Positions 1 through 64,000 of a stretch of 64,000 nt of DNA are shown one piece after another (positions within the stretch are counted from its first letter, which is position 1; each line of letters opens with the position of its first letter). Below the pieces are notes generated by a model that had not been told where the DNA came from, made no database searches, and saw only the letters and a list, made by a program, of their open reading frames with translations. The stretch is from assembly GCA_026066175.1 (NCBI GenBank), contig GCA_026066175.1_4721.2; one strand, given 5' to 3'. The stretch is from a phage. Made by a program: the position numbers and the translations under genes.

Positions 1-1773
1 TTCACGAATCACGTTCATGATCGCAGCGGATACTTCAGCACGACGTTCTGCAGTGGTGGTACCCTGAACGGATTTCTCCAGGTCCAGATCGATTTCTTCG
101 AACCACGGACGAATCAGGTAACGACCGAAACCTTCGATCTGAATGTCACCGAACTGACGGAAGCGAGAAGTTGCAACCGCTTTCAGGGCGTCTTTGTAGC
201 TGAACAGTTTCTCAACCATCAGGTTGTCGAAACGTGCGTTAGCTGCTTGGATCAGAACATCCAGGTCAGCAGCGTTTTCTTCCCAATCCAGCGGACGAGG
301 AATGGAGAACGGAGCCAGCAGGCCGATTGCGTAACGTTCTTGCTTCATGTTGAAGTCAAGATGTTTACCGCGTTCACGACGGTTGCTGTTGTTACGACGG
401 ATACGCAGTTCGTAACCCACCAGTTTGAAGCTCAGGTCTTCAGCCAGATCTTTGAATTCCTGGCTCTTACGCGGTTGTTCGATGTTGTCCTGGTCAACCA
501 GACGATACAGTTCAGCGGTAGCGCCATTAACACGCAGACCCGCTTTCTCTACGTTGGAAGAACCGTAAACTTCGATCGCCAGCTGAGCAGCAGATTTCGC
601 ATCGATGATGTCCTGCAGCGCTTCAGCTTTCGCACCTTTAACGTCAACGGTGTTCTCATCAACGAAGATGGAGTGGGTGTCGAACGCCAGGGTCATTTTG
701 CGGAAGTCGCCTTCCAGGGATTTCTGGAAACCGTTGGTGATCAGACCGGATACGTCGAACGGAACGTAAGAGGTTTTGCTGTGCTTGGTGGATTTAATTT
801 CCACCAGGATTTTGGTCAGCGTGATCTGAGCATCCAGCGCGTCAGTGTTGTCGCTGTAACCGTTAGCCAGAATGCTATCGTCTTCAGCGATACCGATCAT
901 GTCGATCAGTTTATCAACCGCCAGGTAAGACGTTTTGTAAGTAACGCCTTTGATTTCGATGTCGCGCGGAGCAACGATGGTTTTATCAACGAAGTACTGC
1001 GCGTTAGCATCGTCAGCACGGTAGATCGGATGCAGATCGGTCACGTCGTTGGACAGAACGTCGTTGTACATGAACGCATCCAGCAGCGGACGACGTACCC
1101 AATCAGCCGGAGTACCATCACCGTTACGACGCAGGTGGTTGAACACCAGCGGACGACGGAAGGAAACGTCATAACCGATCTGGTTCGGAGCCAGAACGAT
1201 GGTGTTGTACAGTTCGTTACCCATGCGGCTCAGACGAGACGCCTTCACGTTGAACACAACGGAGTACGGCATCATGTCACGCAGTTCTTTCTGGTCGTAG
1301 GACAGCTGAACCAGTTCTTCAGATTCACAACCGCAGGAATCCGCAGCCATCATGACGAAGTTAGCGCTGTCAACATCACGGCCGGACGGCGAGGTGCTGA
1401 TGTTCATGGAACGTGCTTGTTTAGCATATTCCACCGGGTTGCCATGTGCCAGCATGATCAGCGCTGCAGCGCGAGCCTGCTGTGCGTTCATGGTGAACAG
1501 CTGTTCTTCAATACGTTGCTTCTCTTCCGGAGTTGTGGTTTCGAAGCCCAGCATGGACAGAACCGGTTCTTCAGCTTTACGGATGTCGCTGCTGAAGCTC
1601 TTAACATCCATTTCGTTAACCAGTTTGTCCATGGATTTGAAATCAACCTTAGAAGCAGATTCCATAGACAGGAAGGTGTTTTCCAGACCTTTGTCTGCTG
1701 GTTTGCTACCATTAGCGGTCAGGAACTGGCGAGTGGCCGCGACCTGTTGGCTAAGAAGGGTTTTATCATTCAT
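1..1773 (-). CDS. abundant virion structural protein, partial (C-terminus beyond window start); major capsid protein is a size-compatible guess only
   Basis: Open minus-strand frame from ATG (rc of 1771-1773) to the window edge, 591 codons; AAGGA SD about 9 nt upstream; extreme E. coli-type optimal codon bias (CGT, CTG, AAC, GGT, GAA). The listed plus ORF 247-1776 is its antisense shadow. Confidence 0.8.
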   Translation of the reverse strand, partial: MNDKTLLSQQVAATRQFLTANGSKPADKGLENTFLSMESASKVDFKSMDKLVNEMDVKSFSSDIRKAEEPVLSMLGFETTTPEEKQRIEEQLFTMNAQQARAAALIMLAHGNPVEYAKQARSMNISTSPSGRDVDSANFVMMAADSCGCESEELVQLSYDQKELRDMMPYSVVFNVKASRLSRMGNELYNTIVLAPNQIGYDVSFRRPLVFNHLRRNGDGTPADWVRRPLLDAFMYNDVLSNDVTDLHPIYRADDANAQYFVDKTIVAPRDIEIKGVTYKTSYLAVDKLIDMIGIAEDDSILANGYSDNTDALDAQITLTKILVEIKSTKHSKTSYVPFDVSGLITNGFQKSLEGDFRKMTLAFDTHSIFVDENTVDVKGAKAEALQDIIDAKSAAQLAIEVYGSSNVEKAGLRVNGATAELYRLVDQDNIEQPRKSQEFKDLAEDLSFKLVGYELRIRRNNSNRRERGKHLDFNMKQERYAIGLLAPFSIPRPLDWEENAADLDVLIQAANARFDNLMVEKLFSYKDALKAVATSRFRQFGDIQIEGFGRYLIRPWFEEIDLDLEKSVQGTTTAERRAEVSAAIMNVIRE

Positions 1774-1922
1774 TGAAAGTATCCTTTACAGATTTAACTT
1801 ATATAAGTCGGTCGATAGACCATAGCGTACACGCGTGCATGCGCCACTATAGTATCAGTAAACACTTACCGTTATTGAGGTTGTGATACAACACTAAAAA
1901 TGCCGCATAACTTTTCCCTACG

Positions 1923-2543
1923 TCACAAACGACGCAGGCGATAATGGATGGAACGATTGGTGCAATATGAACGGAACAGCGGTAATTGCGCAACTTCCGC
2001 AAGACTCATATTAATTCGCAGATGTTCGATAACCGCGCTGTAGTTATCGGCGATACGATCGCTCAGTAACTCTTCTGCCAATAAAGGAAGACAATCGACA
2101 ACGATGGCGATCACATCCTCATTAACATAACGCACCCGAACATTGAGTGGACGTTTGTCTGGGCCGTAAGTTGGATCCGCCAAACGACGTTCAATATCGC
2201 GTGGATAGCTCGTCAGTAAATGGTAATAACCATTGTCATAACGATTGATGTACTCACACAGCACATCAACATTCTTCTCTGGCGGCAAACCTGTTTCGTC
2301 ATAGTGATACGCAAACATACCACCAAGCAGGTTGTTAAGATGAACCGCAGGGTTCGCTTGTTCGTGTTCTTTCGTGATGAAGAAAGGCACGTTCTGGGCT
2401 GCGAAATAAAAACCTACATCATTGGGCGATAGTATGCCGAAAAGACTTTTAGGGTCTAATAACACCTGTAAGTCATCACGCGCATTTCGAATAATCGCGT
2501 GTTCTACCCAATTCGGAACGACGAGATATCGGAGTTCCTTCAT
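1923..2543 (-). CDS. hypothetical protein (206 aa)
   Basis: ATG start with AGAGG SD; divergent from the plus-strand gene starting at 2583. Confidence 0.65.
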   Translation of the reverse strand: MKELRYLVVPNWVEHAIIRNARDDLQVLLDPKSLFGILSPNDVGFYFAAQNVPFFITKEHEQANPAVHLNNLLGGMFAYHYDETGLPPEKNVDVLCEYINRYDNGYYHLLTSYPRDIERRLADPTYGPDKRPLNVRVRYVNEDVIAIVVDCLPLLAEELLSDRIADNYSAVIEHLRINMSLAEVAQLPLFRSYCTNRSIHYRLRRL

Positions 2544-2582
2544 TATGATTACCTCTTTGCAAGTATCGAAAGGATTGAGTCG

Positions 2583-4193
2583 ATGGACCCAAAACAGATA
2601 GCCATTAAGATTATTACGTTACTGTTTCGTAATGCACAATTGAACCATCCCGATCCCAGTACGATCGAACATGTTAAATCCGTCTTAGATAAAATCGAAC
2701 CCCCGAAAAACCATCTCACCGTTGATGTGGATAGAGAGGTTTTCAACAACCTGATGAACACCATTCATTGGATGTTGGAACAACCGTTATCGGAACCTTT
2801 CGATAAACAACAGTTGCTACAAAGGATACGTTTAGATTGCCTGGAACAAAGCCACGTTTACGAAATTCTCGCCGACGGATTGTACGATATCGAAGACGAT
2901 GCTCATATCAGTAAGGTCTGTTCGCTTTACTACAATGAATTACGTAATCTGATTACCCGTCGTCGTGTATTTGAAACCTTTAAAAACACGTACATGGATA
3001 TCAGTAACGGCCGCCTTGGGGACAAAGAATTTTTCGACGCGATGGCGAATTTGAAACTATCGCTAGATACCATCGAAATGGATACTGAAAACCCCGAAGA
3101 AATGTCCTGTATGATTGACGGCTTCATCGCTGATAGTGAAGACGATATTGAAAAAGTCGAACGTATGTTCGTTAAGGCGATGGAGCGTAACAGTCCTGAA
3201 GGGGGATTTGTCACCGGCTGGCAGGGGTTTAATAAAATGTTGGGGTCGGTCGGCGTATTACGTCGTGGTACTCTAGGATTGATTGGCGCGATGCAACACC
3301 GTAATAAATCAGGGGTGTTATTAAAACTTTTCACCCACCTGGCGTTGTACAATAAACCCCATTTCTTTTTTCCGGAGCGCGCAAAGAAAGCCTTATTGAT
3401 TCATCTCTCAACAGAGAACGAAGTTGAAGAAAACACGCTTCAAATCTACAAGAACATGCGAGAACAGGAAACAGGTGAATATGTCGATATTCGTAAGATT
3501 GACCCACGTGAAGCTTCACGCTATGTACTGAACGTTTTCAATAATGCGGGGTTCTCTGTCTGCATGCGTCGTGTTGATGGAATGAGCTATAAACAACTTG
3601 CTAACCTTATCGACCATTTTGAACGTATGGGTTATGAAGTTATGGCTTTGTTCATCGACTATCTAAAAATGTTCTCGTCAGAAGGATTAGATAGGAATGG
3701 GCCTACGGGCGCTTGGCTGCAAGAACTCTTCAACAAAGTACGTAACCTCTGTAGCGTTAAACGTATTTTAGGTATGACCGTACACCAGTTGTCTTCTGAT
3801 GCGAAGATGCGGGCACGTGATGGTAACGATGAAGAATTTGTTGACCAAGTCGCCGGTTTAAGTTACTGGGATGGATGTAAAGGGATTGACCGTGAGATTG
3901 ACCTTGAGGTAATTGTTGATATCGTTAAGGAACCTGGCAAACGTCAAAGCTGGCAGGTCTTTGCGCTAGGGAAAGACCGTCAACCGGATAACGGCTCAAC
4001 AAAACCTGAAGATAAACATTTTGCGATGCCGTTCCAAACCATCGGGATGCTTCCTGACGATTACGGTAAGAAAGCGGTGTATTGCCGCAAGGTTGGCGGA
4101 CAACCGGTCTCTGAAGGAGGCAAAGGTCCGTGGAACAAGTTTGATGAACATGCCGCACCGAGTAATGAACTACAATTTGATTTAGAATTCTAA
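2583..4193 (+). CDS. putative DnaB-like (SF4, RecA-fold) helicase homolog with deviant Walker A
   Basis: ATG at 2583 with AAAGGA SD (the listed 2499 start is GTG and would overlap the divergent gene). Motif order as in DnaB C-terminal domain: LIGAMQHRNKSG (P-loop-like, Asn in place of the conserved Gly), MALFIDYLKMF (Walker B / H2), TVHQLSSDAKMR (H3-like), GIDREIDLEVIV (H4-like). Confidence 0.6.
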   Translation: MDPKQIAIKIITLLFRNAQLNHPDPSTIEHVKSVLDKIEPPKNHLTVDVDREVFNNLMNTIHWMLEQPLSEPFDKQQLLQRIRLDCLEQSHVYEILADGLYDIEDDAHISKVCSLYYNELRNLITRRRVFETFKNTYMDISNGRLGDKEFFDAMANLKLSLDTIEMDTENPEEMSCMIDGFIADSEDDIEKVERMFVKAMERNSPEGGFVTGWQGFNKMLGSVGVLRRGTLGLIGAMQHRNKSGVLLKLFTHLALYNKPHFFFPERAKKALLIHLSTENEVEENTLQIYKNMREQETGEYVDIRKIDPREASRYVLNVFNNAGFSVCMRRVDGMSYKQLANLIDHFERMGYEVMALFIDYLKMFSSEGLDRNGPTGAWLQELFNKVRNLCSVKRILGMTVHQLSSDAKMRARDGNDEEFVDQVAGLSYWDGCKGIDREIDLEVIVDIVKEPGKRQSWQVFALGKDRQPDNGSTKPEDKHFAMPFQTIGMLPDDYGKKAVYCRKVGGQPVSEGGKGPWNKFDEHAAPSNELQFDLEF

Positions 4194-4218
4194 AACGCAA
4201 AAAAAAAATCGTACGGTT

Positions 4219-4250
4219 CCCTCCTCCAACCCGGAAGGGAAGGAGGAGGG
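4219..4250. terminator. conserved palindromic hairpin CCCTCCTCC-AACCCGGAAGGGAA-GGAGGAGGG between convergent genes
   Basis: 9-bp GC stem, internal AA/AA, CCC/GGG, GGAA loop; an A10 run at 4199-4208 gives a U-tract for the minus-strand transcript. Confidence 0.6.
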
Positions 4251-4267
4251 TTATGACCGTTATGGTG

Positions 4268-4594
4268 TTAACTTATCGTCATGAATTCCGTAGGTGAGAA
4301 TTTCCAACCGTTTTCATTGAGAAGCGTGTTAAGTTTCGCTGCAACGATAAGCCATGCGTGCATGGCTGTCACATCGTATTGGCGATTAACACGGCGTTGG
4401 TTTTCGATATCGATTTGCTCCCGTTCGGTGATGTTTGGGTAGAGCGCGACGGCGCTGGGCTTCCCTAACGCATCACTCATTACCGCCTGACATTCACTGA
4501 TGATGTTATTGAGATGATAATTGTAAACCGTTCCACGCATAACACGATGACGGCATTCAATAATAGCGTCGTAAATAATTTCTCTTGTTGTCAT
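4268..4594 (-). CDS. hypothetical protein (108 aa)
   Basis: ORF in the minus-strand block, start 6 nt after the upstream stop. Confidence 0.55.
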   Translation of the reverse strand: MTTREIIYDAIIECRHRVMRGTVYNYHLNNIISECQAVMSDALGKPSAVALYPNITEREQIDIENQRRVNRQYDVTAMHAWLIVAAKLNTLLNENGWKFSPTEFMTIS

Positions 4595-4600
4595 GATCGA

Positions 4601-5002
4601 TTAAAACACACGTTCGTTTTTAGCACGGGCATCCATAACCAAATCGTAGATACCAGCTGTTCGTAAACATTCTTCGTAATAACGGTGCGTACCTTCCTCC
4701 GCCATCCACGATAACCCACGACTATCGGCAACAATAACCAGTTTGTTATTGTTGAATGCGCATACCACACGGTAAGTCGCATTGTTGTTTGGATCACGTG
4801 TAATCAGTTCGTAAACACCATTAACCGGTTTACTGAATTCACCGTTCAGCGGAATAAGTTCCGTTGTACCTTCAGCAAACGTTACATTGATTGATGCTGG
4901 CTCTTTAGCAATGACGGTGTATTCCACGTTGTGTTCTTTACTGGTCATGATACCGAAATAAGAACTTACTGGAGAACGTGGTACACTAAGAATATTAAAC
5001 AT
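4601..5002 (-). CDS. hypothetical protein (133 aa)
   Basis: ATG start; same operon block. Confidence 0.6.
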   Translation of the reverse strand: MFNILSVPRSPVSSYFGIMTSKEHNVEYTVIAKEPASINVTFAEGTTELIPLNGEFSKPVNGVYELITRDPNNNATYRVVCAFNNNKLVIVADSRGLSWMAEEGTHRYYEECLRTAGIYDLVMDARAKNERVF

Positions 5003-5065
5003 GAATGTTGTCCTCTTAATTGGATATAGATTGTTGGTATGTATTTGAATAAGGTTGGTTTACTT

Positions 5066-5635
5066 TTAGACGATGAGCGTCCAGGTGGTCAGTACACCGC
5101 TTGCGAATTCAAGCTTAAGACGTTTACCAATAAGCTGTTGTTGGATCATCTTTTCCGTGATCCGACGATCGTGTTGAACGGCTTTATCGAATGCCTCTTT
5201 TGCTTCGGCTTGATAAAAGTTCGTTTCTTCGTTCTCGTCGATATCTTCGAATGCATCATCGTCGATATCAGCAAGTTTTACACGGCCGTTTTCATCGGGT
5301 TGTTCGGCCGGTTCGTTGTCGTAAGGCGTGTCTTTTGTCGGTGCGACACGGTGCTGTAGTTCAACCTGGGTTAGCATCACTTCCATCTCACCGTCGATAG
5401 GGATGATGTCATCAGCACTACCGTTTTCGGTTAGCTCTCGACTTTCCAGTAACGTCGTAGTAACAGTGAACACCTCCTCGACAGGAACCTCATCATCGTC
5501 GATGGTGTTAACCGTACCGCTGGTCACTTCGGCAACAACCATCAAATCGAATGCGTGAGGGTCGCCGGGCATTTTGATCCCAGGAAGTTTGTTGAGATAC
5601 CAAGGATCAAGAATCATGATTTCGGGATTAAACAT
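5066..5635 (-). CDS. hypothetical acidic protein (189 aa)
   Basis: ATG start; D/E-rich product. Confidence 0.65.
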   Translation of the reverse strand: MFNPEIMILDPWYLNKLPGIKMPGDPHAFDLMVVAEVTSGTVNTIDDDEVPVEEVFTVTTTLLESRELTENGSADDIIPIDGEMEVMLTQVELQHRVAPTKDTPYDNEPAEQPDENGRVKLADIDDDAFEDIDENEETNFYQAEAKEAFDKAVQHDRRITEKMIQQQLIGKRLKLEFASGVLTTWTLIV

Positions 5636-5710
5636 CGTATTTACCTTTTTATGTTAGGTGGGTTGCGGATGGAAGAATCAATGCATAGTCTGATTTAAGT
5701 TTGTTAAGAC

Positions 5711-6544
5711 TTACTTAGCTTTCGGATTATACGGACTAACATGTTGTTGCATTCGTTGGATTGTTTCGTAGTACGGGTTATAATGAGTGAACATATTGTT
5801 GTATGGATGGTAGCCGTAAAGCGCATTTTGCCTTGCCGGTGAGAAACCTTTTTGAGAAGGACGATTTGAATTTACTGCGAGCACGTAGTAAACCAAATTT
5901 TGATGGTCGAATGTTCCTTCGTTTTTGAAGGTGTCAGCATAGGCGCTTACCGCAGGAGCAAGTCTATCACCATCGGTTGTAATGATCGTACCATCCGGGT
6001 AAACTTCTCGAACGATACACCATGTTCCGATGAGAACATCTTCGGGTGTCTTATTACTGTATCCGACTGTAACGGTAAGGTAAGTATCGAATCCTCCTGA
6101 GCGCTGCGGATGTCGATAAATTGGGCCAGTCGTTTCTGCTTTATCGGTTACGGTTTTTTCGTAAGGACACTTCTTGATTGCTTTGATGTAAATATCGGGA
6201 ATCTCTAATACCGCCTTATCAGGATGAATTCTAAAATGATTCTTGAGTAAGCCCAAAAGGTTGGTTGCTACCACGTCGTGAGGTAGTACCCAATAACTGG
6301 TAGGGGAGTCATCGCCGTCTCTCTTGGAGAAGATGACTGCCTTGTTATCGTCGTCTGGTAGACTGAAGAAAACGATTGACTCAATAGGCATAGCCAGCTC
6401 ACCACAACAGGGGTCAGCGGATAACACCCAATTGTATTTGTTGTCCGTTTCGTATAAATGTTCTGTTCTGTCGATACTACGATCCTTCAATTGGATGTAG
6501 CGTTCACGTTGTTTCTTGGTTAATTTACGGTAGATAGTGGTCAT
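5711..6544 (-). CDS. hypothetical protein, paralog family of 5711/6630/7431 genes (277 aa)
   Basis: N-terminus MTTIYRKL; shares VREVYPDGTIITT and PIYRHP...YLTVT segments with the 6630 gene product. Confidence 0.75.
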   Translation of the reverse strand: MTTIYRKLTKKQRERYIQLKDRSIDRTEHLYETDNKYNWVLSADPCCGELAMPIESIVFFSLPDDDNKAVIFSKRDGDDSPTSYWVLPHDVVATNLLGLLKNHFRIHPDKAVLEIPDIYIKAIKKCPYEKTVTDKAETTGPIYRHPQRSGGFDTYLTVTVGYSNKTPEDVLIGTWCIVREVYPDGTIITTDGDRLAPAVSAYADTFKNEGTFDHQNLVYYVLAVNSNRPSQKGFSPARQNALYGYHPYNNMFTHYNPYYETIQRMQQHVSPYNPKAK

Positions 6545-6588
6545 GTTAAGCTCCTTGATTACGGTAAGGATGATTTCGGTTTTGTGAT

Positions 6589-6617
6589 GATGGTAGGACC
6601 ACTTTGTTTAGGATCCT
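6589..6617 (-). terminator. imperfect hairpin GGTAGGACC...GGATCCTACC between paralog genes
   Basis: 7-9 bp stem in the intergenic gap. Confidence 0.3.
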
Positions 6618-6629
6618 ACCAGTACGGGA

Positions 6630-7403
6630 TTATTCATGATCAGTGTAGAAATGGTGAGGATAGCCGGAGTACGATCCTGCGTTACCGGCTATGGATTCTT
6701 TCTGGGAATCGACGACGAGCGCGTAGAACTGTCGGGAATTTGTTAACGTTGAGAAATAAGAGGAAAGGACTTTTTCGTTCAACGCATCGCACGGTAGACA
6801 GGTACGCCCACAGAACGTCGTAATACGGCCATCCGGATAGATCTCACGGATCATACGCCATTCACCGATATCAACCGGCGATGGCGCTGCTACACCACCT
6901 GTTATCGTTAAATAACGATCATACGTGGTATGACATTCTGGATGTACGTAAATTGGCTTATTGGCCTCAACTTCTTCAGGAGCATAGCGTCGACCGAGAA
7001 GTTCAATAACCTCCAGATAGATTGTAGGCAGATCGCAAAGAACCCCTTCCTCTTTACGTTTCTTCGTGATTCGAGGACGAACCTCATTGATAACGTAGGC
7101 GAGTTCATTCAGCGCTTCTTGCGCTGGTAGCACGAATAAACGGTCCGGTTTGTCGGACAAGTCTTCATTTACGTAAACGTAACAAACATCGTCTTTAGGC
7201 GCGTAGAAGAAGCGAGAGACCTTAAAGGTTTCCGTAGTACGATAACCGAGACGCGTTTGGTCCTGCACCAGAGAAAATATCCAGCGACGTCCTTCGTCCT
7301 GTTCAATGATATCATTGAACATCTTTGTTTGATCAGGAAGTTGATATTCTTCCTGTAATTTAGCAAGTGCTTCATTATCCAGTTTGGTGTAAACATCAGT
7401 CAT
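6630..7403 (-). CDS. hypothetical protein, paralog of 5711 gene product (257 aa)
   Basis: N-terminus MTDVYTKL; IREIYPDGRITT and PIYVHPECHTTYDRYLTITGG align to the paralog; Cys cluster CGRTCLPC. Confidence 0.75.
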   Translation of the reverse strand: MTDVYTKLDNEALAKLQEEYQLPDQTKMFNDIIEQDEGRRWIFSLVQDQTRLGYRTTETFKVSRFFYAPKDDVCYVYVNEDLSDKPDRLFVLPAQEALNELAYVINEVRPRITKKRKEEGVLCDLPTIYLEVIELLGRRYAPEEVEANKPIYVHPECHTTYDRYLTITGGVAAPSPVDIGEWRMIREIYPDGRITTFCGRTCLPCDALNEKVLSSYFSTLTNSRQFYALVVDSQKESIAGNAGSYSGYPHHFYTDHE

Positions 7404-7430
7404 GATAGTATCCTCGATTAGTAAGGTTGG

Positions 7431-7835
7431 CTAGTCTATCTTAAGCCAGATTGATGGTAAATGGAAATAGACACCGTCGTCTATTTGTTTTTGTGTTAAC
7501 GGGGTTGGAAGTTTAGTGATGATGTTGTCGATCGATTCCTCAATGTCACTTGTTAGAACGTCGATGTGGTAATAGCGAGCGATGCGTCCGTTACGTTCTA
7601 GCCAAAACAGACGAACGAAATCACTATTTTTATTAATCGCATTCATAAACACGATTTGATGAAGCAGGATCATTCTTGACGAGGGGTAATCGTCAGGACG
7701 CGGAGTCATCACCAGTTCCCAACGTTTCCGTCGCACGCCTTTTTTGAATTGACTCGTTACATTTGAACCACTTTTACCTAAGTTTATAACAAATTGCTTT
7801 AGACGATACGGTGTGTTTCTGTAAATATCGGTCAT
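7431..7835 (-). CDS. hypothetical protein, short member of the same family (134 aa)
   Basis: N-terminus MTDIYRNT; first gene after the TATATTAC repeat. Confidence 0.65.
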   Translation of the reverse strand: MTDIYRNTPYRLKQFVINLGKSGSNVTSQFKKGVRRKRWELVMTPRPDDYPSSRMILLHQIVFMNAINKNSDFVRLFWLERNGRIARYYHIDVLTSDIEESIDNIITKLPTPLTQKQIDDGVYFHLPSIWLKID

Positions 7836-7854
7836 TGATTATAGCTCCAGGTTA

Positions 7855-7886
7855 TTATCACTAAGGTAATATAGTCGTGAAATAAA
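7855..7886 (-). promoter_or_regulatory. 32-nt promoter-like repeat; minus strand reads TTTATTTCACGACTATATTACCTTAGTGATAA
   Basis: Identical 32-mer recurs at 48100-48131; contains TATATTAC; lies 20-50 nt upstream of the 7835 start. Confidence 0.45.
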
Positions 7887-7919
7887 CTGGAGTAATAGAA
7901 ATAATAAGACGGCATAAGA

Positions 7920-7950
7920 CCCTCTCCCAACCCGGAAGGGAAGGGAGAGG
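7920..7950 (-). terminator. conserved palindromic hairpin, variant CCCTCTCCC...GGGAGAGG
   Basis: Same architecture as 4219-4250 with compensatory stem changes; follows the stop of the 7956 gene. Confidence 0.55.
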
Positions 7951-7955
7951 AAGTA

Positions 7956-9323
7956 TTAAACGGTTGGACGAACGGTGTTGTCTTTTTCCGGTGCAAGCCA
8001 GAGTGTGACGGTACCGTGGCAGGTCCATTGGGGTTCACGTACAGAAGAACCCGCCATCGTAACAGCGCAATCGGTACGCATAACAACGCCGTAAGCTTCG
8101 CAAAGGTTATTGTCTTGCATCCAAACAACTTTAGCAGGCATGCCAGGATACAGTAAATCCATGTTGGCATGTTCCCATACCAACTGCATCGTTCGACCGC
8201 GTAACCCAGCAGTATTACTTAATTCCCGCCAACGGTTATCCGTTACCCGGCCCATCCCTTTTGCTACCTTCACGTTATCACTACGTTCTTCCGTCACATA
8301 CTCGCTTACGTTCACGGTACGACTGATGATCGTATCACCGCCCTTCGATAACGTCATTCCCTGGCTCATCTGACTCGCTGAAACAAAGCGTCCACCCGCA
8401 TTACCTAACAATGAAGCTGCGTTGCTGATATCGCTGACCGACGCACCTCGTGTACACGCGATCTCCACGTATTTGTCACGATTGATCCAGGTATTTTCCA
8501 TGCCGGGAAACATATCGGCCGGATAATTGTAAAAAATCGCCGTACGTCGACCGTCGGAGAAACGGGTTTCGTCATACAGAGGGTAGATATACAAATACGG
8601 TGATTGGTAATAGCAACCAACGTCCGCTGAATAAATACCGACCTGGTTCTGGATCTTATCAACAAGATCCATCGCGTTGGTACCATGAGGAAGAATCAAT
8701 AACTTGAACAAATCATTGTTATTCGGTGCGACAATATCAACACCCTGCATTTTGAAGCCGGTATCCGCTTCAACAGCAGAAAGGATTTTACTGAATTCGA
8801 GTCGCAGTACATCCAGAACTTTCGATCCAGTATAGTTCTCACCGGTTTCTGACTGCATGAAGCTTTCAAGAACAGGATCGAACAACTGGAATTGAAGATC
8901 GACCATCTGCTCGTAATCTTTCTTCGCAGAATCGGTTGCAGTACGTTCATCGGTTGCGGACATACGACTGTCTACGGTGGTTAAACAAACTGCCCGATAG
9001 ACATAAGCTTGTGCGGCATCGTCTACGGTTTGGCGTTGTCCACGCATCAGACTGTACGCCTGCACGATGACGCGCATTTTAAGTTGTTGCTGGTACGGTA
9101 AAATGTATTTTCCGTAACTGCCCGGAGGGAACTTTACAGAGATATAAAGTTCATCTCCTGCGTTACGTTCATAGTCTCGATACGTGTGGACTTGAGTCAC
9201 TAAAGGAACAGACACCGTCATTGACGGCGTGATTAATTCCGCGGTGACTTTATACGCAACAGCAACTGCTTCCTGCGCAAATGTACCGATATACCGTCCT
9301 AACGGCGTCTGTTTGTAATCCAT
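7956..9323 (-). CDS. hypothetical protein (455 aa), possibly virion-associated
   Basis: Long ORF, ATG start. Confidence 0.8.
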   Translation of the reverse strand: MDYKQTPLGRYIGTFAQEAVAVAYKVTAELITPSMTVSVPLVTQVHTYRDYERNAGDELYISVKFPPGSYGKYILPYQQQLKMRVIVQAYSLMRGQRQTVDDAAQAYVYRAVCLTTVDSRMSATDERTATDSAKKDYEQMVDLQFQLFDPVLESFMQSETGENYTGSKVLDVLRLEFSKILSAVEADTGFKMQGVDIVAPNNNDLFKLLILPHGTNAMDLVDKIQNQVGIYSADVGCYYQSPYLYIYPLYDETRFSDGRRTAIFYNYPADMFPGMENTWINRDKYVEIACTRGASVSDISNAASLLGNAGGRFVSASQMSQGMTLSKGGDTIISRTVNVSEYVTEERSDNVKVAKGMGRVTDNRWRELSNTAGLRGRTMQLVWEHANMDLLYPGMPAKVVWMQDNNLCEAYGVVMRTDCAVTMAGSSVREPQWTCHGTVTLWLAPEKDNTVRPTV

Positions 9324-9325
9324 GT

Positions 9326-9931
9326 TTAACGACCCCGTTGCTGTTGTTGAATGATGAATTCTTCGATCTTCGTACCACGGAATTCGCTGTGACGAACCGC
9401 TTGCAGTTGCTCTTCAACGGTTGGGCCTGCATTGAGACCACCACGACGTGCACGGTGGATACCGATTTTACGTCGCTGACCGATTTCACGTAAACGTGAG
9501 GTTAACCCGCTCATTTCCGTCGGATCTTTAATACGTCCACGTGCAACGTTCCATAGACCACCCATGAACTCTTCGAGGATACGACTTGCTTCAAGCGAAG
9601 GCGCACGTGCGTTAGGATCGTTTTCAAGATTGTACTTTACATACTCCGTGTGCTCCAGAAGAAGCGTGAACATTTTCATCGCGTTGACATCAGGATTAGC
9701 GATACGCATCGGAACACCACGAGAGTGCTTTTCAGCGGCTTGTGGGATGGTAAGCTGTGCCGGTACCTCTTCGTTCATCGTCATATCGTCGATTTCTGCA
9801 ACCCCTGACGAGTAGACACCACTGACTTCGTTGGTATAGTTATCCACCATGAATTTACGGGGGATCCAGAATTCGAATTTACGTTCGAAAAGACGTTTGG
9901 TTGGGGTATCTTTAACGTGTTGTAGACTCAT
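9326..9931 (-). CDS. hypothetical protein (201 aa)
   Basis: ATG start; tightly packed with neighbours. Confidence 0.7.
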   Translation of the reverse strand: MSLQHVKDTPTKRLFERKFEFWIPRKFMVDNYTNEVSGVYSSGVAEIDDMTMNEEVPAQLTIPQAAEKHSRGVPMRIANPDVNAMKMFTLLLEHTEYVKYNLENDPNARAPSLEASRILEEFMGGLWNVARGRIKDPTEMSGLTSRLREIGQRRKIGIHRARRGGLNAGPTVEEQLQAVRHSEFRGTKIEEFIIQQQQRGR

Positions 9932-11244
9932 GGTTCAATAGCTCCTGCTCGTAACAGCATAATAACGAACGGTGTGAAATAATAACGATCTAACGGAGAA
10001 AGCAGTGGTATAGCGTCAACCATCTGCTTCAGTGCCGGATGACTGATTGCCTTTTCATCAATCATGTCGCGCACCATACTTTCAATAATCGTCATTGGTG
10101 CTTGGTTGCGATAGAACGCCTCGGTGAAAACGTAGTACGGGTCATCGGCGACCGACGGGAATAACGGAATGCCGTCATACTCCATTGAGGTAAGGTTGGT
10201 CACCAATGGGTTCGTCGGTGGTGTGCTTTCAGGAACAGCCAACGTTTTACCTACATCCTCACCCAGCGACGTGGTCGCAGGCCATATACAGAACCGTGCG
10301 CCACTAAAACGAATTCCACCCGCCGCCGGATACTGATAGAAACGCTTTGTTGACAACAGCGTGAATTTCACCGTCAACCGCGCCTCGTCTTCCCGACGTC
10401 CGTCCATTACCCATTCAAAGACAGAAATCGCATTCGCTTCCTGGCTGTCGTCTACGTTAAGACGTCCGAAGTTCCATGAAGGTTTTCCTTCAAGCGACGA
10501 CCATAATTTCGTAAACGCGTTAACACACCAGGGATCGTAGGTTGCAGCATCTTGACCAGGAACAAGCAGTGTGTTGAGTTCACGGCTGTAGAATTCATGG
10601 TAATACGCGTGACAAAGTCCCAGTGCACGACGGAGATAATCGTACTTACGATTGTATTTCTCCGTTGCCATTACGGGATGTTTTCCGTGCTTTAACTGGT
10701 CTTGGTCGTATAGCGTATCCTCAACGATTTTTGCTTCCAGTTCGATAAGCTGTTTTTCGTCAAGAATACGTTGGAAGGAAATATCGCATTCGTAAGCCGG
10801 TGCTAAGCTGATGTTCTTCGGCGTGATTCGGGTGATCGTGTACACCGCGATACGATGATCGAGACCGGAGATTAACAGCATGTTACCTAAAAGAGGAACC
10901 GATACCGCCGGAAGTATACACGTACCCTCTGATTGAAAACGTGCGGTCCCGTTGTCGTACGACGGCGTCAATGATGACATTAACTTGATAGGGTAATGTC
11001 TGATGCGACGGTACTGCTGTTCAGCGATGTCTCGGTTAGCTTGAAAACTGCTTTGTTCATCATCGCGACCGAGAATCTGTTCGTAATAATCACATTCTAC
11101 GGAATAACCGGATGCGTAATTCACTAACCCGATTTGACTATTGTATTGCTCATCTACCACCGCAGAACGATAAACATCGTCGCGAGCCTTCGCGGGTTGT
11201 TGGGGGTTGATGATGGGTTTCGCGGGCTTCTTAGCGAGCGCCAT
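9928..11244 (-). CDS. hypothetical protein (438 aa)
   Basis: ATG start; 4-nt overlap with the downstream gene. Confidence 0.8.
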   Translation of the reverse strand: MALAKKPAKPIINPQQPAKARDDVYRSAVVDEQYNSQIGLVNYASGYSVECDYYEQILGRDDEQSSFQANRDIAEQQYRRIRHYPIKLMSSLTPSYDNGTARFQSEGTCILPAVSVPLLGNMLLISGLDHRIAVYTITRITPKNISLAPAYECDISFQRILDEKQLIELEAKIVEDTLYDQDQLKHGKHPVMATEKYNRKYDYLRRALGLCHAYYHEFYSRELNTLLVPGQDAATYDPWCVNAFTKLWSSLEGKPSWNFGRLNVDDSQEANAISVFEWVMDGRREDEARLTVKFTLLSTKRFYQYPAAGGIRFSGARFCIWPATTSLGEDVGKTLAVPESTPPTNPLVTNLTSMEYDGIPLFPSVADDPYYVFTEAFYRNQAPMTIIESMVRDMIDEKAISHPALKQMVDAIPLLSPLDRYYFTPFVIMLLRAGAIEP

Positions 11245-12796
11245 AGCGTTTCACTCCTACGATGGTACCGACAAGGATTCTCGGTACGAATAAACTACGA
11301 TGTTTGAACCACGAAGCGGTTGTTGGGATACGTTTGATGGCTTCGATAAGCCCGATTAGCGTATAGCACCCCCGACTGTTCTTCTTAGGCCAGTACTTTT
11401 TATCTAGACCTAATACTGCAAACAGTTCATCCACCAGATTGGGATAACAACACAACGCTTCAAGTGTTTCAACCTGTAACTGACTTAAATCTAACAGTAT
11501 CGCTAGACGAACGTGGTAATCACTCCGTAGGTCTAATGGATCTTTCGCTTCAAGATCACCAACGTCGGTTAATGTCCACGCGTCTCTTGCGTAGCGGTAT
11601 TTACCCTTCCAAACCTCAAGGAAAAAAGGAGACCGGTAATGACATTTTGACCATTCTGGGTACTCACGGAACCACCGAACAAGATCGGGATGGAATTCAC
11701 CTTCTTCGGCTAACGAGTCCAACGTCACCAACAGGTTAGGTTGTTCAGGATCGATGGCAAGCAGCGCGGTGAAAAGCGTGCTTGATGGAAGTTCGGTTTC
11801 CACACTTGATGGCGGTAGCCATTCATCCAGATCAGGATACCGATACGCTTGAATCGATGCACCCTGCTCGGGCAAGAACGAATCACGAAGAATGTCCTGA
11901 TACTGCACCACCATACCACCACGACGCGCACGGGATTTATCACGCACCGAAAGGCTCGGTTTGTAAAGGTACTCTTCGGGGAGTATCTGTTGGTGTACTT
12001 GAACAGGATACCGCGCTACGATGTGTGTTGGCGTGTCGTATGTGTAACGGTAAGAGAAGGTTGCGTTGTACGAAGAACTGTTCTCATTCTTCTCGGGTTT
12101 CGGAGCGTCGGTGAAATCAAATTGACCAGAGATCTCTTCTTGCATTTCCCTGATAACCAATTTAACGCTCTTACCGTCACCTGCAACCGTCGTCATGGTG
12201 GTTGCGCGGTTGTCGAACCCGTCTCTAAGGTATTCGCTGAACTTATCCCCGTAACCCGCTATTGCTTCCCGGTGTGTATGAATAACTTTTAACAACATGA
12301 GAAACTGTGTTGGGATCGCATAGCTGTATTCGGCGCTAAGGAAGGCAGCGACGTGCTGACTTGTCAGCAAACGTTTCATGTCGTACCACCAACGTTCGGC
12401 GGTGACCTGATCCTCGAAACGTTTGGTGATTTGCATGGTCGCAACCATCGTACTGTAAACAGGCACTAACGACACACCAAGGTTACGGTCTTCAAATACT
12501 GGAAGACTGTTTCGTTTGTAAACGGTATCGTACATGGACGCCTGTTCTTCAGGGACAACGTTAAGCTCGATTTGGATAAACCCGTCAGCAGGCCCCTTTA
12601 CATCCTGATCAACAACTTGCGGTGGTTGCTCGTTCGCGGCGCTCATTTTAGCGTGAAGCGCTTCCCCTCGAAAAAGAATGTTCTCCCGACTATAATCCCA
12701 CCCGCAAAGCTCGCTGATCTGCCGTAACACCGCGATTGCAACCGGACGTGTTACCGTCGCGTATACGTCATTGATTTTTCGATCAAGTTTAGGCAT
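11231..12796 (-). CDS. hypothetical protein (about 521 aa)
   Basis: Listed start 12823 is GTG; in-frame ATG at 12796 has a GAGGA SD and sits 4 nt after the upstream stop. Confidence 0.8.
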   Translation of the reverse strand: MPKLDRKINDVYATVTRPVAIAVLRQISELCGWDYSRENILFRGEALHAKMSAANEQPPQVVDQDVKGPADGFIQIELNVVPEEQASMYDTVYKRNSLPVFEDRNLGVSLVPVYSTMVATMQITKRFEDQVTAERWWYDMKRLLTSQHVAAFLSAEYSYAIPTQFLMLLKVIHTHREAIAGYGDKFSEYLRDGFDNRATTMTTVAGDGKSVKLVIREMQEEISGQFDFTDAPKPEKNENSSSYNATFSYRYTYDTPTHIVARYPVQVHQQILPEEYLYKPSLSVRDKSRARRGGMVVQYQDILRDSFLPEQGASIQAYRYPDLDEWLPPSSVETELPSSTLFTALLAIDPEQPNLLVTLDSLAEEGEFHPDLVRWFREYPEWSKCHYRSPFFLEVWKGKYRYARDAWTLTDVGDLEAKDPLDLRSDYHVRLAILLDLSQLQVETLEALCCYPNLVDELFAVLGLDKKYWPKKNSRGCYTLIGLIEAIKRIPTTASWFKHRSLFVPRILVGTIVGVKRYGAR

Positions 12797-13172
12797 CGAT
12801 GTCGTCCTCGCTAATTTCCTCACCTCCTTGTTGTCGATATCCGGTATAATGAATCAGACTGCTCTGTAGAAGCTCTTTAACGAGCCCTAGACGCGTTTTA
12901 TCTGTTTCATTGGACGTTTCCATTAATGTTTCTATTTCGTTGTTTAAAACAGCGTATAGCGCTTCTAACGGCAATCCTTGGATGATTGGTTTGATGGTAC
13001 CTTCCGGTAGTGCCGCAACAGGAATCTGCACGACGGTTTCGTGTGCGGTATGTGGGTTAATACGGCAAATATACATACCGGGTACTGAATGTCGCGGGCA
13101 CGCCGCTACCAAGCATGTCTGTTGCTGCGCACCGTTAAGTGCGAGTGAAAGAAATTTTGCTTCACGTGTCAT
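12789..13172 (-). CDS. hypothetical protein (127 aa)
   Basis: ATG start. Confidence 0.6.
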   Translation of the reverse strand: MTREAKFLSLALNGAQQQTCLVAACPRHSVPGMYICRINPHTAHETVVQIPVAALPEGTIKPIIQGLPLEALYAVLNNEIETLMETSNETDKTRLGLVKELLQSSLIHYTGYRQQGGEEISEDDIDA

Positions 13173-13224
13173 CGCAGATTCCTGTTTGAAAGATAAGATA
13201 TCACATGATGGTCGACAGCATAAA

Positions 13225-13244
13225 GCCCACCCCGAAGGGCGGGC
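13225..13244 (-). terminator. hairpin GCCCACCC-CGAA-GGGCGGGC
   Basis: 8-bp GC stem with one mismatch and tetraloop, downstream of the 1127-aa gene stop; followed on the minus strand by TTTATGCTG. Confidence 0.5.
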
Positions 13245-13260
13245 TGTTTATGCGTACGGA

Positions 13261-16200
13261 TTACTTGTAGGCACCGCAATGGGCTTTGATGAGGAAAAGC
13301 ACCGCTTGCATCGGTTTATTGAACTGTTGCCATAACGTTAATGCCGGATGGAACAGCCAATCTTCCAGGCCGAGAACAATACCGTAGTTAACGACATTAT
13401 TAACATCGTTCTCAACGTTGAGTTCGCTATCCAGGAATTTATCGATTGAACGCAGGGTCTGCATGGCGTTGTCAGCAATAAGCCAAGCTTCATGCGCTTC
13501 ACGAGCCGCACGCAGCACTGCCTCCAGTTCGCTGATAGTAGCTACCGGTAATTCCTCACTGGTGAGGTCGTCAGAAACCGTAAACTGGCGATTGATACCG
13601 GTGTAGATCCACTGCATCAGTTTCGCTGCTTCCTCGTTCGGGTTGTTACGCGTTGTCGCATAGGTCGCGCTCATCTTCACGATATGCGTTTCACCAAGAT
13701 ACGCTTTGGACCCAACGCCTTTACGATCGCTGTCTTTCCACGGTTGTACGGTAGCGACCATGAGCTTATCCCATTTCTGAATAGGAATACGCTTCAGACC
13801 AACAACCGATCCGGCCGATGTTTCGGACTGGTTGCTCTTCCGCACTTCGCTGAGCTCGCGATCGATAGCAACGATTAATTCACGCGTCATGTTACCAAGC
13901 ATTTTGATTTCACCCAACGCAGCGATGAGCTTCTTCACATCGGTAATAGGTTCACCACCGATGGTAAGATGACGGATGAAACGTTTCAGAATAATCCGTT
14001 CTGCTGCTGGGTTACCACGACGCGCTTTAGCCAACGCTTGCTGTGTTTCGGCGAACAGCTTATCCCATGGAGCCGTAGCGGCGGTATAGTAACGGTGGTT
14101 GGTTTCAATCCAGTTACCGATACGGTTGACCGCACTCTTAACGGTATCCATGAACCCTTCCATCGCAATTTCGGTGGCTTCGACGTTACCCTGGAAGTTA
14201 TCAGGACCGATCTCACGCGCCGCCACCAGAATACCTTCCACCGCACTCACCGCATGCCGACCGATAGCCAGATTTCGCTGCGCTTCTTCAGCACGCTCAA
14301 CGAATTCTACAACCGCAGGATCGTCAACGATTTCCGCCTCAGCAACAACACGAGTACCAGCATCGCCTTCCAGTGTCTCGATGGTGACAACCGGATCGTT
14401 TTCACCAGCAACATCCTGGTACTCTTCCTGTTTGAGATCGCCGTTATCAGCCGCTGCGACAGCGGTGAGTATACGGACGGTAACATCACCGAGTTCTTTC
14501 GCAGCGAATCCGTAGACGGTACATGCTGTTGTCGCAAAGTTCATCAGTGTGCGCGTGCGTTTAACGATGTAACCAACATCGTAATCGTTGCCGCTCTTAT
14601 CGATGTCGCGGATTAACCGTTCAGCTGTCTCCTGAAGCTGTGTAGCTGCTTTCAGAAGGTCTTCGTTAAACAGTTTCGTTGACGCATCGATCAGCATATC
14701 AACACTAACGTTAGACGGTACGGCATCATCCTGCTGTTTCATGGCGCTAAGTTCGTCACGGAACTTACGAATACCGTCTAAAGCGGCGTCGGCGCTATGT
14801 CCGAACGCGGCCACGCCAGACATTGTTGTTGCTGTCAGCATGTCCGTATCAGCGTTTGGACTTTCGCCTTCTTTAAGATCCTTCAGCTGGTCGAAGAACT
14901 TACGGGATGCTTCAGCGATACGTTTGCTGTCTTTGACTGCGTTTACGATTTTATCAACCGATTTAGCATCGTTCGCAAGCAGCGTATCGAGTTTGTTCCA
15001 TTCGACGTTGACTTTCTTTTCATCCGAAGTATTACTCGGCGGAGGAAGCAGTTTCATCACCGGTGCTGTGCGTTGTTCTTTGGTCAGCTTGTTGGCCTTC
15101 CCTTCGATTTTTTTCTTATTAACACCAAAGAGATTTTTCAAACGCGCCACGAGGGCTTTTAAGAACTTCGCGACCGCTTCGTAAACCGATTTCAGAATCT
15201 GTTTAAAGCGACCCGGCTGCTTTTCCCCGTCTTCCAGATTAAGATCGCTGTTCAGCGCGACATCAAGCTGTTTGTACGATTCCATGATGTATTCGTCTTT
15301 GATTTCAGGACGAATCTCGAAGCTTTCCATCGGACCTTCAGCCGGACGGAATTCCATTTTCAGTTCGCCTTGCAGAGTAGGGTCGACAATGGCGATCGCT
15401 TCACCCTGACCATCAGCGTTAAAGCGTTCAGCGTAACGAGTACGGCGAACAATAACACTCTTATCCCCATCAAGACGACGTACCACCATGGTGCCAGGAA
15501 TGTATGGTTGTTCTGTTTCAATGACGGTTACATCTGCCTCACCTTCGCCGAGAATAACCGATGCACGCTGTTCAACAACAGGAACATCTAATACGCCACG
15601 TGCTTCCAGCTCTTGATGAATTTCGAACGACTCTTGTTTCAGATCTTCATCTTCTTCGTTTTCGTCTTCATCACCGTCACCTTTGGTGTCTTCATTACCC
15701 TCGGTGGTTTTGGTGTCGGTAGCATCAGCGTCGGCGTCTGTGTTGGTAGGTTCTTCGGACGCGGGTTCGGTGGTGCTATCCTCGGTGGACGTTTCGTCGG
15801 CGTTATCGACGTCAACATCACCTTGCAGCTCCGTTTCTTGAGCAACGGCGTCGGCTTTCTGCTCACCAGTATTGCCGTCATTAGCGTCGACAACAGGTTG
15901 TTCGTCAGCGACGGTATCTTCAACCTTTTCTACTTTCTCCACAACACGTTTAATCACGGTGACTTTGATGGGTTCTTCCGTCGTTTTGGTTTCTGGCGTC
16001 GCCTCGGCTACCTCAGCTGCTGTTTCAGCAACAGGTTCTGCTTTTTCCGGTTCGACGACATTGCCTTTAACACCTTCGGTGGTTTCTGCAGGTTGCGTCG
16101 CCTGTTCGATTTGTGCCGGATTGGTTGGATCGATGGCGTTAGCCGCATCCTGAATCTTGTTCTTCAGGTTGTCACGGTCAGCGTTAACGGTCGGATCATT

Positions 16201-16644
16201 GGTCACTTTCGGTGCCGGTGTTTCGGTCGGTGCGTTTGCTGGATATGGGTTCTTCGGCTCTTCACCAGGTGCGGTCGGTACGGCGATCAGCACGAACGGC
16301 TGCACGTCGTTACCGTCTTCCATGGTAACGCCACCGTTGCTCGGTGTGAAACGAATTCGTAAACTACCATCGATAGGACGGGTCACAATAACAGCACGTA
16401 CGACATCCTCGCCGTTCTCATCCGTGCTACGAATTACGCGAACGGCATCATCAACAGTAGCCCCTTCCTCGAGCGTATCTGATTCGATCGTCGCTTCGAT
16501 GCTGTCTGGCCGTGCCGCTGTAGGTAATGCGATCACCTGCTCTTCTTTATCAGTAGAAAGCGTTGCTTTGACTTCGATCGGTGTATCGCCGCTTTCCAGG
16601 TTAAGATGCGACTTACGCATCAAATCAGCTAACGATTTTTTCAT
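13261..16644 (-). CDS. large protein (1127 aa) with about 200-aa acidic low-complexity linker
   Basis: ATG start; central E/D/T/A-rich segment (product residues about 140-340); globular flanks. Confidence 0.85.
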   Translation of the reverse strand: MKKSLADLMRKSHLNLESGDTPIEVKATLSTDKEEQVIALPTAARPDSIEATIESDTLEEGATVDDAVRVIRSTDENGEDVVRAVIVTRPIDGSLRIRFTPSNGGVTMEDGNDVQPFVLIAVPTAPGEEPKNPYPANAPTETPAPKVTNDPTVNADRDNLKNKIQDAANAIDPTNPAQIEQATQPAETTEGVKGNVVEPEKAEPVAETAAEVAEATPETKTTEEPIKVTVIKRVVEKVEKVEDTVADEQPVVDANDGNTGEQKADAVAQETELQGDVDVDNADETSTEDSTTEPASEEPTNTDADADATDTKTTEGNEDTKGDGDEDENEEDEDLKQESFEIHQELEARGVLDVPVVEQRASVILGEGEADVTVIETEQPYIPGTMVVRRLDGDKSVIVRRTRYAERFNADGQGEAIAIVDPTLQGELKMEFRPAEGPMESFEIRPEIKDEYIMESYKQLDVALNSDLNLEDGEKQPGRFKQILKSVYEAVAKFLKALVARLKNLFGVNKKKIEGKANKLTKEQRTAPVMKLLPPPSNTSDEKKVNVEWNKLDTLLANDAKSVDKIVNAVKDSKRIAEASRKFFDQLKDLKEGESPNADTDMLTATTMSGVAAFGHSADAALDGIRKFRDELSAMKQQDDAVPSNVSVDMLIDASTKLFNEDLLKAATQLQETAERLIRDIDKSGNDYDVGYIVKRTRTLMNFATTACTVYGFAAKELGDVTVRILTAVAAADNGDLKQEEYQDVAGENDPVVTIETLEGDAGTRVVAEAEIVDDPAVVEFVERAEEAQRNLAIGRHAVSAVEGILVAAREIGPDNFQGNVEATEIAMEGFMDTVKSAVNRIGNWIETNHRYYTAATAPWDKLFAETQQALAKARRGNPAAERIILKRFIRHLTIGGEPITDVKKLIAALGEIKMLGNMTRELIVAIDRELSEVRKSNQSETSAGSVVGLKRIPIQKWDKLMVATVQPWKDSDRKGVGSKAYLGETHIVKMSATYATTRNNPNEEAAKLMQWIYTGINRQFTVSDDLTSEELPVATISELEAVLRAAREAHEAWLIADNAMQTLRSIDKFLDSELNVENDVNNVVNYGIVLGLEDWLFHPALTLWQQFNKPMQAVLFLIKAHCGAYK

Positions 16645-16659
16645 AAAACGTTGTTCCTC

Positions 16660-17763
16660 TTAAAAGTAATATTTCAGCGCCTCGCGAGAGACGTCAAGCA
16701 TAGCCGCCGTTGAGTTCGTGAAGAACTCGGCATAGCCCACAAGCGGCACCTTGATCCACGCGGTATACGCTGTAAGGTATCGAGAAAGGGCTACCATAGC
16801 ATCATCAGAAGCTGTAATGGATAACTGACCTTGTTGACGATACACATCGTTCAGTTTTGCTTGCAGGTTCCCTGCGATCTCAAGTAATTCGTTGGCGTAC
16901 TTTTTACGATGGTACGTAATAAGCAGATCAACACCGGTATTTACCGATTCGAGTAAAACGCCAATCTGCTCCAACGACGGCATGGTTACAACCATATCAC
17001 GCTCAACAGACACGACGTCCTGAACTTCAAATCGTGCTGATTGAATCGCGAGAGATTGTTGGATTGCTCCAGAACCCGTTGCGGTAACCTGATCAAGTCG
17101 TAGCATCCGGTTACCTAACAACGTCGTGTTAACCAGCCGCGATTCATTCAACGCACTGTACACCTTGTTCAACAGCGTGTGTGCATCACGATTAATCACA
17201 TCGATTAATGCGGTATCCGTCTGTTTTAAGATGATGTCAAGCGCTCTGTCTAACGTGTTTGCGAACTGTTTGAAGTCATCACGGAACGACGTTGACAACA
17301 GGTATTCTGCGATCTTCAGGTTTTGTTTGTATAACGTGTTTCCGGTGGTGAAGTCGAACCCGAAACTGTTTCCATAACGCAAATGTGGTGCGAGCGTGGG
17401 TGAGGCTTCAAAACTTTGCGCGATGGGTTTATGTCCAACCGCTTTCGTGTATTGACGACGGATATTACTCAGCTCGATTTGCAACGCACGACTGCGGTCG
17501 ATATACCGTGCGATGAAAGCAGTGATATTCCGCAACGTTGTCCAAATCGCATCGATGATCGCTTTGATGATTTTCATCGCAAGCTGGTTGTATGATTCCA
17601 GGGTAAGGAGATCAGCGCTTTCTGTAGCATAACCGGTTGCCAGAGCGCCGCCCGCTTGCTGATAAATAAGCTGATGGATTTGTCGTTGTGTTGCCGTCTC
17701 AGGTAGAGGTAAGGTTTTTAACAAGCTTAAGGCTTGGATTTGTCCATCATTGGTCTGCAGCAT
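16660..17763 (-). CDS. hypothetical protein, member of 5-gene paralog family (about 368 aa)
   Basis: Listed start 17826 is GTG; ATG at 17763 has a GAGGAA SD. Family-like helical segment with conserved Trp (AIIDAIWTTLRNI). Confidence 0.7.
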   Translation of the reverse strand: MLQTNDGQIQALSLLKTLPLPETATQRQIHQLIYQQAGGALATGYATESADLLTLESYNQLAMKIIKAIIDAIWTTLRNITAFIARYIDRSRALQIELSNIRRQYTKAVGHKPIAQSFEASPTLAPHLRYGNSFGFDFTTGNTLYKQNLKIAEYLLSTSFRDDFKQFANTLDRALDIILKQTDTALIDVINRDAHTLLNKVYSALNESRLVNTTLLGNRMLRLDQVTATGSGAIQQSLAIQSARFEVQDVVSVERDMVVTMPSLEQIGVLLESVNTGVDLLITYHRKKYANELLEIAGNLQAKLNDVYRQQGQLSITASDDAMVALSRYLTAYTAWIKVPLVGYAEFFTNSTAAMLDVSREALKYYF

Positions 17764-19048
17764 TGCGGGTTTCCTCAAGTTCGAGATGTGCATCAAGGTA
17801 ATCGTTAAGACCATCGATGACGTCACAGACCGTTAACAGGAATCGAGCAAAAGCAACGGCCTGGAAGCCAACGACATTACGAGCAATGCTAACACGTTGC
17901 ACAATGGCGGTTGAAGCCGCTTGGTCATCGTAGATCTGATGCAACAAACGTTCGTAGGGCTGAATCCATTCATCTTGATCAGCGAGGCTTGCCTCAAGAC
18001 AACGTTTAAATTCCAATTGACGTAGCGTTGACCATAAGGTGCTTAATGCGCCGATGATGGCGTTGGTTCCATCAAGAACATCGTTCAAGGGCAGGAAACG
18101 GAATCCGTCCTTCGCTGACTGGAAAGGAATGGCTTCCCATACAACGCTAAACTGTGCGCCAGTATAATCATCGACGTTCAGTACTTTTAACTGCGAAGCG
18201 CCAACCGGTGCGTTTATGATGACGTCATTGGTTTCAGTGTTCTCCAACGGCTTTTCACACAACGCGTCGTTGATCGCCTTAAGGATGTTTTCCCAACATG
18301 CCTCATTTTCAGCCGCGATGTTATCTTTGTTCTCCAACACCGGTGCTTTTAATAACCGCATCAGTAACGGATCAAGCTGACGATGCCATGCCGCCAGTAT
18401 CCCGGTATTTGTCATGATGTTTTCTGCGGTCTGTTGTAAATCCGCAACGCTGCTTACCGCACCGCCTCTTGGATGGAGATATCGCCAGTTATACGGGAAG
18501 TTCTCCCAGAAGGCATTATCTTCGTTAACCGTATATGCAGGAAGATTTTTCAGTTTTACGGCTTTCTTCAGCAACGGTTTTACTTGACGCACAAAACGAC
18601 GATAACTGCGGTTGCAAATATCAATGGCGTAGCGATACAACTCGTTCATGTAAAGCCATAACGCTCGGGTTGCCTCTTTCGCGGTTTTGTCAAAACTTTC
18701 CATGTTAAGACTCATCCCACCTGAGGTTTCCTCTTCCATCCCATCGATGATCTGATTGGGATCCATTCCCATCCCAGCCGCTGCGGTTGAAGCGATATGT
18801 TTGATGGTATTAATATCACGTTCTTCAACTTCGGTCATGTTAGGGACAATATCTAACCGGAGTTTGTTTAATGTTTGAAGGTGTTGTTCACCTTCCTTCA
18901 TGACGGTGTTCGTTTCATCGAGTGAGCGAAGCTGATTTTCGATATTACCGACATCGAGGATGTTGCCAGCGACACCGAATGATTCTACAGGTTCATCATC
19001 TATCCCTTGAAACAACGCGGTCATGGGTTGTTGCAACACGTTTTCCAT
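17747..19048 (-). CDS. hypothetical protein, paralog family (433 aa)
   Basis: IKHIASTAAAGMGMDPNQ and ATRALWLYM segments align with the 19202 and 20504 gene products. Confidence 0.8.
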   Translation of the reverse strand: MENVLQQPMTALFQGIDDEPVESFGVAGNILDVGNIENQLRSLDETNTVMKEGEQHLQTLNKLRLDIVPNMTEVEERDINTIKHIASTAAAGMGMDPNQIIDGMEEETSGGMSLNMESFDKTAKEATRALWLYMNELYRYAIDICNRSYRRFVRQVKPLLKKAVKLKNLPAYTVNEDNAFWENFPYNWRYLHPRGGAVSSVADLQQTAENIMTNTGILAAWHRQLDPLLMRLLKAPVLENKDNIAAENEACWENILKAINDALCEKPLENTETNDVIINAPVGASQLKVLNVDDYTGAQFSVVWEAIPFQSAKDGFRFLPLNDVLDGTNAIIGALSTLWSTLRQLEFKRCLEASLADQDEWIQPYERLLHQIYDDQAASTAIVQRVSIARNVVGFQAVAFARFLLTVCDVIDGLNDYLDAHLELEETRNAADQ

Positions 19049-19105
19049 TTAGGACTCCTACGTAGGAAAGATCATGGTGGGTGATCATGTCCACCATTGT
19101 GCGCG

Positions 19106-19128
19106 GTATGGAGCGTGGCTCCATACCC
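19106..19128 (-). promoter_or_regulatory. perfect 10-bp hairpin GGTATGGAGC-GTG-GCTCCATACC in the 5-prime leader of the 17747-19048 gene
   Basis: Lies between the conserved palindromic hairpin and the start codon. Confidence 0.35.
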
Positions 19129-19162
19129 AAGTCAAAAGATAACCGGATATTAACGGCATATA

Positions 19163-19194
19163 CCCTCCTCCTTCCCTTCCGGGTTGGAGGAGGG
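19163..19194 (-). terminator. conserved palindromic hairpin (inverted orientation)
   Basis: CCCTCCTCCTTCCCTTCCGGGTTGGAGGAGGG, between the 19202 stop and the 19048 start. Confidence 0.55.
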
Positions 19195-19201
19195 ATTTAG
19201 C

Positions 19202-20494
19202 TTATTTTGCTTTCTCGGTTACCGCGTTGAAGTATTTCGCTGCAGCAAATACCGCCTCCGCATACTGACGGACAGAGGCACGGAGGATCTTGGTTCCTAA
19301 TACCGAGCTTAAACGAGCCATTTCTGTTACAGCCGCGATATAAGGACGTACGGTTTCACGATCGGCCTCAGGTAACTTGTCGAGCATTTCGCCCCACTTC
19401 GTTTTGATTTTCATTCCGTTGAGTTTAGCATCTCGTCCTACAGTGCTTGCCAAACTTTCAACTTTATGCAAATATGTCGGCTCCACCCTATGGAATGCCT
19501 TCAGATATGCCGTCAATGCGCTTTTCAGCTCATTCCCATCGTGGAAAATATTCACATTTTCGATATTATCTGTTACGGTGTCAACAACTTCGATATGAAC
19601 ATCCTTCACCAAAGCACATGCTTTAATGACATCTTTCTCTTTTTCTAACGCATCCAGCCCTTTAACGACATATTGTTTTCCGCCGCTTTCTGGAAGTCTG
19701 AACGCTCTCAGCGCAGCTTTAGTGGTCTGAAGATACTTATCTAGAACACTATCGAGCGTTGTTAAATCAGTTAGGACATTGATGTCGTAGTTGATGTCAC
19801 CGATCATAGTAAATAGGAAATCTGACGTCGCCGCACTTGCAGCTAATTGTTCGATATGTTTGCTAACGGATGTTGCATTAACCGATTTTGCGTTCGGGAA
19901 CATATTAACCATATTCCCGGTAGGCTTCTCTAGCTGCTTGATCTGACGTTCCCCTTTATTGACTTCGGATGCGATTTTGGTGATCTCAGCATAAGCCAGA
20001 ACGAGATTCTTGAAAAGCGTCTGGAGCAACTTAAACAATTGTTCAGCAATATTCGCGATGGTGACCCAGACCGCATACAGTGCTTGCGCTGCACGTTCCT
20101 TGAAGCCTTCCAGCACGATAGCTTGGCCTTCGACTAACTTATCATTAGCCTGGAACATGTCTTCATCAGACATACCCAGGTTAGCTGCCGATGTTGATGC
20201 GATTTGGCGGATAAGCGCAACGTCGCTGGCGCGGGCTTCTGTGATCGTTGATGCGATTACGTAGGCGGTATCTTCCAACGTTGCTGATGTCCGTACAGCG
20301 ATTTCAGCCAGTTCGCTGTTCTCGTCGATGCTGTCGTCGGTATGTCGAATCACCAACTCAACTTCATCTTCCTCAATTTCTGCGTTGGGGTCTTGTTGCT
20401 CGGGTGAAATCGATGCAAGAACATCTTCAGCGCTGAGTAGTGCGAGTTCAAAAGCGTTTTTATTGATGTTATCAAAAAGAGAAATACGGGCCAT
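19202..20494 (-). CDS. hypothetical protein, paralog family (430 aa)
   Basis: SDVALIRQIASTSAANLGM and VEGQAIVLEGFKERAAQALYAVW align with the 20504 gene product. Confidence 0.8.
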   Translation of the reverse strand: MARISLFDNINKNAFELALLSAEDVLASISPEQQDPNAEIEEDEVELVIRHTDDSIDENSELAEIAVRTSATLEDTAYVIASTITEARASDVALIRQIASTSAANLGMSDEDMFQANDKLVEGQAIVLEGFKERAAQALYAVWVTIANIAEQLFKLLQTLFKNLVLAYAEITKIASEVNKGERQIKQLEKPTGNMVNMFPNAKSVNATSVSKHIEQLAASAATSDFLFTMIGDINYDINVLTDLTTLDSVLDKYLQTTKAALRAFRLPESGGKQYVVKGLDALEKEKDVIKACALVKDVHIEVVDTVTDNIENVNIFHDGNELKSALTAYLKAFHRVEPTYLHKVESLASTVGRDAKLNGMKIKTKWGEMLDKLPEADRETVRPYIAAVTEMARLSSVLGTKILRASVRQYAEAVFAAAKYFNAVTEKAK

Positions 20495-20503
20495 GTGGGT
20501 TCC

Positions 20504-21823
20504 TTAACCTTTAGTATAGGCTTTAACGAGGGTGTTAATAAAAGAAGTTAATGCACGAAGGTACTGATAAGCGAATTGGTTTTCAATACGTTGCTCTTTA
20601 CTGCAGAGCATGATCGCCCGTTTCACCAGTTTGGGATATATTTCAACGTACGGTTTATAACTGTCGTCGTATTGCTGCGTATCGAATTTTTTCATGGCTT
20701 CATACTGCAGCTTTTCCATCTGACGAACACGAGCACGATCGAAGATCTTGGAGAACGCACGTCCGCGTTGGGTGATCGCAATCAGATCTTTCGCTAACGA
20801 AAGCGGTTTAACGCTACGGAAATCATCCGGTGTGGGTAGCGTGTAGTTTTCTGGATCGCTATCCCATTCGGTCGCTGCGTCTTCAACCACGACATCCAAT
20901 TTCAGATAATTTTCAATCGCGGCAAGAACGTTGTCTTTTGCCGCATTGAATTCTTTTAAGAACACAGCAGCATTAACATAACGAATACGTTTACCAGAAA
21001 CCGCCGGTGTAACCACATCACTCCCGTCAACGGAACCTCTGTTCTCCAATGCGGTTTTCAGTGTATCCAGAAACGACATGTAGTCCACAGGAAGTTGGTC
21101 AACACGATCTAAACGAAAATCGAATGTCTTCACACCAAGACCGGTGGTAAGGTCGTAACGTGCACCGCCTGCCATGATTCGGTTATAGTTCTCAAGGTTC
21201 TTCTTGATTTCGTCAACACCACCGACATGATTGCGATTGGAAAAGAGGATACGCCAACCGGCTTTGAACGGCACGGTAACCGTTTCTTCTTTACCTTTCG
21301 GAAGTTTTTCTAACGCTTTGATCGCATTCTGGAAATTGCGGGTTTCATCATAGATGATCCGCGTTAATCCTTCCAGGACAGCAGCCAGTTGCAGAACAAT
21401 ATCAACAATGATATCCCAGATCTTTTTCAACGCTCGAACGACGGTGTCTTTGAACCCTTCAACAACCAACGCTTCACCCACGGTGATGTTGTCAGTAGGA
21501 CGAAGCATTGCATCGGAAGGCAGACCTAAAGCGATTGAGGCGGATTCTTGAACGTTACGTACCAATGCAACGTCGCTGTAGTTAGCCGTCTCAATCGTTG
21601 GTGCAACATCAAAACTGATTTCTCGTAATGCTTCAACAGCAGGGAAAGCACGATCGAGCGCCTCTTCATGTTCATCGATGTTCGCTAAACGGAGTTCAAC
21701 CCCATCAGCGTCAATGACTTCGGTGGTAGGCTCTGCTGCAAGCGCCTCGGCAACGATGGGATCCTTCTCAAAAGCTTCAAGGCTAATATCGCCTTGTGTA
21801 GCAAATAGTGGTATACGTACCAT
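20504..21823 (-). CDS. hypothetical protein, paralog family (about 439 aa)
   Basis: Listed start 21847 is TTG; ATG at 21823 has a GGAGAC SD. Motifs SDVALVRNVQESASIALGL, VGEALVVEGFKDTVVRALKKIW. Confidence 0.8.
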   Translation of the reverse strand: MVRIPLFATQGDISLEAFEKDPIVAEALAAEPTTEVIDADGVELRLANIDEHEEALDRAFPAVEALREISFDVAPTIETANYSDVALVRNVQESASIALGLPSDAMLRPTDNITVGEALVVEGFKDTVVRALKKIWDIIVDIVLQLAAVLEGLTRIIYDETRNFQNAIKALEKLPKGKEETVTVPFKAGWRILFSNRNHVGGVDEIKKNLENYNRIMAGGARYDLTTGLGVKTFDFRLDRVDQLPVDYMSFLDTLKTALENRGSVDGSDVVTPAVSGKRIRYVNAAVFLKEFNAAKDNVLAAIENYLKLDVVVEDAATEWDSDPENYTLPTPDDFRSVKPLSLAKDLIAITQRGRAFSKIFDRARVRQMEKLQYEAMKKFDTQQYDDSYKPYVEIYPKLVKRAIMLCSKEQRIENQFAYQYLRALTSFINTLVKAYTKG

Positions 21824-21871
21824 GTGATGTCTCCAGTAATAATTCAAAAGATAAATCAGCGCAGCATAAGA

Positions 21872-21903
21872 CCCTCTCCCAACCCGGAAGGGAAGGGAGA
21901 GGG
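21872..21903 (-). terminator. conserved palindromic hairpin, variant CCCTCTCCC...GGGAGAGGG
   Basis: Between the 21926 stop and the 21823 start; preceded by GCATAAG as at 7913. Confidence 0.55.
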
Positions 21904-21925
21904 AATATGTCAGTTTACTAACTGA

Positions 21926-23257
21926 TTATTTCTGTGCTGCGTCAGCCGGTTTTTCAGCCGCCTGGCCGCTGTACTCTTTCAGCATTTTAGCAACGCCGTC
22001 CAGTACTGCGTTACCCGCCTGAACACCGTACTTCATCAGGCTAACCTGCGGGTTGATGTAGCAAGAACGTGCGTCTTTCAGTGCAGACAGCACAGTTTTA
22101 ACACGCTGTTTCTCTTGAGCAGAAACTTCGCCTTTCTTAGCCAGTTCAGCTTCCATATCGTCGCCGAATTTAACAGCGTCTTTGAAGCCCTGGGATTTCT
22201 TACCGATGTTACCTTTCGCAGCCAGCAGTTTATCGGCCAGCGCTTCAACGCTGTTGATCACCGCAGCCATCTGGTTCGGGGACAGTACATCGGCTTCCTG
22301 TTCCATCACGGTGATTGCGTTATTGCCGCGTTCCCAGGTCACTTTACCGTCGGTGGTTTTGAATCCCCAACCGTTCGGACCTTTCACATCAGCGATCGCA
22401 GGCGCGTTCAGTTTGTCGGTGTACTCAGTATGTGATTTAGACTTAACGAGTTCAACGAATTTATCCGCACGATCGTCAGCCGCCTTCATTGCTTTCTCGA
22501 AGGTATCTGCGATTTTGCTTGATGCACCAGCGATATCGATATCGCCAATATAACCGGTAACAGTGGTGCCCAGTTTAACTTTCGCGTTCTTCGGAGAGCC
22601 TTTACGTTTGGCGATCATTTCTTTCAGTTTAGCCGCACGTGCTTTCAGTTTGGTTGCACCGTCGAAGATACGATCGATGAACTTCACGAAGTTGTCCCAG
22701 GTGGATTTCAGGAAGTTCTTAATTGCAGTCCACAGTTTCTGCCACCATTTCTGTTCTTCCAGGAAGATCATGTTGGTTGCATCATAACGGGAAGCGGAAC
22801 CGCCGAAGCTTTCGAAGGAAGGCATGGTTTCCGGCAGTTTGAAGCCGATAGTACCACACAGACGTTTCAGATTACGCATGTGTTCTTGCGCGGTCTGTGC
22901 AGACATACCACCGTCTTTCAGATAGCTTTCGGTCGCAACAACGGTTTCCGTCATTTCGTCCATGGCTTCGTCCATGGCTTCAGCGGTTTCGTCGTCTTTT
23001 GCGATTTCGATAACAACAGCATCAACCTGCTCGATGTCACCACGGACTTCGATAGCCAGTTCGGTTTCAGCAGCGGTGTCTTCAGCGATTTCAGCACGTT
23101 CGGTCAGTTCAGCCACAACGGTTTCATCGCCTGCAGCAGCATCGGCTGCCGGTTCTGCTTCAACGGTTGCCGCAGCTTCCGGATCGATCTCAGCAGCCAG
23201 TTGAACCAGCTGTGCGTTAGATGGATTTGCGACAAGACGATCAAAAATAGAAGGCAT
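21926..23257 (-). CDS. hypothetical protein, distant member of the same paralog family (443 aa); probably abundant
   Basis: Strong optimal-codon bias; acidic N-terminal region; WQKLWTAIKNFL helix comparable to family members. Confidence 0.85.
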   Translation of the reverse strand: MPSIFDRLVANPSNAQLVQLAAEIDPEAAATVEAEPAADAAAGDETVVAELTERAEIAEDTAAETELAIEVRGDIEQVDAVVIEIAKDDETAEAMDEAMDEMTETVVATESYLKDGGMSAQTAQEHMRNLKRLCGTIGFKLPETMPSFESFGGSASRYDATNMIFLEEQKWWQKLWTAIKNFLKSTWDNFVKFIDRIFDGATKLKARAAKLKEMIAKRKGSPKNAKVKLGTTVTGYIGDIDIAGASSKIADTFEKAMKAADDRADKFVELVKSKSHTEYTDKLNAPAIADVKGPNGWGFKTTDGKVTWERGNNAITVMEQEADVLSPNQMAAVINSVEALADKLLAAKGNIGKKSQGFKDAVKFGDDMEAELAKKGEVSAQEKQRVKTVLSALKDARSCYINPQVSLMKYGVQAGNAVLDGVAKMLKEYSGQAAEKPADAAQK

Positions 23258-23300
23258 AATTTTGTTTCCTTTACAATAAATTGCACATTAGCTAATGCGG

Positions 23301-23326
23301 CTTAAGCAAGGCTAAAGCTTGCTTAA
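23301..23326 (-). terminator. hairpin CTTAAGCAAG-GCTAAAG-CTTGCTTAA
   Basis: 10-bp stem overlapping the stop of the 23323 gene. Confidence 0.35.
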
Positions 23327-23853
23327 AAGCCCTTAAAACCCGGTGCCATAGGTTGCCCAAACACCGCATTTAAAGTACATATGATGTCCTGGATGCCATT
23401 GTCCCAATGGAGCCAAGTACGCACCATCTCTTCGTCTGACAACGTGATATAACTCATAAGTTTACCGCTGCTTTCCAGACGTTGGTGTGAACTTAACGAC
23501 TGACGATCTGACCAGTTATCGATCAGCTGTCCTGCAATCTGAACGTTCGTGTCCCGTCGACCCGTGTGAATGAACCGTAATGTATCACGGATAAACTCCA
23601 GGCTCGCGAAGTTCAGGTTGGGGTTATGGCTGTTCATTTCCACCCAATCGGTGATGGGGTACATCAAACGATAAAGGGTAGAAAGTACCTGACGTTCATA
23701 TTTCCAGTCATCCAGAGGAGTACCATCGACCAGACGCTGATACAAACTTACCACGTCACGGTCGTAGTTCTCCTGCCGCTTTACACCGTTAACCGGGAAA
23801 CCAAAGAACCCAGTACCGTATAAAGTTAAAGGTACGTCACGGAGTGCACTCAT
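23323..23853 (-). CDS. hypothetical protein (176 aa)
   Basis: ATG start, ATGA overlap with the upstream gene. Confidence 0.7.
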   Translation of the reverse strand: MSALRDVPLTLYGTGFFGFPVNGVKRQENYDRDVVSLYQRLVDGTPLDDWKYERQVLSTLYRLMYPITDWVEMNSHNPNLNFASLEFIRDTLRFIHTGRRDTNVQIAGQLIDNWSDRQSLSSHQRLESSGKLMSYITLSDEEMVRTWLHWDNGIQDIICTLNAVFGQPMAPGFKGF

Positions 23854-24749
23854 ACAGCCGCCTCTTCTTTTCGTTTGATGTTGTAACGAAGTGTCTTCAG
23901 ACGGTCTTCATGATATTCGATCTGTTGTTGGATCTTCGGATCGTTACCCGCGTTCTGTTGCTGTTGCTTCAACGAAAGAATCCAGTATTCCAGCGCTTGC
24001 GCTTCTTCTTTAGCCACCTGTAATGCGGCTTCTTCTTTCTCGCTACGATAGATGCGGAAACGATAAATCCATGAGTTGGTCATCTGTGGGTTCCACATCC
24101 CCAGACGCATCGGGTCGGTATTACCTGCGTTGTATAATCCGTTACCCACACCGTCTTCATCAGAAACGATGACGTCAGGGATTTTATCCAGACCGGCAAG
24201 GATCTGTTGTTTCTGCCCACACAACACTTCGGTAGCGGTGGCGAAACCGTACATATTCGCTGTCAGGTAAGCGATGTCGTTTTTGGTGAAGAATTCACCA
24301 AGGGCTTTATCCCCACCAGGCATACTTTCACAGATGATTGTTGCGCGTAGCAGTGTACGAGCATAGCCGACGTAGAAACTCAAAGATTCAACAAGACGTA
24401 CCAACGCGGCTTCTTTGAAGCTCAACCCGTCAGCGGCAACATCGATCTCCAGGTTTTTATTCACACGTTTAACGATTTCTGGAATCAGATCAACCGCGTT
24501 ACGTAACGCGAGATGAACGTTTTCAACCCAGCTGCCAGAACGCACACGTGTTAAACGTTGATGGAGGTCTTTATCCGCCAGTTTCCATAAGGCGCTTTCC
24601 CCTTTCTGAAGAAGGGGTGCGGATGTTTCGTAGTAAGGGATGGCGGTGTTGCTGATTTCGTCGCGAATCGACTCCAGTGCGTCAGCAACGCCGTTGCGTT
24701 TAAACAGCGGTTTTAAACCGCGAATGAATTCTTTAAAATCGATCGCCAT
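23850..24749 (-). CDS. hypothetical protein (299 aa)
   Basis: ATG start. Confidence 0.75.
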   Translation of the reverse strand: MAIDFKEFIRGLKPLFKRNGVADALESIRDEISNTAIPYYETSAPLLQKGESALWKLADKDLHQRLTRVRSGSWVENVHLALRNAVDLIPEIVKRVNKNLEIDVAADGLSFKEAALVRLVESLSFYVGYARTLLRATIICESMPGGDKALGEFFTKNDIAYLTANMYGFATATEVLCGQKQQILAGLDKIPDVIVSDEDGVGNGLYNAGNTDPMRLGMWNPQMTNSWIYRFRIYRSEKEEAALQVAKEEAQALEYWILSLKQQQQNAGNDPKIQQQIEYHEDRLKTLRYNIKRKEEAAV

Positions 24750-24787
24750 GGATAAGCACCTATGCTATTTCAAAACGGTTTTGTATA

Positions 24788-25894
24788 TCAACGGATCTGT
24801 GGGATGTTTCCGGTGCGTAAAGCCTGAAGAATCGCCAACAAATCGGAACCTGAGGTTGAAGAACTGTTGGCTTTCTCCAGCTGTTTGAAGCTGACGGTGG
24901 TTCCCTGATCCATGCTGTGGAAATAGAAGGTCGCCATCTCTTCTGCTTCATCGATGATGATCAGCTGCATCGCAAGGGCTTCAGCCATGACTTTCTGACG
25001 CACGCTGTAATCCGATAAACGACGTCCGATCTTACGCTCGATGGCTTCTTGGTTAGCCTTAGAGATGATATAGGTGGAGGCGATGGCTCCAGAAGAAGGG
25101 ATCTTTGTGCTGGCTGCGGCTTTTGCTGCGTTGATACGCGCCGCGTTAACCGCTTTGCGAATACCTTCTTTATCCATACGCGAAATGCGTTTATGCTCAC
25201 GAACCAGATCACTCAACAGAATGATGTCACTCCAGAAGGACAGTTCACCCGCCATCATGCGATGCCAGCGTGCACGCCAGGTGTTCTGTGGGCCACCAAT
25301 CGCGAGAATAGAGGCGAGCACTTCTGCTGGGGAGCTTGCGATACGCATGCTGATGTTCAACGGCATTTTCATCGTGGCCTGACCATCGGTCAACGTAACC
25401 GTCAGGAACTTCCCGGTCACCGCGTTCGCATCTTTGTTCAGCATTTCAATGGCGGCATCGCTAGCACCGACATCAAGGCTATTTTTCTGTTTTCCTTGTA
25501 AGTTAAAGCCTTTCTCATCAAGGAAGACAAGACTTTTGCTATCCGCGCTTTCGAATGCGATTTTTGCGGCTTTACCGAACAGATCGGCGTTACGATTTGG
25601 GTTAACACGACCCAGGGTTTTATCCACGCTGATGTTACCGACCTGCATGATGGTATTCAACGCCAACAGATAAAAACCGGTATACATGTTTTCGGCGGTA
25701 CGCATGCAGTTGCCTAACGCATTGCGTGCGTCGCTGTAGTACAGTTCACGTTCGAAAATAAGCGGAGCAATGACACGTGACGGTTGCGAGAGTTCAACCA
25801 GCGAACCCGGCTGGATAAGTTTATTGACTTCGTAGACTTTAGCGATACCGGACGCAACAACGTTAACGGCGTCGGCAATTTCTGATGCTACCAT
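24788..25894 (-). CDS. hypothetical protein (368 aa)
   Basis: ATG start; first gene of the long minus block. Confidence 0.8.
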   Translation of the reverse strand: MVASEIADAVNVVASGIAKVYEVNKLIQPGSLVELSQPSRVIAPLIFERELYYSDARNALGNCMRTAENMYTGFYLLALNTIMQVGNISVDKTLGRVNPNRNADLFGKAAKIAFESADSKSLVFLDEKGFNLQGKQKNSLDVGASDAAIEMLNKDANAVTGKFLTVTLTDGQATMKMPLNISMRIASSPAEVLASILAIGGPQNTWRARWHRMMAGELSFWSDIILLSDLVREHKRISRMDKEGIRKAVNAARINAAKAAASTKIPSSGAIASTYIISKANQEAIERKIGRRLSDYSVRQKVMAEALAMQLIIIDEAEEMATFYFHSMDQGTTVSFKQLEKANSSSTSGSDLLAILQALRTGNIPQIR

Positions 25895-25929
25895 ATTGAA
25901 ATCCTTAGTTACAAATAAAGGAAAGAAGA

Positions 25930-27138
25930 ATGTCTAATTACTACGACCAAGCTATTCAAACCATTCAGGAGAATAATGCGTCGTTAACACCCGAAGCGGT
26001 GGAGGCGGCGGGCAACACAGCGTTATTCACTGATTCGGATTGGGCAATAGCGCGGAAGAATATTCGTACCAGTGTCGGTCAGGGGACATACGAGGACAGT
26101 ATCGCCAGACGGTATCGAAATGTCTCCCCGATTCCAGGGAACAGCCCGATTCCGATCAACCGCGATCATGCCGGTATCACCTTCTTTACACGACCCAATT
26201 TAAATCTTACCGACGCGAATTTAAAACGCGATCGTCGCTTATGGTCGTTACGTACGGATAACCCCAATAGTATCCAGGCGGTTGTCCGTGACTATTTAGA
26301 CCCTGTAGGAGCCAGAAAGCGTAACCATCGAGGACGTGCCATCGTCGACGAGCGCAATCCATTCATAAGTATACTGACGGATAACCTGACGGATATCAGT
26401 GGTTTTAACGACATGGAGATGCAGGTTTATCAAGGTAAACCCGGATTACGGCAAGAAACCGTGGTGATGGCCGACGGTTCGGTGGATATGTTTCAGCCTT
26501 ATAATCTTAACGCGACGTTCAAGAACATCATGGGTAACCCCATCATGTTCCTTCATTATATTTGGCTGATTTACATTGCAGGCGTGCATAACGGTGAATT
26601 GTCGCCAAGCCCGCAGGCCATCATCGATAACGAGATGGATTATTGGACACGGTGCTATCGCATCATTCTCGATCCTACTGGCATGTATGTTCGTTACATC
26701 TTTGCACCAACAGCGATGTTCCCTGTGGGGCTACCGATTGGTAACATGGCCAACTACAGCATTGATAAGCCATTCACGCAGGATAACGAACGTATCACCA
26801 TTCCGTATCAAGCGGTGGGGAACAACGCGTTCGATGAAATCCTGAAGGACGAATTCAACCGTTTGGTGTTGATGTTCTATTACGGTGATAATGATACCCG
26901 TACGTTCCTTGAGGACGAAGAGGTCGTCCCGATTTCACCCTACGAACGTCGGATTATGTCCTATCGTGTCGATATGTATCCCTTCATCCATCCATTAACC
27001 TCGGAGCTGCTCTGGTTTGTTCCGGCTGATGACTATAATGAATTCTATCTGGATCTTGAACCATCTGCATTACCGCCGGATACGTTCAGTCGCGATCTTG
27101 TCCGTACCACTATTCCGCAAAGTTACGAGGGAGAATAA
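25930..27138 (+). CDS. hypothetical protein (402 aa)
   Basis: ATG with AAGGA SD; stop overlaps the next start (TAAATG). Confidence 0.8.
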   Translation: MSNYYDQAIQTIQENNASLTPEAVEAAGNTALFTDSDWAIARKNIRTSVGQGTYEDSIARRYRNVSPIPGNSPIPINRDHAGITFFTRPNLNLTDANLKRDRRLWSLRTDNPNSIQAVVRDYLDPVGARKRNHRGRAIVDERNPFISILTDNLTDISGFNDMEMQVYQGKPGLRQETVVMADGSVDMFQPYNLNATFKNIMGNPIMFLHYIWLIYIAGVHNGELSPSPQAIIDNEMDYWTRCYRIILDPTGMYVRYIFAPTAMFPVGLPIGNMANYSIDKPFTQDNERITIPYQAVGNNAFDEILKDEFNRLVLMFYYGDNDTRTFLEDEEVVPISPYERRIMSYRVDMYPFIHPLTSELLWFVPADDYNEFYLDLEPSALPPDTFSRDLVRTTIPQSYEGE

Positions 27139-30132
27139 ATGAGCGTAACCAACAAAGATCTTGCCGAACAGCTCAATCGCTATATGCTCTCACCGATTGA
27201 GATGCAAGCTGTTGCAAGTGATATGATTCGCCTGGCCTCCGACGGAGAATTAACTTTGGTTGACCCAAGCTGTCCGTTTGTGTATCTGTTGGAAGTTGCC
27301 ACCGCCACAGCCGCCAACCAGAATGCGCGTGATGAGTCACGGGTGCGCGAACTGTATCCGAAGTTAGCAACGACCTGGAGCCAACTCTACCGTTGGATGT
27401 ACGATGAGTCTTACGTGGGCCGGTTCGCAACACCCGGCAAAACCGAAATCATCTATTCATTAGGTTACCAGGAAATCCTTGATCGCGCTGTTGAAATCCC
27501 AAGCACCGCCGCATCGAACGATTTAAGTCGTTCTTATAGCCGTAAGTTGGTGATTCCACGTACCACGGTGTTTACGGTTGCCGGTATGGATTTTGGGGTG
27601 CATTACCCGATTGAGATTCAGGTACAAGCGCACGATCAAATACGTGCTGTATATAACACGGATACCATCAGCCCGTTACAAACCCTGGAAAGCAACCAGG
27701 TTGAATACGGTGTTGTTCGTGTAAAAGCAGGTAAAGTGCTGGTGATGCGTATTCCGTTATACCAGTTTAAGACGTTAACGAAAGATGTGCCGTTTAACAG
27801 CGTTCACGGGATGAACAGCAGTATCACCTTTGAGGATCAATTCTATCATTGTCGTGCGTATATGTCATCGAACAACGATACCTGGACGGAAATCGCAACG
27901 ACACACAGCCAGCAGATTTACGATCCATTAACACCAACCATCGCATTACAGGTTGAAGGCAATACCCTGAACTGGCGCGTACCTGAAATCTACCTTTCTC
28001 AAGGGACGATGGATAAAAGCACGATACGGCTTGAAGTTCTCACCACGAAAGGTAAGATAAGTGTCGATCCGTCCGATTACGATGTAACGGATTGGAAAGA
28101 TAACTACATCGATCTGTCGCCAAAAGCAGAGCAGAAATACAGTGCGCCGTTAAGCGCATTCAACATTAAGGGTATTTACAGCGAAGGTGCGTTGTCAGGT
28201 GGGCGATCGGCGCTGACTTTTGAAGAACAGCGCGAACGCGTTATGGCGGGTGTGAACAAAACCAAGGTACCGATTACAGGAACGCAGGTGGAACTGGTGT
28301 TGCAAGACGCCGGTTACGGGATGGTCACCACGATCGATAACGTCACGAATCGTTCGTTCCTGGCAACGCGAGATCTTCCGCAGCTGAGCGACAGCGTACC
28401 GCAGGCAGGTTCGTTGATGGGATCTTTCTATACATCGGCTGCTGCGTTGGTGAAAAGCAAATTCGTTGCGGATAATGGCGATCGTATTACGATTAAACCG
28501 GATTGCCTGTACCGGGATAGTAACGGTAACATCACGTTAATGACAGATGACGAGATCGACCGTATTAATGCCGGGAACTCCGACGTCAAACTGAACGCGG
28601 TTAATAATGCGATGGTCATGTATAGCCCGTTCCATTACGTGTTGGACGCAACAAGTGATTTTGATATCCATGCTTATTACTTAGACGCACCGAAAATTGG
28701 TACGCAAGCGTTTCTTGATGCGAACGAAACCATCCCATTAACGGCGATGGTAACCGGTTATCGCCTCGATCGTAATGCTGAAGGATACCGTTTAAATCTT
28801 ATCGTTGAAGGTAACGACGCGTGGAAAGCGCTTGACGATAAGAACGTGCACGTGCAGCTTGCGTTCAACCCGCGCGGTGAAGGTGATTATGCAACGATGG
28901 TTGCATCGCCAACCACGGATGAACAGGGTCGTCGTTTGTTTACGTTTGATATCACGACGAACTACGACTTCACACGGGTGTTGGCTGATGACTCTACAGC
29001 GTACGAGCCGTATATCGCATTGACGTCTTTCTCGATGTATGAATCCACACCACGCGATTACTGGGCGTCATTACAACAGTACCTGGAAATCTTCCATGTG
29101 GTGACGGATTACGCGCCGGAGGACGTTGATGGTATTCTGCATAGTGCTTCCGACAATTACCTGGTTAAGAAACTGACGCTTCAGAATGGTTATTGCTTCT
29201 ATCGTGAACGCCTCACCGCAACCTTCGGTTACGATTTGGACGGTCTCTGGATGCGCTCAAGAACGGTGGCTTCGGAAATCACGTATAAGCGTTACACCGA
29301 GAACATTCCGTGGGTATACGAAGAAGATATTCCAGCTACGGATGAAACAGGTTCGGTGATCATCGAACAAGGTGATGGTGGTACGTTGTCAGTGAAATAC
29401 CTGCACCGTAAAGGGGATCCGAAATTAAACAGTGATGGTAGCCAAGCGTATCGTTATTTGAAAGGCGACATCATGAGAGATAATTACGGGAATCCTATTC
29501 CGGTCGATGAACGTGAGGTTCTGCGTAATCTGGATATGTTCTTTATTGACGCGTCGTATCTCCTGGCGAACGATACCGACGTTGCAGATTACCGTAACGC
29601 GATCCCCACACAACTGATTGAATGGATCCAAAACGATATCAGTACCTTCAGAACGTTCTGTTACGAAGAGACCGAGATCTCACTGTATCCGAAACAATCG
29701 TTGGGTTACGTCGATGTTATCGTTGAAAACGGGTTGGAAACCACACTGCCTGCTGCTTTGTCGTTCAACGTGACGTTGTATTTACCGGCGAAGCAATACG
29801 CTGACCTGGATTTACGTCAGGTACTACAATCGATGGTTTCTAAAGTCATCAATGAGTGCTTAACGTCGCGTACGGTAGCAAAAGCAGAGATGATTGCAAT
29901 GATCCGTGAAGAAGGTGGGGAAGATATCCTGAACGTTGAAATCGATGATTTCGGTCCAGGTAGGAACCTCAGTGTGTATACGGCGAAGAACGACGGTGTT
30001 CGTTGTGCGGTGAAGAAAGAGCTTTACGTGAAAGCAGATGGTATCTTATCTGTACGTGAAGCGATTGACGTGAGCTTTGTAAAACACGCACAAAGCAACA
30101 GTTCTGCATTAGCACAGGGTCTTCGTATCTAA
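27139..30132 (+). CDS. large hypothetical protein (997 aa), probably structural
   Basis: Long ORF coupled to the upstream gene; no enzymatic motif recognised. Confidence 0.85.
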   Translation: MSVTNKDLAEQLNRYMLSPIEMQAVASDMIRLASDGELTLVDPSCPFVYLLEVATATAANQNARDESRVRELYPKLATTWSQLYRWMYDESYVGRFATPGKTEIIYSLGYQEILDRAVEIPSTAASNDLSRSYSRKLVIPRTTVFTVAGMDFGVHYPIEIQVQAHDQIRAVYNTDTISPLQTLESNQVEYGVVRVKAGKVLVMRIPLYQFKTLTKDVPFNSVHGMNSSITFEDQFYHCRAYMSSNNDTWTEIATTHSQQIYDPLTPTIALQVEGNTLNWRVPEIYLSQGTMDKSTIRLEVLTTKGKISVDPSDYDVTDWKDNYIDLSPKAEQKYSAPLSAFNIKGIYSEGALSGGRSALTFEEQRERVMAGVNKTKVPITGTQVELVLQDAGYGMVTTIDNVTNRSFLATRDLPQLSDSVPQAGSLMGSFYTSAAALVKSKFVADNGDRITIKPDCLYRDSNGNITLMTDDEIDRINAGNSDVKLNAVNNAMVMYSPFHYVLDATSDFDIHAYYLDAPKIGTQAFLDANETIPLTAMVTGYRLDRNAEGYRLNLIVEGNDAWKALDDKNVHVQLAFNPRGEGDYATMVASPTTDEQGRRLFTFDITTNYDFTRVLADDSTAYEPYIALTSFSMYESTPRDYWASLQQYLEIFHVVTDYAPEDVDGILHSASDNYLVKKLTLQNGYCFYRERLTATFGYDLDGLWMRSRTVASEITYKRYTENIPWVYEEDIPATDETGSVIIEQGDGGTLSVKYLHRKGDPKLNSDGSQAYRYLKGDIMRDNYGNPIPVDEREVLRNLDMFFIDASYLLANDTDVADYRNAIPTQLIEWIQNDISTFRTFCYEETEISLYPKQSLGYVDVIVENGLETTLPAALSFNVTLYLPAKQYADLDLRQVLQSMVSKVINECLTSRTVAKAEMIAMIREEGGEDILNVEIDDFGPGRNLSVYTAKNDGVRCAVKKELYVKADGILSVREAIDVSFVKHAQSNSSALAQGLRI

Positions 30133-30152
30133 AACAAATAGCGCAAACATAA

Positions 30153-30184
30153 CCCTCCTCCAACCCGTAAGGGAAGGAGGAGGG
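30153..30184. terminator. conserved palindromic hairpin with GTAA loop between convergent genes
   Basis: CCCTCCTCCAACCCGTAAGGGAAGGAGGAGGG; flanked by ACATAA and AATATGCTGTTAT exactly as at 54842-54873. Confidence 0.6.
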
Positions 30185-30193
30185 AATATGCTG

Positions 30194-33100
30194 TTATCTT
30201 ACGTTATTGCTATTCTGCTGTTCACTGAACCAACCATAGACTTTGAGATCGGTACCGTATCTCAGTGCAAGGTATGCGTTCATCGCAGCACAGAACAACG
30301 TCGCGTAGTGCCATAAGAGCTCAACATCCATGTCATCGGGAGTCTTGGTAAAACCAGCACCTGGTACAAAGCGTGACGGTTCATGCATGAACGTGCGGTA
30401 CCAGTCGTGCTGTTGTTGTTTCGTCGTGAAATCACGGTGTGGTTCTAACGCTTCTCTTGCAAGACGACGATACTCGAGAAGATGGTGATTAGCCCGATTA
30501 TTGCGAGGGTAACTGACTTCGTAGTTAGGATCGACAGCTTGGCATAGCGCTGTTGAGTCTAATAACTCGATGGCTTTGACTAACTTATCGCTCGCGTTGG
30601 TGATGAGCGCCGATCTGTAATACTCGATCGAATTAGCAAGTTGCGAATAGAAGTCATCTAAGGCATCTGGATTTGATACCTGCAGATCAAGACCTAATGT
30701 CCACGGATAGCTGCTTTCATCATTGAGTTGCGGTACGACACCCAGGAGATGTTGGCAGATAGCTGCGTGATTATTGAACTGATCGTGGAAAATAGCTCGT
30801 GCAACTTCAATCGCATGATGATAACTCAAACGCCGTTCCTGACGTGTCGTCCTAAATGAGTTAACGGCGAGCAGTCCCGCGGTAGCCGCGCAAACATCAG
30901 TGTCGTTGACGTTGTTAAGCACATAGTTACTAAGCTGGAAAGATTCTTGCTTCAACGTTCCATTGGTCGCCGTTGCTTCGCTATTCGCTTTATCAACGAT
31001 GGTGCTTAGCGCGTTAATATAACGTTTAGCGCGAACTTCCAACCACTGTGCGATCCCAAGCACATCCACAGCCGCTTTAGCAAGGTCACGTGCGTTCACG
31101 ATTTCGTTCTTCAATGCACCCAGCCCTTTATTTTCAGGTGAGGAGGCTTGTTGTCGAATCATGCTGTTCAACATGGTAAGCAGGTTATCCAGCTCGTGTC
31201 CGCTGACCTTGTTACGTGCGTCAGTAATCGGCCCTTGCAGGAATTTACGACAACCGTCATTATACCGAATCAGTTTATCCACGTCGATGGATTCGTTCGC
31301 GGTTTCCTTGAACTGATTCTTTAATTCTTCACGGTAGTCGTGTATCTCGCTTGTAAGATTATCAACGGTGATACCATTGTGACCAAGAAGAACTTTACTG
31401 AAGTTGCCCTTCTCGAACGCCAGTGCGATGCCTTCACGAATCTTAGCCAGCTTATCCTGATCTAACTCACGACCGTTTGACAGTTCTTTCACTTCAGCGC
31501 TGATTATTGCTGCAACTGTTCCAAGGTTATCGGTAACCCCTTTGAACGTGCTTGACCAAACACTTCCCGCTTCAGCGTATTTTGCGATGGTCTGGATACC
31601 GACGCTATGTAGCGACGCTAAACGTTTCTTCGTACCTTCGGTAAGCAATGCATCTTTAGCTCGCGTAAGTTGACTGTTATTGGCTTCCGCTTGCTGGATG
31701 GCCGCTTTCGCATTCCCGTTACGCCAGCTCTTAACCAACCAATCGACTAAACGTTTCAGGATATTGATGGTATATTCCATCGTACGTCGTAACGTTTCCC
31801 ACGCGCTTTCAGCGGTATAGATCCCACCAACAGTGTACCCTTCCATCTTCAGCGCTTTGGTATCGGTTTGACGTGCCAACCATTCTACCGTCGCAGAACA
31901 AACGTTTACGAACGCCTCCAGGTAGTTGTAATAGGCCTCTGTTGCGGAGGTTTCGTTGAGCTTGGAATGCAGATAAAACTGTTCGTATAGCTCGTCGTCA
32001 TCACCGAAGGCGTCGTAGTTCCACAGTTCGGTATCGCAGCCGGTACCACAGAAGACATCCGCCGTTGTAAACTCCTTAAGTGCTTTCGTTGCGTCGTTGG
32101 TCAGGAATTTACCTGTCTCAAGTACGTCGTCAACATTAAGTCTCGGGAGTTCGTCAGTAATTGGGTTTTCCAGCATCAACGTATTGAAGAACACGCTGTA
32201 CTTGTATCCAAGCCATTTTGGATAACTGTTTTCAGATATCGTAGACGCCGGTTTGATTTTCTTGGCTTCAGCCAACGTGTCTTCTGCAACCTGATATTGG
32301 TTTTCCCCAGCTTTGATACGTCGTAATGCTTTTTCTTCCAACTGTTTGAGTTTGGTGTGCCGTGCTTGAGCTGGAGCCTCAACCAGTTTTTGTACCGACC
32401 GCATGGCGGAAATCGCTTCTTTCAATGTGGTGATCGGCATACGAACTTTACCGTCATCGAAACTCAGCGCGCGAGCAATACGTCGACTTACAACAGGTTC
32501 GGTATGGATGTTTCTTTCTACCCACGATTTGTTTGCGTAGGTTTGCGTGATTTGCTGCTGGATCTTTTCAAGATAGCCCCAGCTTTTGGATGCTTTGCCG
32601 TCCAAAAGCGGATTAGGTCCTTTCTTATCAAAAAGCTTTTTGATAGGATCAAAGAAACCTTCTTGCACGAGATCGATACGGGTGTAACCATCAGCTGCTT
32701 CGATTTCTTCTTGGGTTTTATCCCAGAAGTCGTCGCTCTTTGCAGCAACCGCTGTATCTTTAATGTCCAGGATGATCTGACCCACCGTTTGCGCAAACAG
32801 CAAGGCCGCACGTACCGATTGTGCGAACATCCGCTGATATTTGATTCGAACGCATTGCATCTGGGTTAGCAGATTCAGTTGCGCGATCCCATCCAAGGTG
32901 CTATCTTGAGCAAGTCCTTCAGCCTTAGCGATAACCTGTTTTACACGTTCAGCGACATCAACGTATTGCTGGCATACATCCCGCAGAATACGTGCTGCGA
33001 AGACCCCGGTACCGATATAGTTCAACAGGTCTTTTAATGACCATTCAGACGGACAATCGGCTGGTGCGGTAGGGAGTAAGCAACCATCACCGTCCATGAA

Positions 33101-33799
33101 TCGCTCTAATGCGCTAATATCCTGATTTTCTACGCTCATGGGGATATCGACATCAGCCGCTTGCAGATCCAGCATCTGTTGTAGGATGTTGGTGTCGGCT
33201 TGTACGAGCGTTGCAAGCGCTCGGCTGTGTGAGATTATTGGTAACGCTGGTGACCATACTGCAGCAAGCTTGTCGGCGTGACGTTGAATGGCATACCCCA
33301 TATCCTCGATCACATCGGGATGCTCGATAACCCCCTGAAGCGTTTGATGCAGCTCACCGAGTTGCTGAGACAGATCGACCATCATGGTGTTGAAGGTTTC
33401 GCCATCCTCTTTGTGGTTGTCCAGACGCTCGAGTTCATGTTGCAGCAATGCGACGAGCTGTCCGTTGCCTTCTTGCTTCAGCTTGCTTTCCATTAATGTA
33501 ATGGCTTTATCGACGATCTGACGCGCTTCACGAAAACCGGTTGTGGAAGGAAGCTCTGTCCATAACGCCAGCGGTTTACCGTCAAGGGCTTCCGGCATCG
33601 ATAACGAAAGCATAGTCAGTTGTTGGCGTGATACTTGCTGTTCACGGTGTAATGTTTCTTTTAACGCCAGGAGATCGTCAAGAAACGCGCCGTTAAGGGC
33701 GGTCGTACGCGGTGTTGAATTAATACCGTCAGTTAATGATTCAAGCACCAGGAGACCGTTATCAGCTGAAGAGAGTCCCGCGGCAAGATATTTGTTCAT
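30194..33799 (-). CDS. giant helical protein (about 1201 aa)
   Basis: Start moved to in-frame ATG at 33799 (GGAG SD) so the 33815-33845 hairpin is intergenic. Shares an LVQEGF...KLF motif with the 931-aa neighbour. Confidence 0.85.
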   Translation of the reverse strand: MNKYLAAGLSSADNGLLVLESLTDGINSTPRTTALNGAFLDDLLALKETLHREQQVSRQQLTMLSLSMPEALDGKPLALWTELPSTTGFREARQIVDKAITLMESKLKQEGNGQLVALLQHELERLDNHKEDGETFNTMMVDLSQQLGELHQTLQGVIEHPDVIEDMGYAIQRHADKLAAVWSPALPIISHSRALATLVQADTNILQQMLDLQAADVDIPMSVENQDISALERFMDGDGCLLPTAPADCPSEWSLKDLLNYIGTGVFAARILRDVCQQYVDVAERVKQVIAKAEGLAQDSTLDGIAQLNLLTQMQCVRIKYQRMFAQSVRAALLFAQTVGQIILDIKDTAVAAKSDDFWDKTQEEIEAADGYTRIDLVQEGFFDPIKKLFDKKGPNPLLDGKASKSWGYLEKIQQQITQTYANKSWVERNIHTEPVVSRRIARALSFDDGKVRMPITTLKEAISAMRSVQKLVEAPAQARHTKLKQLEEKALRRIKAGENQYQVAEDTLAEAKKIKPASTISENSYPKWLGYKYSVFFNTLMLENPITDELPRLNVDDVLETGKFLTNDATKALKEFTTADVFCGTGCDTELWNYDAFGDDDELYEQFYLHSKLNETSATEAYYNYLEAFVNVCSATVEWLARQTDTKALKMEGYTVGGIYTAESAWETLRRTMEYTINILKRLVDWLVKSWRNGNAKAAIQQAEANNSQLTRAKDALLTEGTKKRLASLHSVGIQTIAKYAEAGSVWSSTFKGVTDNLGTVAAIISAEVKELSNGRELDQDKLAKIREGIALAFEKGNFSKVLLGHNGITVDNLTSEIHDYREELKNQFKETANESIDVDKLIRYNDGCRKFLQGPITDARNKVSGHELDNLLTMLNSMIRQQASSPENKGLGALKNEIVNARDLAKAAVDVLGIAQWLEVRAKRYINALSTIVDKANSEATATNGTLKQESFQLSNYVLNNVNDTDVCAATAGLLAVNSFRTTRQERRLSYHHAIEVARAIFHDQFNNHAAICQHLLGVVPQLNDESSYPWTLGLDLQVSNPDALDDFYSQLANSIEYYRSALITNASDKLVKAIELLDSTALCQAVDPNYEVSYPRNNRANHHLLEYRRLAREALEPHRDFTTKQQQHDWYRTFMHEPSRFVPGAGFTKTPDDMDVELLWHYATLFCAAMNAYLALRYGTDLKVYGWFSEQQNSNNVR

Positions 33800-33814
33800 A
33801 AAACACTCCGTTGG

Positions 33815-33845
33815 CCTAGGGGAAGGCTGAAAACCTTCCCCTAGG
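33815..33845 (-). terminator. perfect 12-bp hairpin CCTAGGGGAAGG-CTGAAAA-CCTTCCCCTAGG
   Basis: Between the two giant genes. Confidence 0.5.
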
Positions 33846-33858
33846 GTTATAAACACAA

Positions 33859-36654
33859 TTAAGCTAATTTACCGAAACCGGCTTTCTGCAGTTTCTCGTT
33901 GATGATTTTCGCTTCAGCGAAGACGTAATCGCGGTAGGCGGTCACTAACGCATCCACGCGTGAACGCAAGGCTTCTTCGAAGCTATACCAGGCGGCGATT
34001 TCACGAATCTGCACGCTGATATAATCAACGGTTGAGCGAAGCTCGGTTGCGTTTTCTTGCGGGATGGCTTTCACTTGGCGAGCAACATCGCTTAAACGGC
34101 GGAACTGTGTTTCGATTTCTTTAAACTTACTGTCGGCAAGTTTGCTGAATTCGTCACCAGAACGGGTAAATAACAGATAGCTGTTGCCGTCAAGTGCGGT
34201 CGCTAACTGCTGAAGTACGTTGGTGTCCGGATACACAGGAGTACCGCTTTGCAGTACTTTCTCACCGAATTCCGCGAAGTCCTTCGGTGGTAAGTGTGCA
34301 GACGTTGTCAATTCGTTGAAACGGAAAGTCAGCGAATTATCATACAGCATCCGGTACGCTTCCATACCCTGTTTCATGGTACCGGCCAGGTTAGCCAGAC
34401 GCGGAGCAATCTCGCCTTCTTTAGCGCGTTTCTGGTCTTCTAACGCCCCTTCGAGTTCTTTACACTGGTCGTTCAGATACACGATACGATCAGGACGTAG
34501 ACGACGCATCTCACGAAGAATAGTATCCAGCTTACCTTCCTGGAAATAACCCAACGTTAAAGACGTACACGCTTGCTGAAGACGATCGAACACCGGTAAG
34601 GTTACCATCTCCTTACGGATACCATCAACAATCGCAGAAACAGCCGAAAGTTTCTGTTCTGTAGTCAATGGAACATCAGAGGCCGACTTGCTGGGTGCAC
34701 CAACAACGTTACGCATTGCGTCGGTATCCTCGGTTTTATCAACCTCTTTACGAACATGCTCATCAGGAACATAAACGTTCGCGTTACGTTTCGCCTGCTT
34801 GATGGCGTCGTTGGCCGCTTTTTCGGTGGCCGCTACGCTATCGGCACGTTTCTTCAAGAGTTCAATAATCCAGAGCAACAGACGACGAATCGCAGTGTAG
34901 GCTGTCGTGATGATGACACCGATAACAGCCATCTTCATGATACCGAACGATTCCATGGTCGGCTCTAACGCTTGGTCTGGCATATACCGTTCACGCAGCT
35001 CCAGATAGATCTGCTCATCTGGTTTGCTGACCTCACCACGATGCGAAGTCCGATAAATGGCTTCGTCAATCTCAACAAGATCTTTGCGTGCCTGACGGTC
35101 AGATTCTGTTAGGTAAGCACAACCGGATACGTCGTCTTCGAAGCTTAAGAATTTGAAAAAGTCACTGACGTCGATCTTGATCTTCTTCGCTTCATTATCG
35201 ACATCGATAACATCTTTTTTCTGTGCCTGATATTCCGCTTTGATGTCGTTCACCGGCTTCAACGCACGTTCTTTTAATACCTGCACGATCTGTTTCCAGT
35301 CGGCGTCACGCTCAAGAACAAGGAAGTAATTCTTGAGTTCAAAAGCACGGTAACGCGCAACGAGTTGTTCTACCTGAATATGAGCGAGTTGCACATCCAT
35401 CAGCCAACGCGACATTGCTGAGATCAAACGGCTATAAGCAAGCAATGTCTGATATGTTAGCTTCATGTGCTTTTCGTACAGCTCAATATCGCCGTCTTGA
35501 ATATCAGCCGTTGGGTTCATTTCCTTCGTTGCTTTGAAGATCTGTTCGGCCTCATTTAACGTTTGTTCGAATTTGACTTCATTAAACGTGTCAAACGGTT
35601 CAGCCAACTCCATCATTCGATCGTGAAGCTCACGAACCCAGGCTTCCTTATTGTTGCGAATAGCTGCGTCATCGTGAAGTTCAGTTTGATGTTTCTGTAC
35701 CCATTCTTCGACGATATCAGCGGCGGCAACAATTCCTGTACCATCGGAAACTAACGGAACAACTCCAGCAAGTACGCCTACACACGCCGGGGTTTTCCAA
35801 TAATCGTTCAAAGCGTTTCTGAATTCAACGATGGATTGTACGTTTGGTACCGTATCCAAAAACGTACTGCCGTTACGGCTCATTGTCGTTACGATATCAG
35901 CGAATTCCTTCTGCTTAGCGGTAACAAAAGGAACCAGGACCATAAGCCATTCAGCAACCGACTTCGCTTTCTCTTTCAGATTTTTGTCAGCGATTTCCTT
36001 AAGGTTTATCGCACCACCGTAACCTGCAAGCTCTTTATATACGTCGCTAAGGGTCATCTGTTTATCCAACATTTCTTTGAAACGTGGGTAATCAGCACCT
36101 AACGCATCGACAATATCGTTGATTACGTCATCAGTTGTTGCGATAAACTTCTTCGTATCAACGTTTGAATATTTCCAGACGTATCGTACTGCTTTCTTGA
36201 TTCCTGCAAAGATAAACGCCCAGATACGCTTGATGAGTTCCCAGACTTTCTTCGCGCCATCGACAAACAGTTTAGAGACCTTGGCAACGAATCCTTCCTG
36301 CACCAATTCAACGCCGTTACGTGATGGGATTTCCGTGAAGAAAGCATCCGGCAGTTGTTTCGGGAATGCGTCACCAAGACGCATACGCAGTTCCGGTACA
36401 TCAGCACGAGAAATACCGCGTGTTACTAATTGTTCGTGAAGACGAACGTTTTCTTCACCAGAGGTCACGAATTCGTCAACATCGAAGGAGACCATTGTTT
36501 CCTGATCTTCGGTGGTAACGACGCTTGAACCATCACTGGTTTGGATGTCTTCGTCAGGGAATGCCATGAGCATACCGTGACGCATTTCAACCACCCCGTA
36601 ATCGGTTGCTAAACCGAATTCGTTGTGGTCTGGGGTAATAACTGGGATACTCAT
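33859..36654 (-). CDS. giant helical protein (931 aa)
   Basis: ATG start overlapping the upstream stop (ATGA); motif GVELVQEGFVAKVSKLF. Confidence 0.85.
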   Translation of the reverse strand: MSIPVITPDHNEFGLATDYGVVEMRHGMLMAFPDEDIQTSDGSSVVTTEDQETMVSFDVDEFVTSGEENVRLHEQLVTRGISRADVPELRMRLGDAFPKQLPDAFFTEIPSRNGVELVQEGFVAKVSKLFVDGAKKVWELIKRIWAFIFAGIKKAVRYVWKYSNVDTKKFIATTDDVINDIVDALGADYPRFKEMLDKQMTLSDVYKELAGYGGAINLKEIADKNLKEKAKSVAEWLMVLVPFVTAKQKEFADIVTTMSRNGSTFLDTVPNVQSIVEFRNALNDYWKTPACVGVLAGVVPLVSDGTGIVAAADIVEEWVQKHQTELHDDAAIRNNKEAWVRELHDRMMELAEPFDTFNEVKFEQTLNEAEQIFKATKEMNPTADIQDGDIELYEKHMKLTYQTLLAYSRLISAMSRWLMDVQLAHIQVEQLVARYRAFELKNYFLVLERDADWKQIVQVLKERALKPVNDIKAEYQAQKKDVIDVDNEAKKIKIDVSDFFKFLSFEDDVSGCAYLTESDRQARKDLVEIDEAIYRTSHRGEVSKPDEQIYLELRERYMPDQALEPTMESFGIMKMAVIGVIITTAYTAIRRLLLWIIELLKKRADSVAATEKAANDAIKQAKRNANVYVPDEHVRKEVDKTEDTDAMRNVVGAPSKSASDVPLTTEQKLSAVSAIVDGIRKEMVTLPVFDRLQQACTSLTLGYFQEGKLDTILREMRRLRPDRIVYLNDQCKELEGALEDQKRAKEGEIAPRLANLAGTMKQGMEAYRMLYDNSLTFRFNELTTSAHLPPKDFAEFGEKVLQSGTPVYPDTNVLQQLATALDGNSYLLFTRSGDEFSKLADSKFKEIETQFRRLSDVARQVKAIPQENATELRSTVDYISVQIREIAAWYSFEEALRSRVDALVTAYRDYVFAEAKIINEKLQKAGFGKLA

Positions 36655-37091
36655 GCATTCTCTCCTTGCAGTGCGTTAGCGAAAGCCGTTGCGAGTTGCG
36701 CAACCAGCTTAGGATCAACACCTTCGATAACGTCGGGCAGCCCTGCGGTTTCTTGGTCACGAACGGCGGAGGCTAATAACAGCATGGTTTCAGGTGCGGT
36801 CGGCTCATGCACCATGCGGTAACGCAGGCACCAGAAGTAGCGGGCAACGTCTAACGCATCGGCCAGCCCAATAACCAGTACCTTGTTCAGCTTATCCAGC
36901 CCTTCACGGATTTTAGGGAGATGTTCGCGAACGAAAATGCTATCTGCGGTCAGATCTTCTTTTTCAGCGAATACGGGCATGCTGTAACCAGCGATATAAC
37001 CTGCGGCAATACTTAGCGCACGGGTCTGTTGTTCGGCTGGGAAATCACGTACCAGGTCTTTCAGTTGAACAGCGAAATCAGAAATATTCAT
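36651..37091 (-). CDS. hypothetical protein (146 aa)
   Basis: ATG start; coupled to the 931-aa gene. Confidence 0.7.
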   Translation of the reverse strand: MNISDFAVQLKDLVRDFPAEQQTRALSIAAGYIAGYSMPVFAEKEDLTADSIFVREHLPKIREGLDKLNKVLVIGLADALDVARYFWCLRYRMVHEPTAPETMLLLASAVRDQETAGLPDVIEGVDPKLVAQLATAFANALQGENA

Positions 37092-37124
37092 GTTAAATTC
37101 CTTTATAGTAGAAGGTGAATTAGG

Positions 37125-38435
37125 TTACGCGATGATGGAGTCGAGTTTCGCTGACGCTTTGAACAGATCGTTGTTCATTGTTGAAGAAAGGACTTGCTGA
37201 ATCTCTTCCTGTTTAACGGCTTTACGAACCCCAGGACGAAGGATAAGCGTAACCATCTGCGAGAAGGTACGATTATTGTTCATCACACTCAGTGTTTCAT
37301 CGATTGTTTTGATGGTATCCAACGTCATGGAACGAACATCGCTTGGGATATCACGATCTTTCAGGCGTATGATTAAATCTTGTTTGATTTTACGGAATCG
37401 TTCCATGTCGTTATCGTAAATGTTGTATGTTGGATCTAACCAAACCGAAAGCGCGGTTACCGCTACAACAACTAACACGCCGATAGCACCAACAGAAGCT
37501 AAACCTATCGCCATCATGGAGACGATAGTAGCATCCATGATGAAGGAGAGCCAGAACATCGTTTTGGACTTCATGGAGTTGGTACCATAAAGTCGAAACA
37601 TTTTAGCAAGCCCGCTAACGAGATACTCCCCACCACCATGACGCGTAGCGAACTGATCAGCCATGAATTCGGAAGAAACGTCGGTATAGCGTCCAGCGTT
37701 GTTGACATTTCTTAACTGCATCGCTTTGTTAGAAACATAAACCGTGTACCAGACATTACCATCGTCTGAATCGCTGATTTTGTTTACGTCGACGTTAGTA
37801 TCCAGCGTTTTGTTTAACGCCTTAGCCAGTTCAATACGTTTTACCTTATCGGTTGTCCCTAGCAGTTCACGCTGTACAGTCATGATTGAGGCTTCAACAC
37901 GAACCGTTTCCGATAATGTTTCAAGGAAAGTAAATGCGTGCCCGATTTCATGCAGCATTATGGCCGCTTTTTCTTCCGGAATAAATGGTTCTGTCGCTGT
38001 TAGCAATTCATACGTGATGGCGGAACGAATCTTCAATTCCTCAAAGATACCGTAAACACGACCTTTTTCTAAATCGACATAACCGACAGGCGTATCTTTA
38101 ATCTTCTTAAGGAGTGTGACACCATCGGCACCGCGCATCCATAATCGATGATAGTCTGCCATGATCGTGTTGTTTGTCGAAATATCCGGCGGGTACACGT
38201 AGGCGTTCATCTGGCCCATTTTCACATCAACCGAAAATTCGATGTTCAACCCCGTATAGCGTTTAACCATCTCGGTTAAATGACCGTCCTTGAAAACGTT
38301 TAAAACCTCTTTTTTATCCAGTCCTTGTTTGCTTCTGAAGAACTCGGTCATTTCCTTGAACAAAGAACCATCCTGGAATTTGATGGCCTCCATCGTTAAC
38401 TCGTCATGACCATACACACGTTGTAGTAATGACAT
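37125..38435 (-). CDS. putative HtpX/M48-like zinc metalloprotease with membrane hairpin (436 aa)
   Basis: HEXXH at product residues 162-166 (AAIMLHEIGHAF); about 90 aa downstream SSEFMADQFATRHGGGEYLVSGLAKMFRL resembles the M48 third-ligand region (E. coli HtpX [25 protein letters not shown]); about 40-residue hydrophobic stretch at residues 293-333. Confidence 0.75.
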   Translation of the reverse strand: MSLLQRVYGHDELTMEAIKFQDGSLFKEMTEFFRSKQGLDKKEVLNVFKDGHLTEMVKRYTGLNIEFSVDVKMGQMNAYVYPPDISTNNTIMADYHRLWMRGADGVTLLKKIKDTPVGYVDLEKGRVYGIFEELKIRSAITYELLTATEPFIPEEKAAIMLHEIGHAFTFLETLSETVRVEASIMTVQRELLGTTDKVKRIELAKALNKTLDTNVDVNKISDSDDGNVWYTVYVSNKAMQLRNVNNAGRYTDVSSEFMADQFATRHGGGEYLVSGLAKMFRLYGTNSMKSKTMFWLSFIMDATIVSMMAIGLASVGAIGVLVVVAVTALSVWLDPTYNIYDNDMERFRKIKQDLIIRLKDRDIPSDVRSMTLDTIKTIDETLSVMNNNRTFSQMVTLILRPGVRKAVKQEEIQQVLSSTMNNDLFKASAKLDSIIA

Positions 38436-38509
38436 TTTACACTCTCTAAATTTACGTAAATTTAAGGGTTGGTTAAAAGCAGGTTGGCTGGCCTCGCCAA
38501 TCTGTCACA

Positions 38510-38528
38510 GCCGTTGTGCTGCAACGGC
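38510..38528. other. hairpin GCCGTTG-TGCTG-CAACGGC in the divergent intergenic region
   Basis: 7-bp perfect stem in the 182-bp gap between divergent starts 38435 and 38618. Confidence 0.3.
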
Positions 38529-38617
38529 ATTCATAGAAATACCTTCGGTTAAAAACAACAGAACGTGAGGATGATATAGAAATTCACCTTCTAACCTTTA
38601 TTAGAGTCTATCACGTT

Positions 38618-40117
38618 ATGAGCGAACAAGAACAAAAACTCAAGAAGAAACTGCTCGGTATTCAATGTCGACACATCAGTTATAACGAAGCCAACGATGG
38701 CAGCAAGAACGATCTCATGATTGCAAAAGAGATCATGTTCTTCGATGACAACACACAAGCCACCAACCTGCGGTTCTTTGAAAACCACAAACGTCCGTTT
38801 TGGGTTACAGTTGAAAGCAAACGTAAGAACAAATATAAAAAGGAAAGCGAGAAGCTCTCAAACGTACGTCGTTATGAGGTACGCCAAAGCGAACTGGTTG
38901 AGAAAATCAGTTCGGTGCTTTATAAACGACGTGCTGACGATAACACCCGTTTACAACAGCTTGCGCGGAGTCCTTACCTCTATGGAACGGACGTTAGCGC
39001 CAGCTGCTATTTAAAAACCCAGTACAATACAAAATGGCCGGAATACGTTGATAAACTGCCTGCTTCTATCGCATGTTTCGATATCGAAACCGACGTTGTC
39101 CACGGGCACGGTAAGATCGTTTGTATGTCTATTACAATGGGCTACAACGCGATTCTTTGTTACACCCAGGACTTCGTTGGTCATATTCCGAATGCGATTG
39201 AGAAAACCCGTGAGAAGATTCGTTATTACCTGGCCGACCGTTTAAACACCAAAGAGGATCCTCACGCCTTTGAAAAATACCATTACGATATTCGCATTGT
39301 AGAAAGCCCTGCGCAAGCGGTGATTCAATGCATGCAGAAGGTGCACGAATGGCAGCCGGATTATCTCCTTGGCTGGAACATCGCGTTCGATATTCCGCGT
39401 ATGCTCCAGGCATTGCAGGACGAAGGTTATCGTCCCGAGGATGTTTTCTCCGATCCTCGCGTACCACCGAAATACCGTTTAGCACGCTGGGTACCACCTA
39501 AAACCGATAAGGTATCGGCATCAGGCCGTAAAACCAACCTTACCCTTGAGCAAACCTGGCCAATGTTTTATACGATGGCCACGTATCAGGTTATGGATGC
39601 GATGTGTGGTTATAAGTTCGTTCGTTTAGGAAGACCGGATGAAGGACGCTACTCACTCGATGCGGTGTTAGAGCGAAATAAATGCCATACGAAATTAAAA
39701 GCGATCCCAGGTACCGAAGGGTTCACGGAGCTCGCCTGGCACGAAGAGATGCAAACGAACCATCAAATCGACTACGGTGTATATAACCTTTGGGATAACC
39801 AAGGCATCGAGGCGTTGGACCAGAAAACAAAAGACTATTCGATGACCATCCCTATCCGTTTAGCAGCGTCGGATTTGAAAGATTTCAGTTCCAACCCTAA
39901 ACGTATCTGTGATAAACTTTTCTTCGTTTATCTCAACCGTGGGGAAGTCATGGGATGTACTGCTGATGACATGACGCAAGAGGAGGATAAATGGGTGATT
40001 TCACGTGCAGGGCATATCGTGACCTTGCCGTGCGATCTCATGGCGGATAACGGCATCCATCTCTTCTGGGATATGCCAAATCTAAGAAGCTATATTCGAT
40101 TATTTGTTGCGGATTAA
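38618..40117 (+). CDS. family-B DNA polymerase N-terminal/3-prime-5-prime exonuclease domain protein (499 aa)
   Basis: DEDDy motifs in PolB-like order and spacing: Exo I ACFDIETD (residues about 152-158), Exo II LLGWNIAFDIPRML (about 251-264), Exo III YSLDAV (about 345-350). No polymerase motifs A/B/C. Confidence 0.75.
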   Translation: MSEQEQKLKKKLLGIQCRHISYNEANDGSKNDLMIAKEIMFFDDNTQATNLRFFENHKRPFWVTVESKRKNKYKKESEKLSNVRRYEVRQSELVEKISSVLYKRRADDNTRLQQLARSPYLYGTDVSASCYLKTQYNTKWPEYVDKLPASIACFDIETDVVHGHGKIVCMSITMGYNAILCYTQDFVGHIPNAIEKTREKIRYYLADRLNTKEDPHAFEKYHYDIRIVESPAQAVIQCMQKVHEWQPDYLLGWNIAFDIPRMLQALQDEGYRPEDVFSDPRVPPKYRLARWVPPKTDKVSASGRKTNLTLEQTWPMFYTMATYQVMDAMCGYKFVRLGRPDEGRYSLDAVLERNKCHTKLKAIPGTEGFTELAWHEEMQTNHQIDYGVYNLWDNQGIEALDQKTKDYSMTIPIRLAASDLKDFSSNPKRICDKLFFVYLNRGEVMGCTADDMTQEEDKWVISRAGHIVTLPCDLMADNGIHLFWDMPNLRSYIRLFVAD

Positions 40118-40210
40118 CCTTCGTTCTGTAAAAGTTTACCGATGTATGGAAATTTCTGTGAGATACCAAAGGTACTCGATAAGTTTAGGAATTTCTGGAC
40201 GGAGGTAATT

Positions 40211-41347
40211 ATGTTGGAACATCTTGAGTGTTTGGACAATGAATACTTAAATTTCACCAATCGTCGTTATCGTATCTTCGAGGACGGTACCCTCTACGAT
40301 TATAAAGAGAATCGCAAAGTACCCGTCATCATCGAAGACAACAACTCTTACGTTATCATTGACTGGTATCGTGGAGTGGGTAAATACGAGCTGGGAATGA
40401 TCATACTTACGGCATTTGATCGAATCCATATCCCTAACTATCTCTACGACGAAATCGAATCTTTGTTTATTGACAACGATCCGACGAATTTCTCGTATAG
40501 TAACCACATCTATCGTTTCCGTAACGGTCCGTTAGCGGTGGAAGGGTATCCGGGGTACTACTACATCCCGTTTGCCACGTACTATGCGTTAAATGAACAA
40601 GGTGAATGTTTAAGTCTCTTGTCGGGGGAAGGTATAACGTGGACAATGACGCCACAGAACGGCACACGACGTCCAGGCTATCGATACAGAAAAGTAACAC
40701 CCGATAGTGGGTTCACAGCCCAACTGTATCGTCATCGTGCGTTGATGTTAACGTTCCGTCGTTATGATGCGAGCGTTGTAGAAATGACCGTTAATCACAA
40801 GAACGGGATTAAAGGCGATGATTGGCTGGATAACCTTGAATGGGCAACCTACAAGGAAAACAACAATCATGCGCGTATCAACGGCTTATGCGACGGTAAA
40901 GCAAAACCCGTTAAGATCTTTGATTACGTTCGTCACACCGAGCGTCAATTCAAAAGCATCGCTGAAGCAGAACGCGCTTATCCACACGTTGCAAAAGGAC
41001 GTTTCAAATGGTGGGTTGAGAATCCGCCGAAACGCATTCCAGAATGCAACCTGTACATTAAACATGCGTTCGATAACACCCCATGGCCAGAATGGAAACT
41101 GGGTGACGATCGTCGTATTGAGGATGTATCAGGTATTCCTATCATTGCACTGAACATGGTAACCGGCGAGAAACGAGTGTATCCGTCGGTTACTGCTGCA
41201 GGTAAAGATACGAAAACAAGTTGGATAACCGTAAGACGTCATTGCGATAGGCGTGTTGTTCCTGCGAAACAAGCCTGGTGCTTCCGTTATGTTGATGATG
41301 TCAAGAATATGCCGGAGTTAACCTCCCCACCAACAATCGAACAGTAA
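40211..41347 (+). mobile_element. HNH homing endonuclease ORF (379 aa from ATG 40211)
   Basis: GGAGGT SD 7 nt upstream; HNH core LYRHRALMLTF...VNHKNGIKGDDWLDNLEWATYKENNNHA (nt about 40763-40886). Confidence 0.8.
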
Positions 41348-41349
41348 CG

Positions 41350-41830
41350 ATAACAGGTCCCCCTACTTGTAATGAGTGGGTGAACTCTCTTTAATTGCTG
41401 GAAACCTTTAATGCCCCTCCACACCACAACGCAATCCGAAAGGGTAAACGTGACGGTTGTCGAAAGACAGAAAGAAGTTGGAGGGGATCACCTAAGCTGA
41501 AATAAAAGCCGTTACTTTCTGGATATGGGAAGAGTCTAACGGTGCTAAGGGTTCTGCTAGAAATAAGGTAACCGTAGCAGCGAAGACCCTACGGACTGTC
41601 GTGACCAACTCACTGAGTTGGCGTGGTGAAACACGGACAGACTACGGGTAACGTTCAACGACCATCCGGTTGCGCGGAGTAGGAGAAATAGGATGTTCTC
41701 TGAAAAGGGAGAAGTCGGTCGAGGTGTTGTAGAAACACCGTTGCTTTGCTTCGCAAACATAAGACAGGCTAAGATATGGTCTATATTAAATGTAATACTA
41801 TGATGTATAGAATTTAATGGCTCGATATTA
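41350..41830 (+). ncRNA. candidate group I intron catalytic core (or degenerate remnant)
   Basis: About 500 nt without ORF; R-like GTTCAACGACCATCC (41653-41667) and S-like AAGATATGGTCTA (41771-41783) can form P7 (GACCA/TGGTC) with a compensatory change relative to the canonical GACTA/TAGTC; Q/P-like GCAATCCGAAAGGG at 41431-41444; several local hairpins. Confidence 0.4.
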
Positions 41831-41859
41831 GCAGTTCATATCCAAATGGGCAGATCCTT

Positions 41860-42075
41860 TTGAATCTATCCAGAGCGTGCGTATTTCGTGAGCTTTCACG
41901 GATTGAGGGCGTCTCTGATTATCAATTCAGGAAGCTGGGTATTAACTTCATCACGGGCGGTAAAACGAATGCGGTTGACTTCTGCCGAATCGTTCATAAA
42001 GCCCCGTCGATGTTCGAACTGTTAGCGCATTTTGACGCGACACGTCCGAAGGAAGCGCCAAAGACCCTTGATTGA
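41860..42075 (+). CDS. small ORF (71 aa, TTG start); possibly the 3-prime exon of the upstream gene rather than an independent gene
   Basis: Open frame begins at 41818 right after the intron-like core; followed by an A11 run and a bidirectional terminator. Confidence 0.25.
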   Translation: MNLSRACVFRELSRIEGVSDYQFRKLGINFITGGKTNAVDFCRIVHKAPSMFELLAHFDATRPKEAPKTLD

Positions 42076-42100
42076 AAAAAAAAAAGAAACGCATGCGAAG

Positions 42101-42131
42101 CCCCTCCCCTGGCGGAAGCCGGAGGGAGGGG
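42101..42131. terminator. hairpin CCCCTCCCCTGGC-GGAA-GCCGGAGGGAGGGG with flanking A11/T-rich tracts
   Basis: Variant of the conserved hairpin; A-run 42076-42086 gives a U-tract for the minus-strand cluster, TTTTATGCG on the plus side. Confidence 0.6.
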
Positions 42132-42148
42132 TGGAGGTTTTATGCGTT

Positions 42149-42634
42149 TTATGCGCGTTCGCTGCTAACCATGACTTTATAATCAGCGTCGGTTAAGAAG
42201 ATAGACAGGAAGCCATGTTCTTTGCAAAGCTCACTAAGGACCTCGGTAATGATTTCATTGATCAATGGTTTATTTGCGAGAGCGTAGATATACCCATCAG
42301 TAAAAGAAAGGGCATGTTTAATCATCGGCTCATGAGACGCCAGGACAAGGATCACATGGTGTTGACCATCATCGGTAACGACCGCTTGCGTCGACACAAA
42401 GAAACCAGTGAAGCCGCATTGGTAACTGGCTTTAGGGATATATAAATCACCTAAAGCTTCGTCACGCGCTTTCATGTGGGTTTCAGGCGTGATGCTACTA
42501 AGCTGATCTTCGGCGATATCCAGAGTCTCTTCAACGGTTTTCAGAATGGCTTCTTTGAAATCCTTGCGGTAGACCTGGATAATTTCACGGTCGTTGATGT
42601 AATCGCCGGATTCGATGGTAAAGTTCAAGTTCAT
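42149..42634 (-). CDS. small hypothetical protein, tandem array member (161 aa)
   Basis: GGAG SD followed by an A-run before ATG; C-terminal EHGFLSIFLTDADYKV strand similar to the family motif. Confidence 0.7.
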   Translation of the reverse strand: MNLNFTIESGDYINDREIIQVYRKDFKEAILKTVEETLDIAEDQLSSITPETHMKARDEALGDLYIPKASYQCGFTGFFVSTQAVVTDDGQHHVILVLASHEPMIKHALSFTDGYIYALANKPLINEIITEVLSELCKEHGFLSIFLTDADYKVMVSSERA

Positions 42635-42687
42635 TTTTTTTTACTCCTGATTTATGTGTCGATTGATTGACGTATTAATTTATGTTT

Positions 42688-42706
42688 GAAGGTGCTGTTC
42701 ACCTTC
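42688..42706 (-). terminator. hairpin GAAGGTG-CTGTT-CACCTTC
   Basis: Directly after the stop of the 42708 gene; near-identical 24-mer also at 18872-18895. Confidence 0.4.
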
Positions 42707-42707
42707 G

Positions 42708-43139
42708 TTAGATATCATCCGGTGTATATTCGATGTTGTAAACGACGTAACGGTCTGACGCATGAACGACGAGCTCGACGGGGAAATCATAATGCTTGGT
42801 TTTGTCTCGAACATGCTGGGTAAAGAGATCCGTATAACGGATTAAGTCTTCCACGGTATACTCAGAAGGGAAGAAGACATCGATGGTTATTGACTTTTCA
42901 TAGAGGCGTATGACCAGCTTATCCAGAAGGTTGGCATATCGGTTACACGGGGCGACGTCCAGAAGACAGAAATCACCGTCTTCTGCGTCTCGTGGTATCC
43001 ACATCGTGGTATCTTGTAACGACGTTTCAAGGATCTCGAAAATGCAGTCTGCTGTAAGTCTTAGTTTATCTGTTATTTCACGGTTAGGTGAATAATGGTC
43101 ACGAATGCTTTTCACTGCTTCTTTGATGGAGAAAGTCAT
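42708..43139 (-). CDS. small hypothetical protein, tandem array member (143 aa)
   Basis: MTFSIK N-terminus, ILETSLQDTTMW, KSITIDVFFP, HYDFPVELVVH. Confidence 0.75.
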   Translation of the reverse strand: MTFSIKEAVKSIRDHYSPNREITDKLRLTADCIFEILETSLQDTTMWIPRDAEDGDFCLLDVAPCNRYANLLDKLVIRLYEKSITIDVFFPSEYTVEDLIRYTDLFTQHVRDKTKHYDFPVELVVHASDRYVVYNIEYTPDDI

Positions 43140-43153
43140 CGTTGATGCTCCTT

Positions 43154-43663
43154 TTAAAAGATATCAAGCCATGAGGATGGGGAAACCAGTTCGCTTGTGA
43201 AACATTGCGTACCGTCGGTATTTACCGCATGGGTAAGTTTATAAGCCTTAACGGCCGGTTTACTGCCGATGGTGAGGACGGTTGTCATGTCGAGCCATTC
43301 GGCACGATGGAGAAATGCCATATCAGCCACCTTCTGTAGACCATTTGCTTCAAAATCGATACGGTCGTTAAGCGGCATCAATCGGATTTCAATACGTTCT
43401 TTGAAGAGTTGAAACGTTACTGAAAACTCATGCGGTTTGGCATTAAGACATAAAGGCCCTCGATGGAAGTGTTGGTATGCTTCATTCTTGTTATGCTCGA
43501 AAACCCAGCAGTTGTGGACAAGAGAAGCGTCTTGTAACGAGGATTCCAGGTAGTCAAATACCTTGTTTATTGTTTGCTCGAGCAGAGACGCTAATGAATC
43601 TGGATATCCAGCAAATGCTGCTTCGGCGATCGATTTTACTGAAATGGTATTGTTCTGGTTCAT
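43154..43663 (-). CDS. small hypothetical protein, tandem array member (about 169 aa)
   Basis: Listed start 43690 is TTG; ATG at 43663 has an AAGGAA SD; YLESSLQDASLVHNCW matches the family. Confidence 0.7.
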   Translation of the reverse strand: MNQNNTISVKSIAEAAFAGYPDSLASLLEQTINKVFDYLESSLQDASLVHNCWVFEHNKNEAYQHFHRGPLCLNAKPHEFSVTFQLFKERIEIRLMPLNDRIDFEANGLQKVADMAFLHRAEWLDMTTVLTIGSKPAVKAYKLTHAVNTDGTQCFTSELVSPSSWLDIF

Positions 43664-43667
43664 CTCT

Positions 43668-44120
43668 TTATTCCTTGTCGGATTCGTCAATGTATTTGGT
43701 GTCGTAAGACATATGCTGGATTAATTTTCTAGGCTCGATGAAAATACGACACGAGATAAATACATCGGGATCATACTGCTCTACACAACGCCCGAAAACC
43801 AGCTTTGCAGTCTGGCGCATCAAGGCTATTTCCCGATCATTCATCTCATTATCGAATTCGATGTTTATCGTGATTTTATCAGGAAATAAATAGATAGAGT
43901 AATTGCCACTAATACCACCATCATCAAAACGATAATCGTTGTGGTAATGGTGAAGCTTACCGTCGTGTGTCGTCTGGTACCATCCGATGATACTATCAAG
44001 TCCCACACCCAAGCGGCGTTCGAATGCCCAATTAATAACATCCTCGACAACGGATGCGGGCGTGGGACCATTGAATAATCTATCCAGACGCTTTTTCATC
44101 GATTTGGTTTTCACGTTCAT
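43668..44120 (-). CDS. small hypothetical protein, tandem array member (150 aa)
   Basis: ATG start; C-terminal QYDPDVFISCRIF. Confidence 0.7.
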   Translation of the reverse strand: MNVKTKSMKKRLDRLFNGPTPASVVEDVINWAFERRLGVGLDSIIGWYQTTHDGKLHHYHNDYRFDDGGISGNYSIYLFPDKITINIEFDNEMNDREIALMRQTAKLVFGRCVEQYDPDVFISCRIFIEPRKLIQHMSYDTKYIDESDKE

Positions 44121-44150
44121 TGTTTCTTTTCCTGTTATAGTCGGTATACA

Positions 44151-44184
44151 GCCCTTCCCCGGCCTTGATGGCTAGGGAAGGGGC
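44151..44184 (-). terminator. imperfect GC hairpin GCCCTTCCCCGGCC-TTGAT-GGCTAGGGAAGGGGC
   Basis: Intergenic within the array. Confidence 0.4.
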
Positions 44185-44196
44185 TATGTTACGTTG

Positions 44197-44598
44197 TTAC
44201 GCTTCGCAATCAGCTGAAGATGTTGCACGCTTCTTGCCATCAAAATGCCAAAGTAGACACGCTGGGAAGAGGCAAACATCTAGAGTGCAAGGGATGTCGT
44301 ATTTTTCTTCCAGTTCGTAAAGACAATCCGCGAGCTGCTTTCGTGCATTCTCATCGTGTCGTAATGCGATATGACCTAATCGTTGTTGGTCGTTCTTTAC
44401 ATATACCTCGAAAAGTATGTGTTGTTGAAAAGCATTGATTCGTACCCCTTCAAGTATATCGGTGTCGAGCATGCGAGTAAAACTCATTGCTGTCGACGAT
44501 GTCGAGGTTTCTTGTTTAACCAGATCGATCATGGTGGGAATATACGAATGGTCGATGTTATCGACGACCGCTTTAGCGACGGAATCTGCAATGTTCAT
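44197..44598 (-). CDS. small hypothetical protein, tandem array member (133 aa)
   Basis: C-terminal KYDIPCTLDVCLF. Confidence 0.7.
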   Translation of the reverse strand: MNIADSVAKAVVDNIDHSYIPTMIDLVKQETSTSSTAMSFTRMLDTDILEGVRINAFQQHILFEVYVKNDQQRLGHIALRHDENARKQLADCLYELEEKYDIPCTLDVCLFPACLLWHFDGKKRATSSADCEA

Positions 44599-44628
44599 CT
44601 TTAATCCTTAATGTTATCGTTACCGTAT

Positions 44629-45048
44629 TTAGGTGGTTTTCGGGTTATGTTCGTATTTGACGATCGTTACTGGAATATTGCAACGGTCGAAACAGTTGAA
44701 TGAAATTGTTGTTGGGATATCGAACGCCACGACTCTGGCTTTAATATACCCGATTAAGTCGTCTTCGATAAATAAAACCTCAGGCTTATCGTTAGCATCG
44801 ACCCAAACACCAACACAGAGCTTGTCGTTATTGGTCAGTACGTTGATAGTGTATGTACTGTCGTCCATGTGAATATGCGATCTTCTACAAGAATTGAGTA
44901 GAGCAGTCGGACTATTCGCAGTCGCCCGCAACTGGTTGCTGGTCTGGATCGTGTTCAGGACATCACGTATGATGTTATCTACCAACGTAAATAGTTTCTC
45001 AGTAACGTTCTCTTTTAGAAGCTGCATCAAAGAAACAGTTGTGGTCAT
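44629..45048 (-). CDS. small hypothetical protein, tandem array member (139 aa)
   Basis: C-terminal AFDIPTTISF. Confidence 0.7.
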   Translation of the reverse strand: MTTTVSLMQLLKENVTEKLFTLVDNIIRDVLNTIQTSNQLRATANSPTALLNSCRRSHIHMDDSTYTINVLTNNDKLCVGVWVDANDKPEVLFIEDDLIGYIKARVVAFDIPTTISFNCFDRCNIPVTIVKYEHNPKTT

Positions 45049-45809
45049 TTACGATCCTCTTTAACAACAGATGTTACCCACGACGTGATGGCTGGATGAA
45101 AACAGAGGGTGAAGGTGACGGATGTTTTGTATCTCGATGCGCAGTTTCGCAGTCGTGTTTCGAAGATTCTTTTCGATTCAAGATCGTTGTTGTCGATAAC
45201 AGACAAACCGCTTACTATCCCAATAACGTTGATGCCTTTGTCTGTCTGAGTTGTGACGATGCGCCGTAACGGTTCATACTCGTAGCTGTATACGCACCCA
45301 TTCTTAGGACCGGGTGTCGAACTGGCTGCACGGGCGACGGCAACTAACATATCGACAATACGATCGATTCGAGTCCTTGCGTTGTCACTGCCGGTCTCGG
45401 TTGAGATTTCTTTCGTATCGAATATTATTACTCCGCTATCGTTAGATCCCGTGGGGAAACACATAGCTAAACGAATAGGATATTCGTACATTGAGGTTCT
45501 TTTTTGGAAAATTTCAGATAGATGTTGTTCATACGTCAACACATCAACATCATCTAGAGATGGGGGTAATACAGCCTGAATAATAACGCCGTCATCGGTT
45601 AAACCGATTCCCAGGAGACGTAGTTTATTGTCGCTTGGTACTGTTTTCTGGAGATATGCTTTACCGTTAACGATATCGGTATCCCACGTATCTTCACATA
45701 ACAAATTTTCAAACCGATCGAAAATATGGTCTACGGTATCGATGAGTTCTGTGACACGTCGTTGTTGGTTGGTTTCAATCAATTGTTGGATTCTTTCTTT
45801 GATAGACAT
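45045..45809 (-). CDS. hypothetical protein, tandem array member (254 aa)
   Basis: ATGA overlap with the downstream gene; MYEYPIRLAMCF. Confidence 0.75.
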   Translation of the reverse strand: MSIKERIQQLIETNQQRRVTELIDTVDHIFDRFENLLCEDTWDTDIVNGKAYLQKTVPSDNKLRLLGIGLTDDGVIIQAVLPPSLDDVDVLTYEQHLSEIFQKRTSMYEYPIRLAMCFPTGSNDSGVIIFDTKEISTETGSDNARTRIDRIVDMLVAVARAASSTPGPKNGCVYSYEYEPLRRIVTTQTDKGINVIGIVSGLSVIDNNDLESKRIFETRLRNCASRYKTSVTFTLCFHPAITSWVTSVVKEDRK

Positions 45810-45811
45810 GA

Positions 45812-46264
45812 TTACTCCTTAGTTCCTTCTTTGTCGGCTTTATACTCCACACAGTGGAATTCACATTCATCGATAAACCTGAGTGTTACTGTAATAGGGA
45901 AATCGCGCGGCGAAGCGGATTCCTTAAATGCGCTATCAGCAACATCAGATAACCGACGTATGGTATTTCCTCCTTTCGCCACGAACGGGAATTTAATGTT
46001 AATAAGGATACGGTGTTTGTAAATAGTAAAGACGACAGTGCTGTCGAAATGCACACCAGTTAAAGTCATTGTTGGGATGCGTTTTACGACGGAGAAATAT
46101 GTCCCGTCAATATCGCTACTTCCCACTGACCATTCATCGGAATTGCGCAGACTTCCCTTGAGGAGTTCAACGCTTTGCGTGACCACCTCAGCAACCTGTG
46201 CGACGTAGGTGTCTTTGTGCGTATCGAACAGTTCATTTACGCTGGATTTGAATGAAAAAGCCAT
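45812..46264 (-). CDS. small hypothetical protein, tandem array member (150 aa)
   Basis: MAFSFK N-terminus, ILINIKFPF, PRDFPITVTLRF. Confidence 0.75.
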   Translation of the reverse strand: MAFSFKSSVNELFDTHKDTYVAQVAEVVTQSVELLKGSLRNSDEWSVGSSDIDGTYFSVVKRIPTMTLTGVHFDSTVVFTIYKHRILINIKFPFVAKGGNTIRRLSDVADSAFKESASPRDFPITVTLRFIDECEFHCVEYKADKEGTKE

Positions 46265-46308
46265 TGCCGTGATCCTACCTTTTCTTTATCTGTGATAAAA
46301 TTGTTTAT

Positions 46309-46330
46309 GTGTTCCCTCTTACGGGAACAC
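46309..46330 (-). terminator. hairpin GTGTTCCC-TCTTAC-GGGAACAC
   Basis: Perfect 8-bp stem after the stop of the 46338 gene. Confidence 0.4.
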
Positions 46331-46337
46331 GTCATTT

Positions 46338-46847
46338 TTAACTATCGGTTTTGCTGTCCTCTGGATCGTAGCGGAATTCGAATAGTTCCGATCCGTCGTG
46401 TCCTGCTATTGTCAACATAATCGGCATGTCGAATCCTCGAGCGCGCGAATGGAGACATTGCGCTAATTTTATTTTCGCATACGCTGCTATTTCGTTGGTT
46501 GCTATACGAGACTCGCCTGAGATGCTGAGTATGATATCAATACTAACAAGGTCGTCGTGTAGCGCAAAACGCCAGCGATCGATACGGGGATTATCGGCAG
46601 CAAGCGATTCGTTTACAAGATAGACTTTTTCATCGAACGACACGGCAGGACTCCAGCATTGTTCGTTCAACAGACATGTCTGAAGTCTTGAAATCGTCAG
46701 ATCGATGATGTCCCAGCACGCAACCAGCGTCATATCGGATACGAGATTGAGAAGTTCGTGTACACGATCTTTTATTTTTAATGCCTCTCCTTGCGGACGT
46801 CCGCAAATACCGTGTGCGTCAACTTTCTTATTAACTTCGTTACTCAT
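46338..46847 (-). CDS. small hypothetical protein, tandem array member (about 169 aa)
   Basis: ATG at 46847 preferred over GTG at 46853; C-terminal GFDMPIMLTIAGHD. Confidence 0.7.
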   Translation of the reverse strand: MSNEVNKKVDAHGICGRPQGEALKIKDRVHELLNLVSDMTLVACWDIIDLTISRLQTCLLNEQCWSPAVSFDEKVYLVNESLAADNPRIDRWRFALHDDLVSIDIILSISGESRIATNEIAAYAKIKLAQCLHSRARGFDMPIMLTIAGHDGSELFEFRYDPEDSKTDS

Positions 46848-46912
46848 AATCACCTCTTTTTAATCTAAATGTTCGTTGGGATTGTTTACCATTTGGCGTC
46901 AGCTTAAAACGA

Positions 46913-47518
46913 TCACATGCTTCCCAGCACGTTCATAAGCATAGAACCCATACGGGAGCTCAAATTCGACGCGCCGGTGTATTCAGCCAGTTGGCGATAG
47001 ACCTCTTCTGGGCTGTCTTCTTCGCCGTCAGCGTTGATATAGACCGAAAAAGAGAGCAGGTCAGTATCCACGTTGACCAACAAACGTCGTTCATTACGAT
47101 CCTTCAGGTTTTCGGTAATCGCAGCTTTCAACAGATCCAATGCGTTAATTGCGCGCAGGATATCTGTATCCGGGCTCTCTAGGGTGATTTTACCTTTCAG
47201 ATCGATGTTGACTTTGGTGACTACCGGACTGAGATCGACTTTAACGTGTTTGTCGGGATTCATGCGAATAACCGCGCGGTCGATATCCGAACCGAAGAAC
47301 GCGATGGTTGGGCCCAACGCTTCGTTGTTCGGATCCATGTTTTCATCCATTCCCGCCTGCAAGAAACGTTCTACGTTATCCAATTCACGATAAACGGACT
47401 CTTCGATTTCCTTCAGGTAGTTTGCTGCGGTTTCATGTTCTTTACGTAGCTCGTCTTTAAGGAGCTGTACGGTGGTTTCACTGGAACGAATGCTGTTAGC
47501 GAATTGGGTGATAGACAT
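46913..47518 (-). CDS. hypothetical protein in array (201 aa)
   Basis: ATG start; family membership uncertain. Confidence 0.7.
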   Translation of the reverse strand: MSITQFANSIRSSETTVQLLKDELRKEHETAANYLKEIEESVYRELDNVERFLQAGMDENMDPNNEALGPTIAFFGSDIDRAVIRMNPDKHVKVDLSPVVTKVNIDLKGKITLESPDTDILRAINALDLLKAAITENLKDRNERRLLVNVDTDLLSFSVYINADGEEDSPEEVYRQLAEYTGASNLSSRMGSMLMNVLGSM

Positions 47519-47572
47519 CTCGAATTCCTTAAATTTCTTAGATTCAATTAATGATGGAAAGCAGAAAAAAAT

Positions 47573-47590
47573 GGTGGGGCGAACCCCACC
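47573..47590 (-). terminator. intrinsic terminator GGTGGGG-CGAA-CCCCACC followed by a U7 tract on the minus strand
   Basis: 7-bp GC stem, GNRA-type loop, A-run 47565-47571 on the plus strand. Confidence 0.65.
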
Positions 47591-47613
47591 AAAACGTCAG
47601 ACACACGCAAAAA

Positions 47614-48039
47614 TCAGTTCAATGACGTGTACAACGCATAACGGCTATAAATCTCGACCGTTGGTCCATTATGGGTTAACAGACCATCCCGGTTGTAGTA
47701 CTGGAAAAACGAATAACGTTTATCGAAGCGGTAGACAAAAGCAATGTCTTTACCAGCAAGACCGGTAATGTTTGGTTTGTTTTTGTCTAACAGCGCTTTG
47801 ACGTTTAACAACGTTGCCGCACGTTCTTTAACGTTAGGGATCAAGCCATCACAATCGATATAAACGGTGTAGCCTGTTTCAGATGTTGCGACTGTCGTAT
47901 TTTGATCGATGCGAAAGATTTTCGTGTTATGCGCACCATCTTCAAGAATCGGATTCTGCTTTTCATATTGACGAGAATCCAAATATGTTTCAACGTGATC
48001 GCGAATAATTCCGATATACCCGAATACTTCTCGTACCAT
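47614..48039 (-). CDS. small hypothetical protein, first gene downstream of the promoter-like repeat (141 aa)
   Basis: ATG start. Confidence 0.7.
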   Translation of the reverse strand: MVREVFGYIGIIRDHVETYLDSRQYEKQNPILEDGAHNTKIFRIDQNTTVATSETGYTVYIDCDGLIPNVKERAATLLNVKALLDKNKPNITGLAGKDIAFVYRFDKRYSFFQYYNRDGLLTHNGPTVEIYSRYALYTSLN

Positions 48040-48099
48040 CTTGACATCCTCTTATATTGGATTGATTACGGTTTGTTAAAAAGATAAGATACTTTACTC

Positions 48100-48131
48100 T
48101 TATCACTAAGGTAATATAGTCGTGAAATAAA
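48100..48131 (-). promoter_or_regulatory. second copy of the 32-nt TATATTAC-containing promoter-like repeat
   Basis: Identical to 7855-7886; 60-90 nt upstream of the 48039 start. Confidence 0.45.
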
Positions 48132-48160
48132 TTGTGTTATACGTGAATTAACAGCATAAG

Positions 48161-48219
48161 CCCTCCTCCCCATCCTCCCAACCCGTAAGGGAAGGGAGGA
48201 TGCAAGGGAAGGAGGAGGG
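48161..48219 (-). terminator. extended nested version of the conserved palindromic hairpin
   Basis: Outer CCCTCCTCCC/GGAGGAGGG around inner CATCCTCCCAACCCGTAAGGGAAGGGAGGATG. Confidence 0.5.
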
Positions 48220-48225
48220 TAGAGA

Positions 48226-48642
48226 TTAAATATCGTGGATGGCGGTGCCGTTTAACCAGCAGTACAGCTTAACGCGACAGGGATAACGATTCGCAGCTAA
48301 GAGTAATTCATCACGCAAACGTTGATAGACTCCATCTTGATGTTCTCGAACGATAGGGTAATCAGCCCAACATTCGATCATCACGTCACCATTAGCCAGG
48401 ATCGTCGTACGCATCCTGTCCTGGATACGACGGTCTTTCTCAGCATTAGGGAGATACATTCCTTCAGTACGAATAAGGTCACCACAAGGCATGGTTAACC
48501 ATTCATTCGTCTTACCGGTGTTCTTATAATCCATCACAGCTTGCATTGCAGTGTCAACGCTAAAAGAAACATAATTCCAAACAGGTGTCCAGTAGGCGGA
48601 CTGGGGAATAAAGGTTGCAGGTTGTTCAAGTGTTTCGTTCAT
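48226..48642 (-). CDS. small hypothetical protein (138 aa)
   Basis: ATG start; C-terminal RYPCRVKLYCW. Confidence 0.7.
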   Translation of the reverse strand: MNETLEQPATFIPQSAYWTPVWNYVSFSVDTAMQAVMDYKNTGKTNEWLTMPCGDLIRTEGMYLPNAEKDRRIQDRMRTTILANGDVMIECWADYPIVREHQDGVYQRLRDELLLAANRYPCRVKLYCWLNGTAIHDI

Positions 48643-48696
48643 GGAGTGCTTTTCCTATTTTTATTTTCTGCACAGGATAAATTCAACAGCATAATA

Positions 48697-48729
48697 CCCT
48701 TCCCTACCCTTATATGGGGCGGGGAAGGG
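48697..48729 (-). terminator. imperfect GC hairpin CCCTTCCCTACCC-TTATAT-GGGGCGGGGAAGGG
   Basis: Intergenic; degenerate relative of the conserved hairpin. Confidence 0.35.
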
Positions 48730-48838
48730 CTTATGACCGCAATGAGAATCTCTCACGACAAGCTCACAACGATTATCGCGTAACCCTGCGAGTAAGGGAG
48801 ATTCGGATCACCTCCTAACGGGAGCTACCCAAAATCTT

Positions 48839-49474
48839 TTACGCGAAGCGACGCATGTAACCTGCCAGGTAACCGCGGGTATCGAAGTAGGCGATTTCTG
48901 GAATGGCGATGTTAAGGTCGATAGCACGGATTTCAACCTGGCGACGGCTTTCATCATAGATCGCATCCATCAGACGCAGTACTGTCAGGAAAGCCATGCG
49001 GGTATGGTAATCCAGCGGCATGTTGTCGATACCGCGATACAGATAGCGGTTGGCATTAAACGCCCCTTCGCTGTTTTCTTTCCAAATCTTCAGCACGTCT
49101 GCAAAGGCGGTACGGAAGACTTCTGGATTATCAACATCCAGCAATGCGCGGAAAGCAGACATTAAAGAACGCTGGTGACGGATCAACGACTGCGGTGTTT
49201 GGGCCATGGTCGGACCCATTTCTTCCGCGTATTTCTCGAACGGCGCAACCAGAGTTGCAGCACGAGAAGCAACGATAGTTAACGCCGGTGATTCAACCGC
49301 AACCTTTTTCACAGGCTGTTCTTCAACCGTTGGTTTTGGTTGTTCAACGGTTTCAGCAACCGGTTCAACAACAGCAGGTTGTTCTTGTTGTTCCATCACC
49401 TCGTTTTCGACAACCGCTTCTTCAGCCGCATTGCCTTGTTTTGCCGCAAAACGTTGGTCTTTATTCTTGGCCAT
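48839..49474 (-). CDS. hypothetical protein with E/P/V-rich N-terminal region (211 aa)
   Basis: ATG start. Confidence 0.7.
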   Translation of the reverse strand: MAKNKDQRFAAKQGNAAEEAVVENEVMEQQEQPAVVEPVAETVEQPKPTVEEQPVKKVAVESPALTIVASRAATLVAPFEKYAEEMGPTMAQTPQSLIRHQRSLMSAFRALLDVDNPEVFRTAFADVLKIWKENSEGAFNANRYLYRGIDNMPLDYHTRMAFLTVLRLMDAIYDESRRQVEIRAIDLNIAIPEIAYFDTRGYLAGYMRRFA

Positions 49475-49499
49475 GTTTCTTTCCTTTCATTTAACAAGA

Positions 49500-50801
49500 T
49501 TAACTGATATAGAGTTCGGGATCATAAGGCGCAAGCGAAACGCTGGCGTTATGCATCGCTTTCATCATTGTGTTCATGAAGACGTTGTTCACGCCGGTAA
49601 TTTCCGCCCCGATCGCATCCGGGGTTGGAGCCATCGCATTACCGCAACAGGTAGCACAGTATTCCAACGGACCTGCTTTACAACGCTGTGGGTCACGTAA
49701 CTTGATGGTTTGTCCTTCCAGTGAAGCTAACAGCTCTGCATCGATGAGCTTAAGCGCAGCACCATCGATCATGTAACGACCTACCAACAACTTGTCTTTG
49801 ATGTGGTCGCGGTTTACCGTAAACAGAATATGTTCTTGAGTACCACAATCATCCATCGTGATTTTCAGGTTCTGTGTTGCACGTTGTGATTCTTTAGCGG
49901 TTTGTCCTGCTAAAGCGGTTAACGCACCACGTGAGAACGAACCCGCACGTGCGCTGTTGTTATACTCAGCCCAGTGGTCAACACGCATACCTTCAGCCAG
50001 GCTATGTGTAATTACGTTACGTTTACCTGGGTCAACGAAGTCAGCTTCAACCCCCATCATGATGTGCGTTTTCTTTCGAGTATTACCGAAACTCTTGCCA
50101 GGGTTAATATAGAACCCTTCTGATTCGTCACCCTTAAAGGATTCTTTATCCATTTTGGTTAACGTGGACTCGAGTTTGATCAGTTCTTCAGGGGTGAATT
50201 TACCTTCTTCCTGTAGACGTGCCAGCTCTTTATCACGATAGGCGATAATGTCGTCATCAACCGTTAATGCTTTATCGCTCATCGATGGAACAATCAAACG
50301 ATTAATCGCGGTTAACGCACTGATGTTGTTGGTGAATTTCTTCACTTCGCTTGCATACAGCGGACCGATTGGACGTTCGTTAGGATCAGGAATTCCCTCT
50401 TCAGGATCGTCAGCGACACGTGGCGCAATCAACGCTTCCAACGTACCGCTGGTTAACCGTCCTGCTTGATACTCGATCTGTATCCCAAAAGCGTCATAAA
50501 GAACGTACATATTAAACAACGCTTCACCGAATGTGGTGGTGGTTGTGTTCTTAACCGATGGAAGATCGCCAGGTGCTAATTCAAGAGGCTCCCAGAAGTT
50601 AAGCAGAGGTTTTGTCGGTTCGGTTTCCCATTGATGTTCTTCACCGTCGATGGTTACGGTAACGATGTTACCTTGACGACGAAGTTTTGGTTGATATTTC
50701 TCAGCACCGCCTTCAGTAAAAGCGAAAGCATCGTTTATCCATTCAAGATAACGGTAATGTCCCTCACGCAACGCGTAAAGGAAATAGTCGCGAGGTGTCA
50801 T
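49500..50801 (-). CDS. hypothetical protein (433 aa)
   Basis: ATG start; C-terminal Cys cluster CKAGPLEYCATCCG. Confidence 0.8.
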   Translation of the reverse strand: MTPRDYFLYALREGHYRYLEWINDAFAFTEGGAEKYQPKLRRQGNIVTVTIDGEEHQWETEPTKPLLNFWEPLELAPGDLPSVKNTTTTTFGEALFNMYVLYDAFGIQIEYQAGRLTSGTLEALIAPRVADDPEEGIPDPNERPIGPLYASEVKKFTNNISALTAINRLIVPSMSDKALTVDDDIIAYRDKELARLQEEGKFTPEELIKLESTLTKMDKESFKGDESEGFYINPGKSFGNTRKKTHIMMGVEADFVDPGKRNVITHSLAEGMRVDHWAEYNNSARAGSFSRGALTALAGQTAKESQRATQNLKITMDDCGTQEHILFTVNRDHIKDKLLVGRYMIDGAALKLIDAELLASLEGQTIKLRDPQRCKAGPLEYCATCCGNAMAPTPDAIGAEITGVNNVFMNTMMKAMHNASVSLAPYDPELYIS

Positions 50802-50812
50802 GTAACAGCTCC

Positions 50813-51685
50813 TTAACCCTGGGCAGGATCGCCGTGACGTGAGACGAATTCGGATAACGCACGTAGCGCTTCTTTTGATTCTTCAGCCATCGGGAAGTTT
50901 GTCGTAATAAGCTCACGCAAGATAGGAAGGACGGCAGTATCATCGAGATCCGACGCCAGTGCGAACGCGATCAGCTCTTGCGTGTATTCATACGGTTGTT
51001 GTCGTATCGCCGCAAGCTGGCCGCGGCATTGCGTCATCAGTAAGTCAAGGGTAACACCAACCGTACCACCTTCTTCAAGGTACTGCTTAAAGACAGGCGG
51101 ATACATACCATCCAAAACACGAATACGTCGACGGATGTTTTCAGGAATATGAACGTTTTCCTCATCGGCGATATTCTCGCTGTCTTTCTCCAGCTTCTTG
51201 GTTAATACTTGCTGAATGCATGGAAGCAAGCTGGAGTGCACGAAACCGATAAGCTGTATCACGTTTGTTGTGCCGGTGCCGTAAATATGACGTGCGCATT
51301 CGGCCAGCGCTTCAGATGCGGTGTAATCTTCATCTTCAACGATCGCCAACAGTAACGCGGTATCGTCATGGGTTTCAAGGTCCAGCAACGTGGATGCCAA
51401 CGCATGAAGATATTTCAAGCTGTCTAATGATAAATGCCCTTCGTTCACCCGAATACCAAAGGCCAGCAATTGCTGTTTGTAAAGTTCGATGCAACCGTTG
51501 GTTAAAATGATGTCTAACTCATTTAGGTCGTATTGTTCATCAGCACCGGATAACATCGTATTGCAGAATGTTTCCAGTTGTTCACATTTAAAATCTTGGT
51601 AAAGACGATGCATGCAGTGCTGTAACAGTGTGTGCCTTGTTTCAGGGATTTTACCTTCTAACAAGGCCAAGACGGAATCAATCAT
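50813..51685 (-). CDS. hypothetical protein (about 290 aa)
   Basis: ATG at 51685 preferred over GTG at 51691. Confidence 0.75.
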   Translation of the reverse strand: MIDSVLALLEGKIPETRHTLLQHCMHRLYQDFKCEQLETFCNTMLSGADEQYDLNELDIILTNGCIELYKQQLLAFGIRVNEGHLSLDSLKYLHALASTLLDLETHDDTALLLAIVEDEDYTASEALAECARHIYGTGTTNVIQLIGFVHSSLLPCIQQVLTKKLEKDSENIADEENVHIPENIRRRIRVLDGMYPPVFKQYLEEGGTVGVTLDLLMTQCRGQLAAIRQQPYEYTQELIAFALASDLDDTAVLPILRELITTNFPMAEESKEALRALSEFVSRHGDPAQG

Positions 51686-51781
51686 ATCCACTCCGGTGCG
51701 GTAAATGTCTACTAGCTCTCATAATCTATTGAAGAAACTACCGGCTGACGCCAACTGAGATTAATTAGGAGTAACCATCCC

Positions 51782-52255
51782 ATGCCAGTTTCATCCAAAC
51801 CAAGAAAGAAATCCACAGCAAAACCGAAAGCTCAAGAAACAACAGCAATTCGTTGGGACGAGTTACGCGAACCTATCGAGAATTGCGAATTGTTGCTGAG
51901 TACCTTAGGTGCAGCGATCTATCAAGCCACGCAACCTTGCCGCTTACGATTAACCCAAAACAAACGTGATGAGTTCGTTGCGTTATCAACCAGCACGAAT
52001 AAAGATCTAACGGAATTACAAACAGAACTGACGACAATCAAGAACTCGATCACGCCGATGTATGGCAAAGAAGTGGATGAACAAAGTATTCTGTTGCAAT
52101 ACAACTACGGGATGTCGTTAATGAACATTCTGGAACGCGCATCCGATATTTTGCGTCCTGATGTTGCACGTCTAAGTCAATTGCGTGTTGAAGGGATGGA
52201 AAACCAAATCAGATTCTCTAACAGTGTTAAATCCCAAGGAGCCGCTGAAGCATGA
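51782..52255 (+). CDS. hypothetical protein with basic N-terminus (157 aa)
   Basis: ATG with upstream GGAG; N-terminal KPRKKSTAKPK. Confidence 0.65.
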   Translation: MPVSSKPRKKSTAKPKAQETTAIRWDELREPIENCELLLSTLGAAIYQATQPCRLRLTQNKRDEFVALSTSTNKDLTELQTELTTIKNSITPMYGKEVDEQSILLQYNYGMSLMNILERASDILRPDVARLSQLRVEGMENQIRFSNSVKSQGAAEA

Positions 52256-53892
52256 GCGAACAAGAAAAAGAAGTCATTAAAGATCAGGCTGAAGACGTAG
52301 CGCGTTCAGAAAGCAATGCTTACGTTTCGCATTCTGAGTCTGTTGGTTCAGAAGAACCTCAAGCATCTGAAGCCATGTACGAGGAAGCCCCAGCGCATCC
52401 GCCACTGATTGATTTCTCAAAAGCAACCATACGGTTCCAGTGTGACGATATTCGTCCGAAGAATCCGAAGAAAACGAAACGTCAACCGTTGATGTTACCG
52501 CTCTATTCACCACGCGTACATACAGCGTTTTATCAGCAGTATATCGCGGATGCGTTGGATACCGTCCAGGACATCATTGCAAACCGTCAACAACCGACCG
52601 AAGAACAATTTGATCGATTCAATAAAGCCGCGATTCAATCGTTCTCTGACGGACAGTATCAGCCGAATGGCGATGCTCAGGATCGTGCATTAGAACGTAA
52701 GGGGAGTCAATGGACGAACGTACCGGTTGACGCTTCCGGCGTTGGACGTGTTATACCGGGTATCCCACAACCGAATCATATCCCCGATGATGTTGAAGCA
52801 CCGCTGACTGGATCGGATGCGATTTATTTCGCTATTCGTAATACGAAATCAGGTGCTCCGGCGGTGATGCCGTTATGGCATAGCGGAATCAAACTGCAAT
52901 TCAACCCACCATCGAATGAACGTGTTGCGATCATGCATGAGCGTATCGCACGCGATAAAATTCTGGGCGGTCGTGATAGTGCTGGATTCTTGTTTTCGGC
53001 AACGTCGATTATCACCATGAAACACGCGATCGAATTAGCTCTCGAATGCTGTTACATGGCCAACGTTCCGAATCTGGATATCCAGCGTTTAAAAGACATC
53101 ATCCCCGTTACAGATGTTCCAGCGCTCTTGTTGAACGTGTTGGTGACCATGTACCCCTACGGCTATCCGTACGTACAGACCTGTTACCAGAATCCAGATA
53201 CCTGTGATTACCGTGTTGAAGATATCGTCAGTTTTGCGAAGCTTTATCAAGTTGACAACAGTGCGATTACAAAACGTATGCGTCAGATCATGACCGAAGG
53301 TCCGGTCATGACGGATGAGCTTTTGCGCGAATACGCGAACGAGCTGGGTGAAACCAATTCCCGTACGTTGGATCTGTCTGATAACGGTTCGGTGATCATT
53401 GAACTTGAAGTCCCGAAAATCTCCCGTCATATCGCCATGGGTGAACGCTGGTTAAGCGATACCTTAGAAGATCTCCGTGATATTCTTTCTCGTCCATCGA
53501 TGACGGAAGAAGAACGTGATCGCGTTATCCGTGAACGTCAGTTCTACAGCTGGATGCGTCAGTACGATGCGTGGATCAAATCCATGCATGTGTCAGTAAA
53601 CGGTACCATGCGTCGTGTAAGCGAAGCAGACACACCGGTCGTATTAGCGCAGTTATCCCGCGACAGCGACTTACGCGAACGTTACATTGACGGGTTGATG
53701 CAATTCATCGGCGATTCAACCATCGCGCTTGCAGCGATGCCTGCCTGGAAGTGTCCGAAGTGTAACGAGGATATTGCGGAGAATCTTCGCGATCAGAAAT
53801 ACTACGACTTGATTGCATTGGATGTACCCCAGCTTTTTTTTACCCTAAACTCCGTCCAATCGCTGAGGGAGGGGATGGACGCGGTATTCTAA
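52252..53892 (+). CDS. hypothetical protein (546 aa)
   Basis: ATG with AAGGAG SD; ATGA overlap with the upstream gene. Confidence 0.8.
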   Translation: MSEQEKEVIKDQAEDVARSESNAYVSHSESVGSEEPQASEAMYEEAPAHPPLIDFSKATIRFQCDDIRPKNPKKTKRQPLMLPLYSPRVHTAFYQQYIADALDTVQDIIANRQQPTEEQFDRFNKAAIQSFSDGQYQPNGDAQDRALERKGSQWTNVPVDASGVGRVIPGIPQPNHIPDDVEAPLTGSDAIYFAIRNTKSGAPAVMPLWHSGIKLQFNPPSNERVAIMHERIARDKILGGRDSAGFLFSATSIITMKHAIELALECCYMANVPNLDIQRLKDIIPVTDVPALLLNVLVTMYPYGYPYVQTCYQNPDTCDYRVEDIVSFAKLYQVDNSAITKRMRQIMTEGPVMTDELLREYANELGETNSRTLDLSDNGSVIIELEVPKISRHIAMGERWLSDTLEDLRDILSRPSMTEEERDRVIRERQFYSWMRQYDAWIKSMHVSVNGTMRRVSEADTPVVLAQLSRDSDLRERYIDGLMQFIGDSTIALAAMPAWKCPKCNEDIAENLRDQKYYDLIALDVPQLFFTLNSVQSLREGMDAVF

Positions 53893-53909
53893 TCGATCCG
53901 CGATACGGG

Positions 53910-54314
53910 TTGCATGATGGACAGCTTCTTCGTCAGGACGAGAAGATCTGGCAATTGTTGTTAGCGCGTAAAGGCGATGGGAGCATGAAGCTGAACATCG
54001 AAATGGGTATTGCTTACGATACCATGTTCGGCATGTATGATCGCGTTAGTGATTGGACACCATTGAAATGGGTGGCTCAGCATCCTGCCGAAGACCCATG
54101 GGATCGATTAGGTATTAAACCCCTAATCGAAGACTATGCGCGATTCGGCATCAAGGAGTTCATGACGCTCGACGCGTTTTTAAAAGCCCCCTATCCCTAT
54201 GCGCAAACGGTGCTCAAAATCGCACAAGACGAATTACGGAAACGTAGTGCGGTATTGGACGATGATGAGGACAAATTACGACGGGAAGAAGAACGTCTAC
54301 GAAACGGAAGATAA
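53910..54314 (+). CDS. hypothetical protein (134 aa), start uncertain
   Basis: Listed start is TTG; first in-frame ATG is 25 codons in. Confidence 0.45.
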   Translation: MHDGQLLRQDEKIWQLLLARKGDGSMKLNIEMGIAYDTMFGMYDRVSDWTPLKWVAQHPAEDPWDRLGIKPLIEDYARFGIKEFMTLDAFLKAPYPYAQTVLKIAQDELRKRSAVLDDDEDKLRREEERLRNGR

Positions 54315-54315
54315 C

Positions 54316-54825
54316 ATGGCAAGATTTACCAGTTTGATTGGGTTGGATATTTGGGAAACGCCTGCTGATGTTCGGGTTATTCCTGTTAACACGGTTGGTG
54401 TGATGGGACGTGGTTTAGCTAAACAAGCCGCGGAACGTGTGCCCGGTCTTCTTGAAGCGTACCGTAATCAGTGTCGTGATGGATTTAAGGTGGGTGAAGT
54501 TGCAACGTATCAAGCTGGGGAAAATGACCATCTCACGTACGTCCTGTTTCCATCGAAAGCGGATTGGCGTGAAAGAACCCGTCGTGAGTATATCATCGAT
54601 GGTCTGTTGGCGTTGAAGACCTGGTTATTAGAGACCCAGTTTGAAAGAGACTGCTTCTCATACCGGAATCTTGCCGAACCCTTGATTGTTGCTATCCCAC
54701 CAGTTGGTTCAGGCTGCGGTAATATCGGTTCTGGACAAACCGAAACAATCCAACCACAATGGGTACGCGCACAAATCAAACAGTATCTTGCCACCGTGCC
54801 AAACGTTCATTTCTACTTGTTCTAA
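54316..54825 (+). CDS. putative macrodomain protein, TARG1/DarG-like (169 aa)
   Basis: ATG at 54316 (the listed 54199 start would overlap the upstream gene). Motifs in order: IPVNTVGVMGRGLAKQ, PSKADW, VAIPPVGSGCGNIGSG. Confidence 0.7.
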   Translation: MARFTSLIGLDIWETPADVRVIPVNTVGVMGRGLAKQAAERVPGLLEAYRNQCRDGFKVGEVATYQAGENDHLTYVLFPSKADWRERTRREYIIDGLLALKTWLLETQFERDCFSYRNLAEPLIVAIPPVGSGCGNIGSGQTETIQPQWVRAQIKQYLATVPNVHFYLF

Positions 54826-54841
54826 TGCAAAGGTAACATAA

Positions 54842-54873
54842 CCCTCCTCCAACCCGGAAGGGAAGGAGGAGGG
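54842..54873. terminator. conserved palindromic hairpin between convergent genes
   Basis: CCCTCCTCCAACCCGGAAGGGAAGGAGGAGGG with the same flanks as 30153-30184. Confidence 0.6.
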
Positions 54874-54890
54874 AATATGCTGTTATGCTA

Positions 54891-55265
54891 TTAATGTTCG
54901 TTCCAGATGGCATCTTCCGGTGGAACAATAGGATCTTTCTTTGGCATTGATGGCACTTCATGGCGATGCTTACGGAACTGCCTATCAATAACCTCACGAA
55001 GCCGGTACGCATCAACCCATGTTGACTTGTTGAAGAGTTCCAAGGTTACCGTCAATCGTGTTCTCGTCATCGAATAGCTTTTCTTTGCAATGAGATCGGG
55101 ATAATTCAGTTGAGCGAACCATGCACGGATTTGTTCTTCCGTAAACGCGATGCTGTAATAACTGAGTTTACCGTCATTGAAATCATGCGCATGGGTGTAG
55201 CGTCCAGCGTAACGCCAGACAAGATGCACATTCAGATCTATCCATGGTGGGGTGGTATCAGCCAT
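54891..55265 (-). CDS. hypothetical protein (124 aa)
   Basis: ATG start. Confidence 0.6.
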   Translation of the reverse strand: MADTTPPWIDLNVHLVWRYAGRYTHAHDFNDGKLSYYSIAFTEEQIRAWFAQLNYPDLIAKKSYSMTRTRLTVTLELFNKSTWVDAYRLREVIDRQFRKHRHEVPSMPKKDPIVPPEDAIWNEH

Positions 55266-55274
55266 GTGTTACCC

Positions 55275-55844
55275 TCAACGATTCTTCATCACTTTACCCA
55301 GGCTTTCGATATTATCCCAAAAGCGATTTTTACTTGGCGCATCGCCGACGATAACCGACATCAAATCGCGACGTTCACGACTGATGATGCCCTGTGATTT
55401 CCAGATCACCATCGTCCAGCAAGCTGCCAGAACGAACAGATGGTTGATGCTTGGTTTGGTTTGCGCAATGAACGCAAGCCATGCCCAGATACCGGTATAT
55501 ACTAATGTCACTAAAAAGAGAGATATTGTCGCAATGACCACAACGAAGTTTTGGACAGCGGGTTGATTAGCGTTATCCTGAATAGCGGTAAGATCGGGAA
55601 GATTACCTTCAACTGAACTCGTTTCATCAATTTCCAATTCTTCGATTTCTTTTCGTGTGTCAGGAGCTAATCCAGCATCATCGAGATGCTTTTTTAACCG
55701 CTGTATGCTTAATCGTTGACCGACAGGAATGTTGATGTTGTCGTAACTATTAAGCGCATCGACCAGGGAACGACCGTCCACCAACACCAAACTCGCGGTA
55801 CCCATCGTTTGCGGTTTTATTTTGTAAAGGTCTTTTACTTTCAT
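55275..55844 (-). CDS. predicted membrane protein, two C-terminal TM helices (189 aa)
   Basis: Hydrophobic segments VVVIATISLFLVTLVYTGIWAWLAFIA and LFVLAACWTMVIW. Confidence 0.7.
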   Translation of the reverse strand: MKVKDLYKIKPQTMGTASLVLVDGRSLVDALNSYDNINIPVGQRLSIQRLKKHLDDAGLAPDTRKEIEELEIDETSSVEGNLPDLTAIQDNANQPAVQNFVVVIATISLFLVTLVYTGIWAWLAFIAQTKPSINHLFVLAACWTMVIWKSQGIISRERRDLMSVIVGDAPSKNRFWDNIESLGKVMKNR

Positions 55845-55865
55845 GTAGCCACCACCTCCAACGTG

Positions 55866-58478
55866 TTATGCGTCTGGTGTAAAATCAAAAGGAATGTCCA
55901 TACGAATGATATCATAACGTTTTCCTAGGAAATAGAACTCTTCGGGAACCTGACCGGGAATGATGCTATCACCGATGAACTGCGGATACGCCCAGATGTA
56001 CTGAGTGAGTCCTTCGAACATATCCAGGTTATTTGCGTGGTTACCCATGATGCGTTTCCAGAGTTCGCGTTTATACGGTGTTTTAACATCGAACCCATAA
56101 AGCGGTGCAAGATCTTCACCAGGAACAAATCCCAGGTAATAGTGAATCTGGTTAACTGGGAAACCAAGCGTATCTCGCGGAATGGTGATCGCTTGCTCAG
56201 CCTTGGTGACATGTGTCTCAATAATCCAGTCATAGCACTCTGAATAGAACCGATCGAATTTCTCTGGATTATACCACGCTTTGGGAAGATTGAGTTTCTC
56301 CGTGAATGCATTCGACATGATCGTCGGCAAGAACGGAAGAACACCGGTTTTGATCTGCGTGTATTTCGATTTTACCCGGTTAACCAGATTCCAGCAACTG
56401 TATCCTAACTGTTCGTTACAAAACTCAACGTAGAGATCGTAGTCGCCACCGGATAACGGGTTGTTAATATCACCGATGTCTGCGGCATATTTGTCAGGAT
56501 ATTGGTTATTGAAAGCCAGTTTGGTTTGGTAGTCGTAGATACACGGTTTGTTGTTCGCCGTGTTGATCCACCACCAGGGTTCACCTACTTGTACACAAAT
56601 GTCCTGGACATGAGGATAGATGATATCAGCAAATGCTGTTAACACATCCCCTAACCACGCCATCGCATATTGGTTACACGGAGACAGCAACCAAGACGGC
56701 GGCGTGTATCCGGTTGCTGCGATATTCCCTTCCCAATCTTGCTGTGCCCACTCGAACGGACACGCTGTACTCATCAATTCGTAACTTAAACTGATGGTTA
56801 CAGAGAAATGGTGTTTTGCAGCGAGTGCGGCGAAAGCTTCATGCCATGCAATACAGGGCGGATTTAATACATCCGTGGTGTTCACCAGTAGCTTACCCGC
56901 ACTCGGCGTCCAGACGGTGTCGTAGAAATGCGACATTCCAACATAGTGTACTAATTCATCCTGATATCCCGCATACACCAGGTTCTCGAACACGCGTTCT
57001 GGCGTGATGTTATAATGGTCATCATAAGCGGTTATCGCACGAAGTTCGTGTGGTGCGCAGTGGTGACGATTAACGGTCATTTCCTGATACACCCCATCGA
57101 TAGGAAGAATCTCGATGGTTAAACCGAGGTCGATCGGTGTTTCCAGATAGGTCGTTTCAGTCGCATCTTCCTTATAATGTCGAGAACTCATGCTGAACAT
57201 CAACGACGTTACCGATTCAAGTTCGATGGGCTCGTCAGCATAGAACCCCGCCATTGCGTCATTAAAATCGATCGTCACGGTCGCGCTTGTACCGTCTTCA
57301 GAGACGTCTGTCGCATATCGGGTTAATGAGATATACTGACGGCTATCGTCTTTGTGTACGACGGTTAAAACCGGCGGGTTTTCGGTATCCGCAAAGTTAC
57401 GCTGATCGCCGGTAAACGTGACCTTTGCTTTAAAGATCAAACCGAGTAACGACGTCATGGGATCATACGCGATACAACCGTGATCCAGCGTATCCGTTGT
57501 CCGCCATTCTACCCCGACCAACCCGTTAGCGGTATGACATCGCATATACGCGTTAAGAACCATGTCTTCACTGACGACCGCGAAGTTCTCTGTTGATTGA
57601 CCGTTGATAATCCAATACATCGGTTGCCAAAGATTGCGAGTACCTTTTGCATAGCGGTAGGTTGGTGCACCTTTGGGGTTGCCATTATTAAGATGAAATA
57701 CGGCAGTACCTTGATAATGGTCGTTCGTATTAATCGGAACACTGTAAGCATCACCGAGATCCGTACGTTCCACCTTCGTAATGGCTGCGTTTTCAAACAA
57801 CCCACGTAGCGCTGGTAAACCGATATCTGCAGGTGCGTTTTCACGACGTATCGCATCGGCAATACGATGAGCTAAGGCTGGGTAAATGACTTCACCTTGT
57901 TGCAGGTTCGCAAGCCCCGCAAAGCGATCGGGATCGATACCGGCAATTAACAACTCGATATCACCTTTCGTTCTATCGTCGTGAAGATATTTCAGTCCGG
58001 TAAGGTCGAGATGTTGAATAAGCGACAATAGGTTGTATTTACGGTTTTCGACGGTTAGTTCGAGATCGCCTGCCCAGACCAGACTTTCGTCATCGGCTGT
58101 TAAAGTAACGGTTTGTCGACCTGTGATGGATGTCGTCGTTATCTTATTTAATTGCTCTTGCAGGAAGTCTGTTGCAAGGTCAAAGGCAACGCCGTAGCGA
58201 TCGGCGACAGTTTGCATGATTTCACGTAACTGGGTATCTTCTTCAATGATAACCTTGATGGGTATTCCCAAGAACGCTTTAGCGAGGTCCCGTTTAACCG
58301 TCGAGACAAACACGGATTTGTAATATCGGCTTCCATCTTTCCCTTTAAAAAGAATGGAGGTTGTTTCGGGTGACGATAGAACACGTGCAAATTCAACATC
58401 GTCGAAGGTAAGAGAAAGTCCGTTTTTCTCGTTGGTCAATCTTAGTATTTCATTCTGCGCGGTTTCATGTAACTTCAT
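55866..58478 (-). CDS. virion protein with fibre-adaptor-like N-terminal module (870 aa)
   Basis: N-terminal 150 aa paralogous to the 63370-63897 product (KRDLAKAFLGIPIKVIIEE vs RRDIAKAFLGIPIKIVLES; LVWAGDLELTVEN vs MVWRGQLDLTVTN). Confidence 0.85.
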   Translation of the reverse strand: MKLHETAQNEILRLTNEKNGLSLTFDDVEFARVLSSPETTSILFKGKDGSRYYKSVFVSTVKRDLAKAFLGIPIKVIIEEDTQLREIMQTVADRYGVAFDLATDFLQEQLNKITTTSITGRQTVTLTADDESLVWAGDLELTVENRKYNLLSLIQHLDLTGLKYLHDDRTKGDIELLIAGIDPDRFAGLANLQQGEVIYPALAHRIADAIRRENAPADIGLPALRGLFENAAITKVERTDLGDAYSVPINTNDHYQGTAVFHLNNGNPKGAPTYRYAKGTRNLWQPMYWIINGQSTENFAVVSEDMVLNAYMRCHTANGLVGVEWRTTDTLDHGCIAYDPMTSLLGLIFKAKVTFTGDQRNFADTENPPVLTVVHKDDSRQYISLTRYATDVSEDGTSATVTIDFNDAMAGFYADEPIELESVTSLMFSMSSRHYKEDATETTYLETPIDLGLTIEILPIDGVYQEMTVNRHHCAPHELRAITAYDDHYNITPERVFENLVYAGYQDELVHYVGMSHFYDTVWTPSAGKLLVNTTDVLNPPCIAWHEAFAALAAKHHFSVTISLSYELMSTACPFEWAQQDWEGNIAATGYTPPSWLLSPCNQYAMAWLGDVLTAFADIIYPHVQDICVQVGEPWWWINTANNKPCIYDYQTKLAFNNQYPDKYAADIGDINNPLSGGDYDLYVEFCNEQLGYSCWNLVNRVKSKYTQIKTGVLPFLPTIMSNAFTEKLNLPKAWYNPEKFDRFYSECYDWIIETHVTKAEQAITIPRDTLGFPVNQIHYYLGFVPGEDLAPLYGFDVKTPYKRELWKRIMGNHANNLDMFEGLTQYIWAYPQFIGDSIIPGQVPEEFYFLGKRYDIIRMDIPFDFTPDA

Positions 58479-58500
58479 TGAAAACCTCTGCCCTTTAGAA

Positions 58501-59142
58501 TTAGATGTACTGCTTACCGCCCACGAAGGACGTTAGCCAGTTCCCGCTGACGAGCTGTGACGCCCAACCTGGAACAGCTTTACCATTCTGGCTCATGATG
58601 TTACCACACCAACCAGGGAATCCGGGACGGATGTAATAGAAAGTTAAATTGTAGAGATGGCAATTCCATACCGCAACGTTATGTTTACCAGAAACCGCTT
58701 TAAAGACAAACGCGACAGGTAAAGGAGACGATAACAATTCGGTCACAGGGACAGCTGACCAGTTCGCATTCGCGTTCCATGGTTGCCATGTATGGCTACG
58801 CGAGTCGCAATATACGTTACCGTTGCTACCGCGTCCGCCCGCGTTCCACCAAAGCGATGGACTCATGTTCTTAAGTGATGTAAATTGCTGCGGTGGGATA
58901 TTCGGAATGATGACAGGGTTAGTACCTTGTCCATGTTTCTTTTCTTTTGCGTTCACATATCCGTTTATCGATTCAAGGTATTTAGTACCAGGATAATTGT
59001 TCTGGACTTGTGTTGCAATATCACGAACGTCGAACGTCCAGCAGATCATGGTGTTATAGTAAGCGTCGGTGTTGTCGTACCATGCGTTACCATCTTGTAA
59101 ACGTGCGCCGCTATTCGGTGTTTTATCTGTGCTTATAGCCAT
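58501..59142 (-). CDS. hypothetical protein, paralog of 59152 gene product (213 aa)
   Basis: C-terminal 40 aa nearly identical between paralogs (GFPGWCGNIMSQNGKAVPGWASQLVSGNWLTSFVGGKQY). Confidence 0.75.
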   Translation of the reverse strand: MAISTDKTPNSGARLQDGNAWYDNTDAYYNTMICWTFDVRDIATQVQNNYPGTKYLESINGYVNAKEKKHGQGTNPVIIPNIPPQQFTSLKNMSPSLWWNAGGRGSNGNVYCDSRSHTWQPWNANANWSAVPVTELLSSPLPVAFVFKAVSGKHNVAVWNCHLYNLTFYYIRPGFPGWCGNIMSQNGKAVPGWASQLVSGNWLTSFVGGKQYI

Positions 59143-59151
59143 GGTGTTGTC

Positions 59152-59919
59152 CTATACGTTGATGGTTGAGATGTCGGATGCCGGATGTGTGTTGTCATCC
59201 GGCGGTACGTACAGAAACACCCACAGATAAAACAGTAGCTTCTCTAACTTCAATTTAATTGAAGTTAGATATTGCTTACCTCCAACAAACGACGTTAGCC
59301 AGTTACCTGAAACAAGCTGCGATGCCCAGCCGGGTACAGCCTTACCGTTTTGACTCATCACGTTACCTGCCCAGCCTGGAAAACCCGGTCGGAAAATATA
59401 TACTTGAATATGCGTCAGTGCGTTATCATTACCACCGCCAACAGCAACGTTACGACTACCAGACGACGGGAAATATTCTTTTAAGAACAGGGGATCGGTT
59501 GCTAATAAAGAAGCAGGCCAAGGATTTGCAGATGCATCAACGTCGAATTCGGTCCAACTCCAATGACGGTTTGTGTCGAACCATGTTGACGTACCACCAC
59601 CTCTCACAGCAAGATTGCGCGCATCACGGACATTATAGATCGATTCGATGTTACGCCATCCGCCTTTCGCGGCGTTTGCTGCATAGCAAATCGCATTACC
59701 ACCATTCTTCTTCTCGAAAACGGTTCGTTTGATATGAACACGGTCGATAAACGCCTCACCGTATTTGTTGACGAGTGTTTGTGCGATATCACGAAGATCG
59801 TGCATATGGAAAGCGATGTCTTCGTTATGAAACCATGTTGTTGCATTCCAAACAGTACCGTTTGGTTCAGCACACATCGATCGGATATTGTTGCGTTGAT
59901 TAATCGCGATAAAACCCAT
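59152..59919 (-). CDS. hypothetical protein, paralog of 58501 gene product (about 256 aa)
   Basis: ATG at 59919 (GAGGT SD) preferred; alternative ATG at 59970 abuts the hairpin. Confidence 0.7.
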   Translation of the reverse strand: MGFIAINQRNNIRSMCAEPNGTVWNATTWFHNEDIAFHMHDLRDIAQTLVNKYGEAFIDRVHIKRTVFEKKNGGNAICYAANAAKGGWRNIESIYNVRDARNLAVRGGGTSTWFDTNRHWSWTEFDVDASANPWPASLLATDPLFLKEYFPSSGSRNVAVGGGNDNALTHIQVYIFRPGFPGWAGNVMSQNGKAVPGWASQLVSGNWLTSFVGGKQYLTSIKLKLEKLLFYLWVFLYVPPDDNTHPASDISTINV

Positions 59920-59974
59920 TGTATACCTCGTTCCTATTCTCAAAAAGGAAATTTCATACGATGACGCCATAGCG

Positions 59975-60006
59975 GCCCCTCCCGACCCGTAAGGGAAGGG
60001 AGGGGC
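59975..60006 (-). terminator. conserved palindromic hairpin, variant GCCCCTCCC-GACCCGTAAGGGAA-GGGAGGGGC
   Basis: Same architecture with GTAA loop. Confidence 0.5.
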
Positions 60007-60018
60007 GCACACTATGAA

Positions 60019-60525
60019 CTATTTACCGATAACTTCAACAGAATCAGGATCCGCGATTAACGCACGATCGGTTGAGCAGTTGAAGAAGACCATACCAACA
60101 CCATCACCATTCGAGTTCAGGGTTGAACTTACGTAAGACAATGTTGGTTTATTCATACGGTAGAAGCGTTCGCTGGTGGTGGTATTAAAGCCTAGATCAA
60201 CGTAGTCTTTTACCGTGGTGTACAACTGTGTGGATTCGAACACGGTTACCGGAGAGTCCACCGTAAACTGACTACCCTCGTCGACAACCAGAACTTTATC
60301 GTTCCAGATTTCAGTGGTTGAAAACTTCGGTTTCCAATGTTCGAACTCTTGGGTCGCACCCCAGCAAGAATAAACAGCAAGATTGCTGTTCTTCTCAACA
60401 GGTTTCAACCCCACCAGTTGCGTCAGGTCTTTATCCAGGTTCGGTAAGCCTTCCAGCGTAGCGCATCCACCCAGAGAAAGTACCATCAACATACCAAGAA
60501 TAATCGCGCAAAGTTTTTTCATCAT
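60019..60525 (-). CDS. putative outer-membrane lipoprotein (168 aa)
   Basis: Signal peptide MMKKLCAIILGMLMVLSLGG followed by Cys (lipobox-like LGGC, Ala at +2); AAGGAA SD. Confidence 0.7.
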   Translation of the reverse strand: MMKKLCAIILGMLMVLSLGGCATLEGLPNLDKDLTQLVGLKPVEKNSNLAVYSCWGATQEFEHWKPKFSTTEIWNDKVLVVDEGSQFTVDSPVTVFESTQLYTTVKDYVDLGFNTTTSERFYRMNKPTLSYVSSTLNSNGDGVGMVFFNCSTDRALIADPDSVEVIGK

Positions 60526-60531
60526 TAGATT

Positions 60532-60566
60532 TCCTTATGTGTTAACGGAAGTGACTTCCATAAGGA
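60532..60566 (-). promoter_or_regulatory. hairpin TCCTTATG...CATAAGGA overlapping the lipoprotein SD
   Basis: 8-bp outer stem; the 3-prime arm on the minus strand contains the AAGGA SD of the lipoprotein gene. Confidence 0.35.
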
Positions 60567-60573
60567 TTGATGA

Positions 60574-63363
60574 TTACTTTTTGAGCGCTTTAAGTTCTTC
60601 TTCCAACGCTTCCACTTTCGTCGTAAGCTTCTGTACTTGTTTGATTAATGGAACCACCAAACGTTCGTACATAACACCTTCAGCAACCAACCCATTAGAA
60701 GAAACGATGGCGGGGTCATCTTCTTCGGTTGCATCACGCCAGTGCACGTATTGTGGTGCTATCTCACCGACCTCTTCGGCAATCAACCCATACCAACCCC
60801 AATCCTTGTTGTCCGCTTCGCAGGTAGAACGATACCAAACAGGACGCATCTCCAATACTTTATCCGCTTGTTCATCCGTGATATTCTCGATATCTTTCTT
60901 ATAGCGACGTGACGACGTTGAACGGAACACATTGTTGATCCCAGCAACAGGACTGATATACATATTAGCCCCGCTGGTTGTAGTGCTAATGTCCCATACC
61001 GCAAATCCGCCGTTACTCCCATTTTTTACTACCAACGTATTGGCAATAATGTCCAGGTTATTGTCGTACCCGGTTAACTGGTTTTCCGTTACATAACTGG
61101 ATAGGTTAACCGAGTAGTTCTTACTGTTATAACAACGACGCCATCCTGGGCTGTTGGTGCTGCCGTTATAGTTGTCGTAGCTATAAATGAACTCGGAGTT
61201 GGTTTTCGCCCCACTGACGGAAGACGTGGTAGCGGTTGTAACACGGATGGTGTAGTTTGTCATCCCGAAGCTAACGACCTCGATAACAGCGCCAGCCAGA
61301 GGGATGATCCCGCATTTGGTTTCACTGTCTGGGATGTATGCGCTATCGGCAGCAGCGAAGGAGCAACGTGCGACCCAAGCACGAGTGTTGAAGGCTCCAT
61401 GGTTTTGCAGTAATGTGATAAACGAGGACGTTGTAATCGAGCTGTTATTATCACCGGTGATCAACCAGCCGGTTGGACATGCAGTTGCACCAACGTTTTT
61501 CGCTGTTAGCGTGATGTTCTGTGATCCGTCGAAGGCTACGCCGCTAATAGTACGCGCAGTCTGTAGCTTCGTCGCCGTTGCTGCGTTCCCTGACGTGTTC
61601 TGATTACCTGCTTTGTTCACGCCTGGTAAATCAATGTTGGCGGTTCCATCGAAGCTGACGCCGCCTATTGTTCTTGCTGTAGCGAGTTTCGTTGCTGTGG
61701 TTGCAGCATTACCAACCTTTAACCATTCGCCCCATGGACCATCGATGCCGTTCCATGATGCTGTTAAACTACGTACGTAAATATTTCCGGTACGTACAGT
61801 GTAACGTTGCGTTCCACCGAACTGTCCAGCTGGGAGCACTTCGATATAACCTACCGCGTTTGCTTCAGGGAAATTGTGGGCAACATCAGCATTCGTTGAT
61901 GTTTGTTTAGACCAAATACCTACGGACTCCTCTACCGGACCGTAGGTATCCAGATTTGCGTCGGTGGGGAGCTGTCCTCGAAAACGTCGGAATAATGATG
62001 CTGTTAACCCCAACGTTGTTTGCATTCCTTGAACGCTTGACTGCGATAAAAGCGCCCGCGCTGTCGACGTAATGGCAGCTAAAGCAACCTTGTCGGCTCC
62101 GGTGAAAAATGGGAATTTGTTCGCCGAGGTCGTTAAGCCTGAAAGGGCTGTTAGTAATGCGTTAAGGGGTTGTTTTCCGGCTAACGCGTTAGTTATCGTC
62201 GTTGCGAAATTAGGATCGTTGCCTAAAGCTTGAGCCAGCTCATTAAGCGTATTTAGCGCTTCTGGAGACGAGTCAATCAGCGACGCGATAGCACGCATTA
62301 CAAATTCCGTGTTGGCAATCTGTTGACTGCTATCATTCTCTGCAGCCGTTGGCGCTGCTGGGATACCGGTGAATACAGGGTTATTAAGATCTGCCTTGAG
62401 GGCGATGAGACGTCTAAGCGCTTCAACATCGACTCTCAGGTTTTCCCATCCGACGAGATAACCTTCATCGGTTGTGTGATAACGGTTGTACCAAAAATCG
62501 CCATTAACACCGAAAAAGAATATTCCCTTCTCTTCGTATTGTGGGCCAGAACTGTTCCGCGATGAGCTAATGTATTTTATTTCGATAAGGCCGTTGAATA
62601 CCACTCCTGGGATAATTTTGTCGTTTCCATGCAATTGTGATACCTGGTACGCCCCCGGCGTTGCGGTTCTAATCCACGTTAAGAATTCCGATGTTCCAGC
62701 GTTACCGCTAAAATGCTTGGCGTCGGTGAGTATCGCACCAAAACCGAACATACCGGGTAAAGCAACTCGTCCATCGGTACGGTCACGAATATCTGTCGCA
62801 ACAACGGGCAATTGTTTACGAACGTCATTAACCGCTTTAGGTGTTGCTGATTTTGTCTCGTCGTCGCTCTCAGTATCATTGCTCAGGATGGTCAGTCCTC
62901 GAGTATCTGTGGTCGCATCAGGAAGAAACGCGTTATCCAACACCTTAAGCTGTATTGCATCCGTGTTACTAACAGCAACATACACCTGGCAGTTAAGAAC
63001 GCTGGTTGCGCCTTCGGTGGGCACAGGCTTATATCTTTCTGGTGCGCTGCAGACGGCGACCAGAACACCTTGATCGTCATACAGACCGATCTCACGTACC
63101 CAGAACCCACCTTGACTGGTGGGAATAATGCCTTCAACAATAATCCGGGTTGTGTCGTCAACATCAATGCGGATGTTGGAAACTTCCCCACGATAAACTT
63201 CGTGTATAAGTGCCGTTTGGCTAGCATCGGGGGTTGGTGTAGAGCCGTTACTGTCACCAACGGCAAAATGCGTGATTTTTAGTTTCTCACCGTCAGGAAG
63301 TAATGCTGCGGTGATACGTTCTGCGCCTTTATCGGTAATAACCGTTTTATATGTTGTACTCAT
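60574..63363 (-). CDS. tail fibre protein with C-terminal S74-type intramolecular chaperone domain (929 aa)
   Basis: N-terminus MSTTYKTVITDKGAERITAAL...ITHFAVGDSNG...EVYRGEV...VEGIIPTSQGGFWVREIGLYD matches the phage tail-fibre N-terminal domain; C-terminus SSRRYKKDIENI...LEMRPVWYR...YGLIAEEVGEIAPQYV...MYERLVVPLIKQVQKL matches the self-cleaving chaperone domain. Confidence 0.9.
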   Translation of the reverse strand: MSTTYKTVITDKGAERITAALLPDGEKLKITHFAVGDSNGSTPTPDASQTALIHEVYRGEVSNIRIDVDDTTRIIVEGIIPTSQGGFWVREIGLYDDQGVLVAVCSAPERYKPVPTEGATSVLNCQVYVAVSNTDAIQLKVLDNAFLPDATTDTRGLTILSNDTESDDETKSATPKAVNDVRKQLPVVATDIRDRTDGRVALPGMFGFGAILTDAKHFSGNAGTSEFLTWIRTATPGAYQVSQLHGNDKIIPGVVFNGLIEIKYISSSRNSSGPQYEEKGIFFFGVNGDFWYNRYHTTDEGYLVGWENLRVDVEALRRLIALKADLNNPVFTGIPAAPTAAENDSSQQIANTEFVMRAIASLIDSSPEALNTLNELAQALGNDPNFATTITNALAGKQPLNALLTALSGLTTSANKFPFFTGADKVALAAITSTARALLSQSSVQGMQTTLGLTASLFRRFRGQLPTDANLDTYGPVEESVGIWSKQTSTNADVAHNFPEANAVGYIEVLPAGQFGGTQRYTVRTGNIYVRSLTASWNGIDGPWGEWLKVGNAATTATKLATARTIGGVSFDGTANIDLPGVNKAGNQNTSGNAATATKLQTARTISGVAFDGSQNITLTAKNVGATACPTGWLITGDNNSSITTSSFITLLQNHGAFNTRAWVARCSFAAADSAYIPDSETKCGIIPLAGAVIEVVSFGMTNYTIRVTTATTSSVSGAKTNSEFIYSYDNYNGSTNSPGWRRCYNSKNYSVNLSSYVTENQLTGYDNNLDIIANTLVVKNGSNGGFAVWDISTTTSGANMYISPVAGINNVFRSTSSRRYKKDIENITDEQADKVLEMRPVWYRSTCEADNKDWGWYGLIAEEVGEIAPQYVHWRDATEEDDPAIVSSNGLVAEGVMYERLVVPLIKQVQKLTTKVEALEEELKALKK

Positions 63364-63369
63364 GGCGTT

Positions 63370-63897
63370 TTATCCCGGGTAAATAGCGATGACATCACCA
63401 ATGACAGTTGCCGCACCAGCGTATAAATAAGCTGGAGATGCCTCACGTTGGTTTGTCACGGTAAGATCCAATTGTCCACGCCAAACCATGGAGGTATTCG
63501 CGATGGGAATCGAGATCTTCTTGGATGTGTCGTCACGAAAATCAATGACAGTAGCAAGGATAGCTGAATCAAAATCGACATCGGTTTCAAAGATGAATCC
63601 GTACTGATCTGAAATAGCTTGTATAACCGCTCTTATAGTTGTTGTTTCAACCGACTCCAAAACGATTTTTATCGGTATCCCTAGAAACGCTTTCGCGATA
63701 TCACGTCGTGCGTAAGTGATAAAACTTTCACCACACCACCTTGTTCCTTCATTTGCTGTGACGATCACTTTTGCCCTGTTAGCACCAGAACTCCCATCCA
63801 GGGTTAAAGTGAGATCGGAGTTACTGAACACGCTACCGTTACGTTGGTTTATCAACGTAATCAGTTCGTCTTTCCACGGCAGGTAAAGTGAACGCAT
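63370..63897 (-). CDS. fibre-adaptor-like N-terminal module protein (about 175 aa)
   Basis: ATG at 63897 with GGAGGAGGG SD (listed start is TTG); paralogous to the N-terminus of the 870-aa protein. Confidence 0.7.
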   Translation of the reverse strand: MRSLYLPWKDELITLINQRNGSVFSNSDLTLTLDGSSGANRAKVIVTANEGTRWCGESFITYARRDIAKAFLGIPIKIVLESVETTTIRAVIQAISDQYGFIFETDVDFDSAILATVIDFRDDTSKKISIPIANTSMVWRGQLDLTVTNQREASPAYLYAGAATVIGDVIAIYPG

Positions 63898-63937
63898 AAG
63901 CGCACCCTCCTCCAACAATCAAATTAAGATGCAAAAC

Positions 63938-63965
63938 GCCTCGAAACCGGAGTGCGATTCGAGGC
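63938..63965 (-). terminator. hairpin GCCTCGAA-ACCGGAGTGCGA-TTCGAGGC
   Basis: Perfect 8-bp stem upstream of the 63897 start; likely terminates the gene beyond the window end. Confidence 0.4.
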
Positions 63966-64000
63966 AAACGTAAACAGTCTTAACGACCGCATAAAATTCC

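Follow-up and report, generated by a model that had tools for sequence, protein, structure and literature searches.

A divergent DnaB with a modified ATP-binding motif, evidently the Walker A motif described below, was reported by Iyer et al. in 2021, and the DNA polymerase associated with it was found to be highly divergent as well (PMC7824862). The proteins constitute the Pfam family PF20307 (divDNAB, "Divergent DnaB-like ATPase") of the phiKZ-like 'group 1' jumbo phages, or Chimalliviridae; being curated in Pfam and published in 2021, both the family and its unusual ATP-binding motif are already known. In a later study, Prichard et al. (Cell Reports 2023) used six conserved proteins as markers of chimallin-encoding phages, one of them the replicative helicase. 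They counted it among the core genes of chimalliviruses, where a helicase shares a block with the major capsid protein, and a GFP fusion to the helicase gp315 of phage RAY was located inside the phage nucleus (PMC10299810). The same nuclear localization is reported in reviews for the helicase of phage 201phi2-1. Our literature search turned up no member of the family that had been studied structurally or biochemically, for instance for ATP binding, hydrolysis or unwinding.

The gene examined here lies in a 64,000-nucleotide stretch of phage DNA (contig GCA_026066175.1_4721.2 of assembly GCA_026066175.1), which is referred to as the window. The open reading frame occupies positions 2583-4193 on the plus strand, the strand that carries all of the parts of the gene described below, and consists of an ATG start codon at 2583, 536 codons and a stop codon at 4191-4193. 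That it is a real gene, as had been assumed in the first-pass annotation, is borne out by its presence in the list of open reading frames and by its conservation with Escherichia phage vB_EcoM_Goslar, a 237-kb nucleus-forming jumbo phage whose annotation includes the nuclear shell protein and PhuZ. The helicase region is 91% identical to Goslar at the nucleotide level, and the protein is the orthologue of Goslar gp043, which is annotated as 'DnaB-like replicative helicase', of phiKZ gp118 (PHIKZ118) and of RAY gp315. The helicase gene is a lone plus-strand gene in both phages, with the major capsid gene just upstream on the opposite strand and a run of minus-strand genes downstream, and its position near the capsid gene matches the published core block. 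An in-frame GTG at 2499 is a possible alternative start that would lengthen the protein by 28 residues; however, the homologues and the Goslar annotation start at the ATG (MDxK[LQ][LI]) and not at the upstream GTG. The sequence AGGA is found 8 nt upstream of the ATG. A scan for sigma-70 promoters and terminators around the gene detected sites no more numerous than in shuffled sequence, and the lack of an excess of sigma-70 sites is expected because the phage is transcribed by its own RNA polymerases.

Comparison of the helicase gene with that of Goslar uncovered 151 differing bases out of 1608, which correspond to 133 synonymous and 10 non-synonymous codon differences and a dN/dS of 0.015. The two proteins are identical at 526 of 536 residues (98.1% by tblastn), and none of the 10 differing residues falls in a catalytic motif. 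The gene is under very strong purifying selection.

We examined the relationship of the protein to known helicases with sequence profiles and with a structural model. The protein matches Pfam PF20307 over residues 151-513 with an E value of 1.4e-120 and a score of 402.7 bits (the gathering cut-off of the family is 26 bits), covering profile positions 3-355 of 356, and it matches PHROG 3213 ('DnaB-like replicative helicase') over residues 1-516 with an E value of 2.5e-123; both matches are well outside what chance would give. The similarity to DnaB is not detectable by single-sequence searches: phmmer with the helicase protein against the PDB sequences returned no helicase and only a chance match at 0.13, and phmmer with E. 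coli DnaB missed the helicase reading frame. We therefore rely here on a family profile built from 22 homologues. In hmmsearch this profile matched the Aquifex and Geobacillus DnaB chains in the PDB, with alignments that span Walker A, the catalytic Glu, IDYL and QLS and that stop before H4 and the arginine finger. When the family alignment was compared with E. coli DnaB by hhalign, DnaB residues 174-444 were aligned with an E value of 3.8e-6, whereas the comparison with T7 gp4 was not significant (E 0.16). Of DnaB and T7 gp4, the two profile targets proposed initially, only DnaB is matched, and the profile comparisons indicate that the relationship is to DnaB proper.

An AlphaFold2 model built from the 22-sequence alignment (mean pLDDT of 79) shows an all-helical N-terminal domain, resembling that of DnaB in the Foldseek comparison and spanning approximately residues 1-165 (2583-3077), a low-confidence linker (residues 166-183), and a C-terminal domain of alternating strands and helices. 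The latter is the RecA-like ATPase domain of DnaB (approximately residues 205-515; 3195-4127), as is also evident from the Pfam match and the hhalign alignment; the N-terminal domain lies outside the Pfam match and inside the PHROG match. The last 20 residues (517-536; 4131-4190), with pLDDT values below 50, form a disordered acidic tail that ends in ELQFDLEF. Foldseek searches of the PDB returned only DnaB, T4 gp41 or SPP1 G40P among the top 50 entries, with E values down to 8e-16 and around 500 aligned columns; the DnaB entries include those of Vibrio, Geobacillus, E. coli, Aquifex, Thermus and Helicobacter. The length of the structural alignment argues that both domains of the helicase are DnaB-like. 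Together, the Pfam, PHROG and hhalign profiles and the Foldseek fold support the initial description of the protein as a DnaB-like helicase homologue.

The most unusual feature of the protein is its P-loop, which reads GAMQHRNKS (residues 235-243; 3285-3311). In the hmmsearch alignments this segment pairs with ARPGMGKT of Aquifex DnaB and ARPSVGKT of Geobacillus DnaB, and in the hhalign alignment GAMQHRNKSGV pairs with AARPSMGKTTF of E. coli DnaB, lysine on lysine and ungapped. Because the lysines align without a gap, Asn241 (codon 3303-3305) is placed exactly at the Gly of the DnaB GKT, and the following Lys242 (codon 3306-3308) and Ser243 are retained. Counted from Gly235 the spacing is G-x6-K-S, and the DnaB-type Walker A, A-x4-G-K-[ST], begins at Ala236. 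The canonical Walker A sequence [AG]-x4-G-K-[ST] is not found, as the protein has A-M-Q-H-R-N-K-S, with Asn in place of Gly; it is this non-canonical Walker A that places the protein in a divergent subfamily rather than with canonical DnaB.

The remaining DnaB motifs follow in the same order. The sequence STENE (3408-3422), which aligns with SLEM of E. coli DnaB (SLEM/STEN), is the H1a motif and contains the candidate catalytic glutamate Glu278. Walker B is represented by FIDYL (3651-3665; IDYLQL/IDYLKM) with Asp359, and H3 by HQLSSD (3783-3800), which aligns with SQLNR or SQLSR of DnaB proteins (SQLNR/HQLSS in the E. coli alignment) and in which Gln402 is a candidate γ-phosphate sensor. An H4-like sequence, IDREIDL (3885-3905), contains Asp440 and aligns with IEQDADL. 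Finally, GKDRQP (3969-3986), aligned with GKQRNG, contains Arg466, a candidate trans-acting arginine finger by analogy with what is known of DnaB, and the neighboring Lys464. The helicase hence fits the description given by Iyer et al., with a modified ATP-binding loop and with Lys242, Ser243, Glu278 and Asp359 of the Mg2+/catalytic site intact.

One could argue that the substitution is only apparent, the true P-loop being located elsewhere in the protein or the reading frame not being a real gene. We reject this explanation, to which we assign a negligible probability. Two profile methods yield the same ungapped alignment of the lysines, those family members that carry GKS carry it in the same alignment column, the strand-loop-helix position of the segment in the model is the right one for a P-loop, and a motif scan found no other [AG]x4GK[ST] in the helicase protein. 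In addition, the gene is conserved, as the dN/dS value given above shows. The first-pass annotation had read both the Asn at the Walker A glycine and the order FIDYL, HQLSSD and IDREIDL from the sequence; re-translation of the gene reproduced all four segments, and the alignments place them at the corresponding DnaB motifs.

The concern that the Walker A of homologues is canonical, and that Asn241 merely reflects a wrong alignment, was addressed by examining residue usage across the family. Homologues are present in 288 phage records, among them phiKZ-like Pseudomonas phages, jumbo phages of Erwinia, Salmonella, Vibrio, Serratia, Aeromonas, Klebsiella and Ralstonia, and Bacillus phage AR9. An exhaustive profile search gave 1607 clusters at 50% identity, 657 of them at E <= 1e-30, and we aligned 175 sequences, namely the best 150 representatives, the first 22 homologues and five named phage proteins. 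The position of residue 241 is occupied in this alignment by Tyr (73 sequences), Phe (64), Asn (17), Trp (7), Gly (6), His (4), Cys (2), Ser (1) or Asp (1). The Gly before the Walker A lysine is therefore lost in 169 of the 175 members, and in 144 of the 175 it is replaced by an aromatic residue (Tyr, Phe or Trp). The six sequences that retain GK[ST] in the same column, which confirms the alignment, include the proteins of phage EL (AMTNRGKS) and Halocynthia phage JM-2012 (ALSGMGKS), and their canonical GKS shows the ancestral state. The surroundings of the variable residue are conserved, the family P-loop signature being [GSA]-A-[LM]-Q-H-[NK]-[FYWN]-K-[ST]-G. Lys242, Ser/Thr243, Glu278 and Asp359 are invariant (175 of 175), and when gapped sequences are left aside Gln402 is found in 172 of 173, Arg466 in 171 of 173 and Lys464 in 170 of 173; Tyr360 is present in 174 and Asp440 in 168 of the 175 sequences.

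Judging from this alignment, the non-Gly P-loop is a trait of the whole phage helicase family, and Asn, as in the window helicase, is one of the less frequent outcomes of a Gly loss that runs through the family. We considered whether Asn241 marks a single clade, and rejected this idea, as the Asn-bearing members are scattered on a neighbor-joining tree of the 175 sequences; the other residue types at this position are scattered over the tree as well. There was no co-variation of note between residue 241 and His239, the latter occurring with Gly, Asn and aromatic residues alike. The C-terminal tails of the family are net acidic; of 172 sequences, 61 have an aromatic residue at the very end, which is Phe in 46.

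P-loop NTPases very rarely have a bulky residue immediately ahead of the lysine. One could envisage that the protein continues to serve as the replicative helicase but has been functionally retuned, the non-Gly residue altering nucleotide binding as an adaptation and not by neutral drift. The helicase might prefer other NTPs or dNTPs, hydrolyse them more slowly or with tighter coupling, or escape a host factor directed at canonical DnaB-type sites. Such a view draws on the replacement of Gly in nearly the entire family, mostly by aromatic residues and within the signature A-L-Q-H-[NK]-[FYWN]-K-[ST]-G, and on the high divergence of the associated polymerase mentioned above. The model points in the same direction: the helix after the P-loop starts at His239, three residues before Lys242, making the P-loop more helical, and the geometry of the phosphate-binding turn may be slightly different from that of canonical DnaB. 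However, residue 241 is the most variable of the loop, with nine residue types scattered on the tree, which makes relaxed constraint likelier than selection for one new chemistry, and the members with canonical GK[ST], such as those of EL and the Halocynthia phage, share the family and the surrounding motifs. We consider the retuning unlikely on balance, and hold it equally improbable that the replacement of Gly created a distinct nucleotide-binding mode, for example by bringing a side chain to the base or ribose or through a more helical phosphate-binding turn. Were it true, the adaptive loop could shift NTP choice or coupling, or hide the helicase from host or competitor factors that recognize canonical DnaB sites, and replicative helicases would then include a Walker A motif of a new functional class. 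The lability of residue 241 amid fixed surroundings argues instead that the P-loop has been remodelled but is functional, and the loss of the glycine looks like relaxed constraint and does not point to inactivation.

P-loop NTPases normally cannot do without the Gly of GK[ST], and its absence here is a reason to ask whether the protein has kept the DnaB fold but lost ATP hydrolysis, and acts as a ring adaptor or as a loader for the host DnaB or for a phage SF2 helicase. The genome of Goslar could supply the latter, as two other helicases, gp160 and gp164, both of the SF2 type, are annotated in it. Furthermore, two antisense oligomers directed against PHIKZ118 gave no plaque or ChmA phenotype as scored (PMC12571901, supplement file 3), although this absence of a phenotype may result from a weak knock-down. 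In genome-wide transposon insertion sequencing of phiKZ, on the other hand, PHIKZ118 (1476 bp) had 0 insertions, as in the capsid gene, and the neighboring PHIKZ117.4 had 17 (PMC12676376 supplement), keeping in mind that, as the authors noted for other genes, missing insertions can also stem from polar effects (PMC12676376). An inactive scaffold is difficult to reconcile with the catalytic residues: the 175 family members show no exception at the Lys and Ser/Thr of Walker A, at the catalytic Glu or at the Asp of Walker B, and very few at the Gln sensor and the Arg finger. A further point against this reading is that the phage shell keeps the DNA-processing proteins of host and phage apart from cytoplasmic ribosomes and metabolic enzymes (PMC12908238).

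The searches for a partner to be loaded argue in the same way. The family profile matches exactly one reading frame in the window and one in the complete 237-kb Goslar genome, and neither this profile nor the Goslar annotation revealed a second DnaB-type helicase in the window or in Goslar. When phmmer was run with E. coli DnaB and T7 gp4 against all reading frames of the window and of Goslar, nothing credible was found, a search that reaches canonical, close relatives of DnaB only. The fold fits helicases and not known loaders: the whole protein, with both domains, aligns to DnaB, gp41 and G40P and not to loaders of the DnaC, lambda P, DciA or gp59 type, loader families are absent from its Pfam and PHROG matches, and the loader-complex entries found by Foldseek (9oa1, 8a3v and 6qel) match through their DnaB chains only. 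The possibility of an inactive scaffold or loader is therefore very small in our estimation. The first-pass annotation had raised a catalytically altered helicase, a helicase loader and an inactive paralogue as alternatives and had proposed a search for a second canonical helicase in the genome. A catalytically altered helicase may still apply; the loader is not supported, given the fold and the lack of a second DnaB-type helicase to load in the window and in Goslar, and neither is the paralogue, given the single copy, the conservation of the hydrolysis residues other than Gly in the 175 members and the dN/dS of 0.015.

No primase is found in the Goslar annotation, in agreement with the report of Iyer et al. 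that group 1 jumbo phages are without both DnaG-type and archaeo-eukaryotic primases (PMC7824862). A window reading frame at 21929-23287 that matched T7 gp4 with an E value of 0.004 was considered as a hidden primase and discarded, since Pfam and PHROGs identify it as a phiKZ-type internal head protein.

Based on these comparisons, we conclude that the protein, which belongs to the divergent DnaB family (PF20307) of phiKZ-like nucleus-forming jumbo phages, is very probably the replicative DNA helicase encoded by a Goslar-like jumbo phage of E. coli. An active hexameric replicative helicase, rather than a loader or a dead paralogue, is most likely because of the DnaB fold, the catalytic set, the single copy, the core-gene status, the nuclear localization of orthologues and the purifying selection. 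By homology, the subunits would assemble as a ring hexamer, with Lys242 and Ser243 of Walker A holding ATP between neighboring subunits. The alignment with DnaB further suggests that the altered P-loop still binds nucleotide and that hydrolysis would involve Glu278 and Asp359, with Gln402 sensing ATP and Arg466 of the adjacent subunit completing the site in trans. Hydrolysis would then power movement along the lagging-strand template, with a presumed 5'-to-3' polarity, and would open the fork for the equally divergent B-family polymerase of the phage, represented in Goslar by gp244 and gp068, inside the phage nucleus.

We regard the annotation of the window as settled in that the gene encodes the only replicative helicase of the phage; it is one of the core genes that nucleus-forming jumbo phages share, and its product is no pseudo-enzyme. 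The helicase is part of a replication system with a divergent B-family polymerase, no recognizable primase, and replication within a protein shell. The divDNAB family would also represent a natural experiment, in which the Gly of GK[ST] appears to be dispensable in a RecA-fold motor, nine residues being tolerated at its position while the lysine remains constant. What is added here to the account published in 2021 is the tally of residue 241 usage and the acidic, often aromatic-ended tails of the family.

Compared with the systems described at the outset, the window helicase is a member of PF20307 and shares with the family the P-loop signature A-[LM]-Q-H-x-x-K-[ST]-G and the capsid-adjacent neighborhood. 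It differs from most members in having Asn before the lysine (17 of 175), where Tyr or Phe is commoner, and the Goslar clade to which it belongs has a longer C-terminal tail, of around 20 residues. With bacterial DnaB (PF03796 DnaB_C plus N-terminal domain), T4 gp41 and SPP1 G40P it has in common the two-domain architecture, the fold, and the order and identity of the motifs, but the sequence identity is only about 12-16% and the Gly of GK[ST] is replaced; unlike bacterial DnaB, it has no DnaG-type primase partner, as none is encoded by the divDNAB phages. T7 gp4 is likewise a RecA-type hexameric phage replicative helicase (the hexamer being assumed by homology for the window protein) and has an acidic C-terminal tail whose last residue is aromatic, a feature that recurs in the acidic, in part aromatic-ended tails of the divDNAB family. 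However, the window helicase has no primase domain and its family gives no significant hhalign match with gp4, and the Walker A of gp4 is a canonical GK[ST] (GMGKS). The MCM helicases of archaea and eukaryotes also have a Walker A without Gly before the lysine, with Ala or Ser in GDPxx[AS]KS; in contrast to the divDNAB proteins, they belong to the AAA+ fold class and not to RecA/DnaB, are of opposite polarity, and carry a small replacement residue rather than a bulky or polar one.

The divergent DnaB-like helicase gene (2583..4193) is the lone plus-strand gene inside a long run of minus-strand genes, both in the window (1923..4594) and in the closest relative, Escherichia phage vB_EcoM_Goslar (NC_048170, 45811..48481). 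The upstream neighbour, an ORF at 1923-2543, is divergent to the helicase gene and lies 39 bp from its start, and the downstream neighbour is convergent with it and lies 74 bp from its stop. Scans for sigma-70 promoters and terminators around the helicase gene returned no more sites than were found in shuffled sequence; therefore, promoters in the 39-bp divergent spacer, if there are any, would be ones read by the phage's own RNA polymerase.

A short way downstream of the helicase gene, the window carries a segment of about 2.1 kb (5711..7835, − strand) that Goslar lacks; the matching place in Goslar holds only the 189-nt gp047. The segment encodes a pair of paralogous ORFs, 277 and 257 aa long, which are 31% identical (E 8e-21), and a third, smaller ORF of 134 aa that is weakly similar to this family (E 9e-4). 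None of the three ORFs had a match in Pfam or PHROG. The segment has the look of an accessory cassette peculiar to this strain and enlarged by duplication. Outside the helicase finding, the Goslar record also has two annotated group I introns (169269-169645 and 211817-212245), both of which, according to the annotation, adjoin genes for RNA polymerase subunits and for HNH/NUMOD endonucleases.

The replication genes annotated in Goslar include those for an RNase H-like ribonuclease (gp190) and an NAD-dependent ligase (gp121), together with two polymerase genes (gp068 and gp244). A primase of any kind is absent from the annotation of the whole Goslar record, which agrees with a puzzle already noted in the literature, the lack of both DnaG-type and AEP primases in phiKZ-like phages (Iyer et al. 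2021, PMC7824862).

The helicase itself ends in an acidic, disordered C-terminal tail (residues 517-536; window 4131..4190, plus strand) that terminates in ELQFDLEF. Across the helicase family (PF20307), the net charge of the last 15 residues averages about -2.5, and of the 172 members tallied, 46 end in Phe and 61 in an aromatic residue; many members also carry a G-x-x-P-[FW]-[FW] motif close to the C-terminus. Acidic, Phe-terminated tails are found in T7 gp4, T7 gp2.5, and E. coli SSB, where they dock onto polymerases. The tail of the helicase resembles those of these three proteins.

Follow-up and report, generated by a model that had tools for sequence, protein, structure and literature searches.

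Palindromic hairpins with a (T)TATG box at gene ends of a Goslar-like jumbo phage are probable intrinsic-type transcription terminators

Twelve GC-rich palindromes are dispersed over positions 4219 to 60006 of the 64,000 nt stretch of phage DNA analysed here (the window), and they raise the question of what function such a family serves. The window is collinear with the genome of Goslar, an E. coli jumbo phage of the Chimalliviridae, at 87 % nucleotide identity, and its ORF 49500-50801 is an RNA polymerase beta-subunit fragment (PHROG 'RNA polymerase beta subunit' match, E=3e-106); together these identify the genome as that of a chimallivirus with split multisubunit RNA polymerases. We consider it likely that the hairpins are factor-independent (intrinsic-type) terminators read by the phage's own multisubunit polymerases, and that in the Goslar lineage they represent the conserved terminator known from nucleus-forming jumbo phages.

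All 12 hairpins described in the initial annotation are present (Table 1), and an unbiased inverted-repeat census of the window recovered the same family. Eight copies have a canonical, nested form of 32 nt, with a 9-bp stem, a 2x2 internal loop of A/A or U/U, a 3-bp CCC/GGG stem and a tetraloop, and the exact 32-mer CCCTCCTCCAACCCGKAAGGGAAGGAGGAGGG occurs four times where none is expected. At every site the 5' arm is rich in pyrimidines (CCYCCCC-like) and the 3' arm in purines (GGGRRGG-like); the stem being palindromic, this holds for either strand. The copies at 30153 and 54842 had been credited with identical 50-nt flanks; the identity extends for only 6 nt to the left of the hairpin and 13 nt to its right, so that the two sites share a block of ~51 nt, hairpin included, with one loop difference. 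All 12 sites are intergenic, despite intergenic sequence (gaps of at least 20 nt) making up only 4.4 % of the window, and the census placed no family member in a coding region; the overlap of an ORF with the copy at 59975 is spurious, caused by an ORF call extended to a GTG.

Table 1. Hairpin sites of the window, with flanking boxes and Goslar counterparts
Site	Span	Strand	Hairpin	Junction	Box and flanks	Goslar counterpart and remarks
4219	4219..4260	.	Canonical, 32-nt nested, 4219-4250	Convergent, DnaB-like helicase gene (+) / gp044 homologue (-)	TTATGACCGT at 4251-4260 (+); minus-strand flank without TATG, T10 run 11 nt downstream	48107-48138
7920	7909..7951	-	Canonical; sense RNA UU/UUCC; U.G closes ninth base pair, sense strand only	Between tandem minus-strand genes	TCTTATGCCGT at 7919-7909	49776-49807
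13225	13215..13244	-	Simple, GCCCGCCC-UUCG-GGGUGGGC; G.U pair on sense strand only, -19.0 vs -15.1 kcal/mol		TTTATGCTGT	55080-55101, annotated 'putative transcriptional terminator'; window's best match to the published 30-nt phiKZ consensus
19163	19153..19194	-	Canonical, opposite interior orientation; sense RNA AA/GGAA		TATATGCCGT at 19162-19153	61009-61040, interior flipped relative to window
21872	21861..21903	-	Canonical, stem variant CCCTCTCCC/GGGAGAGGG; sense version UU/UUCC	Between tandem minus-strand genes	TCTTATGCTGC at 21871-21861; SD and ATG of next gene ~45 nt downstream	
30153	30144..30197	.	Canonical	Convergent, gp063 homologue (+) / gp064 homologue (-)	AATATGCTGTTAT (+, 30185-30197); TTATGTTTG (-, 30152-30144)	Reads as a putative bidirectional terminator
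42101	42101..42146	.	Looser relative, CCCCTCCCCTGGC-GGAA-GCCGGAGGGAGGGG; plus strand folds far better than minus	Convergent, presumed DNA-polymerase exon 2 (+) / gp070 homologue (-)	TTTTATGCG 7-9 nt downstream (+); T-run (-)	
44151	44151..44184	-	Looser relative, GCCCCTTCCC...GGGAAGGGGC	Between tandem minus-strand genes	Sense flank TGTATACC, without TATG	Orthologue has CTATATGTTG
48161	48151..48219	-	Composite, 59 nt, 48161-48219, -43 kcal/mol; canonical inner hairpin 48171-48202 within 10-bp outer polypyrimidine/polypurine stem		CTTATGCTGT at 48160-48151	Orthologue without inner core; similar nested copy at 174250-174313
48697	48686..48729	-	Looser relative, CCCTTCCC...GGGAAGGG, with inner stem	Between tandem minus-strand genes	TATTATGCTGT at 48696-48686	
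54842	54833..54886	.	Canonical	Convergent, macro-domain gene homologue (+) / gp084 homologue (-)	AATATGCTGTTAT (+); TTATGTTAC (-)	93445-93476, doubly compensated stem CCCTCTCCC/GGGAGAGGG, AGCA loop, annotated putative terminator
59975	59964..60006	-	Canonical, stem variant GCCCCTCCC/GGGAGGGGC; sense version UU/UUAC		CGCTATGGCGT at 59974-59964	97885-97914, interior flipped and stem different

That the family is selected for structure, with compensatory stem variation, had been proposed from the first, and fold stability, covariation and the distribution of G.U pairs bear this out. Folding energies lie between -23 and -43 kcal/mol on either strand (z -4 to -6.7), the minus strand of 42101 being the exception in z-score (z -2.0). 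Among 16 distinct copies, six of the 12 stem pairs change on both sides, 98.4 % of alignment cells pair, and the observed covariation score was reached by none of 500 shuffles. Nearly all stem pairs are Watson-Crick, and covariation alone cannot separate an RNA hairpin from a DNA palindrome, which counts against reading the hairpins as terminators; G.U pairs that exist on the sense strand only (window 7920 and 13225, Goslar 43308) point to selection acting at the RNA level.

The placement is that of terminators, at the ends of transcription units and with apparently bidirectional copies between convergent genes. All four convergent junctions of the window are occupied, which agrees with the initial remark on convergent genes, while eight hairpins lie at tandem junctions and none at the four divergent ones; a hand count in Goslar gave hairpins at about 17-18 of 19 convergent and 1-2 of 20 divergent junctions.

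On the strand transcribed toward a hairpin, the stem is followed by (T)TATG-YYGT. Seven of the eight tandem sites have TATG on the sense side, and all four convergent sites have it on the plus side; the box is missing at 44151 (tandem) and from the minus side of 4219 and of 42101, which counts against the terminator reading. Each of the eight intergenic copies of TATGYYG in the window directly follows a family hairpin. TATG close to the stems had been noted at first; within 7 nt it is far more frequent than the background of 1.8 %, being seen at tandem sites on 15 of 19 sense flanks and 5 of 19 antisense flanks, and at convergent sites on both flanks in 10 of 18. A clean U-tract is, as first noted, present in only some copies; most stems have just UUAU after them, and T-runs are confined to the minus side of 4219 and 42101, at a distance of 11-16 nt. 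Lacking a U-tract, most copies fail the textbook definition of an intrinsic terminator, which speaks against this reading. One true classical terminator is present in the window, at 47572-47591 on the minus strand, followed by U7. An early-promoter-like TATATTAC motif lies ~45 nt downstream of two hairpins (7920 and 48161), in both cases within a repeated block of ~75 nt that borders variable gene cassettes.

The type of element is already known, as terminators consisting of a hairpin and a TTATG box have been mapped in phages phiKZ and 201phi2-1. In phiKZ, 61 terminators were obtained by ONT-cappable-seq 3'-end mapping (Putzeys et al. 2024, microLife; PMC10914365); they have in common BCCYCCCCHWWDGGGRRGGBYTTATKYYGT, six are bidirectional terminators between convergent genes, and the RNA 3' ends map at the TTATG box (PMC10914365). 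For the 12 entries of phiKZ Table S4 that were counted, taking the TTS as position 60 of each listed sequence, this position is within about -3 to +4 nt of the G in TTATG, and the same hairpins are visible in the phiKZ DNA with CATAA...TTATG flanks. Phage 201phi2-1 has the same motif (n=59), likewise with RNA 3' ends at it, as well as elongated composite hairpins and 15 bidirectional terminators, and eight selected terminators representing its motif classes showed terminator-trap activity in a host-RNAP reporter (PMC11512511). The Goslar record labels several family hairpins 'putative transcriptional terminator', including the orthologues of 13225 and 54842. The full phiKZ 30-mer matches the window at 13215-13244, and its 3' half, GGGRRGGBYTTATKYYGT, matches six window sites with at most two mismatches (0.18 expected), all on the sense strand and overlapping family hairpins. 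Placement at convergent junctions, the sense-strand box and the match to the published consensus all favour termination as the role.

The window phage and phiKZ belong to one virus family and have homologous RNA polymerases. Like the phiKZ terminators, the window hairpins have a C/T-rich 5' arm, a G/A-rich 3' arm and a TTATKYYGT box 1-3 nt after the stem, and they are intergenic at operon ends and apparently bidirectional between convergent genes, with CATAA...TTATG symmetry. The phiKZ hairpins are simple (7-8 bp stem, 4-nt loop), whereas eight window copies have the 32-nt nested form, and the box in the window and in Goslar almost always has G (TTATG) where phiKZ also allows T. The core motif is common to the window family and to motif A and the composite A/B hairpins of 201phi2-1, where longer hairpins arise by addition of a second motif and are comparable to the 59-nt hairpin-in-hairpin at 48161-48219, although the extension sequences differ. 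Classical bacterial intrinsic (Rho-independent) terminators are likewise GC-rich hairpins at gene ends that act during transcription, with a symmetric A-rich/U-rich context at bidirectional sites, but the window family has a short conserved UUAUG-YYGU box in place of the U run, and such a sequence-specific box suggests recognition by phage polymerases. The phiKZ ends were mapped on transcripts; the literature searched held no transcript-end data or transcriptome for Goslar-like phages, which counts against the terminator reading. We infer that 3' ends fall at the window hairpins too, and likewise which polymerase would respond to them.

In the mechanism that we propose, the C/U-rich 5' arm of the nascent RNA would pair with the G/A-rich 3' arm to give a hairpin of very high stability, the conserved box (T)TATG-YYGT(TA), 1-3 nt past it, would stand in for the classical U-tract, and the transcript would end within this box. 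Between convergent genes, where the box is on both strands, a single element could stop transcription from either side because the stem is a palindrome; between tandem genes the hairpin would mark the end of an operon, with the box kept on the sense side. As local versions of the terminators mapped in phiKZ and 201phi2-1, the hairpins would therefore be operon-end markers and not a new kind of element.

A different function for the box, which we think unlikely, is that the hairpin ends one operon while the adjacent TATG, as a late promoter of the non-virion RNA polymerase with G as +1, starts the next. The phiKZ non-virion enzyme does use the same four-base word at its late promoters (Yakunina 2015; IUCrJ 2026), where it needs no more than TATG and starts at the G. 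At tandem sites the distance from the box to the gene downstream is 18-116 nt, the Goslar homologue of phiKZ gp123 (29 % identity overall) retains seven of the 14 residues that contact TATG, and two phiKZ late TSS, P049 and P075, are found within 4-10 nt past a terminator box. Unlike the phiKZ late promoter, however, the window TATG follows the direction of incoming transcription, convergent junctions included, where it is present on both strands and no gene follows, and the four divergent junctions, which would bear promoters, have no family hairpin. Among the phiKZ late TSS in entries P003-P126 of a list that runs to P149, none starts at the TTATG of a terminator, where 3' ends do fall, and the TATG of the model late promoter P119L has no hairpin upstream; the promoter-like motif after window hairpins is the separate early-type TATATTAC, ~45 nt downstream. 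The promoter-terminator pairing through TATG that was once considered thus finds no support at the divergent junctions or, for P003-P126, in phiKZ, the closest experimental system, and by analogy with phiKZ the flanking TATG is probably a terminator box rather than a late promoter.

Less probable still is that the hairpins are selfish or mobile palindromic repeats (REP/MITE-like, or shuffling cassettes like PeSLs) with no primary role in transcription. The PeSL (promoter-early stem-loop) cassettes of T4-type phages and the REP/BIME elements of E. coli are dispersed intergenic palindromes repeated within a genome, and the window copies at 7920 and 48161, with their early-promoter-like motif by variable cassettes, resemble PeSLs in this respect. 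The copies evolve in concert, a GGAA loop being found in five of the eight window copies and in none of 42 copies in three sister genomes and so unique to the window phage; at orthologous sites in the window and Goslar, interiors are flipped and one whole stem variant is swapped. The exact 32-mer is confined to Goslar-like genomes, and of four insertions specific to the window, three have an end 50-65 nt away from a hairpin (one gene insertion, 59195-59915, adjoins the hairpin at 59964..60006). Such proximity is expected, however, because indels are necessarily confined to the intergenic 4.4 % of the window, a large part of which bears hairpins. Against mobility, placement is strict (all four convergent and no divergent junctions in the window), the box is directional and follows the sense strand, and the motif is conserved as far as phiKZ, with proteins only ~30 % identical. 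Unlike PeSL, REP and BIME elements, the family has a terminator box and placement rules and no host-genome counterpart, and its only sign of mobility is the homogenization of copies; a casual look noticed no target-site duplications or transposase genes. Assignment to the REP/MITE-like class was rejected on the single match in 596 Gb of bacterial genomes and on the placement strictly at gene ends.

We give slightly less credence again to the hairpins being mainly RNA 3'-end stabilizers or processing sites, protecting against exonucleases or cut by an RNase without stopping the polymerase. Very stable hairpins at operon 3' ends would suit such a role, and short-read and ONT 3' ends alone cannot separate termination from trimming to a hairpin. 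The conserved box lies downstream of the stem, though, and would be absent from trimmed RNA; that it is selected nonetheless argues that it acts during transcription, and the eight 201phi2-1 terminators tested in the terminator-trap reporter would also favour termination insofar as they carry this motif. Stabilization is compatible with termination as a secondary benefit.

The GNRA loops of the initial annotation hold for the plus strand of the window, where all eight canonical copies have GGAA or GUAA with A/A internal loops, but not for the sense RNA at most tandem sites: at four of the five canonical tandem minus-strand junctions the transcribed strand has UUCC or UUAC loops and U.U mismatches. 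The A/A internal loop and GNRA tetraloop also fail as a sense-RNA feature in that the interior flips between orthologues (19163 and 59975), its orientation not tracking the direction of transcription, which the TATG box always does. The GNRA-tetraloop class was rejected on the UNNC loops, the flips, and the loops AACA, ATCA, AGCA and GTCA in sister genomes. These orientation data largely refute the idea, which we rate as very improbable indeed, of GNRA modules for tetraloop-receptor or protein binding or of SD-sequestering translational switches, even with a 3' arm GGAGG followed 6 nt later by AUG (GGAGGAGGG-UU-AUG resembles a ribosome-binding site and start codon). Also against it, the UU strand is the one invariably transcribed in an unrelated phage clade whose hairpins have this nested design, the ORFs opened by the AUG have 3-20 unconserved codons, the downstream genes have their own SD, and Rfam covariance models gave no match at the gathering threshold over the whole window.

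Termination alone leaves one feature unexplained, as the interior AA-CCC-NNNA-GGG-AA is strongly conserved and is biased to one genome strand in 20 of 23 copies. The box TTATG-YYGTTA is in turn conserved from Pseudomonas to E. coli chimalliviruses, with proteins only ~30 % identical. A wider reading, which we put forward tentatively and regard as rather doubtful in its entirety, is that the phage polymerase recognizes the sequence of this box, which would then not act merely through a weak U-rich hybrid, that gene conversion possibly maintains the uniformity of the dispersed terminators, and that the interior, with its strand bias, possibly has a second role at the level of DNA. The reader of the box may be the pocket of the beta lobe in which non-template TATG is bound at late promoters, or the box may act as an elemental pause of the G(-10)/Y(-1)/G(+1) type. 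If either is true, one four-base word would mark both start and stop for a non-canonical RNA polymerase, and the terminators of chimalliviruses would work as 'hairpin plus pause box' devices. A tractable E. coli system makes it possible to test the overlap between terminator box and late-promoter TATG, the concerted evolution and the free flipping of the interior. The hairpin and box signature offers a cheap means of marking operon ends in Goslar-like and other nucleus-forming jumbo phages without a transcriptome, and supplies compact bidirectional terminators for engineering. The terminator motif of phiKZ and 201phi2-1 is now extended to an E. coli-infecting genus, an argument for the conserved phage RNA polymerases as the readers of this signal.

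The only match to a 7-kb probe from the window is Escherichia phage vB_EcoM_Goslar (87% identity), a nucleus-forming jumbo phage (Goslarvirus, Chimalliviridae), and collinearity with Goslar (43,890-103,498) extends over the entire window. Four insertions are specific to the window (5695-7854, 42693-43650, 44236-45821 and 59195-59915), and these, together with region 30565-32646, are gene cassettes inserted relative to Goslar, none of whose encoded proteins has a known function. Strong divergence and enlargement are also seen in the gp064 homologue, with 1220 aa as called versus 930 aa in Goslar. Most genes are carried on the minus strand. The ORF at 49500-50801 encodes a fragment of a phage RNA polymerase beta subunit, and phages of the Chimalliviridae are transcribed by split multisubunit RNAPs that they encode themselves, a virion and a non-virion enzyme.

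The twelve GC-rich hairpins listed in the initial annotation (here named by their start coordinates: 4219, 7920, 13225, 19163, 21872, 30153, 42101, 44151, 48161, 48697, 54842 and 59975) are all present as described, and the family is a real, statistically solid feature. Its canonical copy is a 32-nt nested form with a 9-bp outer stem, a 2x2 A/A or U/U internal loop, a 3-bp CCC/GGG stem and a tetraloop; the exact 32-mer occurs four times in the window, where none is expected. Every hairpin lies in an intergenic gap of at least 20 nt, such gaps making up only 4.4% of the window. The family also emerges from an unbiased inverted-repeat census, with no members in coding sequence; the ORF over hairpin 59975 results from a GTG-extended call and is artefactual. 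Folding is stable on both strands (-23 to -43 kcal/mol, z -4 to -6.7), with the exception of the minus strand of 42101 (z -2.0). The proposal that stem changes are compensatory also holds: among 16 distinct canonical copies from the window, Goslar and one sister (Goslar-like) genome, 98.4% of cells are paired and both sides change in 6 of 12 pairs, a covariation score that neither shuffles nor slid registers approach. The inner CCC/GGG stem is invariant and therefore uninformative in either direction. Copies 30153 and 54842, which had been said to share identical 50-nt flanks, in fact share 6 nt on the left and 13 nt on the right.

These hairpins are the Goslar-lineage member of a published family of chimallivirus terminators. 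ONT-cappable-seq of phiKZ mapped 133 termination sites; 61 phiKZ terminators share the motif 5'-BCCYCCCCHWWDGGGRRGGBYTTATKYYGT-3', a hairpin followed by TTAT, and six bidirectional terminators lie between convergent genes (Putzeys et al., 2024; PMC10914365). The same motif is present in phage 201phi2-1 (n=59), which has composite elongated hairpins and 15 bidirectional sites as well, and eight selected terminators were tested there in a reporter (PMC11512511). The phiKZ DNA has an architecture like that of the window, including CATAA-hairpin-TTATG at convergent genes. The 3' half of the phiKZ consensus has six matches in the window at no more than two mismatches (0.18 expected), all on the sense strand, that is, the strand transcribed toward the hairpin, and all on family hairpins; the full 30-mer matches at 13215-13244. 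Table S4 of the phiKZ preprint gives the sequence from -60 to +40 for each termination site (TTS), and with position 60 taken as the TTS, the 12 motif-bearing entries counted place it between about -3 and +4 nt relative to the G of TTATG, so that in these entries this box is the place where transcripts end. Several family hairpins are already labelled 'putative transcriptional terminator' in the Goslar GenBank record, among them the orthologues of 13225 and 54842.

In the window (T)TATG often stands directly after the stem on either strand, within an extended consensus TTATG-YYGT(TA). When the window and Goslar are taken together, 15 of 19 tandem junctions have TATG within 7 nt on the sense side of the hairpin and 5 of 19 have it on the antisense side, where chance would give 1.8%, and 10 of 18 convergent junctions have it on both sides; all eight intergenic TATGYYG words of the window directly follow a family hairpin. 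Hairpins occupy each of the four convergent junctions of the window and none of the four divergent ones, and the eight at tandem junctions divide long minus-strand gene arrays. In Goslar, counted by hand from its annotation and the hairpin censuses, they occupy about 17-18 of 19 convergent and 1-2 of about 20 divergent junctions. Such a pattern is what one would predict for terminators, and promoters should show the reverse. The hairpins are most probably intrinsic-type terminators for the phage RNAPs, a function inferred from homology of motif, placement and polymerase. A stable hairpin would form in the nascent RNA and the transcript would end in the UUAUG-YYGU box, with the elements acting from both sides at convergent junctions.

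A terminator-promoter cassette was considered because the phiKZ non-virion RNAP starts transcription at the G of TATG. As a rule the evidence is against the hairpin-adjacent TATG being a late promoter: the box is found on both strands at convergent junctions without anything downstream, divergent junctions lack hairpins, and the phiKZ start-site (TSS) and TTS tables give no backing in the entries covered. No late TSS falls at a terminator's own TTATG among entries P001-P126 (of P001-P149) of Table S3; within that range, the starts of P049 and P075 lie at another TATG, 4-10 nt beyond the terminator box, and early promoters with a TATATTAC core lie about 30 nt after the box. An N4-like hairpin-dependent promoter is rejected on the same grounds and also by the phiKZ model promoter P119L, whose lack of a hairpin likewise speaks against the cassette. 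The phiKZ-like early-promoter layout is seen in the window at 7920 and 48161, with CTATATTAC about 45 nt downstream of the box. The TATATTAC core of TTTATTTCACGACTATATTACCTTAGTGATAA agrees with the core of phiKZ early (virion RNAP) promoters in the Table S3 entries covered (e.g. P001 and P017), and the CTATATTAC motifs are likely to be early promoters of genes 7431-7835 and 47614-48039. The repeated block that contains them adjoins a window-specific 3-gene insertion. We note that two hairpin-less TATG words, GTTATGCGG and ACGCTATGGTC, lie at 1777-1922 on the minus strand, 50-140 nt upstream of the major capsid gene (start about 1772), and are candidate late promoters comparable to the hairpin-less P119L.

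The initial annotation also described the loops as GNRA, which is correct for one DNA strand but fails as a general description of the RNA. The interior reads AA-CCC-GNRA-GGG-AA on the plus strand in seven of eight window copies and, since the genes are mostly on the minus strand, the mRNA has UU-CCC-UNNC-GGG-UU at four of the five canonical tandem sites. Sites 19163 and 59975 have the interior in the opposite orientation to their Goslar orthologues, with the sense-side box retained, and the loops of the three sister genomes (Goslar and two Goslar-like IMG/VR genomes) include AACA, ATCA, AGCA and GTCA, GNRA accounting for 25 of 42 in our tally. A GNRA/A-minor RNA module is rejected on the orientation, the orthologue flips and the non-GNRA loops. 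The broader pattern CCCCCC-AA-CCC-NNNA-GGG-AA-GGGGGG occurs in 46 unrelated, mostly marine viral contigs (IMG/VR, loci L016-L086), each contig having a single such hairpin, at a locus that is conserved; in all 46 it is the UU strand that the terminated gene reads, T-rich sequence follows on this strand in the flanks inspected, and the proteins neighbouring the hairpin have no PHROG match. The strand orientation, flips, non-GNRA loops and UU-strand contigs thus indicate that the GNRA/A-A picture is for the most part a terminator stem interrupted by U.U, seen in antisense. Wobble pairs possible on the sense strand only are positive evidence of RNA-level selection, and are found at 13225 (-19.0 versus -15.1 kcal/mol), at 7920, where the ninth pair is U.G, and at Goslar 43308 (-29.7 versus -18.5 kcal/mol).

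The exact 32-mer is restricted to Goslar-like genomes. The GGAA loop is present in five of eight window copies (4219, 7920, 19163, 21872 and 54842) versus none of 42 in the three sister genomes, where loops are mostly GTAA, and the orthologue of 54842 has a different, fully compensated stem that is the same as other copies in its own genome. The loop unique to this phage and the swapped stem indicate gene conversion, and point to dispersed copies that evolve in concert; mobility is not implied. Three of the four insertions end near a hairpin, but indels have only the small intergenic fraction to fall in, so that such proximity is expected. A host-derived REP-like repeat is rejected on the single match to the broader pattern in 596 Gb of bacterial and archaeal genomes, and mini-ORFs formed by a Shine-Dalgarno (SD) sequence plus AUG are rejected, being 3-20 codons long and unconserved.

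Features of the window other than the family hairpins
Feature	Coordinates	Strand	Description
Repeated ~75-nt block	7840-7915, 48085-48160	minus	downstream of two terminator hairpins; contains TTTATTTCACGACTATATTACCTTAGTGATAA
CTATATTAC	7866-7874, 48111-48119	minus	within repeated ~75-nt block
Classical intrinsic terminator	47572-47591	minus	GGUGGGG-UUCG-CCCCACC then U7; outside polypyrimidine/polypurine family
Perfect 12-bp palindrome, CCTAGGGGAAGG-N7-CCTTCCCCTAGG	33815-33845	minus	13 nt after gp065 homologue stop
Group I intron match, RF00028	41278-41801	+	43.2 bits, below gathering score 50; E=4e-9 in 2.3-kb search
ORFs flanking gp069-like endonuclease ORF	38618-40117, 41860-42075		

The classical terminator has an orthologue annotated as a putative terminator at Goslar 86155-86172, and its presence alongside the family hairpins means that two terminator styles coexist in the phage. 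The palindrome, just ahead of the SD/ATG of the gp064 homologue, differs from the family in its opposite arm polarity (purine-rich first) and in having no TTATG box of its own. An Rfam scan of the whole window gave no matches at gathering thresholds. The sub-threshold intron match starts inside the 3' end of ORF 40142-41347 (plus strand), a homologue of the Goslar NUMOD1/HNH endonuclease gp069 that follows a DNA polymerase fragment, and continues downstream; the arrangement suggests that an intron-encoded homing endonuclease interrupts the polymerase gene, in which case hairpin 42101 would terminate polymerase exon 2.

That the interior is so strictly conserved and biased to one strand goes beyond what termination alone explains, and so does the conservation of bases (G, YYGT) past the mapped 3' end. 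These bases suggest that the polymerase reads the box sequence-specifically. The elemental-pause pattern of bacterial RNAP is G(-10)/Y(-1)/G(+1), and the box fits it. The box also contains TATG, the word bound by the beta-lobe pocket of phiKZ gp123. Conservation of this pocket in Goslar is only suggestive, and the two-sequence alignment with Goslar gp039 (29% identity; 7 of 14 pocket residues identical) is too weak to use. The hairpin family, whose nested form is a lineage-specific elaboration of the chimallivirus terminator, is useful for annotation.

Follow-up and report, generated by a model that had tools for sequence, protein, structure and literature searches.

Three open reading frames (ORFs) on the minus strand of a Goslarvirus genome, at positions 5711-6544, 6630-7403, and 7431-7835, are real genes of one small two-domain protein family, which carries no name and is defined here. 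The explanation that best accounts for the observations jointly, and that we hold with roughly even confidence, is that of a genus-restricted family built of 2 modules, occupying a hypervariable slot of the genome and providing early, non-essential accessory factors. The DNA that we analyzed (the window) is a stretch of 64,000 nucleotides belonging to a Goslar-like, nucleus-forming jumbo phage of the family Chimalliviridae. The features of the locus are as follows:

4268..5635, minus strand: conserved homologues of Goslar gp46, gp45, and gp44 (189, 133, and 108 aa), placed by gene order
5711..6544, minus strand: A277, a 277-aa two-domain member of the A-type, with a longer Tyr/Asn/Pro-rich tail and the Cys cluster absent (ORF; BLASTP)
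6591..6621, minus strand: stable hairpin between B257 and A277, U-tract absent (RNA fold -16.6 kcal/mol, z=-4.4)
6630..7403, minus strand: B257, a 257-aa two-domain member of the B-type (ORF; BLASTP; orthologue alignment)
7431..7835, minus strand: C134, 134 aa, N-terminal domain only (ORF; hhalign 96.4%, E=1.2e-9)
7855..7886, minus strand: promoter-like element TTTATTTCACGACTATATTACCTTAGTGATAA (exact 17-mer repeat; alignment with the Goslar slot and the second window copy)
7920..7951, minus strand: GC-rich terminator-like hairpin that closes the upstream tail/baseplate block (RNA fold -23.5 kcal/mol, z=-4.3)
7956-9323: spike-cap gene (homologue of Goslar gp48), the last of the upstream tail/baseplate block, placed by gene order

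The 3 products are mutually homologous. A277 and B257 align from residue 1 onward, with 30% identity over 254 columns (BLASTP, E=3e-21). For C134, the pairwise matches to A277 and B257 are weak (E=9e-4 and 0.014), and low E-values for 134-aa proteins are circular wherever the query profile included C134; hence, we relied instead on hhalign with a profile of C134 orthologues only, from which the A- and B-type sequences were left out. This profile matched residues 1-132 of the long proteins with a probability of 96.4% (E=1.2e-9, 126 columns), which makes C134 a genuine member of the family, consisting of the N-terminal domain only. A family of 3 paralogues had been proposed in an earlier note on this DNA, with profile methods set beforehand as its test, and is borne out by them. 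The N-termini to which that note drew attention (MTTIYRKL, MTDVYTKL, and MTDIYRNT in A277, B257, and C134, respectively) are indeed present, as are both blocks said to be shared by the long members, namely, VREVYPDGTIITT and PIYRHP...YLTVT in A277 and IREIYPDGRITT and PIYVHP...YLTIT in B257. No DNA-level repeat was found in a search among the 3 genes, indicating that the paralogy is old and ruling out a recent tandem duplication.

A long member consists of an alpha/beta N-terminal domain of ~135 aa, a variable linker, a beta-rich C-terminal domain of ~85 aa, and a disordered aromatic/Pro-rich tail; in B257, the 2 domains span residues ~1-135 and ~150-235, and the disordered tail is rich in Tyr, Pro, and His. 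The N-terminal domain, recognizable in all 3 members, diverges fast. It starts with MT-x-IY, in which M1 and T2 are invariant and Y5 almost so across the family alignment, and ends near LP(T/S)I(Y/W)L. C134 terminates at the motif ...LPSIWLKID, that is, at the domain border of the long members, and lacks the C-terminal domain altogether; its 134-aa orthologues, which are 75-99% identical, are found on many contigs of ~240 kb. The C-terminal domain is marked by the motifs PIYxHP, DxYLT, GxW, RE..(Y/L/R)(P/S)DG, and T..G..L.P, all of which are present in A277 and B257. Across the A, B, 286-aa, and 291-aa types, 16 columns are invariant, with the invariant positions of the C-terminal domain falling in Y-x-HP, D-x-YL, G-x-W, RE, and DG. 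In the AF2 model of B257 (mean pLDDT 71), the N-terminal domain reaches 80-94 and the C-terminal domain is modeled with moderate confidence (pLDDT about 70), and the model of A277 (pLDDT 60) displays the same order of secondary-structure elements. Hydrophobic segments of membrane-spanning length were looked for in the family proteins, and none were found.

The family was found only in the genus Goslarvirus. An exhaustive HMMER profile search of 1.84e9 (1.84 billion) representative proteins recovered only 5 subfamily clusters, and each subfamily traced to a contig led to a Goslar-like one. The traced matches reside on contigs of ~240 kb from Escherichia coli, Shigella, and Salmonella assemblies or from metagenomes, and all word-indexed matches are "hypothetical" or unnamed. 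A tblastn search of 50,697 GenBank phages with A277 and B257 yielded no matches. Likewise, the databases offer neither a recognizable function nor a recognizable fold: none of the members, searched one by one as single sequences, had a significant match in Pfam, PHROGs, NCBIfam, or PADLOC; the best hit of the sequence profile search against PDB was not significant (E=0.83); and no match to the family was found in BFVD. Profile positions 185-201 are weakly linked (E=4e-4) to a hairpin, IRRITPDGxVxT, that recurs in an NHL-like protein of 701 aa. An NHL-repeat beta-propeller was considered and rejected, given that the family carries a single copy of the hairpin motif and that a Pfam NHL match is absent. 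Rfam and tRNA scans of the window returned nothing significant, and no locus could be confirmed when genome contigs were scanned with the spike-cap protein.

The earlier note had also described the family as having Cys-rich segments, a description that holds for part of B257 and not as a family trait: A277, B257, and C134 contain 4, 6, and 0 Cys residues, respectively, and only in B257 do they form a cluster. The HPEC...CGRTCLPC segment that it reported for the 257-aa member, and read as a possible metal-binding site, is present, as C157, C198, C202, and C205 (HPEC + CX3CX2C). The strict conservation of these 4 residues, in 12/12 aligned B-type orthologue clusters, could be taken to signify a metal-binding regulator or enzyme, with a Zn ion or an Fe-S cluster central to its function. 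The CX3CX2C spacing, which matches known cluster- and zinc-binding spacings, points the same way, as does the invariance of H154, D162, R186, E187, and D191 across the long subfamilies, a pattern compatible with a conserved ligand or active site. However, the 3 Cys of the C-terminal domain are missing in the A, 286-aa, and 291-aa types, which share with the B-type at most a frequent Cys at the first position. In A277, the residues aligned to those 3 Cys are D, L, and A, and the first position lies in HPQR, where most A-type proteins keep a Cys (HPQC/HPCC). Furthermore, Pfam, NCBIfam, and PDB gave no matches to a metalloprotein or radical-SAM family, and the C-terminal domain, at about 85 aa, is far below the ~200 aa or more of a radical-SAM domain (a partial TIM barrel). 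Because the Cys residues are absent outside the B-type, a metal site cannot be the shared mechanism of the family, and a family-wide site is ruled out; a metal-centered function is thus improbable, and metal binding is possible for the B-type only, in which the 4 conserved residues are candidates for a structural Cys4 zinc site (zinc ribbon or knuckle-like). Radical SAM was likewise discarded, for although the spacing of CGRTCLPC fits, the domain of ~85 aa is beta-rich, the residues are confined to the B-type, and Pfam/NCBIfam matches are absent.

The slot is flanked by the baseplate spike-cap gene on one side and the gp46 homologue on the other, and a promoter-like element of the type that precedes chmA lies ahead of it. 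Its position is the same in the window and in 8 related loci, and no further copies of the family were found outside it in either the window or Goslar. Its contents differ from genome to genome, with 0 to 3 intact copies in addition to truncated members: C+B+A, as in the window; B+A; B+286+291; B+286 followed by a 148-aa gene encoding only the C-terminal domain; or only a relic (Goslar and L009). In some genomes, the slot also holds an unrelated 210-aa gene. The Goslar relic, 25 codons long, is what remains of a 291-type gene that has cleanly lost ~0.8 kb from its interior. The only feature annotated at the equivalent position of Goslar is Goslar_00047 (QBO63840.1), which lies in the slot, preceded by the same terminator and promoter-like element, and the last 25 codons of which (MTLLIRDPSEYENTRYNHNQFGNNF) are the joined N- and C-termini of a 291-aa-type member. 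Unlike the genes described here, it is a deletion relic and not a functional member, and the annotated 62-aa frame, which overlaps the promoter-like element, is probably not a real gene. That Goslar is left with the relic only suggests that the family is dispensable. Goslar is a main model for nucleus-forming jumbo phages, but the loss of the locus from the laboratory strain has kept the family out of every published transcriptomic, proteomic, and structural study, and the Goslar data published from RNA-seq and from cryo-EM of virions are accordingly uninformative on these genes.

The N- and C-terminal domains recombine freely among alleles. B257 and P0004 are 98% identical in the N-terminal domain, 81% in the C-terminal domain, and 36% in the tail, whereas for B257 and P0010, the respective values are 31%, 98%, and 95%. 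Synonymous divergence is incongruent between the domains to the same degree as identity, and the allele classes of the 2 domains, of which there are several, occur in nearly all combinations. At the same time, both domains are under purifying selection, with dN/dS ranging from 0.04 to 0.74 (0.04-0.25 for the C-terminal and 0.12-0.44 for the N-terminal domain of B257; 0.16-0.74 for A277). Positive selection is not supported, since dN/dS is below 1 in the N-terminal domain as well. These data bear on the view that the slot carries functionless, decaying ORFs in a recombination hot spot, as the frequent deletions and truncations might imply (the Goslar relic, the 148-aa gene with only the C-terminal domain, and the 134-aa gene with only the N-terminal domain). 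However, many pairs give dN/dS values well under 1 for either domain, dozens of independent contigs carry intact reading frames, the motifs are invariant between subfamilies that are only 20-35% identical, and the 134-aa form is itself kept at 75-99% identity. Decay is therefore extremely unlikely, and we judge the pseudogene reading to be refuted by the selection data (dN/dS <1).

One allele of the N-terminal domain is common to phage contigs from E. coli O157 and Salmonella serovars, so that a simple specificity for the host genus is not visible; recurrence of the same allele across host genera is more easily reconciled with a target in phages than with one in the host. The proteins might thus act in competition between phages, allowing co-infecting Goslar-like phages to discriminate self from non-self (superinfection exclusion or incompatibility), with the N-terminal domain recognizing a polymorphic phage component. 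Such a role is compatible with the confinement of the family to a single genus, many species of which co-circulate (237 genomes in 38 species, PMC12768965), with the near-complete set of combinations of several allele classes, and with differences in presence or absence between close relatives. Nevertheless, no linked polymorphic partner gene has been identified, and Goslar, with zero copies, has no known handicap, making this role, specified in this way, unlikely.

The earlier note correctly placed the family directly downstream of a TATATTAC repeat. TATATTAC is located at 7866-7873, inside an exact 17-mer at 7861-7877 that is repeated at 48106-48122 (chance expectation, 0.09 matches; 2 copies in 0/100 shuffles), and the core 19-mer of the element, at 7864-7882, lies 29-47 nt upstream of the C134 start codon. 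The window contains 2 copies of the motif, which align with each other and with the element of the Goslar slot; no further copy occurs between 7864 and 4268. In Goslar, the element, TTTCACGACTATATTACCT, is represented by 11 copies of the 19-mer with at most 3 mismatches, all intergenic (11/11) and all co-oriented with the downstream gene (11/11), and one of them lies 71-89 nt upstream of the chmA start codon. The terminator-like hairpin at 7920..7951 is conserved too, both in Goslar and at the second copy of the promoter-like element. The promoter-like motif, spread genome-wide and common to chmA, had gone unremarked in the earlier note, as had the single-domain 134-aa gene and the copy-number-variable, recombining nature of the block.

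The early consensus of phiKZ contains TATATTAC. In jumbo phages with a virion RNA polymerase, early operons are preceded by a conserved AT-rich motif, ~10 nt long (PMC7598289), and a repeated, AT-rich motif of this kind, as in phiKZ-like early promoters, is found in both the window and Goslar. Transcription of chmA in Goslar has begun by 5 min after infection, and a sequence block at the chmA TSS is located 91 nt upstream of the ATG, overlapping the motif region (10.1101/2023.09.20.558163). The element shared by the slot and chmA thus suggests that the slot genes are transcribed early, and the slot motif may represent the Goslarvirus early-promoter consensus. The homologues of gp46, gp45, and gp44 are predicted to be cotranscribed with the slot genes, in a unit running as far as the point where it converges with the gene for a divergent DnaB-like helicase (Pfam PF20307 divDNAB). 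If this is an early operon of the virion polymerase, transcription is expected to start a few nucleotides downstream of TATATTACCT. The promoter-like consensus also allows putative early transcription units to be mapped throughout the genus.

The spike-cap gene gp48 and the neck and terminator genes gp50 and gp51 come just before the slot (10.64898/2026.04.21.720040), a neighborhood that could also speak for accessory proteins of the virion or its assembly, such as a chaperone or a host-range adaptor belonging to the adjacent baseplate/tail module. However, the slot is set apart from that module by a strong hairpin and by a chmA-type promoter-like element of its own, Goslar builds complete infectious virions without any copy, and similarity to structural proteins was found in none of PHROGs, PDB, and BFVD. 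We consider such a role very unlikely, and a structural role in the virion is rejected on the strength of the separate promoter-like element, the terminator, and the missing genes of Goslar.

The 3 genes most likely encode non-essential early accessory proteins directed at the host or at phage competitors. In lytic phages, early genes that are dispensable, differ between strains, and lie close to the promoter are typically host-takeover or counter-defense factors, which argues for an accessory role of this kind. Under the scenario that we favor, the operon would begin at the chmA-type promoter-like element, right after the terminator of the tail/baseplate block, with the slot genes promoter-proximal, and A277, B257, and C134 would be made early in infection, in the host cytoplasm. 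The conserved C-terminal domain would serve as an unvarying activity or docking surface, the choice of the variable partner, a component either of the host or its defense or of a competing phage, would fall to the exchangeable N-terminal domain, and recombination and deletion would reshuffle copy number and domain combinations. A more specific proposal, that these are genus-specific modular early effectors of a new structural class, in which a conserved small beta-barrel C-terminal domain exerts a fixed action and swappable N-terminal domains retarget it to host defense or to rival nucleus-forming phages, is speculative and, taken as a whole, unlikely. Should it hold, the slot would be a "specificity cassette" locus for host range or co-infection compatibility in Goslarvirus. 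The slot is among the clearest polymorphic sites of the 237 Goslar-like genomes from clinical E. coli, Salmonella, and Shigella assemblies, and if the proteins modulate host range, defense evasion, or compatibility between phages, they would be relevant to choosing or engineering therapeutic jumbo phages. As it stands, the family is a well-delimited set of functionally anonymous accessory genes, a finding that is common in large phages.

Among known systems, the locus resembles the early-operon arrays of phiKZ-like phages (Chimalliviridae), sets of small lineage-specific genes that the virion RNA polymerase transcribes from AT-rich early promoters. In common with them, co-oriented blocks of uncharacterized genes are preceded by copies of a conserved AT-rich motif built around TATATTAC, and the encoded proteins are soluble and lack homologues outside the lineage; in Goslar, the same element precedes chmA. 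For the Goslarvirus slot, early timing and dependence on that polymerase are predicted. The family also recalls polymorphic toxin/immunity systems and phage receptor-binding proteins, where one module is conserved and the other hypervariable, the break point falls in a linker, almost all domain combinations exist, and single-domain derivatives occur. Unlike these, the Goslarvirus proteins have no detectable toxin, immunity, fiber, or receptor-binding domain and no secretion signal, and their variable module is N-terminal. Finally, the slot is reminiscent of the hyperplastic or plasticity regions of T4-like and other large lytic phages, which harbor accessory genes for host takeover or counter-defense, with a fixed place between conserved genes, insertion and deletion variation among close relatives, and genes that are dispensable in at least one laboratory phage. 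Whereas those regions hold unrelated cassettes, the Goslarvirus slot consists almost wholly of paralogues of one two-domain family.

The three neighbouring ORFs on the minus strand of the window, here A277, B257, and C134 after the lengths of their products in amino acids, with C134 first in transcription order, are real, homologous genes.

Window 5711-6544, minus strand: A277 (ORF call)
Window 6630-7403, minus strand: B257 (ORF call)
Window 7431-7835, minus strand: C134 (ORF call)

An earlier note had described them as paralogues with MT-x-IY N-termini. The N-termini and sequence blocks that it quoted are present in the three minus-strand products, and the paralogy is borne out by profile methods. 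The alignment of A277 with B257 covers both proteins in full, at 30% identity (E=3e-21). Pairwise similarity of C134 to either is marginal; a profile of C134 orthologues, built free of A-type and B-type sequences, matches the long-member profile over its residues 1-132, with an hhalign probability of 96.4% (E=1.2e-9). C134 is thus a genuine member that has the N-terminal domain alone. At the DNA level, the three genes share no repeats, indicating an old duplication.

AlphaFold2, supplied with a 35-sequence alignment for B257, predicts an alpha/beta N-terminal domain with confidence (pLDDT 80-94 over residues 1-135); after a low-confidence linker come a beta-rich C-terminal domain of moderate confidence (pLDDT near 70 at about residues 160-232) and a disordered tail. 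The A277 prediction is less confident (pLDDT 60), with the same order of secondary structure. Across the four full-length subfamilies (B, A, 286-aa, and 291-aa types), the N-terminal domain has almost no invariant residues besides M1 and T2, and the C-terminal domain has 16 invariant positions, including H154, D162, R186, E187, and D191. All three proteins are hydrophilic, and no membrane segment was found in them. The Cys-rich segments previously ascribed to the family, with a possible metal site in B257, hold up only in part: HPEC...CGRTCLPC is present in B257, and C157, C198, C202, and C205 are kept in every B-type orthologue aligned, whereas A277 has D, L, and A in place of the cysteines, and the constellation is missing from the 286-aa and 291-aa types. 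The cysteines are therefore a trait of the subfamily rather than of the family, and a metal-dependent activity, one alternative account of function, would concern the B type only.

Identity between family members is incongruent by domain. One relative, P0004, is 98% identical to B257 in the N-terminal domain, 81% in the C-terminal domain, and 36% in the tail; for another, P0010, the values are 31%, 98%, and 95%. Synonymous divergence is incongruent in the same way: between the window and locus L002, dS is saturated for the N-terminal domain and 0.16 for the C-terminal one, and between the window and L011 it is 0.07 for the N-terminal and 0.83 for the C-terminal domain. Nearly all combinations of at least 3 N-terminal and at least 4 C-terminal domain classes are seen. 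The simplest explanation is recombination within the linker: the proteins are two modules that recombine. Both domains are under purifying selection (dN/dS 0.04-0.30 in the C-terminal and 0.12-0.74 in the N-terminal domain), with the N-terminal domain under looser or partly diversifying pressure. These values rule out pseudogenes, and functionless decay, a further alternative, is excluded by the selection data.

Word-indexed searches of 5.8 billion proteins returned clusters of all three types, 19 of the B type, 5 of the A type, and a handful of the C type, each of them unnamed or "hypothetical"; the matches that were traced lie on ~240 kb contigs of E. coli, Shigella, and Salmonella assemblies or in metagenomes. 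When 1.84 billion representatives were searched exhaustively with an HMMER profile, only five clusters emerged, namely the B, A, 286-aa, 291-aa, and 134-aa types; one further match, an NHL-repeat protein with a single beta-hairpin motif in common, was judged spurious. No relatives of A277 or B257 were found among 50,697 GenBank phages, and neither Pfam, PHROGs, NCBIfam, and PADLOC nor a sequence-profile search of the PDB gave a match. The proteins form a new and clearly bounded family, functionally uncharacterised, without detectable fold relatives and limited to one phage genus.

Goslar (Escherichia phage vB_EcoM_Goslar, MK327938), a nucleus-forming jumbo phage of the genus Goslarvirus, Chimalliviridae, is ~87% identical in nucleotide sequence to window 5000-9000 over 46% of the region, and the surrounding genes are collinear with Goslar gp042-gp053. 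Consecutive "hypothetical proteins" of an E. coli O157 assembly (EKC0519021-23, NCBI) are identical to the three window proteins, consistent with the frequent presence of Goslar-like genomes in enterobacterial assemblies (237 genomes, 38 species; PMC12768965). At every related locus examined, the family lies in one slot, between the homologues of the spike-cap gene, Goslar gp48 (10.64898/2026.04.21.720040), and of gp46; a virion accessory role is a further alternative. Slot content differs from genome to genome, and the genes are copy-number variable.

Slot content in Goslar, the window, and related loci
Goslar, L009: deletion relic alone, plus the 210-aa gene in L009
L002, L012: B + A
L005: 210-aa gene + B + A
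Window: C + B + A
L014: 210-aa-type gene + C + B + A
L003: B + 286 + 291
L013: B + 286 + 148-aa remnant of the 291 type (C-terminal domain only)
L011: 210-aa gene + B + 286 + 148-aa remnant

At the DNA level, the Goslar relic, MTLLIRDPSEYENTRYNHNQFGNNF, comprises ~12 first and ~10 last codons of a 291-type gene, with ~0.8 kb between them cleanly deleted. No further family copies exist elsewhere in Goslar or in the rest of the window. Since Goslar is viable with the relic only, we infer that the genes are non-essential, that is, dispensable for lytic growth. Goslar_00047, the 62-aa CDS annotated here (MK327938 49584-49772; also L001 6698-6886), overlaps the promoter-like element described below and is probably mis-called; the only frame there that makes sense is the 25-codon relic left by deletion within a 291-aa-type member.

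The 210-aa gene, unrelated to the family, is an insertion that some Goslar-like genomes carry directly behind the spike-cap gene (L005 5226-5858; L009 8286-9017; L011 8286-9017; L014 3738-4448); it is absent from the window and Goslar. Jumbo phages of Erwinia, Shewanella, Serratia, and Klebsiella have relatives of it at 24-30% identity; its LYRG, SFTDT, and QRE strings, picked out by eye, are reminiscent of R-S-E ADP-ribosyltransferases, with no Pfam or PDB match to back the resemblance. On the other side of the slot, the acidic gp46 homologue (window 5066-5635; pI 4.1) has two length forms, 189 and 168 aa, among the window, L004, L005, L006, and L012-L014.

Upstream, the genes sit behind a promoter-like element of the type found at chmA.

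Window 7920-7951, minus strand: strong hairpin 3' of the spike-cap gene (RNA fold -23.5 kcal/mol, z=-4.3)
Window 7855-7886, minus strand: promoter-like element TTTATTTCACGACTATATTACCTTAGTGATAA, next after the hairpin
MK327938 2576, 15076, 43275, 49741, 86714, 113806, 142809, 160800, 166078, 172987, 226704, minus strand: Goslar copies of the 19-mer TTTCACGACTAYATTACCT

The 11 copies of the 19-mer (≤3 mismatches, complete Goslar genome) all lie on the minus strand, in a non-coding gap directly upstream of a minus-strand gene: gp004, gp021, gp040, the gp047 slot, gp075, gp105, gp159, gp175, gp182, gp189 (chmA; 71-89 nt 5' of the ATG), and gp236. The genome-wide consensus, TTTCACG(A/G)CTA(T/C)ATTAC(C/T)T...TGA, which occupies non-coding gaps ahead of gene blocks in the same orientation, chmA included, probably represents the early promoter of Goslarvirus, used by the virion RNA polymerase. 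Jumbo phages with a virion RNA polymerase characteristically have a conserved AT-rich ~10-nt motif upstream of early operons (PMC7598289), and the Goslar chmA transcript is present by 5 min post-infection (10.1101/2023.09.20.558163). Together with the motif shared with chmA, this suggests that the slot is promoter-proximal in an early operon, with the predicted order C134, B257, A277, and the gp46, gp45, and gp44 homologues. A stable hairpin without a U-tract in the B257-A277 gap (6591-6621, minus strand; -16.6 kcal/mol, z=-4.4) might serve in RNA processing or stability, or terminate transcription in part.

The 17-nt core of the element (7861-7877, minus strand) has an exact second copy at window 48106-48122 (minus strand), likewise preceded by a hairpin and followed by an array of small genes. 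This array (42149-48039, minus strand) holds 11 genes of 133-254 aa and is presumably the "first paralogue family" of the earlier note; its Goslar counterpart has six genes only (gp070-gp075), so that it, too, is copy-number variable. Between the array and a 401-aa plus-strand gene, collinear with the Goslar NUMOD1/HNH gene, lie 800 nt (41348-42148) without an ORF of ≥80 aa and without an Rfam or tRNA match; Goslar has a similar gap. Elsewhere in the window, four tandem, possibly paralogous ORFs of 430-443 aa (17747-23257, minus strand) are collinear with Goslar gp055-gp058, of which gp58 has served as a GFP-tagged marker forming foci with phage DNA (EPI-vesicle paper).

Collectively, homology, confinement to one genus, recombining modules, dispensability, copy-number variation, and the promoter-like element fit a pattern well known from large lytic phages, that of early accessory genes which vary between strains. 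In the favoured mechanism, the conserved C-terminal module would provide a constant binding or catalytic surface, and the exchangeable N-terminal module would confer specificity, acting on host, defence, or rival-phage components; inter-phage competition is an alternative to this account. We regard the general role, early accessory genes with one constant and one exchangeable module, as an even call, and any particular target as far less probable. The interest lies mainly in the loss of the family from the model phage Goslar and in its modular recombination; otherwise, this is an ordinary kind of jumbo-phage feature.
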